DNA from: a bacterium
GTDB taxonomy: Bacteria; Bacteroidota; Bacteroidia; Bacteroidales; Bacteroidaceae
DNA length: 40,546 nucleotides
NCBI GenBank assembly: GCA_963618035.1
Contig: CAVERK010000001.1
Span: 1 to 40,546, forward strand
Reading direction: 5' to 3'
Under the pieces are notes generated by a model. It saw nothing but the letters and a program-made list of their open reading frames with translations. It was not told where the DNA came from and searched no databases. Positions within the stretch are counted from its first letter, which is position 1; every line of letters starts with the position of its first letter. Below are positions 1-40,546 of this stretch, in pieces. The position numbers and the translations under genes are program-made.

Positions 1-211
1 TCACAGGACGTGTAAAATCGGAGTGCGCGTCGCACCCTCGGGCGGAATATCTATGACATTTTGAGTTTTAGCGGACAGCAATAAAGGAAAATATAGTGGA
101 TAAAAGAGTAAGAGCCAATCCGCGCACACTTCGTTCCTTTGCACCGGAGAAGCGGAAGCTCAATCGATTATGGCAACAAAGAAACAGCAACAAATAACAG
201 GTAATGAGACA

Positions 212-2158
212 ATGAACAGAAAGATTATTGCAACTGCACAGGCAGTGCTGGCAGCCGGAGCTGTCATGGCCCAGCAGCCCATAACCATTGTCAGGCAGGG
301 TGAGTTCACCGTTGGCGGACAGACCATACAGCGTGACGGCGTCTATGATAACAGCAAGTTCGTGGGCTGGGCCGAGCAGGACGAGACAGGGCAGAGCTAT
401 CGCGGAGACCATGCGTACGTGGAATATCAGATTCCGCAGAATGCACACAAGACATCGCTCATCTTCATTCATGGCTATGGCGGCAGCGGTGCCTGCTGGC
501 AGACTACACCCGATGGCCGCGACGGCTTCCAGACGCTGATGCTCCGCCATGGATGGCCGACATACGTGATGGACCTTCCGGGACGCGGACGCGCATCGCG
601 TGCTGTCAATGAGGCACAGGTCAAGCCTGTGGCCGACGAAATGTTCTGGTTCGACATCTGGCGAATGGGCGTTTGGCCCAAATGGAACGATGGCGTGCAG
701 TTTCCCCGCGATTCTGTGTCGTTGTCGCAGTTCTTCCGTCTCATGGTGCCCAATCTCAGCAACGGACAGCATGACGTGCCGTCAATCAGGCGGACCGTGG
801 AACGTGTGGGCGAGAGCGTTCTTGTGACGCACTCGGCGGGCGGCATCCTGGGATGGCTTGCCGGATTTGACCCGAAGGTGAAAGCCATTGCTGCCTATGA
901 GCCCGGAGGATATGTATTTCCCGCAGGTGAGGTCCCTGATCCCATACAGGGGCTGACCGGCGGCGTCCGTGGTGTGGAGATACCGGCGGAACAGTTTGCC
1001 GAGCTGTGCAAGAAGCCTATTGTGCTCTATTTCGGTGACTACATACCGGACACGGTGTCGGACAGGTTGGGCGACGAGAATTGGCGTGTGCGCCTACAGA
1101 TGGCACGTCTGTTTGTGGAGTGCGTGAACCGTCATGGCGGCAAGGCAACGCTGGTGGAGCTGCCCAAGGAGGGCATCCGTGGCAACACCCATTTCCTGAT
1201 GCTCGACCTCAACAACGATGTCCTGGCAGATATGCTCGACAAATGGATCAATGATAATGTGCTCATGACGACAGACAAGATGGTGCAACACGTGGAGAAT
1301 CCGGCACAACGCGCAGACATGCCGTTTGAATTCGGACGCACGCTGCCGGCCGACCGCTTTCACGGTGAAGCCTGGCGCAACGACATCATCAACCTGGATT
1401 CGCTCTATAACTTTCCGCAGACCAACGTCATAACATTCTCTCCGGGAGCACACAGCGATTGGCATCGTCACGGAGCGATGGACATATTGGTGACGGCGGG
1501 CGCGGGGATATATCAGGAAGAGGGTCAGCCGGCACAGATAATACGGCGTGGCGACGTGCTGCACATTCCTGCCGGCGTGCGCCACTGGCACGGTGCGGCA
1601 CCGGGCAGCTGGTTTCAGCAGATTGTGACCTATGACTCCACATGGCAGCCTGCGACAGACTATGCCGATGGCGACAACACCGTTTCCGACGAATACTATG
1701 CGTCCATGCAGATGGTGGAGTACCGTCATCAGAACAAATCAGACCTGAGCATGTTTGCTCCCGGTGATTCTCTGCTACAGCTGCCCACATTCACCGGTCC
1801 TGTACGCTTGTCCACAACATTAGGGAGCGACAATGTGTCCGGAGCACCTGAGGTGCATAATGTGGTGTTCGAACCCGGAGTCTACAACGCATGGCACGAA
1901 CATGCCGGTGGACAGATCCTCCTCATCACAGACGGCACGGCCTACCATCAGATAGAAGGCCAGCCGGTAGAAGTGCTTCATGCGGGCGATGTGGCGAAGT
2001 GCCCTCCGGGAGTCAGGCATTGGCACGGCGCGGCACCCGTCAGCAGGATGGCACACCTGGCCACAAACACCAACCCTGACAGAAAGGGCGTGAAGTGGTA
2101 TGACTTCCTGAGCAAAGAAGAGTATGACAAGATAAGAGAGACGAGTGCAACAAAATGA
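212..2158 (+). CDS. Exported alpha/beta-fold hydrolase fused to two C-terminal cupin domains
   Basis: Signal-peptide-like MNRKIIATAQAVLAAGAVMAQQ from ATG 212 (ORF opens at 170). Hydrolase motifs: IHGYGG, DLPGRGR, THSAGG nucleophile, GNTHF. Two cupin motifs of the form WHxH...GDV..P.GVRHWHGA. Confidence 0.8.
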   Translation: MNRKIIATAQAVLAAGAVMAQQPITIVRQGEFTVGGQTIQRDGVYDNSKFVGWAEQDETGQSYRGDHAYVEYQIPQNAHKTSLIFIHGYGGSGACWQTTPDGRDGFQTLMLRHGWPTYVMDLPGRGRASRAVNEAQVKPVADEMFWFDIWRMGVWPKWNDGVQFPRDSVSLSQFFRLMVPNLSNGQHDVPSIRRTVERVGESVLVTHSAGGILGWLAGFDPKVKAIAAYEPGGYVFPAGEVPDPIQGLTGGVRGVEIPAEQFAELCKKPIVLYFGDYIPDTVSDRLGDENWRVRLQMARLFVECVNRHGGKATLVELPKEGIRGNTHFLMLDLNNDVLADMLDKWINDNVLMTTDKMVQHVENPAQRADMPFEFGRTLPADRFHGEAWRNDIINLDSLYNFPQTNVITFSPGAHSDWHRHGAMDILVTAGAGIYQEEGQPAQIIRRGDVLHIPAGVRHWHGAAPGSWFQQIVTYDSTWQPATDYADGDNTVSDEYYASMQMVEYRHQNKSDLSMFAPGDSLLQLPTFTGPVRLSTTLGSDNVSGAPEVHNVVFEPGVYNAWHEHAGGQILLITDGTAYHQIEGQPVEVLHAGDVAKCPPGVRHWHGAAPVSRMAHLATNTNPDRKGVKWYDFLSKEEYDKIRETSATK

Positions 2159-3255
2159 AACATGAACACATAACGATGAACAGATTTAAAACCGTATTGG
2201 CAATTATGGCAACATTTACAGCAATAGGCAGTGCCACGGCACAGCAACAGCAGTATGGCGATGAAGGCCCGACACTGACTCCCAACAAGCTGGGGTTGGT
2301 GTATGAAAACGCTATCGAAGAGAACATATCAGGTGAGGTGAATATACATCGCGTGTGCTATATGGCCGACGGTATACCCGTCATTGCCAATGTCTACACG
2401 CCTGCGGGCTACGACCCACAGAAGAAATATGCGGCAGTCGTGGTGGCTCATCCCAACGGCGGTAGCAAGGACCAGGTGGCAGGGCTGTTCGCACAGTTGC
2501 TCGCCGGCGATGGATTCGTCACCATAGCCTTCGATGCACGCTATCAGGGTGAGAGCGGCGGCATGCCACGCCGTACAGACAAGCCGGCAAACCGCATCGG
2601 TGACATCATGGGAGCAGTGGACTACATACAGAACTATCCAGGTGTTGACCCTGAGCGCGTGGGGGCTATGGGCATCTGCGGTGGCGGTGGCTACACCTAT
2701 GCCACGGCGCAGCGCGACCACCGTATCAAGGCTGTGGCGACGCTGAGCCTGTTCAATACCGGCGACGTGCGCCGCAACGGATACATGCGCACGCAGACCG
2801 GCGACACGATGCAGCGTCTGTATGAGGCCGACTTGGCACGACAGAAGGAAGCGGCGGGAGCCGAGCCTGAGATGGCAGGCTTCATGAACTGGACACCCGA
2901 GGAAGCACGCCAGATAAAGGTCGACCTCTATCGCGAAGGCTACTTCTACTACGGCGTGACGCACAAGACCCCGAATGCTCCAGGCACATATCTGAAGAGT
3001 TCGCTCATTGACATGATGGCATGGGATGCCACGGATCATGCCGACCTGCTTACGCAACCGCTGCTCATCATGGCCGGCAGTAAGGCCGACAGCAAGTACA
3101 TGAGCGACGAGGCCTTCGAGAAAGCCGTCAACGCCAAAGACAAAGAAGAATTCGTCATCGAGGGTGCAACACACATCCGCACATACTTCGTCAAGGAGTA
3201 TGTGGATCAGGAACACGCCAAGGTGCGCGACTTCTTCCTGTCAAGGCTGAAGTGA
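2155..3255 (+). CDS. Exported alpha/beta hydrolase (YcjY/dienelactone hydrolase-like, Cys nucleophile)
   Basis: Motifs HPNGGSKDQ, FDARYQGESGG, GICGGGGY, GATH; N-terminal signal peptide; ATGA overlap with the upstream gene. The start may instead be the later MNRFK Met. Confidence 0.8.
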   Translation: MKHEHITMNRFKTVLAIMATFTAIGSATAQQQQYGDEGPTLTPNKLGLVYENAIEENISGEVNIHRVCYMADGIPVIANVYTPAGYDPQKKYAAVVVAHPNGGSKDQVAGLFAQLLAGDGFVTIAFDARYQGESGGMPRRTDKPANRIGDIMGAVDYIQNYPGVDPERVGAMGICGGGGYTYATAQRDHRIKAVATLSLFNTGDVRRNGYMRTQTGDTMQRLYEADLARQKEAAGAEPEMAGFMNWTPEEARQIKVDLYREGYFYYGVTHKTPNAPGTYLKSSLIDMMAWDATDHADLLTQPLLIMAGSKADSKYMSDEAFEKAVNAKDKEEFVIEGATHIRTYFVKEYVDQEHAKVRDFFLSRLK

Positions 3256-3258
3256 GGG

Positions 3259-4158
3259 TTACCTGATTCCCTCGTCGTTGTAGTTCAGGCGTACACCGCG
3301 GCTGCTGTAGACGTTCTTGAGCATACCGCCCTCTTGAGGTTCGCCCTTCACGGTGCCTTCGCGCAACTGTGCGCACAGCTCACCAATGTCCTTGACCCGC
3401 TGGAGCGTTTCCATGTTGCTGCCCATATAGTGTCCCGGGTACATGCGCCCGATGCCATACTTCTGCATGAAGTACGCCATCTTCTCGCACGTCGTTATCT
3501 GCGTGGTCAGGTTGGTCGTGATCAGCAGGTTGCCCGAACCAAAGGCATCGCCGCTGAATCCCCAACCCTTGGCACGCTCGAGGAACGTGGTCGAGCCGGG
3601 TGTGTGTCCTGGAGTGAAGATTGTCTCTATGATGCGGCCTCCAAGGTCGAACGTCTGTCCGTCGGTCAGATACCTCTTTTCTCCCGGGTAGCCCTTCATG
3701 AACATGGGTGTGTTCACCTCATCGGCAGCGTTTATCCATATATTCTCCCAGTCGTTTATTGCGTCTCCGGTGTGGTCGGGATGTACGTGTGTCGCGATGA
3801 GTGTGACAGGCTTTGACGTGATGCCTTCAACGATTTTGCGCAAGCCGGGGATGTGCGTGCCGGCATCGATAAGTATGCTTTCGTTGTCTCCTTCAACAAG
3901 ATAGATTGTCTCGTTTGCCATCAGGTGGCCGTTGCCCTCCCATGTGTGGTCGTCTATCTGACGGATGACGACGTTTTCGTCCTTGTAGACCTCTTTCTCA
4001 TTGTACTTCGGCTCCCATGCGGGGCGGTTGCCGACCAGTCGTTCAATGTCCTCCTCATTGGCTCCGGCCGTCGCGTGAACCACGCCAAACATCCTGTCCG
4101 AAGCGATGAGCGCAACGCCTGCAAGTCCGAGGTTCTTCAGTAGTGTTCTTCTTTTCAT
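3259..4158 (-). CDS. MBL-fold metallo-hydrolase with a twin-arginine-like signal
   Basis: Metal motifs THVHPDH (HxHxDH), PGHTPG, SGD, PGH; N-terminus MKRRTLLKNLGLAGVALIA. Confidence 0.85.
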   Translation of the reverse strand: MKRRTLLKNLGLAGVALIASDRMFGVVHATAGANEEDIERLVGNRPAWEPKYNEKEVYKDENVVIRQIDDHTWEGNGHLMANETIYLVEGDNESILIDAGTHIPGLRKIVEGITSKPVTLIATHVHPDHTGDAINDWENIWINAADEVNTPMFMKGYPGEKRYLTDGQTFDLGGRIIETIFTPGHTPGSTTFLERAKGWGFSGDAFGSGNLLITTNLTTQITTCEKMAYFMQKYGIGRMYPGHYMGSNMETLQRVKDIGELCAQLREGTVKGEPQEGGMLKNVYSSRGVRLNYNDEGIR

Positions 4159-4181
4159 TGTGTTATCCTTGTTTGAAATGT

Positions 4182-7100
4182 TCAGTCTGTAAAATTAGGA
4201 AAAAGATTTGTTTTTGAGACAATCGTCACAGGACCGAGAAGTCCGGACGGCAGAAGCGGACTATCGGCACGGTATGTCTCGGAATCCACGAATGTCAGTT
4301 TCTTGGCACCGGGTTGTTTGTCGCCTATCAGACGGTTGACCCACAGATTGGTGACACGTATCTCAATGGTGTTCTCGCCTTGCCTCAGGACTTTCGTGAC
4401 ATCTGTCTGATAAGGCTCTTTCCACACGATTCCAAGGTTCTGCCCATTGACAATCACCTCCGCAATGTTCTTCACATCTCCAAGCTGTAGGATCTGCTTG
4501 TCGCCCTCGAGCTTGCCGATAGTGAACGTGGCGGTGTATATGCCTGTGCCGGAGAAATACTTTATGTCTTTGTCGGCGTTCTTGGACCAGTCTGTCAGCG
4601 TCGTGAATGTTGTGCCGGCAGGTGCTTCCACCGTTGCCTTGAACTCAACATCCCACGGCCCGTCTATCGTCAGCACAGGTTTCTCGGTCTGCCTCGGCAG
4701 GGTGAGGGATGTTGCCGCTGCGGGTTCTGTCAGCACAATGAACACGGCATCGTCCGGCACCATTGGTATGCTGACTGTAGTCCTGCCACCCGACATGCTG
4801 TAGGTAACGTCCTCAACCACGCCCGTGTCTGCGTGCCACAGCATGGGTTTCCGACCGGAGGTGCGCAGGCTGACCTCCACAGTCCGATAGTCTTCCGACG
4901 GCTTGTTTATCCAGTATATATCGCCGTTGCCGAGCGTGCGGTGCAGGAACCTGACATCCTGCGGAATATCGGCATCCGGCTCTACGCTGTGACTCCTCAA
5001 CACGTCCGCAAGGGGAACACCTGTCGTGACATTCGACAGCTGGCTGCCCCACACTTCATCAACCAGACGGTTGAATTCCTCCACATTGTCGGTCATGCCT
5101 GCCGGATGCTGTGGCTTTTCTCCGCCGATGACGACACCGGCCTTGGCCAGTGCGGCAATCTTGCGAAGCACCGGCAGGGACATATACTCTATGTTCCTGT
5201 CGAGCCAGAGAACCTTGAACTTGGCTCCGCTCAACGAAGAGACGAGACCGCCGGTGCCGTCAGGCTCAAGCACATTGATCAGGGCATGGGGGTTGCAGAA
5301 GTCGTACTGGTAGCCGCTTGGAACAGCAGGCATTGACACGCCGCCGTAGGCTGCCGTCACGTTTGATCCCTCACCATAGTACAACAGTACGTCGGCTACG
5401 TTCTTTCCCTGTTGCAGGAGATAGCAACTGCGGGAGAGGTAGCCGATCCACGCCTTTGCCTGTTCGGCCCACGTCTCGTGCCTGTTGAACCACTGTCCGG
5501 TTCCCATCAGGCTAAGTCCCGGAACCTTGTCGTCGACAGGCTGGTGTGCGCTCTCGTGTATCACGAACCGGTTGATGCCCTCCGACAGCTCAAGGTCTGC
5601 CGTACTCTTCAGGTTACCAGGGTGGAAGCTGTAGTTGCCCGCTCCCGGCCATACGGTCATTGACTCGGCAGCTGCGACGTTCTGGCCGTAGATGTGTGCA
5701 ACGCTCGCCGACTCATGGTCGTCCATCTGATACGTACCACGGTTCTGCGTGCCGTCGGGCATCGTCGGCAGCCACGGGGCACTCACCCACATGGCAGACA
5801 TAGGCACTTCGGCGGTGCGCTTCAAGTCCATGCCGTCGCCCACAAAGGCACGCCCTCCCTCATGGCTCTCGGTGTAGCGTCCTTTCATTCCGTAGTCTCT
5901 TTTCACTATTTCCGAAATCTCCGTGTACCGGTCGGCGAGCAGTTCACCGATGGTCTGCCGCCAGTCGCGCAGGAACGCGTCAGTCTGCTTGGGACTGCCG
6001 ATGACCATTCCTGTCAATGCCGGCATCCATGCGTGCAGGTCATAGCCGCGCCGCTTGCTGAACTCGGCGAACATTGCGGGAGTCCAATTCTCCTGTTCTG
6101 CCTCGTAGCTGTCTGTCAGGACATACTGGATGCCATGCTGTCCCATCAATCCCTCTGAAGCATCCTTGTACATATCAAGATATGTGTGGAAGTACTTCGA
6201 CCAGGCCACGGAGTCGAGCTTATCGACTTCAAGTCCGGTGGCCTCGGGTGGAGCCGGATGGTTCTGCTTTCCTGTCAGACTAAATCCCATGCGGAAGATG
6301 CGCCATTTGCCTTTCGGAGCTTTCCACGTCAGATGTCCGGAGGCATCCACGCATGACGTTATGTCGATCACGTCCTTCGTCTGTGCGAATTCCTCGTTAC
6401 CATTGTCGGCTGTCGTGCTGCTCTGCAGGCCGCTTGCGGCAGTGAATCCAGCCTTATCCTCAGCGCGGTCAACACGTGTTGACGTGTACAGTACCCACTC
6501 GCCTATCTCTGTGCCTGGAGCTGCCGGAGCAGCACCGAAGAGCCCCTGCGAAGCACGCGGATTGGCGATGACGAGGCGGAAGTAGCGTGCCGTGGTCGGC
6601 GGGATGTTGAGCGTCACCTGCTCGAGCGACCCCTTGCGTATCGGGCATACGGTGGTGAATGTCTTGCCGTCCGTGCTGCTCTGAAGCTCAATCCGGTTTC
6701 CCGATGTGTCGAGAGTGAGGCTGCGTATGGTCACGTCTTTGGGAAACTCATACTGAATCCATGACGCATCGCCGTCATCGTTCTTGGGCAGCATGACCTT
6801 GTCTTTCAGTCTGCCGTCCGTCAGCTGTTCCAGACTGAAAGTGCCCGCGCTCGATGTCACCTTTGCCCCAAGCTCGGCCATGGTCTTGTCTGTCTCCGGC
6901 AGCTTCACTGCCAGGATGCAGATGTCGTCGTAGTACTGTGTCACGCTGGCAGAGCCGCGTCCCGCAGGGCTGATGTCCTGAAATGCACCGGTCGTGTTGT
7001 CGCCGTCGGGCAGCTGCAACGACACGTTCCTGCCGCCGCGCACGTCTACTGTCTTCCATACCAGCTTCTTCATGGCATCCTTCGGCTCTACCCACGGGCC

Positions 7101-7484
7101 GCCCGTTGCACTCCATCCCGGTGCACTGGCGATGGTCATCTCCAGCCCGAGCGAATCGGCAAGCTGTGTCGCGTAGGCGAAGGCATCCTTCCAGCCGTCG
7201 TCCATGTAGATGAGCCGCTTGTCCACGATTTGCGGAGTGTTGGTTCCGGCATCGAAGTTGTGGAATCCGCCAAGTCCGATGCGTTTCATCCATGTCATGT
7301 CCTTGCGTATTCCGTCTTTTGTGATGTTGCCGTTCATCCAGTGCCACCATACCTGCGAGCGCGCGCTCTGCGGCGGATTGTTAAACCCACGGCGCAGTTC
7401 GTCCGTGCTCTGTCCTGCGACATCCAGCGCAGGCACCGCAAATATGAGACTTGCGGCAATCAGTTTCGTGATTTGTCTTTTCAT
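4182..7484 (-). CDS. Glycoside hydrolase family 106 (alpha-L-rhamnosidase-like), exported
   Basis: Motifs PPQSARSQVWWHWMNGNIT, GWSATGGPW, GLEVDKLD, TDSYE; C-terminal YFSGT...NLWVNRLIGD...SGLLGPV; signal peptide. Confidence 0.85.
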   Translation of the reverse strand: MKRQITKLIAASLIFAVPALDVAGQSTDELRRGFNNPPQSARSQVWWHWMNGNITKDGIRKDMTWMKRIGLGGFHNFDAGTNTPQIVDKRLIYMDDGWKDAFAYATQLADSLGLEMTIASAPGWSATGGPWVEPKDAMKKLVWKTVDVRGGRNVSLQLPDGDNTTGAFQDISPAGRGSASVTQYYDDICILAVKLPETDKTMAELGAKVTSSAGTFSLEQLTDGRLKDKVMLPKNDDGDASWIQYEFPKDVTIRSLTLDTSGNRIELQSSTDGKTFTTVCPIRKGSLEQVTLNIPPTTARYFRLVIANPRASQGLFGAAPAAPGTEIGEWVLYTSTRVDRAEDKAGFTAASGLQSSTTADNGNEEFAQTKDVIDITSCVDASGHLTWKAPKGKWRIFRMGFSLTGKQNHPAPPEATGLEVDKLDSVAWSKYFHTYLDMYKDASEGLMGQHGIQYVLTDSYEAEQENWTPAMFAEFSKRRGYDLHAWMPALTGMVIGSPKQTDAFLRDWRQTIGELLADRYTEISEIVKRDYGMKGRYTESHEGGRAFVGDGMDLKRTAEVPMSAMWVSAPWLPTMPDGTQNRGTYQMDDHESASVAHIYGQNVAAAESMTVWPGAGNYSFHPGNLKSTADLELSEGINRFVIHESAHQPVDDKVPGLSLMGTGQWFNRHETWAEQAKAWIGYLSRSCYLLQQGKNVADVLLYYGEGSNVTAAYGGVSMPAVPSGYQYDFCNPHALINVLEPDGTGGLVSSLSGAKFKVLWLDRNIEYMSLPVLRKIAALAKAGVVIGGEKPQHPAGMTDNVEEFNRLVDEVWGSQLSNVTTGVPLADVLRSHSVEPDADIPQDVRFLHRTLGNGDIYWINKPSEDYRTVEVSLRTSGRKPMLWHADTGVVEDVTYSMSGGRTTVSIPMVPDDAVFIVLTEPAAATSLTLPRQTEKPVLTIDGPWDVEFKATVEAPAGTTFTTLTDWSKNADKDIKYFSGTGIYTATFTIGKLEGDKQILQLGDVKNIAEVIVNGQNLGIVWKEPYQTDVTKVLRQGENTIEIRVTNLWVNRLIGDKQPGAKKLTFVDSETYRADSPLLPSGLLGPVTIVSKTNLFPNFTD

Positions 7485-7695
7485 GATACTTGTGTGTTTT
7501 GTTTACAGTTGTCCGTATGTTCGCGAAGACACGTACCGTGGGCGGGCATGCCTTCATGCTGCCGTGAAGTTAGCCATATAGGGAATATGCAGTTGCCTGT
7601 GGGAAACAGACAAGTAAACTCATGGGACGTCAACGGTCTGACTGTCAGACCCGTTGCTTGCCGATGTCGTAAGGTGCCGCCTAAGGTGGACAGCC

Positions 7696-8763
7696 TCAAT
7701 ACAGATCCAGCTCGTGCTCCACGCATGTCAGGAGGCGGAGCTGGTTGCGTGTGCGGACGAGGTTGTGCGTGGGGTAGAGCGTGCGATAGTATGTGTCGCC
7801 GTTGAGCCAGTCGGTCAGGAAGCGCACGCACTGCATGTAGGGGAACAGGGCCGTGGCATACGGCAGCAGCTGCTTTTCGAGCGGCGTGATGAAGCCGGCA
7901 GCTCCCTGCAGGTAGCCTTCGGTGAAAGCGCGGTAGATGTCATGGCGGAAACTGACGTGGCTGAGGTCGGCATCGTCCTCTGCCGTGGCGTTGGCGGCGG
8001 TGCGCAGGAAGTCGCCGTAGTCGGAGAAGACGAAGCCTGGCATCACGGTGTCGAGGTCGATGATGCAGAGCACCTCGCCACGGGCATCGAACATCATGTT
8101 GTTCACCTTCGTGTCGCAGTGGCAGATGCGCTTCGGCAGCAGTCCCTGACGGTGCAGCTCCTCGGCCTGACACATGTAGGCGGCACGGCGGCGTATCTCG
8201 CCGACAATGTCCTGCACCCCGTGCAGGCGGTTGGCGGCATCGGCGTGTATGGCATCGTCGAGCTGCTGCAGGCGGAACGGCATGTCGTGGAAGTGGGGGA
8301 TGGTCTCGCCGAGCGGTGTCTTGAGGTCGGAGAGCATGGACTCGAACGTGCCGAATGCCTGTCCGGCACAGCGCGAGTAGTCGGGGTTCACGAGGTCGTA
8401 GGTGTAGGCATCGGGGATGAACACCATCAGCCGCCAGTATTTCCCCGCAGCATCGCGCCACCACGTGTGGCCTGTGTCCGAGGGCACGAAGCGCAGCACG
8501 CGGCGGTCTATGTCCGTAACCCCTGAGGCCAGCAGCTTGGCGCGTATGTGTGCGGTGACGGTCTCGATGTTGCGCTGCAGCAGATCCACGTCGTTGAATA
8601 CCGACGTGTTGATGCGCTGGAGCACATAGTCGGGTGCCGACGGCGGCACGGTGGTCACCTTGTAGGTCTTGTTTATCAGCCCTCCGCCCAGCGGAGCCAC
8701 GTCCTCCACCGTGCCTTCGATGGCAAAGTGTGCCACGATGTGTGTCAGGTTGCTCTCACTCAT
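7696..8763 (-). CDS. APH/choline-kinase-superfamily phosphotransferase, N-acetylhexosamine 1-kinase-like
   Basis: Motifs GGGLINKTY, VLQRIN, ETIPHFHD, HCDTKVNN (Brenner motif), IDLDTVMPG, YGDFLR. Start taken at MSESNL (8763). Confidence 0.8.
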   Translation of the reverse strand: MSESNLTHIVAHFAIEGTVEDVAPLGGGLINKTYKVTTVPPSAPDYVLQRINTSVFNDVDLLQRNIETVTAHIRAKLLASGVTDIDRRVLRFVPSDTGHTWWRDAAGKYWRLMVFIPDAYTYDLVNPDYSRCAGQAFGTFESMLSDLKTPLGETIPHFHDMPFRLQQLDDAIHADAANRLHGVQDIVGEIRRRAAYMCQAEELHRQGLLPKRICHCDTKVNNMMFDARGEVLCIIDLDTVMPGFVFSDYGDFLRTAANATAEDDADLSHVSFRHDIYRAFTEGYLQGAAGFITPLEKQLLPYATALFPYMQCVRFLTDWLNGDTYYRTLYPTHNLVRTRNQLRLLTCVEHELDLY

Positions 8764-8775
8764 ATATATATATAT
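8762..8775. repeat. (AT)7 microsatellite between an AAGGAGG and the kinase start codon
   Basis: catatatatatatatg at 8761-8776; the minus strand reads AAGGAGG-C-(AT)6-ATG. Confidence 0.9.
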
Positions 8776-8785
8776 GCCTCCTTTA

Positions 8786-10201
8786 CTACTCCGCAAACGC
8801 ATAGGAGAAGCCCTTCACCTTGTCCTGTCCGCCGCGCGTGAAGTCGGGCACCTCGACCGGTGCACTGCCGTTCTCGAGCGAGATGGCCGACAGTTCGCCG
8901 ACGCAGCACCACTCTGCCAGGTCGTAGACATCCATGTCAAGCGGCAGTCCGTTGCGCAGGCAGTAGACCAGGCGATAGTCCATGATGAAGTCCATGCCCC
9001 CGTGTCCGCCAACGGTCTTTGCCGTTTCCTCAAGGTCCGGCGTGAGTATCGGGCTGCGGTACTGCTCCATCAGCTGCTCCTTGGCCGTCCCCTCTATCAT
9101 CACCTCGCTTTCTTTCCCTGCACCCTCGGGCAACAGCTTGGCGTCTATCTGCGAAGGCTTGAAGCACAGCTGCTCCACGGGATACTTGCCGGCATAGCCT
9201 TTCGTGCCCACGAGCTGGTACATGCGGCTGTATGGGCGCGGTGTCATGACGCTGTGCTCCAGCAGTATGGTGGCACCGTTCTCCGTGCTTATCATGGTGG
9301 TGGTCTGGTCGCCGTTCTTGAAGCCGTCGGCGGTGCGCCCGCTGTTCTCCTTGATGTATGCAGGGCCGTTCACCGCCTTTGTGTCCATCGCCACGAGCGT
9401 CTTCATCCTGTCGCCACGGTGCAGGTTCAGTGCCTGTGCTATGGGGCCGAAGCCGTGCGTCGGATAGACATCGCCGCGATGTGTCTCGTTGAAGTCCATG
9501 CGCCAGTTGTTCCAGTACTCCTTCCAGTAGGGGTCGAGGTTGTGCAGGTATGCGCCCTCGGCATGCAGGATTTCGCCGAACAGTCCGTGCTGTGCCATGT
9601 TCAGAGCCGTCAGCTCAAAGAAGTCATAGCAGCAGTTCTCCAGCTGCATGCAGTGCCGGCGTGTGCGCTCCGAGGTGTTGATGAGCAGCCAGATGTCGTC
9701 GAGCGACGTTGCCGACGGCACCTCTATGGCGGTGTGCTTGCCGTGCTCCATGGCATAGACGGCCACCGGCACGTGGTGCACCCAGTCGGTGGCTATGTAG
9801 ACCAGGTCTATGTCGTCGCGCCGGCACAGCTCCCTGTATATGGTGTCGTTCCCGCTGTAGGCCGCCGCCTCGGGCAGACCTGCACGGCGCAGTATCTGCT
9901 GGCTGGCATCCACGTTCTCCGGCACCACGTCACACAGGGCAACAATCTTTGTCCCTGGTATGTGCGTGAAGCGTTCCACGGCACCAGGTCCCCGCATGCC
10001 CAGTCCCACGAAAGCCACGCGCACGGTGTCGAGTGCGGGAGCCGTGAGCTGCAGCACGTCTGTCTGTCCGGCAGGGCGTTCGGGCACTGCCACTCTTATT
10101 GGTTCACGGGCAGTGCCGTCGTTCTGTGTCCGGCCTCCCGTCGTCGTGCATGCGGCAATCACAAGGCCGCCAAGCACTGCTGTGCAGATTCTTCGTATCA
10201 T
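8786..10201 (-). CDS. GH109 NAD-dependent alpha-N-acetylgalactosaminidase-like lipoprotein (Gfo/Idh/MocA fold)
   Basis: Rossmann motif VGLGMRG; also YIATDW..H, AIEVP, LENCCY, YPTHG, GGHGGMD, DVYD. Lipobox-like VIAAC after MIRRIC. Confidence 0.85.
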   Translation of the reverse strand: MIRRICTAVLGGLVIAACTTTGGRTQNDGTAREPIRVAVPERPAGQTDVLQLTAPALDTVRVAFVGLGMRGPGAVERFTHIPGTKIVALCDVVPENVDASQQILRRAGLPEAAAYSGNDTIYRELCRRDDIDLVYIATDWVHHVPVAVYAMEHGKHTAIEVPSATSLDDIWLLINTSERTRRHCMQLENCCYDFFELTALNMAQHGLFGEILHAEGAYLHNLDPYWKEYWNNWRMDFNETHRGDVYPTHGFGPIAQALNLHRGDRMKTLVAMDTKAVNGPAYIKENSGRTADGFKNGDQTTTMISTENGATILLEHSVMTPRPYSRMYQLVGTKGYAGKYPVEQLCFKPSQIDAKLLPEGAGKESEVMIEGTAKEQLMEQYRSPILTPDLEETAKTVGGHGGMDFIMDYRLVYCLRNGLPLDMDVYDLAEWCCVGELSAISLENGSAPVEVPDFTRGGQDKVKGFSYAFAE

Positions 10202-10231
10202 GTTCGTCAGATGTTTTTGTGTAATGCGCCT

Positions 10232-10239
10232 CAAAGTTA
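10232..10239 (-). promoter_or_regulatory. Bacteroidetes -7 promoter box for the GH109 operon
   Basis: TAACTTTG on the minus strand, 30 bp upstream of ATG 10201; matches TAnnTTTG. Confidence 0.65.
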
Positions 10240-10269
10240 GGTATAAATTTGTGCATCCGCAACCGACAG

Positions 10270-10523
10270 TTCTATGGATGACCATTCATAGGTTCTCTGG
10301 TTGAACGTCCATAGGTTCTCTGGTTGAACGTCCATAGGTTCTCTGGTTGAACGTTCAGAGGTTCTCTGGTTGAACGTTCAGAGGGTCTATGACTGAACGT
10401 TCAGAGGCCGTGTCTGTGGTTGAACGTTCATAGGTTCTGTGACTGACCGTTCACAGCTCTATGGTTGACCATTCACAGCTCTGTGGTTGACCATTCATAG
10501 ACACACTGATTTTCAGTAACTTA
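10270..10523. repeat. Tandem array of ten 22-23 bp palindromic units plus a CTGATTTTCAG-n4-TTA tail (family A, copy 1)
   Basis: Units such as ttctctggttgaacgtccatagg start at 10270, 10293, 10316, 10339, 10362, 10385, 10412, 10435, 10458 and 10480; tail at 10506-10523. Confidence 0.95.
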
Positions 10524-10580
10524 GCTGCACGCTTTGCGCCGCCCTCCAATGCCCGACTGGGATAATAAATGTGAAAGCCC

Positions 10581-10611
10581 TTTGCCCATGTGTCGCATTT
10601 CCGTAACTTTG
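10581..10611 (+). promoter_or_regulatory. Bacteroidetes sigma-A promoter for the PBP1a operon
   Basis: TTTG (10581-10584), 19-bp spacer, TAACTTTG (10604-10611). Confidence 0.8.
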
Positions 10612-10655
10612 TGCACTTATCGGAGAAAACAAAACCTTACTGTACACACACAGTT

Positions 10656-12974
10656 ATGCTAAAGAAAACGCTAATAGCCCTATGGGTGCTCTTCTTCCTC
10701 GGCATGGCCGGCTGCGCACTGGTGTTCGTGGCCATATCGAAGGGATGGATAGGCTACATGCCTGCCATCAAGGATCTGGAGAACCCCACATACAAGTTTG
10801 CGACACAGGTCATATCCGAAGACGGGGAGACGCTGGGCACGTACTCATACAGCACGGACAACCGTGTCTACGTGGGCTTCAACGAGTTGTCTGACAACAT
10901 CGTCAACGCACTTGTCGCCACCGAGGACGTGCGCTTCCGCAACCACTCCGGCATTGATGCCATTGCGCTGGTGCGTGCCATCGTGAAGCGCGGCATACTG
11001 ATGCAGGCCAATGCCGGCGGCGGCAGCACCATCACGCAGCAGCTGTCCAAGCAGCTGTATTCGCCGAAGGCGGACAACGCCATGGAACGCCTGTTCCAGA
11101 AGCCGATAGAGTGGGTAATCGCCGTGGAGTTGGAACGCTACTACACGAAGGAAGAGATACTGACGATGTATCTCAACAAGTTCGACTTCCTGAACAACGC
11201 TGTGGGCATAAAGACTGCGGCGCACACATACTTCAACTGTACGCCCTCGGATCTGAAGGTGGAAGAGGCTGCCACGCTGGTCGGCATGTGCAAGAACCCT
11301 TCGCTCTACAACCCCGTGCGCTTCAACGAACGCTCGCGCAGCCGCCGCAATGTGGTGCTCGACCAGATGCGCAAGGCTGGGTACATCACGGGCCGCGAGT
11401 GCGACTCCCTGCAGGCACTGCCGCTGGAGCTGCACTACAACCGCGTGGACCACAAGGAAGGCGTGGCGACATACTTCCGCGAGTACCTGCGCGGCGTGCT
11501 GACGGCCAAGAAGCCGGTCAAGTCCCAGTATCGCGGATGGCAGATGCAGCAGTTCTATGAGGACTCACTCGACTGGGAGACGAATCCGCTCTTCGGGTGG
11601 TGCGAGAAGAACACAAAGAACGACGGATCGAAGTACAACCTCTACACCGACGGACTGAAGATCTACACCACTATAGATTCACGCATGCAACGCTATGCCG
11701 AGGAGGCAGTGACCGAGCATCTCAAGGATCTCCAGGCACAGTTCTTCAGGGAGAAGCGCAGGTCGAAGACCGCTCCCTTCACCTCACAGCTCACAGCCGA
11801 GCAGGTGAAGGACATCATGGACCGTGCCGTGCGCCAGTCGGACCGCTACCGCACGATGAAGAAGGCGGGAGCTACGGATGCGGAGATTGACAAGGCATTC
11901 AACACGCCGCAGCAGATGACCGTGTGGAGCTGGGACGGCGAGCGCGACACGGTGATGACACCGCTCGACTCCTTACGCTACTACAAGTATTACCTGCGTG
12001 CAGGATTCATGTCGATGGATCCGAGAAACGGACGCGTGAAGGCGTATGTCGGCGGACCGAACTACTATTACTTCCAGTACGACATGGCCATGAAAGGCCG
12101 TCGTCAGGTAGGCTCCACGGTGAAGCCGTATGTCTACACGCTGGCCATGGAGAACGGCTTCTCGCCCTGCGACGAGGCCAAGCACGTCTCCTATACGCTG
12201 ATCGACGAGAACAACCGCCCCTGGACTCCGCGCAATGCCAGCAACAAGCTGATCGGTGAGATGGTGACGCTGAAGTGGGGGCTTGCAAACTCCGACAACT
12301 GGATAACGGCATACCTCATGAGCAAGCTGAGCCCCTACAGTCTGAAGAGGCTCATACAGAGCTTCGGCGTGCGCAACCAGGCCATTGAGCCGACCGTGTC
12401 GCTGTGTCTCGGACCGTGCGAGATCTCCGTCGGCGAGATGGTGAGTGCCTATACGGCGTTCCCGAACAAGGGAATACGTGTTGCGCCGGTGTTCGTGTCG
12501 AGGATTGAGGACAACGACGGCAACGTGCTGGCAACGTTCGCACCGGAGATGGACGAGGTAATCAGTGCGGAGAGTGCGTACAAGATGCTGGTGATGCTGC
12601 GTGCCGTTGTGAACGAGGGCACCGGCGGACGTGTGCGCCGTCTGGGCTTCAAGGCCGACATGGGCGGCAAGACAGGTACGACCAACTCGAACTCCGACGG
12701 CTGGTTCATGGGCTTCACGCCTACGCTGGTGTCGGGATGCTGGGTCGGCGGGGAGAACCGCGACATACACTTCGACACCATGCAGTATGGTCAGGGAGCA
12801 TCCATGGCATTGCCGATATGGGCAAACTACATGCTCAAGGTCTATGCTGACAAATCACTGGGCTACGACGAGAACGACACGTTCGTCTTCCCCGAAGACT
12901 ATGACCCGTGTGCCGGCGACAGCCATCTGACAAAGGAGGATGTGTCGATTGGGCTTGACGAGATATTTGAATAA
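10656..12974 (+). CDS. mrcA: Class A penicillin-binding protein 1A (transglycosylase/transpeptidase)
   Basis: N-terminal TM anchor; GT51 motifs ATEDVRFRNHSGID and GGSTITQQLSK; transpeptidase motifs GSTVK (SxxK), SDN and KTGT. Confidence 0.92.
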   Translation: MLKKTLIALWVLFFLGMAGCALVFVAISKGWIGYMPAIKDLENPTYKFATQVISEDGETLGTYSYSTDNRVYVGFNELSDNIVNALVATEDVRFRNHSGIDAIALVRAIVKRGILMQANAGGGSTITQQLSKQLYSPKADNAMERLFQKPIEWVIAVELERYYTKEEILTMYLNKFDFLNNAVGIKTAAHTYFNCTPSDLKVEEAATLVGMCKNPSLYNPVRFNERSRSRRNVVLDQMRKAGYITGRECDSLQALPLELHYNRVDHKEGVATYFREYLRGVLTAKKPVKSQYRGWQMQQFYEDSLDWETNPLFGWCEKNTKNDGSKYNLYTDGLKIYTTIDSRMQRYAEEAVTEHLKDLQAQFFREKRRSKTAPFTSQLTAEQVKDIMDRAVRQSDRYRTMKKAGATDAEIDKAFNTPQQMTVWSWDGERDTVMTPLDSLRYYKYYLRAGFMSMDPRNGRVKAYVGGPNYYYFQYDMAMKGRRQVGSTVKPYVYTLAMENGFSPCDEAKHVSYTLIDENNRPWTPRNASNKLIGEMVTLKWGLANSDNWITAYLMSKLSPYSLKRLIQSFGVRNQAIEPTVSLCLGPCEISVGEMVSAYTAFPNKGIRVAPVFVSRIEDNDGNVLATFAPEMDEVISAESAYKMLVMLRAVVNEGTGGRVRRLGFKADMGGKTGTTNSNSDGWFMGFTPTLVSGCWVGGENRDIHFDTMQYGQGASMALPIWANYMLKVYADKSLGYDENDTFVFPEDYDPCAGDSHLTKEDVSIGLDEIFE

Positions 12975-12982
12975 GCGAGACG

Positions 12983-14107
12983 ATGGAATACATACTGTTT
13001 ATCGGAACAAACACAGACGCGGAAGCCAACATGGACAAGGCCGTCCGCAGACTCAAGGAACTGTTTCCCGACATCAGGCTGAGCAGTGCCATATATACGG
13101 AGGCGATGGGGATGAAGTGCGTGCGCCCGTTTCTGAACCGCATGTCGCGCTTCACCTCAGACAAGGGCTACGACGATGTCCGCGCCCTGATGAAGAGCAT
13201 TGAGGCTGAGGCAGGACGCAAGCCGCAGGAGAAGGAAGACGAGATCATACGCCTCGACCTTGACATCCTGCAGGCGGGCGACAACAGGTATAAGCCCCAG
13301 GACTGGAACAGGCCGTTCGTGCCTGGACTGGTCAGGCAGATGGACATGAAGTTCCTCGGCATCATCCCTGCACGCTACGCATCAACACGGTTCCCTGGCA
13401 AGCCGCTGGCACAGCTGGGGGGCAAGCCCGTGATACAGAGAGTGTACGAACAGGTCGCCGGCGTGCTCGACGATGTCTGTGTGGCTACCGACGACGAGCG
13501 TATCTGCAGTGCGGTAGAGGCCTTCGGCGGCAAGGTGGTCATGACATCGGCAAGCCATCGCAGTGGCACCGACCGCTGCCATGAGGCAGCACAGAAGATT
13601 GGCGGCGACTTCGACGTGGTGGTCAACATTCAGGGCGACGAGCCGTTTATCCGTCCTTCGCAGATAGAGACCGTCAAGGCCTGCTTTGCAGACACCAACA
13701 CACGCATCGCCACACTCGTCAAGCCGTTCACTGCCGGTGACGGGTTCGCTGCGCTGGAGAACGTCAACTCGCCGAAGGTGGTCGTCGACAAGGATATGAA
13801 CGCCCTGTACTTCAGCCGTTCCATCATCCCCTTCCAGCGCAATGCCGACAGGGCGGACTGGCTCAAGAACCACACCTACTACAAGCACATAGGTCTGTAT
13901 GCCTACCGCATGGAGACGCTGTCCGAGATAACGCGACTGCCGCAGTCGGCACTGGAGATTGCCGAGTCGCTGGAGCAGCTGCGGTGGATAGAGAACGGCT
14001 ACCGCATAAAGGTGGGCATCAGCGATGTGGAGACAATAGGCATTGACACGCCGCAGGACTTGCAGCGTGCCGAAGAGTTCCTGAAAACAACACCAAGACC
14101 GATATGA
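12983..14107 (+). CDS. kdsB: Fusion of an HPPK/FolK-like domain (aa 1-121) and 3-deoxy-manno-octulosonate cytidylyltransferase KdsB
   Basis: N part: IGTN, FLN, GR...RLDLDIL. C part from ATG 13346: MKFLGIIPARYASTRFPGKPL, SGTDR, NIQGDEP, YFSR, KHIGLYAY, ESLEQLRW, IDTPQDL. Confidence 0.9.
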   Translation: MEYILFIGTNTDAEANMDKAVRRLKELFPDIRLSSAIYTEAMGMKCVRPFLNRMSRFTSDKGYDDVRALMKSIEAEAGRKPQEKEDEIIRLDLDILQAGDNRYKPQDWNRPFVPGLVRQMDMKFLGIIPARYASTRFPGKPLAQLGGKPVIQRVYEQVAGVLDDVCVATDDERICSAVEAFGGKVVMTSASHRSGTDRCHEAAQKIGGDFDVVVNIQGDEPFIRPSQIETVKACFADTNTRIATLVKPFTAGDGFAALENVNSPKVVVDKDMNALYFSRSIIPFQRNADRADWLKNHTYYKHIGLYAYRMETLSEITRLPQSALEIAESLEQLRWIENGYRIKVGISDVETIGIDTPQDLQRAEEFLKTTPRPI

Positions 14108-15387
14108 CAGACCGCCGTACACCGCCGCCGTTGAGACCCTTCGACATAAAGGACATTGCCGAGCCTGAGAAGACCGTCCTGGGTAACGGCGTGCCGCTGT
14201 ATGTCTTCAACAGCGATGCTGCCGACGTGGTGCGCATAGACCTTGTGTTTCGTGGCGGACGCTGGGACCAGACGTTCCCCCTGCAAGCCGTCTTCACGTT
14301 GCGCATGCTGAAAGAAGGGACACTGCACATGGACAGCAGCACCGTGGCAGAGCGGCTCGACTTCTACGGAGCATGGCTCGAACACTACGTCACACACTCG
14401 CGCTCGGTGCTCACGCTCTATTCCCTCAATTCATATCTGCCGCAGACGCTCGACGTGCTGGAGCAGATGGTCAAGGAGCCGGCGTTCAACGACGACCGCC
14501 TGCAGACCGTGATTGGAATGAACATCCAGCGTTTCGTCGTCAACGAACGCCGCACCGACTGCAAGGCACAGCGCAAGCTCATGAACGCACTGTTCGGAGA
14601 CCGTCATCCCGAAGGACATTCCCTGACGGTCGAGGACTACAAGGCCGTCAATGCAGATATGCTGCGGCAGTTCTATAAGGAATACTACAGGTCGGCAAAC
14701 CTCACCGTCTGCCTGTCCGGACACGTCACCGACGACTGCCGGCATCGTGTCTCGGCCATCTTCGGCACACCCTTCGGCATGCAGACGGCAGGGAGCAGGA
14801 TGCACATGTGGCAGCCGCAGACCGTCACGGAGAAGAGTTTCTTTGTGGAGAAGGAAGACGCACAGCAGAGCAGCGTGGCCATGGGACTGCTGACCGTTGG
14901 GGCAGGGCATCCCGACTTCCCTAAGCTGCGCATCGCCGTCACCCTCCTTGGCGGCTTCTTCGGAAGCAGGTTCATGTCGAACATCCGTGAGGAGAAGGGC
15001 TATACCTATGGCATCAGCTCGTCGCTGATAACGTGCCCCGCAAGCAACATCCTCTTCATAGCAGCCGACTGCAGCAACGAACACGCGAAGCCTCTCATTG
15101 CCGAGGTGTATAAGGAGATGGACCGCCTGCAGCAGGAACCGGTGGGGCAGGCAGAGCTGGAGACGGTGTGCAACTACATGATTGGCGACAGCATCCGCAG
15201 TGTCGAGACGGCTCTCTCGCTTGTGGACGTGTGGATAATGAACCACGAACAGATAGAACAGCCCGACCTGTTCCGCCGCTCCGTGGAGGCCATCGGCACT
15301 GTTACGCCCGACGACATAATGCGTCTTGCACGGACATACTTCTCTAAAGAGATGTTAAAGGAAGTGGTGTGCGGTCGAAAAATGTGA
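14104..15387 (+). CDS. Peptidase M16 family protein, probably a non-catalytic subunit
   Basis: Motifs LGNGVPLY, ERLDFYGA, LGGFFGSRFMSNIREEKGYTYGI; no HxxEH motif. Confidence 0.85.
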   Translation: MTDRRTPPPLRPFDIKDIAEPEKTVLGNGVPLYVFNSDAADVVRIDLVFRGGRWDQTFPLQAVFTLRMLKEGTLHMDSSTVAERLDFYGAWLEHYVTHSRSVLTLYSLNSYLPQTLDVLEQMVKEPAFNDDRLQTVIGMNIQRFVVNERRTDCKAQRKLMNALFGDRHPEGHSLTVEDYKAVNADMLRQFYKEYYRSANLTVCLSGHVTDDCRHRVSAIFGTPFGMQTAGSRMHMWQPQTVTEKSFFVEKEDAQQSSVAMGLLTVGAGHPDFPKLRIAVTLLGGFFGSRFMSNIREEKGYTYGISSSLITCPASNILFIAADCSNEHAKPLIAEVYKEMDRLQQEPVGQAELETVCNYMIGDSIRSVETALSLVDVWIMNHEQIEQPDLFRRSVEAIGTVTPDDIMRLARTYFSKEMLKEVVCGRKM

Positions 15388-15430
15388 TAAAAAGACCGTA
15401 CGTCCGCCCTTGACTATAGCGATAAAACGC

Positions 15431-15438
15431 TACCTTTG
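15431..15438 (+). promoter_or_regulatory. -7 promoter box for the MORN gene
   Basis: TACCTTTG, 43 bp before ATG 15482. Confidence 0.6.
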
Positions 15439-15481
15439 GAAACTCAAAGAACTGACACTTGTCTCTTATTCACGGTTATAG

Positions 15482-16651
15482 ATGAAGCACATATACGTAC
15501 TGTTGACTTTGCTGATGCTTGTTGCCACCACGGAGAGCATGCAGGCACAGAACAATGGCAGCAGCTTCCTCGACAGAGTGAAGAACGCCCTGTCGGGCGA
15601 AATCAAGATAGGCACATACACGTTTCCTGACGGATCCACATATACAGGCGAAATCAAGGGACGCAAGCCCAATGGCAAGGGACGCACCGAGTTCAAGAAC
15701 GGCGACACCTACGAGGGCGAGTACGTCAAAGGGAAGCGTGAAGGCTATGGGGTCTACACCTTTGCCGACGGGGAGAAGTATGAAGGCCAGTGGTTTCAGG
15801 ACCAGCAGCACGGCAACGGAATATTCTATTTCCTGAACAACAACCGCTACGACGGCATGTGGTATCAGGACTACCAGCAGGGTAAGGGTACGATGTACTA
15901 CTACACCGGCGATACCTACGTCGGGTCATGGGAAGCCGACAAGCGCGAAGGCCACGGAGTCTATACATGGAAGAACGGTTCGAGCTACGACGGCGACTGG
16001 AAAGCCGACAAGAAGGATGGCTCGGGTGTCTTCGTGTGGAACGATGGCAGCAAGTATTCCGGACAGTGGAAAGCCGATATGCGCGACGGCGAGGGGACAT
16101 TTGAATATATCAACGGAGACAAGTATGTGGGGCAGTGGAGTGCCGACGTGCAGAACGGAAAGGGTATCTACTACTTCAACACCGGCGACCGCTATGAGGG
16201 CGACTATGTTGACGGCGAGCGTACAGGCTCGGGCATCTACACCTATGCCAACGGCAACAAGTATGTGGGAGAGTTCAAGGACGGCACCCAAGACGGACAA
16301 GGAACGTTCACATGGGAGACGGGAGCCGTCTATGAAGGGCAGTGGAAAGATAACCAGCGTTGCGGCACGGGTACTTACAGATGGAAGAACGGCGATGTAT
16401 ATGAGGGTGAGTGGAAGGACAACACCTTCAATGGCGAAGGCTCTCTGACGCTTGCCGACGGCACAAAATACAAGGGTGGCTTTGTCAACGGAAAGGAAGA
16501 CGGCAAGGGCATAAGGATAGACAAGGACGGTGTACGCTTCGACGGCTCATTCAAGGAAGGCAAGAAAGACGGTCCCTTCGTCGAGACAGACAAGGACGGA
16601 AAGGTGATACGTCAGGGCACTTTCCGCATGGATGTGTTGCAGAACAACTAA
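15482..16651 (+). CDS. Exported MORN-repeat protein (~14 repeats)
   Basis: Signal peptide followed by 14 consecutive 23-aa repeats of the form YxGxWxxxxxxGxGxxxxxxG. Confidence 0.92.
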   Translation: MKHIYVLLTLLMLVATTESMQAQNNGSSFLDRVKNALSGEIKIGTYTFPDGSTYTGEIKGRKPNGKGRTEFKNGDTYEGEYVKGKREGYGVYTFADGEKYEGQWFQDQQHGNGIFYFLNNNRYDGMWYQDYQQGKGTMYYYTGDTYVGSWEADKREGHGVYTWKNGSSYDGDWKADKKDGSGVFVWNDGSKYSGQWKADMRDGEGTFEYINGDKYVGQWSADVQNGKGIYYFNTGDRYEGDYVDGERTGSGIYTYANGNKYVGEFKDGTQDGQGTFTWETGAVYEGQWKDNQRCGTGTYRWKNGDVYEGEWKDNTFNGEGSLTLADGTKYKGGFVNGKEDGKGIRIDKDGVRFDGSFKEGKKDGPFVETDKDGKVIRQGTFRMDVLQNN

Positions 16652-17634
16652 ATCTTTCCGAGAATCTTATCCATGACCCAGTTTGTGAGCGTCGCGCTCT
16701 CGCCGTTGCACTCGCAGACTGACTTCCCGAGCAGATGGTCCACGACAGACTGTATCAGCGGCTGCTGGACATACGTCGGGTTCTCGACGCTTATCTCCTG
16801 CCTGTTGTCTTCGGTGTACAGCGTTATAGGCTCATAGGTGTAGACCGAGAAGCACAGCGTCCCTTTGTTGCCAATCACCTCTATGCGGTCTTCCTTTGCC
16901 GAGTCCTGTGCCACGAAGCACCACGATCCACTGCCCACCAGTCCGCTTTCAAACTTGAAGCATCCGCTTATGGTATCCTCGACCTGATACAGTCCGCCAC
17001 GGTTGCTCTTGAAGCCCGATGCTTCGAGAATCAGTCCGAAGATGTGCTGTATCATGTCTATCTGATGTGGCGCAAGGTCGTAGAAGTAGCCCCCGCCTGC
17101 GATGTCGGGCTGTAGACGCCAGGGATGTATGTTCTTCTTGTAGTCCAGGTCGCGCGGCGGCACGGCAAAGCGTATCTGGATATTCACCACATTGCCTATT
17201 GCTCCGTCGTCTATCAGCTGCTTCACCTTCCTGAAGTAGGGCAGATAGCGGCGATAGTATGCCACGAAGCAAGGCACTCCCGTCTCCTCCGATATGCGGT
17301 TTATGCGGCAGCACTCTTCGTAGGTCACGGCCATCGGCTTCTCGATGTATACCGGTTTCCCTGCTTTCATGGCCATGATGGCATAGGTGGCGTGCGACGA
17401 TGGGGGAGTGGCTATGTAGACGGCATTCACGTCAGGGTCGTTCACCAGCTGCGATGCGTCGTCATACCACTTGGCGATGCCGCGCTCTTCGGCATACGCC
17501 CTTGCCTTGTGCAGGTCGCGGCTCATCACAGCCTCCACTTCAGAGTTCTCAATCTTCTGAAACGCCGGTCCGCTTTTATATTTGGTCACTTCGCCGCAAC
17601 CAATGAATCCCCACTTGATCTTCTTCTCTGCCAT
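16648..17634 (-). CDS. Gfo/Idh/MocA family oxidoreductase
   Basis: Motifs WGFIGCG, YIATPPSSH, IEKPMA, AYYRR, GGGYFYDLAPHQID. Confidence 0.9.
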   Translation of the reverse strand: MAEKKIKWGFIGCGEVTKYKSGPAFQKIENSEVEAVMSRDLHKARAYAEERGIAKWYDDASQLVNDPDVNAVYIATPPSSHATYAIMAMKAGKPVYIEKPMAVTYEECCRINRISEETGVPCFVAYYRRYLPYFRKVKQLIDDGAIGNVVNIQIRFAVPPRDLDYKKNIHPWRLQPDIAGGGYFYDLAPHQIDMIQHIFGLILEASGFKSNRGGLYQVEDTISGCFKFESGLVGSGSWCFVAQDSAKEDRIEVIGNKGTLCFSVYTYEPITLYTEDNRQEISVENPTYVQQPLIQSVVDHLLGKSVCECNGESATLTNWVMDKILGKI

Positions 17635-17688
17635 ATTCTTCGGAGTACACCTTATATAATATGTATACCGACTGCTAAGATAGCGATT

Positions 17689-18129
17689 TTATTCCATGCT
17701 GTCATCGTCATCATCGCCGTCGGCGTCATCGTCGAAATCCATGTCTCCCCAAAACACCGGCTGCGTGAAGTCTTCCAGCTCCCTGCGGTCTTTCTTCGTG
17801 GGACGTCCCGTGCCTTTGGCGCGGTTCACGAACCCGCTTATCTTGCTCATCTCCAGGATTTCCATCTGGTCGGGAGCTGTGATGTTGTCAAGCATCTCAG
17901 GCACTGATTTCGCTCCCACGCGCTTCTCAATGGCTTGCTTGATGCGGAATGTGTATGTGATTGGCGGTTTGCGCACGCTGACCTCGTCGCCTTCCTTCAC
18001 GGTGTGTGCAGCCTTGGCCTGTGCACCGTTCACGCTGATGCGTCCTTTCTTGCATGCTTCTGCGGCGGTGCTGCGTGTCTTGAACAGCCTCACAGCCCAA
18101 AGCCATTTGTCCAGTCTCGCTGTTGCCAT
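17689..18129 (-). CDS. hslR: Hsp15-like S4-domain RNA-binding protein (50S recycling)
   Basis: MATARLDKWLWAVRLFKTRSTAAEACKKG...GRPTKKDRR, with an acidic tail. Confidence 0.9.
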   Translation of the reverse strand: MATARLDKWLWAVRLFKTRSTAAEACKKGRISVNGAQAKAAHTVKEGDEVSVRKPPITYTFRIKQAIEKRVGAKSVPEMLDNITAPDQMEILEMSKISGFVNRAKGTGRPTKKDRRELEDFTQPVFWGDMDFDDDADGDDDDDSME

Positions 18130-18158
18130 CTCTCCTTCTGTATTCTCTCTTGCCGTTC

Positions 18159-18725
18159 TTACTTCTTGTTGAACTGGTTCATTGTCAGCGTCAGTCCTGC
18201 CAGGCAGAAACTCCTGATTATCTCTCCTGCCATGTCCATGCGTTCGGGCAGGATGGTCCAGTCTTCTTCGCTGAAGTGCCCCAGCACATAGTCCACCTGT
18301 CCTCCGCGCGGGAAGTCGTTTCCTATCCCGAAGCGCAGGCGTGCATAGTCCTCTGTGCCGAGTGTCGCCGTTATGTGCTTCAGTCCGTTGTGTCCGGCAT
18401 CGCTGCCCTTGCCCTTCAGGCGCAGTGCACCTACCGGCAGTGCAAGGTCGTCCACCACTATCAGCAGGTTCTCTATCTGTATGTTCTCCTTCTGCATCCA
18501 GTAGCGCACGGCGTTGCCGCTCAGGTTCATGTATGTCGACGGCTTCAGCAGCACAATCTGTCGTCCTTTTATCGAGACACTGTTCACGAAGCCGTAACGG
18601 CGGTCCTGCCATTCGGGTGCATTGTTATTCTCTGCGAAGCGGTCCACAATCATAAATCCCGTGTTATGGCGTGTCTTGTCATATTCGGGGCCGATGTTTC
18701 CCAACCCTACAACCAAGTATTTCAT
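18159..18725 (-). CDS. pth: Peptidyl-tRNA hydrolase
   Basis: Motifs [43 protein letters not shown]. Confidence 0.97.
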
Positions 18726-18787
18726 GTTCTTTTCTTCTCCTTGCTCTTGTGCCTTGTCCGTGTGTCTGTCTGCCGGTGTATGCAAAC

Positions 18788-18867
18788 ATTTAATGCGGAC
18801 TATGCAGCCTTTTCTCGTCGGAGCCTGCAATCATCGGCATCCGCAGCTGCGCTAATCCGCATTAAAT
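18788..18867. repeat. 80-bp element bounded by a perfect 12-bp inverted repeat
   Basis: atttaatgcgga (18788-18799) and tccgcattaaat (18856-18867), extended inward by gcagc/gctgc. Confidence 0.8.
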
Positions 18868-18933
18868 TCTTTATATGTATCTCTCCGTTCTCTCTCTCTT
18901 GATGTGGAGAGGAAAGAGAGCCGTCAGCTCTGC

Positions 18934-19527
18934 TTATTTCGCAGCTTCAGCAGCAGCGGCAGCAGCCGTCTGGCGTGTAGCGTTCACAGAGCAGATGACA
19001 GCCGACTTCGGGTTGATCAGCTCCAGACCCTCGAAGCTCAGGTCTGCAACCTTCTTTGACTTGCCCAGCTTCAGGTCGGTTATGTCGATGTCGAGTCTCT
19101 CGGGGATTACGTTGTAGAGAGCCTTGACCTTCAGCTTGCGCATGCTCTGCTGCAGCTTGCCACCGCTCTTCACGCCCTCTGCAAGACCCACGAGCTTCAG
19201 GGGAACCTCCATCACGATAGGCTTCTCCTCGTTGATTTCCAGGAAGTCGATGTGCAGGATTGTGTCCTTCACGGGGTGGAACTGAATGTCCTTGAGGATT
19301 GCATTGTGCTTCTCTCCGTCGACGAAGAGGTCAACCACGTAGATGTGGGGCGTGTAGATGAGCTTGCGCACATCCTCAAACGCAACGGAGAAATTGATGT
19401 TCTTCTCTCCGCCGTAGATTACGCAGGGGACATTGTTCTGTCGGCGCAGTGCTTTCAGTGCGCGTGTCTGGTCGCAGGAACGCTCTGCAATGGCTCTCGA
19501 TGTGCCTTTCAATTCAAAACTTTTCAT
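18934..19527 (-). CDS. rplY: 50S ribosomal protein L25/general stress protein Ctc
   Basis: Motifs LRRQNNVPCVIYGG, KDIQFHPVKDTILHIDF, GVKSGGKL, PERLDIDITDL. Confidence 0.96.
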   Translation of the reverse strand: MKSFELKGTSRAIAERSCDQTRALKALRRQNNVPCVIYGGEKNINFSVAFEDVRKLIYTPHIYVVDLFVDGEKHNAILKDIQFHPVKDTILHIDFLEINEEKPIVMEVPLKLVGLAEGVKSGGKLQQSMRKLKVKALYNVIPERLDIDITDLKLGKSKKVADLSFEGLELINPKSAVICSVNATRQTAAAAAAEAAK

Positions 19528-19639
19528 TTCTTTGCTTGTTTTTGTGTTACTCTAAAATTAAGTTGTCTCTGTTGCTTAATTCACCATCACACGGTGTGCT
19601 CTCTCTTTGCACAACACTATGTGTCGCAAAAAAGCGGTG

Positions 19640-19670
19640 CAAAGGTACGGATTTCCCGCTAAGTTGCAAA
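19640..19670 (-). promoter_or_regulatory. Sigma-A promoter for rplY-pth-hslR
   Basis: Minus strand: TTTG (19670-19667), 19-bp spacer, TACCTTTG (19647-19640). Confidence 0.8.
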
Positions 19671-19681
19671 CGTTCCTGCGT

Positions 19682-20101
19682 CTAAAATTCGATGTCTATC
19701 TTTATGTCGTCTCCGCTACCGCTGTCGCTGCTGTCTGCGCCCTGGCTATATGTGTTGTCCTCCGCCTTGGGCTTGTCGCCATCGTTGTCACGGCTGTAGC
19801 GGAAGGTTTCTGTCTCGGGCTGTGACTCCTTGATGTAGTTCACGGCTGTGTTCAGGCTCTGCATGAACCTGTCGAAGTCCTCGTGGTAGAGGAATATCTT
19901 GTGCTTCTCGAAGCTCACCTGTGCATCGCCCTCGTCGCCGCCGCTCTTTCTCTTGCTCTCCGTTATTGCCAAAAACAGTTCGTCCTTGCGGTTTCTCTTG
20001 ACGTCAAGGTAGTAAATCCGTTTCCCTGCCTTCACCGTCTGTGAGAACACTATCTCCTTGTCAGCCGTGCCGGCAGTGTCTTTTCTCTTGTAATCTTCCA
20101 T
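19682..20101 (-). CDS. PUR-family (DUF3276) nucleic-acid-binding protein
   Basis: Motifs IVFSQTVKAGKRIYYLDVK, LAITESKR, FEKHKIFLYHEDF. Start at MEDY; alternative start at 20116. Confidence 0.85.
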   Translation of the reverse strand: MEDYKRKDTAGTADKEIVFSQTVKAGKRIYYLDVKRNRKDELFLAITESKRKSGGDEGDAQVSFEKHKIFLYHEDFDRFMQSLNTAVNYIKESQPETETFRYSRDNDGDKPKAEDNTYSQGADSSDSGSGDDIKIDIEF

Positions 20102-20352
20102 CGTATTTCTGTCCATATTTGTAATCCGGACTTCAAATTTGGCCATTTTATTTCTTCCGTCAAAGGGAGAAAGCGATTTATTCTGCACTCGTTGCAATAT
20201 TGTCCGGACAAGATCCCTGCACGCGGAGAGGTATACATGCCGCAGGACGTGAATATGACCGATCTCAAACCGCATGAATTCTAAACCGAAACTTGAGCAA
20301 GAATTGTCTTCAGAGGCCGCTTGATATTGTCCAAGGAGTAGGCTCATGTCCT

Positions 20353-20438
20353 CTCACATCGTTCGATGTGAGCATTCACAACGTTCGATGTGAGCGTTCA
20401 CAACGTTCGATGTGAGCATTCACATCGTTCGATGTGAG
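20353..20438. repeat. Tandem array of four 22-bp palindromic units (family B)
   Basis: tcacaWcgttcgatgtgagcRt at 20354, 20376, 20398 and 20420. The first core, ctcacatcg-tt-cgatgtgag, is a perfect dyad. Confidence 0.95.
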
Positions 20439-20677
20439 ACGACTTAGGACATCTCCTGAGATGACTTTGATTGTCTGCTCGCATGGCAGTAACGCATTGA
20501 ACGTTTCATGTGTTGCGTTTGATGCTCTTGCGCGATGCTTCCGTTTAGTCTCCGTCTGAGTTCTGCGGATAAAATCTGTGACCCCACGAATATATCGTCG
20601 GAATTGCCGTATTCTGCCGCAAAAACTTGTGTACTTTTGCTCCGACTATATAAAAGGATATTAGAGGATTATACGCC

Positions 20678-21124
20678 ATGCAAAAGATTCTGTTCGTGTG
20701 TCACGGCAATATATGCCGCAGTCCGATGGCCGAGTTCATATTCAAGAAGATGGTGGCAGATGCCGGACGTGCCAATGAGTTCGAGATTGACAGCGTGGCT
20801 ACGTCAACAGAAGAGACGGGCAATGACATGTATCCTCCTGCCAAGGCTTGTCTGAGGCGGCACGGCATACCGTTTGCACACCGTGCAGCACGGCAGATGA
20901 CGCATGCCGACTACCGGCATTATGACCGCATCTTCCTGATGGACAGAAACAACCTGCGGTGGCTGAAGTATCTTGGCATAGAAGATACTGACGGCAAGGT
21001 ACAGCTGCTTATGTCACTGACAGGCAATACGCGCGACGTGGCCGACCCTTGGTATACCGGCGACTTCGAACAGACCTACGACGACATTTGTCTGGCACTG
21101 CCACACCTGCTCACTTTCCTATAG
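20678..21124 (+). CDS. Low-molecular-weight protein-tyrosine phosphatase
   Basis: FVCHGNICRSPMAE P-loop and DPWY motif; TACTTTTG box at 20632-20639. Confidence 0.95.
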   Translation: MQKILFVCHGNICRSPMAEFIFKKMVADAGRANEFEIDSVATSTEETGNDMYPPAKACLRRHGIPFAHRAARQMTHADYRHYDRIFLMDRNNLRWLKYLGIEDTDGKVQLLMSLTGNTRDVADPWYTGDFEQTYDDICLALPHLLTFL

Positions 21125-21905
21125 CTTTCTCGAGTTCGGGCATGATGTCGTCGAGCGAGTGCGAGCGGGCCAGGATAGTTCCGTCTGCAGACAGCAACAC
21201 AACGGTCGGTATGGACTGCACGCCATACTGATAGGCTGGGGAGTTGTCGCGTCCGCCGGTGTAGATCACAGGCCATGTAATAGGCAATTCGCCCATGGCT
21301 TTGTCTATGTCTTCCTTCTTGTTCTCCCACACGTCAATGCCGAGGATATTCAGTTTGCCGCTGTACTTCTCCTTCAGTCCTGGCAATTCGTTGTTGATGG
21401 CGCGGCGGCATGGAGGACACCACGATGCGAAGAAGTCCACAAGTACCGGCTTGCCGTCGGCAAGTGTAGATGATATGCTCAGCTGCTTGCTGTCGTCGAG
21501 CACATCCGGCCCTGCTATGTCCACGTAGGCAGCACCTGCACTTGTCTTGGCACGTGCCTCGGACAGCCGCATGTAGTGCTGCACGCGTTCGTTGTTCTGT
21601 ACCAGTGTGTCGGCCTTGGCATAGTTGGTCTGCGCCGTTGCATTGTCCCACACGTTGTTGACCAACGTGTTGAAGAGTTCAATAGCCAGACTGTCGTTAT
21701 GATGGCGGTCGTAGAATTCGGCCACGACACCATAGTAGGCCGACTCGAACTCGGCATCGCTCAGTGTCGAGTCTTCCTGTATCTTGCCCAATGCAGTGCG
21801 CAGGGCTTCACGTCCCTCCTGCGCGGTCTCCACAGGTTGCTTTGTCTGGTTGCATGATCCCAATACGACAGCTGTAGCAGCTATCAGAAGTGTGGTCTTT
21901 CTCAT
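21111..21905 (-). CDS. TlpA-family thiol-disulfide oxidoreductase lipoprotein
   Basis: Lipobox VLGSC; VDFFASWCPPC; YGVQSIPT (cis-Pro); TACCTTTG box at 21945-21938. Confidence 0.9.
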   Translation of the reverse strand: MRKTTLLIAATAVVLGSCNQTKQPVETAQEGREALRTALGKIQEDSTLSDAEFESAYYGVVAEFYDRHHNDSLAIELFNTLVNNVWDNATAQTNYAKADTLVQNNERVQHYMRLSEARAKTSAGAAYVDIAGPDVLDDSKQLSISSTLADGKPVLVDFFASWCPPCRRAINNELPGLKEKYSGKLNILGIDVWENKKEDIDKAMGELPITWPVIYTGGRDNSPAYQYGVQSIPTVVLLSADGTILARSHSLDDIMPELEKAIGK

Positions 21906-22087
21906 AATCGGATGTAGTATTTGTTTGTTCCTGAGTGCAAAGGTAACAATAATGTCGGTAGCGGTGTGTTCTCCCCGTGAAAAGGCTCTTGCAAAAAAAC
22001 GCCTGTCAGGAACTTCCAAGTGGATTTTAATGTCTACTTTTGCAGCGAAAAAGCCATTGTTTTTTACAAAAGTCTTATTTTTCTTGT

Positions 22088-23014
22088 ATGATAAACAGAG
22101 TTCTTATCCGTCTGAAGGTGATACAGATTGTCTATGCGTACTACCAGAACGGAAACAAAAACCTTGATGCTGCCGAGAAAGAGCTGCTCTTCAGTATCTC
22201 CAAGGCGTATGACCTTTACAATTACCTGCTTCTGCTGATGGTTGCCATAACCGACTATGCCGCCAAGCGCATAGAGAAGAAGCGAAGCCACAAAATCCTT
22301 ACGGAAGAAGACAAGAACCCCAATATGCGTTTCGTAGAGAATGCTTTCATAGCACAGCTTCAGGCAAACAAGATGCTGAATGACTATGCCGACGAGAAGA
22401 AGCGCAGCTGGAACGACCAGGCAGACTTCGTCAAAAGCCTCTTCGAGAAGATTGAGGACAGTAATATATATAAGGCATACATGGTTGCCGACGCTACCGA
22501 CTACGATGCCGACAGGGAGCTGTGGCGCAAGCTCTACAAGACATTCATACAGAACAATGCCGAGCTTGACGACCTGCTCGAAGACATGAGCCTGTACTGG
22601 AACGACGACAAGGATATTGTCGACACGTTCGTCCTGAAGACCATCAACCGCTTTGACCCTGCGAACGGTGCCGACCAGCCGTTGCTGCCGGAATTCAAGG
22701 ATGAGGATGACCGCGACTTTGCCACCAAACTGTTGCGCTACACAATCCTCAACAGCGAGACATATCGCAAGCTGATCAGCGACAACACGCGCAACTGGGA
22801 TTTGAACCGCGTGGCGTTCATGGATGTAGTCGTCATGCAGACAGCACTCGCCGAAATCTTGTCTTTCCCGAACATCCCCGTCAGCGTCTCGCTGAACGAG
22901 TATGTCGATGTTGCCAAAACCTACAGTACGCCGAAGAGCGGAGCTTTCGTCAACGGTACGCTCGACGGAATAGTTAAGGTGTTAAAAAAGAGCGGGAAGT
23001 TGTTGAAGAATTAG
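22088..23014 (+). CDS. nusB: Transcription antitermination factor NusB (long Bacteroidetes form)
   Basis: MINRVLIRLKVIQIVYAY; C-terminal NWDLNRVAFMD, IPVSVSLNEY, STPKSGAFVNGTLD; TACTTTTG at 22035-22042. Confidence 0.93.
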   Translation: MINRVLIRLKVIQIVYAYYQNGNKNLDAAEKELLFSISKAYDLYNYLLLLMVAITDYAAKRIEKKRSHKILTEEDKNPNMRFVENAFIAQLQANKMLNDYADEKKRSWNDQADFVKSLFEKIEDSNIYKAYMVADATDYDADRELWRKLYKTFIQNNAELDDLLEDMSLYWNDDKDIVDTFVLKTINRFDPANGADQPLLPEFKDEDDRDFATKLLRYTILNSETYRKLISDNTRNWDLNRVAFMDVVVMQTALAEILSFPNIPVSVSLNEYVDVAKTYSTPKSGAFVNGTLDGIVKVLKKSGKLLKN

Positions 23015-23074
23015 TATGTTTGCAGGACAGAGACAATAAATACCATATTAAAAGACTAAAAAACAGGAGACACA

Positions 23075-23404
23075 ATGAACCTAATGACAGTTTTACTTCA
23101 GGCTCCGGCAGCCGGCGACAGCAGCCTCATGTGGATTATGCTTATTCTGATGTTCGTCATAATGTACTTCTTTATGATACGTCCGCAGAACAAGAAGCAG
23201 AAAGAGATCTCAAACTTCCGCAAGTCGTTGCAGGTAAACCAGAATGTAGTGACTGCCGGTGGCATACATGGCATCATAAAGGAGATCAATGACAATGACG
23301 TGATGCTTGAGATCGACCGCAATGTCAAGGTGCGTGTCGACAAGAACTCCATCTTTGCCGCTGCTGCCGATGCCAATGCTGCAACAGCCGCCAACACCAA
23401 ATAA
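23075..23404 (+). CDS. yajC: Preprotein translocase subunit YajC
   Basis: TM segment followed by YFFMIRPQNKKQK and VVTAGGIHG. Confidence 0.95.
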   Translation: MNLMTVLLQAPAAGDSSLMWIMLILMFVIMYFFMIRPQNKKQKEISNFRKSLQVNQNVVTAGGIHGIIKEINDNDVMLEIDRNVKVRVDKNSIFAAAADANAATAANTK

Positions 23405-23464
23405 AAATCCCGAACGGGCGACACATATCCCTGTTGAGGGATGTAAAGAACGGACAGAAGAAAT

Positions 23465-24478
23465 ATGCGCAGCCGTCAGCTTAAACACACATATCTAAGG
23501 TCGCTGCGAAAGACAAGGGACTTCCTGCTTAGCGACAGAAGCAGGGAGTTTTTTGTTTATCTGCTCTTCGTGTTCATCGCTGCGGGCTTCTGGCTTCTGC
23601 AGACGCTCGACAATGAGTATGAGACTGATGTGTCCATACCCGTGAGGCTTCGCGGCGTGCCCGACAATGTTGTCATTACCTCGGAGCCTGCGAGCCAGGT
23701 CATGGTGCGTGTGCATGACAAGGGAACGGCACTGCTCAATTATCTGTTTGCCCAGCGGTTCTACCCCGTAACGCTTAACTTCGAGGACTATCCGTCGCAC
23801 GACAATCATGTGGCTCTGCCTGCTTCGACATTCCAGCGTGCTGTCAGTGCACAGCTGGGTTCCACGGCGCGCATTGTCTCCATACAGCCGGACACATTGG
23901 AGTACTTCTACTCAGAAGGACGTGCCAAGAGAGTCCCTGTGCGTTTCAACGGACGTGTCAGTGGCGGTCGTCAGTATTATGTCAGTGACACACTTTTCAC
24001 TCCAGATTCTGTCGATGTCTATGCCGTCCCATCGGCTTTTGACACCATAGTCGCTGCCCGTACCGTGAGCACGGACTATGGGCAGATTGAGGACACGCTG
24101 CATGCCGATGTGCGCCTCGTCTCGGGCAAGGGGGTGAAGTTTGTCCCCGATGTTGTCAGGCTTACGCTGCCTGTCGACATCTATACGGAGAAGACCGTCG
24201 ATGTCCCCATTGAGGGTGTAAACTTCCCTGCCGACAAAGACCTGCGTGCTTTCCCCTCTAAGGTGAAGGTGACCTTTCAGGTTCCCATGAGCCACTACAA
24301 GGACATCACAGCCGAAGACTTCCGCATACTGGTCTCCTATGAGGAGCTTGTGTCGCTCGGTAATGCCAAGTACACGGTGCACCTGCGCCGTCAGCCACAG
24401 GGCATCACCCAGATACGTCTGAATCCTTCGCAGGTCGATTTCATCATTGAGCAATACTCGTCCGACGATGCAAACTAA
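23465..24478 (+). CDS. YbbR/CdaR-like domain membrane-anchored protein
   Basis: N-terminal TM ending in FWLL; repeated beta-rich domains with FTPDSV, FVPDVV, AFPSKV, LNPSQV; lies between yajC and coaE. Confidence 0.75.
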   Translation: MRSRQLKHTYLRSLRKTRDFLLSDRSREFFVYLLFVFIAAGFWLLQTLDNEYETDVSIPVRLRGVPDNVVITSEPASQVMVRVHDKGTALLNYLFAQRFYPVTLNFEDYPSHDNHVALPASTFQRAVSAQLGSTARIVSIQPDTLEYFYSEGRAKRVPVRFNGRVSGGRQYYVSDTLFTPDSVDVYAVPSAFDTIVAARTVSTDYGQIEDTLHADVRLVSGKGVKFVPDVVRLTLPVDIYTEKTVDVPIEGVNFPADKDLRAFPSKVKVTFQVPMSHYKDITAEDFRILVSYEELVSLGNAKYTVHLRRQPQGITQIRLNPSQVDFIIEQYSSDDAN

Positions 24479-25055
24479 GCTCGGCATAACAGGCGGCATC
24501 GGCAGTGGCAAGAGTGTTGTCTCGCATATTCTGCGCAGTTGTGGCATCCCTGTCTATGACTGTGACAGCAACTCAAAGCGTCTAACCGCCAGTGACCCCG
24601 TTATCCGCGACAGACTCGTCTCGTTGCTCGGATCTGCCATCTACGACGGTGACGGCAGGCTCAACAAGTCCATGCTTGCCGACTATCTCTTTGCCTCTGA
24701 CGACCATGTCCGTACCGTCAATGGCATCATCCATCCGCGTGTCCGCACAGACATAGCCCATTGGGCTTCACTGCAAGACAGTAGTCTTGTGGGCGTGGAG
24801 TCTGCCATCTTCTTTGAAGCACGCTTCACAGATGTGGTCGACAAGATACTCATGGTCTCGGCACCGGAAGATGTGCGCATAGCCCGCGTCGTGTCGCGCG
24901 ACAACACCACTGCCGATGCTGTCAGGCACCGCATCAGCAGACAGATGAGCGATGAGGAGAAGATGCGGCTATCGGACTTCTGCATTGTCAATGACGGCTG
25001 CCGTCCGCTCCTGCCTCAGGTTTTGCAGCTCATGCATAGGCTCATGTTGAAATAA
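24468..25055 (+). CDS. coaE: Dephospho-CoA kinase
   Basis: GITGGIGSGKS P-loop; IIHPRV, ESAIFFE, RISRQM. Confidence 0.95.
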   Translation: MQTKLGITGGIGSGKSVVSHILRSCGIPVYDCDSNSKRLTASDPVIRDRLVSLLGSAIYDGDGRLNKSMLADYLFASDDHVRTVNGIIHPRVRTDIAHWASLQDSSLVGVESAIFFEARFTDVVDKILMVSAPEDVRIARVVSRDNTTADAVRHRISRQMSDEEKMRLSDFCIVNDGCRPLLPQVLQLMHRLMLK

Positions 25056-25116
25056 ATACTTACATTTGCGCCCCGAAGCGTAACTCTAATTCAGATAAGG
25101 ACAAAGGAATAAAGAT

Positions 25117-25563
25117 ATGTTGAAGACAATTCTATCAATCGCGGGGAAGCCTGGACTGTACAAGCTCGTTTCCAGCGGAAAGAACATAATAGTAGTGGAA
25201 TCTCTGGCAGACAAACGCCGTATGCCTGCCTATGGCAATGACAAGATCATTTCTTTGGGAGACATTGCCATGTACACCGATGCGGAGGATGTGCCTCTGC
25301 GCGATGTGCTCAATGCCGTCAAGGCCAAGGAGAGCGGTGCGCCCATAGCCATCGATATCAAGAAAGCCACTCCCGACGAACTAACGGGCTATCTACAGAC
25401 TGTGTTGCCCAACTTCGACCGTGACCGCGTGCACCTGTCTGACATCCGCAAGCTCATAAGCTGGTACAATCTGCTCGTCAAGAGTGGCATCGACAACTTC
25501 GACGACGACGAGCAAGGTGGCAGTGCTGCAACATCGGCAGAAGCTGCACCGGAGGCTGAATGA
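25117..25563 (+). CDS. Conserved Bacteroidetes protein (DUF5606-like)
   Basis: ILSIAGKPGLYKLVS...ISLGDIAMYT...DRVHLSDIRKLISWYN; TACATTTG at 25061-25068. Confidence 0.8.
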   Translation: MLKTILSIAGKPGLYKLVSSGKNIIVVESLADKRRMPAYGNDKIISLGDIAMYTDAEDVPLRDVLNAVKAKESGAPIAIDIKKATPDELTGYLQTVLPNFDRDRVHLSDIRKLISWYNLLVKSGIDNFDDDEQGGSAATSAEAAPEAE

Positions 25564-26147
25564 ATACTGTGGGCAGACATACGGCCGCAGTGCTGTGCAT
25601 GGCGTTGGCGTTATGCTCGTGTGGCGGCAATGCGCGTCAGGGACAGGACGGCACTGACTACTATATGGTCGCCTCGTCGGCAGAAGACAGTGTATCTGCC
25701 GTCACAGGCGTGCGTAGCCTACAGACCATCGAGGCAAGCATTGACACCGTGTATCGTGGCAAGCCGTATCATTCCTATGTGGTGCGCCGTGCCGATGAAA
25801 GTCTGCCGCAGGTATCCGACGAGAGTGGGGCACACTATCTGGACAACCGTATCACTCTGCGGCTAACAAGCGGCAGCAGCAAGGTGCTTGAGCGCGACTT
25901 CCTCAAGTCGTCATTCGCGCAATATCTCGATTCAGATTTCCTGGAACATGCCCTTCTTGAGGGGCTGACATTCGACAAGGTCGTGCCAGACGGACTTCAG
26001 TATATAGCCAGCGTAGGCTATCCAGAAAGCGACCTCTATGTTCCTTTCAGTGTTGTCGTCTCTGCCCGTGGTGACGTGACGATACGCAAGTCCGACCTGC
26101 TTGACAGCGATGATGCCGACAGCATCAGTCAAGGTCAACAACAGTAA
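25560..26147 (+). CDS. Putative lipoprotein (DUF4738-like)
   Basis: Lipobox LCSC; RRADESLPQV..YLDNRITL..ASVGYP; ATGA overlap with the upstream gene. Confidence 0.65.
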   Translation: MNTVGRHTAAVLCMALALCSCGGNARQGQDGTDYYMVASSAEDSVSAVTGVRSLQTIEASIDTVYRGKPYHSYVVRRADESLPQVSDESGAHYLDNRITLRLTSGSSKVLERDFLKSSFAQYLDSDFLEHALLEGLTFDKVVPDGLQYIASVGYPESDLYVPFSVVVSARGDVTIRKSDLLDSDDADSISQGQQQ

Positions 26148-28665
26148 TTCCGGCACCGCCCAGCCTCACGTCTTCATCATGATAGTCTGCCACGCCGTTC
26201 ACCGTTGACAGATACTGCCTTATCAGCGTGCGCAGTGCACCTGTGCCCGTGCCGTGCAGAATTCTGACACGTGATACGCCGCACAGTATGGCATCGTCAA
26301 TGAAGTAGGTCACAGCCATCACCGCCTCGTCACCACGCATTCCGCGCACATCAATGTCCTGCTTGAAGTTCAGCCTCTTCTCGTGCATAGCGTCCTGCGT
26401 TGCAGTGCTAAGATACGAGCTTTTCTGTGTAGTGCCTGTCCGTCCCTGTTGTGCTGTTGCAGGTTCAAGACGTTCGGCTGTGACCGTTGTCTTTATGCTG
26501 CCGAAAGCCACGGTCACGTTCTTGCCGTTCACCTCAAGCACCTGTCCCACGGTGCTCTGTCCTTTCATCCGCACAGCTGCTCCAGGCACAATCCTTGCCA
26601 TACGTTCAGCCTCCTGCCGTGCTTGCAGTGCGGCATGGCTGTCATCATTGGCGTTTGCCTTCCTTGACTTGCGGTCTTTCCTGCGTTCTTGCCTTTGCTT
26701 CAGCTGCTCCATCTTGCGTGCAATCCTGTCGTCCTGCTCGCGTGCCGCTTCTTCCTCTAACCGTTGCCTGAAGTCCTCCAGCTCCCGCCGTGCCTTGCGT
26801 GTCTCCTCCTTCTGCGCCTGTGCTTCCTTTATGCTGCGTATGGTGTTCTCTATCTTTGCGTTGGCCTCGCGCATCATTGTTTCGGCTTCTTCGTGTGCCT
26901 TCTTCACAATGTCCTTGCGCTCCTTCTGCAACTCCTCCATCTCCTTCTGATACCGTGCTATGGTCTCTTCCATCACCTTCTCGCGCTGGTGTATGTTCTG
27001 CCGCTTGCTGGCCCAGTAGCGGCGGTCGCGCACGATGTCCTGCAGATACTTGTCGCTGTTGATGTAGTCGCTGCCGACAATCTTCGATGCCTCCTCTATC
27101 ACGTCTTCGGGCAGACCAATCTTCCGTGCAATCTCCACGGCAAACGAGCTGCCAGGCAGACCAATCTGTAGCTGGAACAGAGCCTGCATGCGGTTGCGGT
27201 CGTAGAGCATCGCACCGTTGACCACACCCTCGTGGTTCTCTGCAAAGTGCTTCAGGTTCTGGTAGTGGGTCGTTATCACTCCGAACGTGCCTTTGGCGTT
27301 CAGCCTCTCCAGCACGGCTTCGGCAATGGCACCTCCTATCTGCGGCTCTGTGCCTCCACCGAACTCGTCAATCAGTATCAGGCTGCGCGTGTCACATTGC
27401 TTCATCATCACCTTCATGTTCTGCAGATGTGAGGAGTACGTGCTCAGGTCGTCTTCAATGCTCTGCTCGTCGCCGATGTCGATGAAGATGCTGCTGAATA
27501 TTCCCGCATGGCTTCTTTCGTGCATGGGCACAGGCAGACCGCATTGCAGCATGTACTGTAGCAGACCCACCGTCTTCAGACACACCGACTTGCCGCCGGC
27601 ATTAGGTCCGGAAATCAGTAGAATCCTGCGCTTGCCCTGCAACTCTATGTCCAGCGGTACAACCTTCTTCCCGTGCTTCTGTAGTGACATCTGCAGCAGC
27701 GGATGCACTGCCGCTCCCCAGTCTATCATCTGGCAGTCTTCCATGGCAGGCTTTATGCCGCCAATGCTGTCGGCCAGCAGGGCTTTGGCGCGTATGAAGT
27801 CCATCTCTCCCAGGAAGTCATAGCTCATCAGCAGTTCAGGCACCAGGGGACGCAGCTCGTCACTGAAAGCCATGAGTATGCGTACCACCTCGCGGTGCTC
27901 GTCGCCTTCCAGCTCACGTATGCGGTTGTTGGCGTTCACCACCTCCACAGGTTCGATGAACACGGTCTTGCCCGTTGCCGACTCATCGTGCACTATGCCC
28001 TTTATGCGGCGTTTCAGTGCCGGAGCCACAGGTATCACCAGCCTCCCGTCGCGCATTGTGGGTGCAACGTCTTTCTCCACCACGCCTTCGGTCTGTGCGC
28101 TGCGCAGTATTCCGTTCAGAATCCTCGAGATGCTGCTTTTCGTCGTGCTCAGCTCATGGCGTATGCGTGCCAGCTCGGGCGAGGCATTGTCCTTGATTTG
28201 TCCGAATGGGCCTATGATGCTGTTTATCCTGTCTATGAGTTTCGGAAACGCATTGATGTCGCCTGCCTTCTGCCGCAGGCAGGGGTAGGGTACAGGGCTT
28301 TCTTCATTGCTGTCGTCGCTGTTGTTGCCGTCAGACTTCAGGAAGTGCGTGATGTCGCGTATGGTCTCAAGCGAGCGTCTCAGGTCAAACAGCTCCTGTG
28401 TCTCCACAAACATACCCTGTATGCGTATGCGTTGCAGCACGCCGCGCATGTCGAAGAAGAACTGTGACGGGAAGTCGTCACTGCCGTGCAGTATGCTGAC
28501 GAACTCCATCGTCTCGTCCAGCAGGCGTGTCACGGTGCCGAAGTCATCGCTGAAGCACATGGCATCGGCCTTGTCTGTACCCAGTGTACTCAGGCAGTGC
28601 CCCTTTATCAACGAGCGTATTTGGTCGAACTCGATTTTCTTCTCAAAGTTCTGCGGATATATCAT
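26125..28665 (-). CDS. mutS2: Endonuclease MutS2 with C-terminal Smr domain
   Basis: Motifs GIVHDESATGKTVFIEP, ISGPNAGGKS, DIGDEQS, DEFGGGTEP, TTHY; coiled coil; Smr motif IDVRGMR...ILHGTGTG. TACTTTTG box at 28703-28696. Confidence 0.96.
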   Translation of the reverse strand: MIYPQNFEKKIEFDQIRSLIKGHCLSTLGTDKADAMCFSDDFGTVTRLLDETMEFVSILHGSDDFPSQFFFDMRGVLQRIRIQGMFVETQELFDLRRSLETIRDITHFLKSDGNNSDDSNEESPVPYPCLRQKAGDINAFPKLIDRINSIIGPFGQIKDNASPELARIRHELSTTKSSISRILNGILRSAQTEGVVEKDVAPTMRDGRLVIPVAPALKRRIKGIVHDESATGKTVFIEPVEVVNANNRIRELEGDEHREVVRILMAFSDELRPLVPELLMSYDFLGEMDFIRAKALLADSIGGIKPAMEDCQMIDWGAAVHPLLQMSLQKHGKKVVPLDIELQGKRRILLISGPNAGGKSVCLKTVGLLQYMLQCGLPVPMHERSHAGIFSSIFIDIGDEQSIEDDLSTYSSHLQNMKVMMKQCDTRSLILIDEFGGGTEPQIGGAIAEAVLERLNAKGTFGVITTHYQNLKHFAENHEGVVNGAMLYDRNRMQALFQLQIGLPGSSFAVEIARKIGLPEDVIEEASKIVGSDYINSDKYLQDIVRDRRYWASKRQNIHQREKVMEETIARYQKEMEELQKERKDIVKKAHEEAETMMREANAKIENTIRSIKEAQAQKEETRKARRELEDFRQRLEEEAAREQDDRIARKMEQLKQRQERRKDRKSRKANANDDSHAALQARQEAERMARIVPGAAVRMKGQSTVGQVLEVNGKNVTVAFGSIKTTVTAERLEPATAQQGRTGTTQKSSYLSTATQDAMHEKRLNFKQDIDVRGMRGDEAVMAVTYFIDDAILCGVSRVRILHGTGTGALRTLIRQYLSTVNGVADYHDEDVRLGGAGITVVDLD

Positions 28666-28744
28666 CGGTGTCTAATCTTCTTCTGTTCGGGCGTGCAAAA
28701 GTAGCGATTAAATCCTTAATCTCTGCTCGTCGGTGCCTTGACCA

Positions 28745-30157
28745 CTATTCTTTCGGGTTGAGGTCAAAGGGAAGAAGAGATGCTTCGTCGCTGCCGTAAA
28801 TGAAGCGGTCGAAGTCGGAGACATACAAACGGTCTTGTATGGGCTTGTACTTCTCATATTCGCCATACGCTTTTGTTCTCGCCTTCTCTTGCGACACCGT
28901 TCCTGCCGAAGTGTTTGCCTCATAATCCATAGTTTCGAGGAACTGGCTGAGCCGCTTGCGCCAATCATCCATTGTGGTCACGATGTGACGCAGTGCGCGA
29001 GCTTCGGCAAAGTCAAGAAACGATGTCGTTATTCTGTTGAGCTGGTCAAGTTCTTCTTCCGACAGATAGTTCTTTGCCACGATGGTATCTGATTTCTGCA
29101 CACGTCCGTCTGGTGCGTTCTTCCACGTTGTCAGCCCCATGTGCGGATGTTCCGCATTGGCGCGTGTGTAGATTATTTCCGCTGCCGTGTGGTGGGTCAC
29201 AGCCAAGTGCATCATGTTCTGTACCATTTTGAAGAACAGCTTTGTGTTCTCGGACTTGGCGTCATAGTCGGCACTGCACTCAGCATAGATGTCGGTAATC
29301 TTCTGATAGTAACGCCGCTCTGACGTGCGGATCTCACGGATGCGCTCGAGCAAGTCGTCGAAGTAGTCCTTGCCGAAGTGCCTGCCCTGTTTCAGTCGTT
29401 CGTCATCCAGTACATAGCCTTTGATGATGAACTCTTTCAACATTGATGTCGCCCAAATGCGGAACTGCGTAGCCTGATAGCTGTTCACACGATAGCCCAC
29501 GGCGATGATGGCATCAAGATTATAGAACAGGGGAGCACGTTCCACATCGCGCTCACCCTCGGTTTGAACTATCCCAATTTTTCGGATAGTTGCCCCTTTT
29601 TGCAACTCGCCCGTTTCATAAATCTGTCCCAAATGATAGTTCACTGTCCGCACGTCCACGCCAAACAAATCGGCTATACGCTTCTGCGACATCCAGAAAG
29701 TATCGCTGTTGAAAACGACCTCAATCTTCGTCTCGCCTTGCGGTGATTTGTATAGCAATATATTGGAACTCAATGAGTTGACGGATAGCTCTGTCGTGCT
29801 GACAGACTGGCTGAAATACTCCCTTGCCTGCTTGACCAGCACCTTTCTGCTGTCCGCATTCTCTGCTATAATCAGGCAAGCCATGCGTGACAAATGGTAG
29901 GTTTCGACCTTGCGAAACGAGCCGCTCCCGAGCCTGACCATATCAACCGCGTGGTTGAAATGGTCGTCCATTTTCATGCCCTTGGCGTTGGCAGATTCGA
30001 TGGCCTTGTCGACCACACGCTGGAACTTCCAGTAGGCAGAATAGCCCATGGCACTGCTCAGGTCGCGCGAGCTCCAATATTCGTTGTTGTTCTCGTCCGT
30101 CCTGCGAATTGTGTCGAACGAGGGTTGCATCTCAGGTATGTTGTCTTTCTCTGCCAT
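28745..30157 (-). CDS. DinD/BRO-N-like domain fused to a RhuM-family domain
   Basis: N part: EYWSSRDL..GY...F..V...DHF...LSRMACLIIAENAD. C part: FWMSQKRIADLF, YNLDAIIAVGYRVNS..ATQFRIWAT, ERIREIRTSERRYYQK, HTAAEII, GLTTWK, AKNYL. Confidence 0.85.
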   Translation of the reverse strand: MAEKDNIPEMQPSFDTIRRTDENNNEYWSSRDLSSAMGYSAYWKFQRVVDKAIESANAKGMKMDDHFNHAVDMVRLGSGSFRKVETYHLSRMACLIIAENADSRKVLVKQAREYFSQSVSTTELSVNSLSSNILLYKSPQGETKIEVVFNSDTFWMSQKRIADLFGVDVRTVNYHLGQIYETGELQKGATIRKIGIVQTEGERDVERAPLFYNLDAIIAVGYRVNSYQATQFRIWATSMLKEFIIKGYVLDDERLKQGRHFGKDYFDDLLERIREIRTSERRYYQKITDIYAECSADYDAKSENTKLFFKMVQNMMHLAVTHHTAAEIIYTRANAEHPHMGLTTWKNAPDGRVQKSDTIVAKNYLSEEELDQLNRITTSFLDFAEARALRHIVTTMDDWRKRLSQFLETMDYEANTSAGTVSQEKARTKAYGEYEKYKPIQDRLYVSDFDRFIYGSDEASLLPFDLNPKE

Positions 30158-30283
30158 TGTTGCTTAGTCTCTGATACTTAACCGTTAAAAACAGGCCTCC
30201 GTTTTTTCAGCGGGCTTCAACAGCAAAGATAATGTTTATACCTCGGATTGGCAACTTTGTAGCCGTTTCCTTTCCGCGGTGTG

Positions 30284-31699
30284 TCAGAGCGTGTTCTGCT
30301 TCAGCGACTCGACATAAGTGTTGATGCGCTGCATCTCCTGCGGAATCTGTATGCGCTGCGGACACGTGGAGGTGCACTGGTTACAGCCGGTGCAGTGGTC
30401 GGCCTGACGCAGACGCGGCACGCTACGGTCATAGCCCACGAGGAAGGCCTGACGCGCACGGCGGTAGTCTGGTGATTGACGGCTGTCGCTGAGGTTGCCT
30501 TCGTTGACGCACTTGTTGTAGTGTACGAATATGCCTGGTATGTCGATGCCATAGGGGCAGGGCATGCAGTACTGGCAACTGTTACATTGAACGATGGGGA
30601 ACGCACTGTACTGGTCGGCTATGGGACCTGACAGCCACGCCATCTCATCGTCGGTGAGGGGCTTGAGTGGGGCGAACGACCGCAGGTTGTCTTGCAGGTG
30701 TTCCATGTATGTCATGCCGCTGAGACACGTCAGCACGCCCGCGTGTGAGCCGCCGAAGCGGAATGCCCACGAGGCCACGCTGTCGTCCGGACTGCGCCGC
30801 TTCATCTCCGCCACCATCACCTGTGGCATGTTCGACAGTCGTCCGCCAAGCAGCGGCTCCATGATGATGACCGGTATTCCCCGTTTGACAAGTTCGTTGT
30901 ACAGGTATTCGGCATTGGTGTTCCATCCGCTGGCATGGTGCCAGTCGACGTAGTTCATCTGGATCTGCACGGCATCCCAGCGCAGGTCGCCGCTGTCCTG
31001 CATGGACAGGAGGTAGTCGAAGACCTCCAACTCTCCGTGGAATGAGAAGCCGAGGTTGCGGATGCGCCCCTTCTTCCTCTCCTCGAGCAGGAACTCAAGC
31101 ATGCCGTTGTCAATCAGGCGTGCGTGGAGCCTGTCCATACCTCCGATGCCTGCACCGTGGACGAGGTAGTAGTCGAGGTAGTCGACCTGACACTCGCGGA
31201 ACGAACGTTCGTAGCCTGCCCGTGCCACCTCGCGGCTGTCGCCGTTGCTGTCGAGGAAGGTAGACATCTTGGTCGTGAGGTAGAAGCTCTCGCGGGGATG
31301 GCGTGCCAGGGCGATGCCTGTGGCACGTTCTGACTGTCCGCGTCCGTAGTGCGGAGACGTGTCGAAGTAGTTCACGCCGTGTGCCATGGCGAAGTCCACA
31401 AGCCCGTTCACCGTCTCCTGGTCGATAATCTGTCCCTCTCCGTTCGGATTGGGCATCATGGGCCAGCGCATGCAGCCGTAGCCAAGGAGGGACACGCGGT
31501 CGCCCGAGGTCGGCGTGGTGCGGTAGGTCATCTGGTCTGTCGGGATGTCACCGGTGTGGTTCCCGCTTGGGTCGTAGATGCTGTTGGTCTTCGTGCCACA
31601 GCCGACCAGTGTGGCTGCGCCCGTTGCCGCTCCTGCTCCCATCAGGCTCAGGAAGTGCCTGCGGCTCAGCTTGCCGTTGCTTTGCTGTTCTTCACTCAT
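30284..31699 (-). CDS. Aldo/keto reductase with a C-terminal 2x[4Fe-4S] domain, Tat (lipo)protein
   Basis: SRRHFL...LVGC signal; LGYGCMR, GVNYFDTS..Y, LGFSFH, MEPLLGG; CxxCxxCxPCP and CxxCxxCxxxCP motifs. Confidence 0.9.
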   Translation of the reverse strand: MSEEQQSNGKLSRRHFLSLMGAGAATGAATLVGCGTKTNSIYDPSGNHTGDIPTDQMTYRTTPTSGDRVSLLGYGCMRWPMMPNPNGEGQIIDQETVNGLVDFAMAHGVNYFDTSPHYGRGQSERATGIALARHPRESFYLTTKMSTFLDSNGDSREVARAGYERSFRECQVDYLDYYLVHGAGIGGMDRLHARLIDNGMLEFLLEERKKGRIRNLGFSFHGELEVFDYLLSMQDSGDLRWDAVQIQMNYVDWHHASGWNTNAEYLYNELVKRGIPVIIMEPLLGGRLSNMPQVMVAEMKRRSPDDSVASWAFRFGGSHAGVLTCLSGMTYMEHLQDNLRSFAPLKPLTDDEMAWLSGPIADQYSAFPIVQCNSCQYCMPCPYGIDIPGIFVHYNKCVNEGNLSDSRQSPDYRRARQAFLVGYDRSVPRLRQADHCTGCNQCTSTCPQRIQIPQEMQRINTYVESLKQNTL

Positions 31700-31828
31700 G
31701 GTTTTTCAGATTACGTTACACTTCTATCTGTCAGCAAATGAACGCAATTCCGGACGGGGTAGCACCGTTGTCCGTTCCAAAGCGAAAGAAACAGCCGTTA
31801 AGACGAAACACAGCCGCCAGCCGCGCCT

Positions 31829-32290
31829 TTACTCGTCGCTCCTGCCGAGGTTGAGGTCGTTGCTGATGCGCGTTGTGCCAGGGATGCAGAGCAGAGATGC
31901 CAGCAGGCAGATGGCGGCGCAGAGCAGTCCTGTCGAGCTTTGGCAGGAATGGTAGCACACGATGCCGGCGAGCAGGGGCAACGCCAGCAACAGCAGGCGT
32001 ATGCTGCTCCACACCGTGTAGAGGTGCAGCGCGCGGTGCGTGTCGGTGCATTGTGAGATGCTGCGCCTCAGCTTGACGGCAAACAGCTTCAGGCCGCAGG
32101 GGACGCACACGGCCGTGAGCAGTATCACGATGCTCTCGAAGATGTAGACGGCACGCACGTTGTCGGCGAGCACACCCTCATAGGCACACGCGCCGCTCTC
32201 GCCGTAGGCAAGCAGCAACAGGGCAAGAAACCAGTAGTAGGCGTAGAGCCGCCTGAGCGTCAGACCGGTTCGCTTGATCTCGTTTTCCAT
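31829..32290 (-). CDS. Hypothetical 4-TM membrane protein
   Basis: Four hydrophobic segments; co-oriented directly downstream of recR. Confidence 0.7.
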   Translation of the reverse strand: MENEIKRTGLTLRRLYAYYWFLALLLLAYGESGACAYEGVLADNVRAVYIFESIVILLTAVCVPCGLKLFAVKLRRSISQCTDTHRALHLYTVWSSIRLLLLALPLLAGIVCYHSCQSSTGLLCAAICLLASLLCIPGTTRISNDLNLGRSDE

Positions 32291-32329
32291 ATATTCTCTC
32301 TCCTCCTTGATGGTTGCGGTGTGCGGCTC

Positions 32330-32947
32330 TCAGCCGTTGCCGCCGAATGGCGTGCGGTTGATGATGCTGCGTCCCAGGGTGATTTCGTCGGCATATTGCA
32401 GCTCGTCGCCCACGGACACGCCGCGTGCTATCTGCGACAACCTGACGCCGGTGCCGTCCAGCCGCCGTGAGATGTAGAAGTTGGTGGTGTCGCCCTCCAT
32501 CGTCGCACTAAGGGCGAAGATGACCTCCTGAACGTCTCCGGCCTGCACGCGTTCTACGAGACTGGCAATTTCCAGGTCAGCCGGCCCCACGCCGTCCATG
32601 GGCGAGATGACCCCTCCCAGCACGTGATACAGCCCGTGATACTGCTGCGTGGCCTCTATGGCCATGACATCGCGCACGCTCTCGACGACGCACACCGTGG
32701 TGGCATCCCGTCGCGGGTCGCCGCAGATGAGGCAGGTGTCGCTGTCGGAGATGTTGTGGCAGATGTGGCAGTAGCGGATGCCGTGCTTGAGGTCGATGAG
32801 CGACTGCCCCAGTGCCTCCACGGTCTGCGTGTCCTGCCGCAGCAGGTGCAGCACGAGGCGCATGGCCGTGCGTGTGCCTATGCCAGGCAGTTTGGCAAAC
32901 TCATTGACAGCCCTCTCCAGCAGCTGCGACGGATATTGTTGGCTCAT
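32330..32947 (-). CDS. recR: Recombination mediator RecR
   Basis: [12 protein letters not shown] (HhH); CxxC..CxxC zinc finger; [35 protein letters not shown] box at 32987-32980. Confidence 0.97.
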
Positions 32948-33096
32948 CGTTCCTTCGGTCTCTCTCCTTTTGTCGCGGACAAAGATAGTGCAAGCCGCAG
33001 ACTGGGCAAAGCGAACCCGACCGATTTTGTTGTGCCCACGGGCAGCCCCGTTTCCACATGGATATGGCGGACGTTACAGACCACCAAAATCCGCAT

Positions 33097-33231
33097 TTCT
33101 ATGGCTGAACGTCCATAGGTTCTGTGGTTGAACGTCCACAGCTCTATGACTGAACGTCCACAGAGCTGTGGTTGAACGTTCATAGATGCTATGGTTGAAC
33201 GTCCATGGAGACGCTGATTTTCAGCTTGTTA
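33097..33231. repeat. Tandem array of five 22-23 bp palindromic units plus a CTGATTTTCAG-n4-TTA tail (family A, copy 2)
   Basis: Units: ttctatggctgaacgtccatagg, ttctgtggttgaacgtccacagc, tctatgactgaacgtccacaga, gctgtggttgaacgttcatagat, gctatggttgaacgtccatgg; tail at 33214-33231. Confidence 0.95.
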
Positions 33232-33264
33232 TGAAGGGGGTGTAGCCTAGCTGTCCGCCGCTTC

Positions 33265-35172
33265 CTATTTGCGGCGTGGCTTGGGTGTGCTGTCGCGACG
33301 CGGCGTGTGGCGTGCCGGACGCTGGTCGTAGAGCTGTGTGGCGAGGTCTTCGCGTCCGATGCGGCGCAGCTCGTGCAGGATGTTCTGACGCTCTTCCGGC
33401 TGATACCAGAAGAAGAACATACGCTGCTGCAGCTTCTCGCGCTGCGTGCGTGCGCTGAACACCGGTTCGAGCGTGTAGGGGTGGTAGCCGGTGTACCAGG
33501 TCTCGGTCGATACCGTCATCGGTGTCGGCGTAAAGTCCTGCACCTGCTCCAGGTGGAAGTCGAGCCGCTTGGTCTCCACTGCCAGCTCCGCCATGTCCTC
33601 TTCCGTGCATCCTGGATGGCTGCTGATGAAGTAGGGGATCAGCTGCTCGCGCAGGTTCTCCTCGCGGTTTATCTTGTCGAATATCTGCTTGAAGGCGTGG
33701 AAGAGCTTGAACGAGGGCTTGCGCATGAGCATGAGCACACCCTCGCCGGTGTGCTCAGGAGCCACCTTCAGCCGTCCGCTCACGTGGTTCACTATCAGCT
33801 CGCGTATGTATTCGCGATTGGCACGGTTCACCTCCTCGTCCTTGTTGCGGTGCAGCAGCAGGTCATAGCGCACGCCGCTGCCGATGAAGCTCTTCTTGAC
33901 TCCAGGCAGTGCGTCGACGGCACGGTAGATGTCGAGCAGCGGGCGGTGGTCGTTGTTGAGGTTGGGGCACACCTGCGGATGGGCGCACGACGGACGTTTG
34001 CAGCGGCGGCACAGCTCCTGGTTGCGGCCGTGCATGCGATACATGTTTGCCGACGGTCCGCCGAGGTCGCTGATGTAGCCCTTGAAGTCGGGCATGCTGA
34101 TGACCTTGCGTGCCTCGCGCAGTATGCTCTCTTTGCTGCGGCTGACGATGAACTTGCCCTGATGTGCCGATATGGTGCAGAAGGCACAGCCGCCGAAGCA
34201 GCCACGGTGCAGGTTGATGGAGAACTTGATCATGTCGTACGCCGGAATGCGCTTGCCCTTATACTTGGGATGCGGCAGACGTGTGTACGGCAGGTCGAAG
34301 GTCTTGTCCAGCTCGGCTTCGGTCATGGGAGGGTAGGGCGGATTCACCACCACCGTGCGCCTGCCCGTGCGTTGCAGCAGGCGTTGCGCATAGTATTTGT
34401 TGCTCTCCTCCTCAATGTGGCGGAAGTTGGCGGCCTCCTTCTTCTTGTCTGCGAGACACTCTTCGTGGCTGTACAGCACAATGTCGCCCTCCTGCGGCAC
34501 AACGTCGCCGCTCGCGAGGTAGGCTATCTGCGGCACCGGCCGCAGGTCTTCGCCCTGCTCCATGCGGCGTGCCAGCTCCACGATGGGCTTCTCTCCCATG
34601 CCGTAGACCAACAGGTCGGCACCGCTGTCCACAAGTATGCTGGGGCGCACGCGGTCTTCCCAGTAGTCGTAGTGTGTCAGGCGGCGCATGCTGGCTTCAA
34701 TGCCGCCAAGGAAGACGGGTACGTCAGGAAACAGCTGTTTCAGTATCTTGGTGTAGACCACCGACGGATAGTCCGGCCGCATATCGCAACGCCCGTCCGG
34801 CGTGTAGGCATCCTCGTGGCGCAGGCGTTTGTTGGCAGTGTATTTGTTGACCATGCTGTCCATGCATCCAGGGCTGATGCCGAAGAACAGCCGTGGCCGT
34901 CCCAGCTTCTTGAAGTCGCGCAGGTCGTCGCGCCAGTTGGGCTGTGGCACGATGGCCACCCTGTAGCCCTCTGCCTCGAGCGTGCGGCCTATGACCGCCG
35001 CGCCGAACGACGGATGGTCCACATAGGCATCGCCGCTGAACAGGATGATGTCCAGCTGGTCCCAGCCGCGCAGTTCGACCTCCTTCTTCGTCGTCGGCAG
35101 CCAGTCGGTCAGCTGCGGCTGTCCGCCACTGCCCGCGACACGGCTGCGGACAGCCTCATTGTTGCTCTGCAT
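33265..35172 (-). CDS. ygiQ: YgiQ-family radical SAM protein
   Basis: Motifs GDAYVDHPSFG, DAYTPDG, GGIEASMRR, RGCFGGCAFC (CxxxCxxC), DLGGPSANMY, KVAPEH, PYFISSHPG. Confidence 0.93.
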   Translation of the reverse strand: MQSNNEAVRSRVAGSGGQPQLTDWLPTTKKEVELRGWDQLDIILFSGDAYVDHPSFGAAVIGRTLEAEGYRVAIVPQPNWRDDLRDFKKLGRPRLFFGISPGCMDSMVNKYTANKRLRHEDAYTPDGRCDMRPDYPSVVYTKILKQLFPDVPVFLGGIEASMRRLTHYDYWEDRVRPSILVDSGADLLVYGMGEKPIVELARRMEQGEDLRPVPQIAYLASGDVVPQEGDIVLYSHEECLADKKKEAANFRHIEEESNKYYAQRLLQRTGRRTVVVNPPYPPMTEAELDKTFDLPYTRLPHPKYKGKRIPAYDMIKFSINLHRGCFGGCAFCTISAHQGKFIVSRSKESILREARKVISMPDFKGYISDLGGPSANMYRMHGRNQELCRRCKRPSCAHPQVCPNLNNDHRPLLDIYRAVDALPGVKKSFIGSGVRYDLLLHRNKDEEVNRANREYIRELIVNHVSGRLKVAPEHTGEGVLMLMRKPSFKLFHAFKQIFDKINREENLREQLIPYFISSHPGCTEEDMAELAVETKRLDFHLEQVQDFTPTPMTVSTETWYTGYHPYTLEPVFSARTQREKLQQRMFFFWYQPEERQNILHELRRIGREDLATQLYDQRPARHTPRRDSTPKPRRK

Positions 35173-35530
35173 TGCCGTGCGTCTGGTCTGCCGGTTGTGC
35201 GGCATCGTCGTCGCTGCCAGCTCCGTCGGCGGCGATGGTGTCCTTCAGCTCTTCGTAGAGCCGTATCAGGTTCTGTAGCCCGAAGGCTTTCATGTTGTCG
35301 TGATAGACCACGTCGATGCACAGGTCGAGCAGGTCGCTGCAGTCGCCCGTGTCGGCGGTGATGAGCGAGCGGATGTTCATCTTCAGCTTGTCGAGAGTAC
35401 CCTCATCGACGATGCCGTTGCTGTCGGTCAGGTGGTCGAACAGGCTGTATTTCCGTATGGTGGCGAGATGGTTGTCGTCGACCAGCACAGTGCGTGTGCC
35501 TTTGGCGTTGGCTTGAATGGTGTGTGTCAT
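35156..35530 (-). CDS. Conserved hypothetical protein
   Basis: MTHTIQANAKGTR...LLDLCIDVVYHDNMKAFGL; overlaps the ygiQ start; TATATTTG box at 35575-35568. Confidence 0.75.
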   Translation of the reverse strand: MTHTIQANAKGTRTVLVDDNHLATIRKYSLFDHLTDSNGIVDEGTLDKLKMNIRSLITADTGDCSDLLDLCIDVVYHDNMKAFGLQNLIRLYEELKDTIAADGAGSDDDAAQPADQTHGNAEQQ

Positions 35531-35749
35531 AACTGTCATGTCCCTTCTTTGAGACGGTTGTTGAGCGCAAATATACTCCAAATGCACCAACAAACGGCCG
35601 TCCGCAGGTCATTTTCTTCGGATTTGCCCGTACAGCCGCAGCATCGCTTGCCGCAATGCAAAAATGCCTACTTTTGCAGACGCACCTCCGGCGGTCATGA
35701 CGTTCGTGCCGTATGGATGTGCGAAAAACATCGTAGCAACGGAAAGAAT

Positions 35750-36679
35750 ATGGACAAGACAACAGACAACGTCCCGCAGGGACAACAGCCGACGGAGACG
35801 CTGCGGCTCATATTCCCGCAGAGCGCGGGCATAATGAATGAAAGCTGGATACCGCAGGACCGTGGTGCCGACACCTTGCGCCAGGGCTATGAGATAGGGT
35901 CGTCGCTGCTCGGCATGCTCATGCCAGGCGGCAGCACGGCACCGACGGTGCAGATACCGCTGTCGGAAGAAGCGAGCGACCCGAAGTCGAAGCTCGGCAT
36001 GGAGAACTATGACAATGTCCTGCGGCAGACAAAGCTCACCAGTGACATAGTGCGCCGCCATGACCCCGCACGCATCGTGTCGCTGGCAGGCGACTTCACC
36101 GCCAGCGTCGTGCCCATCGGCTATCTGGCGCGTCGCTACTTCAAGGACATGGCTGTCATCTGGATTGATGCCAGTCCCGACGTGTCCATACCTTATACTA
36201 TGGCTCTCATGGCATGGCTCGGCAAGCGTCTGAAGGAGTTCAACACCATGTGGCCGGCAATGATTCCGGCATCGAAACTGCTGGCGGTGGGCTATCGGGC
36301 GTGGAACCAGGGGCTGAACGAGTGGCAGGACAACTTGGGACTGAAAGGCGTATCGCCGCGCAACATCACCACCGACGGCAGTGCGCAGGTCAGGGAGTGG
36401 CTGCGTGGTACGGGTGTGGGCAAGGTGTTCATACACCTCGACCTCGATGTGCTTGACCCTGGGGAGATGATGTCCTCGTCAAGCCGGCCTGTAGACAACG
36501 ACGGCCACCGGCGCGGCATACGCATGCAGGAGGTCGTGCAGCTCATCAACGATGTGGCGGCGGCCTACGACCTTGTCGGGCTTACCGTTGTGGAGACCAT
36601 TCCGCGTGTGGCGTTGTCGCTGCGCACCATGCTGGAGCAGCTGCCGCTCTTCACCGATGCGAAGAAGGACGAGGCCTGA
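35750..36679 (+). CDS. Arginase/ureohydrolase-fold protein with degenerate metal ligands
   Basis: AGDFTASV (cf. GGDHS), WIDASPD (cf. DAHxD), HLDLDVLDP, GLTVVE; TACTTTTG box at 35669-35676. Confidence 0.8.
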   Translation: MDKTTDNVPQGQQPTETLRLIFPQSAGIMNESWIPQDRGADTLRQGYEIGSSLLGMLMPGGSTAPTVQIPLSEEASDPKSKLGMENYDNVLRQTKLTSDIVRRHDPARIVSLAGDFTASVVPIGYLARRYFKDMAVIWIDASPDVSIPYTMALMAWLGKRLKEFNTMWPAMIPASKLLAVGYRAWNQGLNEWQDNLGLKGVSPRNITTDGSAQVREWLRGTGVGKVFIHLDLDVLDPGEMMSSSSRPVDNDGHRRGIRMQEVVQLINDVAAAYDLVGLTVVETIPRVALSLRTMLEQLPLFTDAKKDEA

Positions 36680-36688
36680 CGGTCCACT

Positions 36689-37276
36689 TCACTCCACGGC
36701 ATCACGGCTGTCGCGCCACACCATGCGCATATATTCATGTCCGAAGATGAACATGGTGCCCTCCTGGCGGAACCCTATGCTCCTGTAGAGCCGCAGGGCG
36801 TTGGCGTTGGCAGGGTCGCACGCCAGTATTGGCAGCAGGTGCTTCTCGCGTGCTTTCTCAACGCCGTACTTCAGCAGTAGGGAGGCTATGCCGTGACCGC
36901 GATGTTGCGGGAGCACGGCCAGTGAGTCAAGGTAATACTCGCCGTCGCCGGTCTCGTCGTCCATCTTGTCGATGTCGAATTCCAGCATGTCCTTTGGCAC
37001 AAGTCCAAAGGTGCGGAGTTTCACCTCGTGGTAGCCGTGACCGTCGTAGGAGATGAGTGCCCCTGCCGGCTCACCGCCGATTTTGGCTATGACGGCGTTC
37101 TGCCATGAGTAGAGCGTATCGGTGCGGCGGCAGATGTCCGTCAGGTTCTCGTCGGGTGCTCCGCCGTTCTCCATAATGGACATCCCGATGGCTTCGACCA
37201 TCACCGTTGCCACAAATTCCACATCTTCGGCCGTTGCCGGTTCCACTGTAATAAGGTCTTTCTTGTCTGCTTCCAT
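36689..37276 (-). CDS. GNAT family N-acetyltransferase
   Basis: Motif A YYLDSLAVLPQHRGHGIASLL; motif B NANALRLYRSIGF; TACATTTG box at 37326-37319. Confidence 0.9.
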   Translation of the reverse strand: MEADKKDLITVEPATAEDVEFVATVMVEAIGMSIMENGGAPDENLTDICRRTDTLYSWQNAVIAKIGGEPAGALISYDGHGYHEVKLRTFGLVPKDMLEFDIDKMDDETGDGEYYLDSLAVLPQHRGHGIASLLLKYGVEKAREKHLLPILACDPANANALRLYRSIGFRQEGTMFIFGHEYMRMVWRDSRDAVE

Positions 37277-37716
37277 TTTGTCGGTCTCCTGTAATTACAT
37301 GTTTGTGTGTTGTGCCCGCAAATGTACAACTTCTTCTGTTGACGGCACAAGGCGTGTTCTCTGAAAGGCATCGCTTGCTGCATCTACAGGAACGGTCAGG
37401 TGAACTTTATTGCAAACTTTGCTAATTGCTCGACGTCATGTCATAATGTCATATCTGATGTGTAATGCGCTGATGTGTAGTGGCTTTACTTGTCAGTGTT
37501 GGGGTGTGATGCCTTGATTATATATGTCATCTTGTCTCATTTGGGAAAACTTTATGGATGTAGGAGGGCGGTGTTGTTCGCCAAAGTTGCATACTATGTG
37601 GCTATGAAAATTGTCATTTGCAATAAACGGTTAATAGACAAACGCTTCTCTGAACAGGCAATTTTGCACACGGAAAAATGTTGTTGTGGACGTACAAGCG
37701 TGTAGTTTTTTATCCA

Positions 37717-37724
37717 TACCTTTG
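37717..37724 (+). promoter_or_regulatory. -7 promoter box for nrdD-nrdG
   Basis: TACCTTTG, 38 bp before ATG 37763. Confidence 0.65.
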
Positions 37725-37762
37725 ACAACCCAAAGAAACAGGAAAACATAACATAAACGACA

Positions 37763-39871
37763 ATGGAAATGCAGAACTTCACCATCACCAAGCGAGACGG
37801 CAAGGCCGACAGGTTCTCGCTCGACAAGATAATGAATGCCATAATCAAGGCATTCGCGTCCGTTAACGAACCTCTTGATCTCGGCAGTCTGTCGAAGATC
37901 ATCAGCCATCTTGACATCCGTGAGGGCATAAAGGTGGAGGACATACAGAACCAGGTCGAGGAGGCACTGATGCGCGAACAGTATTTCAAGGTGGCAAAGT
38001 CGTTCATGCTCTACCGCCAGCGTCACACCGAAGACCGCGAGACACTGGAGAAGATGCAGTTCCTGTCCGACTATTGTGCTGCGTCGAACGCTGCATCCGG
38101 CTCTAAGTATGATGCCAACGCCAACGTTGAACACAAGAACATAGCCACGCTCATCGGTGAGCTGCCGAAGTCGAACTTCATACGCCTGAACCGCCGCCTG
38201 CTGACAGAGAGCATCAAGAAGATGTACGGCAAGGAACTGGCCGACCGCTATATTGACCTGCTGACACACCATTTTATATATAAGAACGACGAGACCAGCC
38301 TCGCCAACTACTGCGCCTCAATAACCATGTACCCCTGGCTCATTGGCGGCACCACCGGCATTGGCGGCAACTCCACCGCCCCGACAAACCTCAAGTCGTT
38401 CTGTGGCGGGTTCATCAACATGGTCTTCATCGTCAGCTCGATGCTGGCAGGTGCGTGCGCCACACCTGAGTTCCTGATGTACATGAACTACTTCATTCAG
38501 AAGGAATACGGCTACGACTACTGGCAGCATCCCGACCAGGTGGTGGACATGAGCCTGAGGCAGCGCACGCTCGACAAGGTCATCACCGACTACTTCGAGC
38601 AGATTGTCTACTCGCTGAACCAGCCCACGGGAGCACGCAACTTCCAGGCCGTGTTCTGGAACATCAGCTACTACGACCACTACTACTTCGACAGTCTGTT
38701 CGGCAACTTCTATTTCCCCGACGGCAGCAAGCCCGACTGGGACGGACTGTCGTGGCTTCAGAAACGCTTCATGAAGTGGTTCAACCAGGAGCGCACGAAG
38801 GCTGTGCTGACATTCCCCGTCGAGACAATGGCACTGCTGACCGAGAACGGCGACTGCAAGGACCGCGAGTGGGGCGACTTTGCCGCAGAGATGTACAGCG
38901 AGGGACACTCGTTCTTCACCTACATGAGCGACAATGCCGACTCGCTTAGCTCGTGCTGCCGGCTGCGCAACGAGATACAGGACAACGGCTTCAGCTACAC
39001 GCTGGGTGCCGGAGGCGTGTCGACAGGCTCGAAGAGCGTGCTGACCATCAACCTGAACCGCTGCATCCAGTATGCCGTGAACCACAAGATGGACTACCGC
39101 GAATACCTGAGCGACATCATCGACCTGTGCCACAAGGTGCAGCTGGCCTACAACGAGAACCTCAAGGAACTGCAGAAGTGCGGAATGTTGCCCCTGTTCG
39201 ATGCAGGGTACATCAACATGAGCAGGCAGTATCTGACGATAGGCGTCAACGGACTGGTCGAGGCAGCCGAGTTCATGGGGCTGACCATCAACGACAATCC
39301 GGACTACAAGCACTTCGTGCAGGAGGTTCTGGGGCTGGTCGAGAAGTTCAACAAGCAGTACCGCACCAAAGACACGCTCTTCAACTGCGAGATGATACCT
39401 GCCGAGAACGTCGGCGTGAAGCACTCGAAGTGGGACAGGGAAGACGGCTACCTCGTGCCGCGCGAGTGCTACAACAGCTATTTCTACATCGTCGAGGACG
39501 ACAGCCTGAGCATCATAGACAAGTTCAAGCTGCACGGTGCGCCATACATCGAGCACCTCACGGGCGGTTCGGCACTGCACATGAACCTGGAGGAGCACCT
39601 CAGCAAGGCGCAATACCGCCAGCTGCTCTGCGTGGCTGCCAAGGAGGGATGCAACTACTTCACGTTCAACATCCCCAACACCATCTGCAACGACTGCGGA
39701 CACATCGACAAGCGTTACCTGCACGAATGTCCTGTCTGCCACAGCAAGAACGTGGACTACATGACGCGCATCATCGGCTACCTGAAGCGCGTGAGCAACT
39801 TCTCCGCAGCGCGTCAGGCCGAAGCACACCGCCGCTACTATGCCGGCGAGGAGAAGCTGGTGGAGAGCTGA
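37763..39871 (+). CDS. nrdD: Anaerobic (class III) ribonucleoside-triphosphate reductase with an N-terminal ATP cone
   Basis: ATP cone ITKRDG...KIMNAIIKA; SSCCRL; PAEN; GGSALH; CxxC...CPxC zinc site; TRIIGYL glycyl-radical loop. Confidence 0.96.
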   Translation: MEMQNFTITKRDGKADRFSLDKIMNAIIKAFASVNEPLDLGSLSKIISHLDIREGIKVEDIQNQVEEALMREQYFKVAKSFMLYRQRHTEDRETLEKMQFLSDYCAASNAASGSKYDANANVEHKNIATLIGELPKSNFIRLNRRLLTESIKKMYGKELADRYIDLLTHHFIYKNDETSLANYCASITMYPWLIGGTTGIGGNSTAPTNLKSFCGGFINMVFIVSSMLAGACATPEFLMYMNYFIQKEYGYDYWQHPDQVVDMSLRQRTLDKVITDYFEQIVYSLNQPTGARNFQAVFWNISYYDHYYFDSLFGNFYFPDGSKPDWDGLSWLQKRFMKWFNQERTKAVLTFPVETMALLTENGDCKDREWGDFAAEMYSEGHSFFTYMSDNADSLSSCCRLRNEIQDNGFSYTLGAGGVSTGSKSVLTINLNRCIQYAVNHKMDYREYLSDIIDLCHKVQLAYNENLKELQKCGMLPLFDAGYINMSRQYLTIGVNGLVEAAEFMGLTINDNPDYKHFVQEVLGLVEKFNKQYRTKDTLFNCEMIPAENVGVKHSKWDREDGYLVPRECYNSYFYIVEDDSLSIIDKFKLHGAPYIEHLTGGSALHMNLEEHLSKAQYRQLLCVAAKEGCNYFTFNIPNTICNDCGHIDKRYLHECPVCHSKNVDYMTRIIGYLKRVSNFSAARQAEAHRRYYAGEEKLVES

Positions 39872-39874
39872 GGC

Positions 39875-40345
39875 GTGCTGAAGTATGTCAACACAGGGAT
39901 TGTGTTCCAGGAAATCCCTGACGAGGTGACGCTGTCTGTCAACATCTCCAACTGTCCGTGCCGGTGTCCTGGATGCCACAGCCAGTATCTGTGGCGGGAC
40001 ATCGGCACGCCGCTGACAGCAGATGCTTTGGACGGCATGATTGCCCGCAACGGCGGTGACATGACGTGCGTCTGCTTCATGGGCGGAGATGCCGAGCCGG
40101 AAGCCGTGAGCCTGCTGGCACGCCATGTGCACAGCCGCCATCCGCAGCTCAGGGTGGCATGGTACAGCGGCCGCCAGCTCCTGCCGCGCAGCATCGACCG
40201 CAGGGATTTCGACTACATAAAGCTGGGGCCGTACATCCGCCATCTCGGGCCGCTGAACAAGCCGACCACCAACCAGCGTCTGTACCGCTGTGCTCCCGAC
40301 GGCACAATGACCGACATCACCTCCCGCTTTTGGAGGAAGCCGTGA
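39875..40345 (+). CDS. nrdG: Class III RNR activating enzyme (radical SAM)
   Basis: GTG start; CPCRCPGCHS, FMGGD, WYSG, KLGPY, TTNQR; directly follows nrdD. Confidence 0.93.
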   Translation: MLKYVNTGIVFQEIPDEVTLSVNISNCPCRCPGCHSQYLWRDIGTPLTADALDGMIARNGGDMTCVCFMGGDAEPEAVSLLARHVHSRHPQLRVAWYSGRQLLPRSIDRRDFDYIKLGPYIRHLGPLNKPTTNQRLYRCAPDGTMTDITSRFWRKP

Positions 40346-40480
40346 CAACCTCCCGTTGTGATTATAACTCAAGTTTCGGATTTATTGCTGTCCGCTATCC
40401 CGAACCCGCATATCCTTCTCTCGTTGCCGGACTACTGTTTGCTGTCTCCCTCTCTCCCAGTACTCCTTTTTGTTTCGATT

Positions 40481-40546
40481 AATCGGTACTGCAGTACCGA
40501 TTAACTGGTACGCCAGTACCGGCTATATGGTACTGCAGTACCAACC
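40481..40546. repeat. Tandem array of at least three 22-bp palindromic units (family C), truncated by the window end
   Basis: Units aatcggtactgcagtaccgatt (perfect palindrome), aactggtacgccagtaccggct and atatggtactgcagtaccaacc. Confidence 0.9.

Follow-up and report, generated by a model that had tools for sequence, protein, structure and literature searches.

Our data suggest that the 22-23 bp repeat arrays of this Bacteroidaceae genome are autoregulatory operators of HU-HIG genes (PF18291), and that orphan copies of these operators have spread between genes. Of the four arrays in the window that we analyzed, a stretch of 40,546 nucleotides, one (A2) is, by its sequence match, a stray copy of the array in front of an HU-HIG gene located elsewhere in the genome; the other three (A1, A3 and A4) we take to be orphans of the same kind. 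We hold this overall reading with moderate confidence.

Repeat arrays in the window and across the genome

A tandem-repeat scan combined with gene positions confirmed four intergenic arrays at the places given by the first-pass annotation, in the gene contexts it described, and its assignment to three sequence families was right: A1 and A3 fall into one cluster (family 0), and A2 and A4 into two others (families 3 and 2). Array A1 (10269..10500, + strand) lies in a divergent gap and comprises ten 22-23 bp units, which are 20-bp imperfect dyads with one half-site degenerate (TRF: 10269-10500, period 23, 10.0 copies, score 218). Array A2 (20352..20439, +), also in a divergent gap, has four 22-bp dyad units (called at 20354-20438, period 22, 3.9 copies, score 149), and its context at 20678..23014 includes a low-molecular-weight phosphatase-like gene (+), a thioredoxin-like gene (-) and nusB (+). 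Array A3 (33097..33206, +), between ygiQ and recR, is built of five units of 22-23 bp each (called at 33097-33206, period 23, 4.9 copies, score 118). Array A4 (40476..40546, +) follows nrdG and holds three 22-bp dyad units before the contig end truncates it (called at 40476-40542, period 22, 3.0 copies, score 79). The claim that all four consist of ~20-bp dyads stood for A2 (7-9 of 10 positions paired) and A4 (6-10 of 10) and less well for A1 (6-8) and A3 (6-7), which are only partly dyadic because one half-site is degenerate. The window units stand head to tail, with no unique spacers of the CRISPR type between them.

The arrays are accompanied by conserved DNA. Both family-0 arrays are followed on the + strand by a conserved tail motif, CTGATTTTCAG, at 10506..10516 after A1 and at 33214..33224 after A3; of its 70 genome matches, 46 have an array no more than 200 bp away. 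A2 is part of a family-3 element with degenerate, co-dispersed flanks and ragged ends (20292..20499, +), and A4 is preceded by the left flank of the family-2 element (40384..40475, +), which begins with a 14-bp module found in 59 intergenic copies in the genome.

We identified 199 loci with a period of 22-23 bp in the genome carrying the window (G000), 195 of them outside genes, and arrays occupy about 1% of this genome. A genome-wide excess was evident when we checked it against shuffled intergenic DNA: TRF on 293,845 intergenic bases returned 164 rows of period 22 and 105 of period 23 (269 together), compared with 0-1 per shuffle (1 row across three shuffles) and no more than 7 rows for each of the remaining periods between 15 and 30. 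The 22-23 bp period is shared by over 15 unrelated families, and the arrays at the four long HU-HIG genes of G000 described below all differ in sequence, supporting the earlier suggestion that period is conserved more than sequence. Genome-wide clustering assigned 73 loci to family 0 (including a second 23-bp unit type), 21 to family 3 and 21 to family 2. Across families, 16 of 44 units reach at least 7 of 10 paired positions, versus 11% of shuffled units. The idea that arrays prefer promoter regions, raised from the window, failed genome-wide and we rejected it: arrays occupy 15 of 42 convergent gaps, the highest density, compared with 21 of the 162 divergent and 27 of the 344 tandem ones, in a classification that rests on our own gene calling and leaves unclassed 123 of the 199 loci, which are geneless on one side.

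Some of these properties would suit arrays that act as RNA or single-stranded DNA hairpins, serving as leaders, terminators or stabilizers: four-unit arrays are inverted repeats overall, some with at least 30 of 44 positions paired, one group lies just downstream of a promoter box, and convergent gaps are favored. We nonetheless judge such a role highly improbable. G-U-type mismatches showed no excess on the transcribed strand (110 vs 146), Rfam gave 0 matches in the window, units resemble one another about equally in direct and inverted orientation (between-unit identity 0.57-0.65 vs 0.55-0.70), and a hairpin does not need a 22-bp period. The G-U and Rfam results thus give no support to the serial RNA hairpins that the first-pass annotation had listed among its options.

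Pairing of HU-HIG genes with upstream arrays

While the window itself encodes no cognate enzyme, as had been noted, we located a candidate protein family, HU-HIG, outside it, with a match that holds for A2 only. The candidate partner genes score above the PF18291 cut-off, encode a winged-helix (wHTH), Ig or glycine-rich tail, and are solo genes and fast-diverging paralogues. All four long HU-HIG genes of G000 adjoin a 22-bp repeat, three upstream and one downstream (two-copy), with four different sequences. TRF detected arrays at 18 of 30 HU-HIG loci and at 5 of 29 ygiQ loci. A lag-by-position map of 87 genes showed a signal at lag 22, located 50-350 bp upstream of the start and reaching 40% at -150, while other lags of 15-33 gave at most 3%. 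Genes encoding HU plus winged-helix proteins (HU-wHTH) carry about four 22-bp dyads upstream, and an upstream 22/23-bp array was found at 58 of 73 of them (54/65 and 4/8 in two sets), these 73 being best-scoring matches with many close kin and not a random draw. Controls gave 1/73 for eight other lags, 101/1567 for G000 genes and 5/52 for control-locus ORFs. Among glycine-tailed genes the upstream array was limited to 11 of 41, and among the remaining HU-HIG genes to 6 of 16. These counts omit 11 of 141 genes with less than 250 bp upstream, the duplicate loci L064, L193-L196 and L203, and a short HU gene in L165. In the literature searched, we found no report of HU-HIG genes paired with 22-23 bp repeat arrays.

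The position and sequence of these arrays would suit protein binding. Where a TAnnTTTG motif, which we take to be a promoter box, precedes the array (34 arrays), mean dyad score peaks 45, 56, 67, 78 and 89 bp from the box, so that dyad centers in this group of loci stand at fixed 11-bp steps from it. For the clade to which the HU-wHTH gene at G000:C52 belongs (the C52 clade), arrays stand at variable distance on the upstream side of the box. After exclusion of one spurious array (L078), 33 arrays in 19 clusters (less than 70% alike) were found to preserve the motif TCG-N4-AC-N4-GT-N4-CGA. Each HU-wHTH protein clade has its own array motif, and array motif tracks protein clade, a pattern that shared ancestry alone would give because array and gene are linked. 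The pairing with HU-HIG genes and the phase relative to the promoter box are consistent with the first-pass proposal of phased sites for a dimeric DNA-binding protein.

Four 22-bp units in front of a winged-helix gene also recall plasmid iterons. The arrays might accordingly serve a small selfish element as iteron-like origins or as sites of assembly, with HU-wHTH as an initiator-like protein, a BT4734/VirE-type neighbor as putative primase-helicase, and orphan arrays as non-autonomous copies. A BT4734-like gene lies upstream of 12 of the 69 HU-wHTH genes with enough flanking sequence, and family-0 arrays often adjoin an 11-bp-period module. We consider this origin-like role quite improbable, as the other 57 of 69 genes have no such neighbor, and iterons are direct repeats while our units are dyads that, in the group downstream of the TAnnTTTG box, keep a constant position relative to it. 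We also rejected the BT4734-like gene as an array partner in G000, where its single copy has no array within 600 bp.

Among the window arrays, the link to an HU-HIG gene is specific for A2. The A2 region and the region upstream of the C52 HU-wHTH gene are identical at 90 of 119 positions, covering both array and flank; on this evidence we regard A2 as a stray copy of that gene's upstream 4 x 22-bp array. A matrix built from C52-clade arrays of other genomes, omitting L004 and L087 (family 3 itself) and L088 and L102 (poor fits), scored family 3 at 18.0 (0/300 in both nulls); on another clade's arrays it scored -1.7. The A2 motif is therefore the likely, predicted binding site of the C52 HU-wHTH protein, a motif match that rests on one clade. 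The structure model of this protein shows an HU fold plus winged helix (pLDDT 90), with 4FMR as best match. In the sister genome G364, a family-3 array and HU-wHTH gene stand directly before nusB; a contig break separates the array from the gene left of A2, so identity of the site rests on nusB.

For A1, A3 and A4, we infer a DNA-binding partner from their shared design only. A first matrix, meant as a universal HU-array motif, fits none of the 18 families scored, including family 3, and was rejected. The second, C52-clade matrix matches family 3 and gives a weak match to the C26 array (score 7.1; p 0.007 and 0.043), with no fit to families 0, 1, 2, 4-10, 13 and 14; A1, A3 and A4 (families 0 and 2) thus fit neither matrix. 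No HU-HIG gene adjoins family-0 or family-2 arrays in G000 or in the examined loci of G364, G086, G065 and G367. Their partner gene may belong to another family, may have been lost, or may lie outside the assembled sequence.

Turnover and dispersal of arrays

Arrays turn over between intergenic sites, and sister species differ in the sites they fill. The A1 site in G364 has about 6 units versus 10 in G000, A3 is present with its units changed to another variant, showing that units are homogenized within a locus, and A4 is absent from its site. Family-0 sites are common to G000 and its sister in 8 of 9 cases, whereas family-2 sites have turned over completely. Genome scans detected families 0 and 2 only in G364, in G086 (twice) and in G065 and G367 (once each, within coding DNA); of 74 other genomes, 3 contain the family-0 unit and 2 the family-2 unit, with the sister accounting for most of this, and the three-unit family-2 pattern is confined to G000 among 301 genomes. 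Pattern scans for home loci of families 0 and 2 gave 0 hits and 1 unrelated hit in viral contigs and 0 in metagenome contigs. Pattern hits to the family-3 motif are scattered over G364 (42 hits) and G365 (19 hits on 11 contigs), with 0 in controls; the 3 hits in G366 do not exceed the 4 of its control, and G368 has nothing beyond its home array.

The variable copy number at A1, the homogenized units of A3, the confinement of families to very few genomes and the full replacement of family-2 sites would all be expected if dispersed copies were neutral satellites produced by slippage and gene conversion, with any function restricted to home arrays. This we regard as very unlikely: slippage does not predict that over 15 unrelated families should hold to one period, family-3 copies retain their four units and have a core better conserved than its flanks (column conservation 0.95 versus 0.69 and 0.67 in 9 complete copies), and most family-0 sites are shared with the sister.

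The arrays could instead be carried by, or belong to, non-autonomous mobile elements (MITE, REP/BIME or REPIN-like) that a transposase moves in trans, with HU-HIG genes as mere neighbors or cargo that do not bind them. Families have dispersed as multi-unit elements of fixed make-up that share their flanks, density is highest in convergent gaps, filled and empty array sites exist between relatives, and arrays are grouped with further repeated modules: one such module has 31 of its 59 copies near arrays, in a zone of 41,958 of 289,355 free intergenic bases. BrickBuilt, according to the available text of PMC4596501, offers a case of a 23-nt minisatellite inside a MITE. We nevertheless think this account unlikely. 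Flank conservation in families 0, 2 and 3 fades gradually without a boundary, no terminal inverted repeats or sharp element ends were seen in these families, and two empty/filled pairs showed no target duplication, in a genome pair only about 88% identical. We found no PF01797 (Y1/RAYT transposase) match in the G000 assembly, whose completeness is 87%, and of 5 other genomes searched only 2 had any. The account also leaves unexplained the phase lock to the promoter box and the clade-specific motifs. The first-pass idea of a REP/BIME-like family mobilized in trans therefore survives in part: each array moves as a whole, and REP-like modules lie in clusters with the arrays, but we saw neither sharp ends nor, at the two empty/filled pairs, target duplications, and found no Y1 gene in the 87%-complete G000 assembly.

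As array partners we rejected both the Y1/RAYT transposase and the integrases, none of the four G000 integrase genes having an array within 600 bp. The G364 Y1 gene is flanked by hairpin modules, not by 22-23 bp arrays; hairpin modules of this kind were also seen by eye near G364 arrays, a point in favor of movement in trans.

Proposed mechanism and relation to known systems

In our preferred reading of the arrays as HU-HIG operators, an HU-HIG dimer (HU domain plus two winged helices) would read one dyad, and the 22-bp period, equal to two helical turns, would place neighboring dimers on one DNA face for cooperative binding. Dimers bound over the promoter or transcription start would repress their own HU-HIG gene. 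Array, promoter and gene would form a solo cassette subject to gain and loss, and gene-less arrays would be copied to other gaps by recombination-like replacement of spacer DNA. Orphan arrays may stay bound, as the stronger conservation of core over flanks suggests, though gene conversion could also produce that difference, and may organize or insulate DNA. More tentatively, and as a reading we think less likely than not, we envisage a so far undescribed protein-DNA code in Bacteroidales in which each HU-HIG paralogue reads its own two-turn dyad array, escaped gene-less arrays fill and swap intergenic slots as mobile modules, and horizontally traded cassettes install sequence-specific chromosome-organizing or silencing sites genome-wide. 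Such a code would supply a first binding protein for the constant-length 22-nt satellites of bacteria, which have long lacked an explanation.

Operator/centromere arrays of the ParR-parC type place phased sites over the promoter of the small DNA-binding reader's gene. The HU-HIG arrays may resemble these and iterons in having sites phased over the gene's promoter, but are chromosomal, with many paralogue-specific motifs, hundreds of orphan copies, and no partition ATPase or Rep protein. REP/BIME and REPIN elements, which are associated with RAYT, form intergenic mosaic palindromic clusters, often after stop codons, that are polymorphic between relatives. Our arrays share the intergenic module clusters and the polymorphism; unlike those elements, they run head to tail with a 22-23-bp period, and we found no RAYT gene flanked by them in G000 or G364.

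BrickBuilt of Porphyromonas gingivalis, as described in the available text (PMC4596501), is a MITE of about 20 copies with a 23-nt tandem unit between conserved flanks. Like our arrays, it is an intergenic Bacteroidales repeat with tandem units flanked by conserved DNA and unit numbers that vary between strains. It is, however, a single family with IS-like terminal inverted repeats, whereas the G000 arrays comprise more than 15 families with ragged ends, dyad units and a link to HU-HIG. The available text of PMC8161180 (Subirana and Messeguer) describes bacterial constant-length, 20-23-nt non-coding tandem repeats, with many unrelated, species-specific families per genome and a length of about two helical turns, and proposes a period-dependent protein, not named, that polymerizes on DNA; the portions searched mention neither Bacteroidales nor palindromes. 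G000 likewise has several non-coding families of one length and unrelated sequences, with families 0 and 2 confined to it and a few relatives; what differs here is that we can name a candidate protein family and point to home loci. HU-HIG proteins are a clade of the HU/IHF superfamily (PF18291; structure 4FMR), which PMC5499826, in its available text, argues are unlikely to be sequence-specific transcription factors, whereas our data point to clade-specific DNA sites; upstream repeat arrays are not reported in the portions searched.

Constant-length 20-23-nt bacterial repeats are thus in print with no function or reader assigned, and for the HU-HIG proteins, expanded in gut and oral Bacteroidales, no ligand is known. 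A defined pair that joins both puzzles is formed by the C52 HU-wHTH protein and array A2, whose family 3 has 21 loci in one genome. If our reading is true, an HU-family protein gained paralogue-specific DNA recognition and spread its sites through the chromosome. It would also account for the breaks in such assemblies: contig ends are found no more than 300 bp from 117 of the 199 loci.

Repeat arrays in the window and its genome

The window carries four repeat arrays with a 22-23-bp period, A1 (10269..10500), A2 (20352..20439), A3 (33097..33206) and A4 (40476..40546), all lying between genes where the first-pass annotation had placed them. Its division of these arrays into three sequence families also holds: A1 and A3 belong to family 0, A2 to family 3, and A4 to family 2. 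The dyad design that it described applies to A2 and A4, which form good dyads, but A1 and A3 pair at only 6-8 of 10 positions. We scanned the whole assembly (2.1 Mb, 87% complete, 189 contigs, of which the window is C1) with TRF; of the 474 rows obtained, 166 have period 22 and 105 have period 23. There were 269 intergenic rows for 22-23-bp arrays, compared to one in three shuffles together, and these arrays are a real, genome-wide feature. Merging the period 22/23 rows and their multiples yielded 199 loci (21,371 bases), with 195 outside called genes and 117 no more than 300 bp from the end of a contig. Their units form 44 clusters, of which 16 contain several rows, and locus counts by family are 73, 34, 21, 21, 8, 8, 5 and 5. 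A preference for positions upstream of promoters, suggested from the window, did not extend to the genome: we found no enrichment, with arrays in 15/42 convergent, 21/162 divergent and 27/344 tandem gaps, counts that leave 123 array loci unclassed.

Once oriented, copies agree in unit order and in their flanks; the arrays are elements, not simple satellites. Nearly all complete family-3 copies have four units, and conservation over nine copies is 0.95 in the 88-bp core and 0.69 and 0.67 in the homologous flanks. Element ends are ragged, and arrays adjoin each other and other repeated modules. These modules form mosaics with arrays in intergenic DNA, and include a 14-mer (window 40384-40397; 59 copies), an 11-bp-period module (19 of its 36 matches near arrays), the motif CTGATWWWCAR (46 of 70 matches near arrays), and short hairpins. 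In a genome of another genus (L224; G086:C21, 1490-1600), two family-0 units are interleaved with the 11-bp module, and a similar tail motif comes after them; this composite therefore predates or has crossed the genus boundary. Elsewhere in the window's genome (G000:C5:2-273), the last codons of a gene fragment with a terminal winged helix run directly into a family-5 array.

Pairing of arrays with HU-HIG genes

Searching G000 for HU-related genes with TIGR01201 and PF18291, we identified four long genes of the HU-HIG clade of HU-like DNA-binding proteins. A 22-bp array stands immediately upstream of three of them and a two-copy repeat immediately downstream of the fourth; all four repeats differ from one another. 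The gene on contig C52 encodes an HU domain followed by a winged helix (HU-wHTH). In front of it lies a family-3 array, which with its flank matches A2 at 90 of 119 positions, showing that A2 is an orphan (gene-less) copy of the C52 array. One of the three window families has a named, testable candidate partner protein; no HU-HIG gene was found beside families 0 or 2 in G000 or in the loci compared from G364, G086, G065 and G367.

This pairing recurs in relatives, where TRF detected period 22-23 or its double at 18/30 HU-HIG loci versus 5/29 ygiQ loci. Across 87 HU-HIG genes, self-similarity (threshold 0.60) appeared only at lag 22 and only upstream of the start. A second gene set brought the total to 141 genes, 130 of them with sufficient flank, and an upstream array was present in 58/73 wHTH-tailed, 11/41 glycine-tailed and 6/16 other genes, counts that overstate independence because the genes are kin and best-scoring matches. 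Controls gave 1/73 (wHTH genes, eight other lags), 101/1567 (genes of array-rich G000) and 5/52 (ORFs in ygiQ loci).

HU-HIG genes are solo, with varying neighbors. A BT4734-like gene lies upstream of 12/69 HU-wHTH genes (L045, L050, L051, L069, L070, L073, L077, L079-L081, L084 and L085), and the pairs inspected are divergent with the array in between. At L001 (G000:C24:5978-7564), an array separates a glycine-tailed HU-HIG gene from a divergent AbiEi-antitoxin-like gene, so named from a weak Pfam match that misses the cut-off. Another HU-HIG gene (L003; G000:C27:10222-13737) is surrounded by phage-like open frames, and the cassette may have a prophage copy here; short direct repeats precede the gene and a two-copy family-6 repeat comes after it. 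In the sister genome G364, a single HU-HIG gene (L164; C29, 1210-1460) has two different 22-bp arrays flanking its promoter box, one per side.

Home-array anatomy and a putative operator role

In 34 loci, the array beside the gene (the home array) lies downstream of a TAnnTTTG box, which we take to be the Bacteroidetes -7 promoter element. These arrays are phased to the promoter: measured from the box, dyad centers peak at 45, 56, 67, 78 and 89 bp, a total of four 22-bp units. Of these arrays, 33, in 19 clusters, keep TCG-N4-AC-N4-GT-N4-CGA. Motifs are clade-specific: arrays of the C52 clade carry a different motif, centered on CG-N2-CG, and precede the box by distances that vary. With a C52-clade matrix built without L004, L087, L088 and L102, family 3 scores 18.0 (0/300 shuffles, 0/300 random palindromes) and the box-downstream group -1.7. 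Families 0 and 2 fit neither this matrix nor that of the box-downstream group; this misfit, like the lack of an HU-HIG gene found beside them, counts against the operator reading. Among dyad mismatches in home arrays, those of the G-U type are not in excess on the sense strand (110 versus 146), which speaks for double-stranded DNA as the acting form.

We slightly favor a reading in which HU-HIG arrays are operators whose orphan copies have spread; binding, regulation, the mover, and any partner of A1, A3 and A4 are putative. An HU-wHTH dimer would read one dyad, and neighboring dimers would bind cooperatively on one helical face, repressing their own promoter. ParR-parC, iterons and REP/BIME/REPIN elements are the comparison systems, and the arrays are akin to known kinds, namely constant-length satellites and operator arrays. 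That they are themselves iteron-like seems improbable. On an unrelated high-GC viral contig (L130:1470-1545), a small helix-turn-helix-like gene is immediately followed by 22-bp direct repeats, an iteron-like layout.

According to the accessible part of PMC8161180, many groups of bacteria carry repeats with a constant length of 20-23 nt; it gives no function and suggests a protein that polymerises on them. These taxa may already appear in a 2020 paper cited there or in its supplementary material. In the portions available, PMC4596501 describes BrickBuilt, PMC5499826 defines HU-HIG and doubts its sequence specificity, and PMC5771137 and bioRxiv 10.1101/2024.06.24.600358 hold nothing further on arrays. 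Our literature searches, with most subscription papers outside their reach, found no paper pairing HU-HIG genes with repeat arrays.

Turnover between sister genomes

G364 is syntenic with G000, most long blocks being 85-89% identical, and arrays turn over between the two. The A1 site in G364 has ~6 units with a further 22-bp module alongside, the A3 site keeps an array with units of another variant, and the A4 site lacks the array and is occupied by other repeats. In G364, nusB is directly preceded by a family-3 array with an HU-wHTH gene; the window reads A2, phosphatase-like gene, thioredoxin-like gene, nusB, with the thioredoxin-like gene elsewhere in G364; a contig break left of the G364 array confines this comparison to the right side. 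Among 29 G364 array loci compared (best matches, a subset of all), family 0 is shared at 8/9 (one indeterminate). Family 3 is shared at 3/13, with another family near the G000 site at three and none or an indeterminate result at seven, and family 2 at 0/7, with another family at four, two empty and one indeterminate.

In alignments of the two empty sites and three of the swapped ones, the spacer was replaced wholesale, and at the roughly 88% identity of these genomes no target duplication was seen. We consider it unlikely, though less so than an iteron-like nature, that the arrays are passengers moved by a transposase. Under the operator reading, array and HU-wHTH gene cassettes would be traded, and orphan arrays would spread by recombination-like spacer replacement and might stay bound afterward. 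The C52-clade motif is also dispersed in a further relative (G365; 19 hits on 11 contigs). It does not exceed the control in G366, occurs on two contigs in G367 and is confined to the home location in G368.

Alongside the arrays, G364 has a REP/RAYT-like system: a Y1/IS200-like transposase gene (L261; C193:708-3059) has a hairpin-module cluster upstream, and similar modules lie near arrays and HU-HIG genes (L138, L147, L164, L256). In G000, a DUF6078 gene (L126; C23:365-922) stops 49 bp short of a family-2 array, and the G364 junction has a family-3 element instead; the gene may be a partner of family 2 or its cargo. Within the window, a DinD-like gene (28745-30157, minus strand; below curated cut-off) is missing from the aligned G364 blocks and is a recent single-gene insertion or loss.
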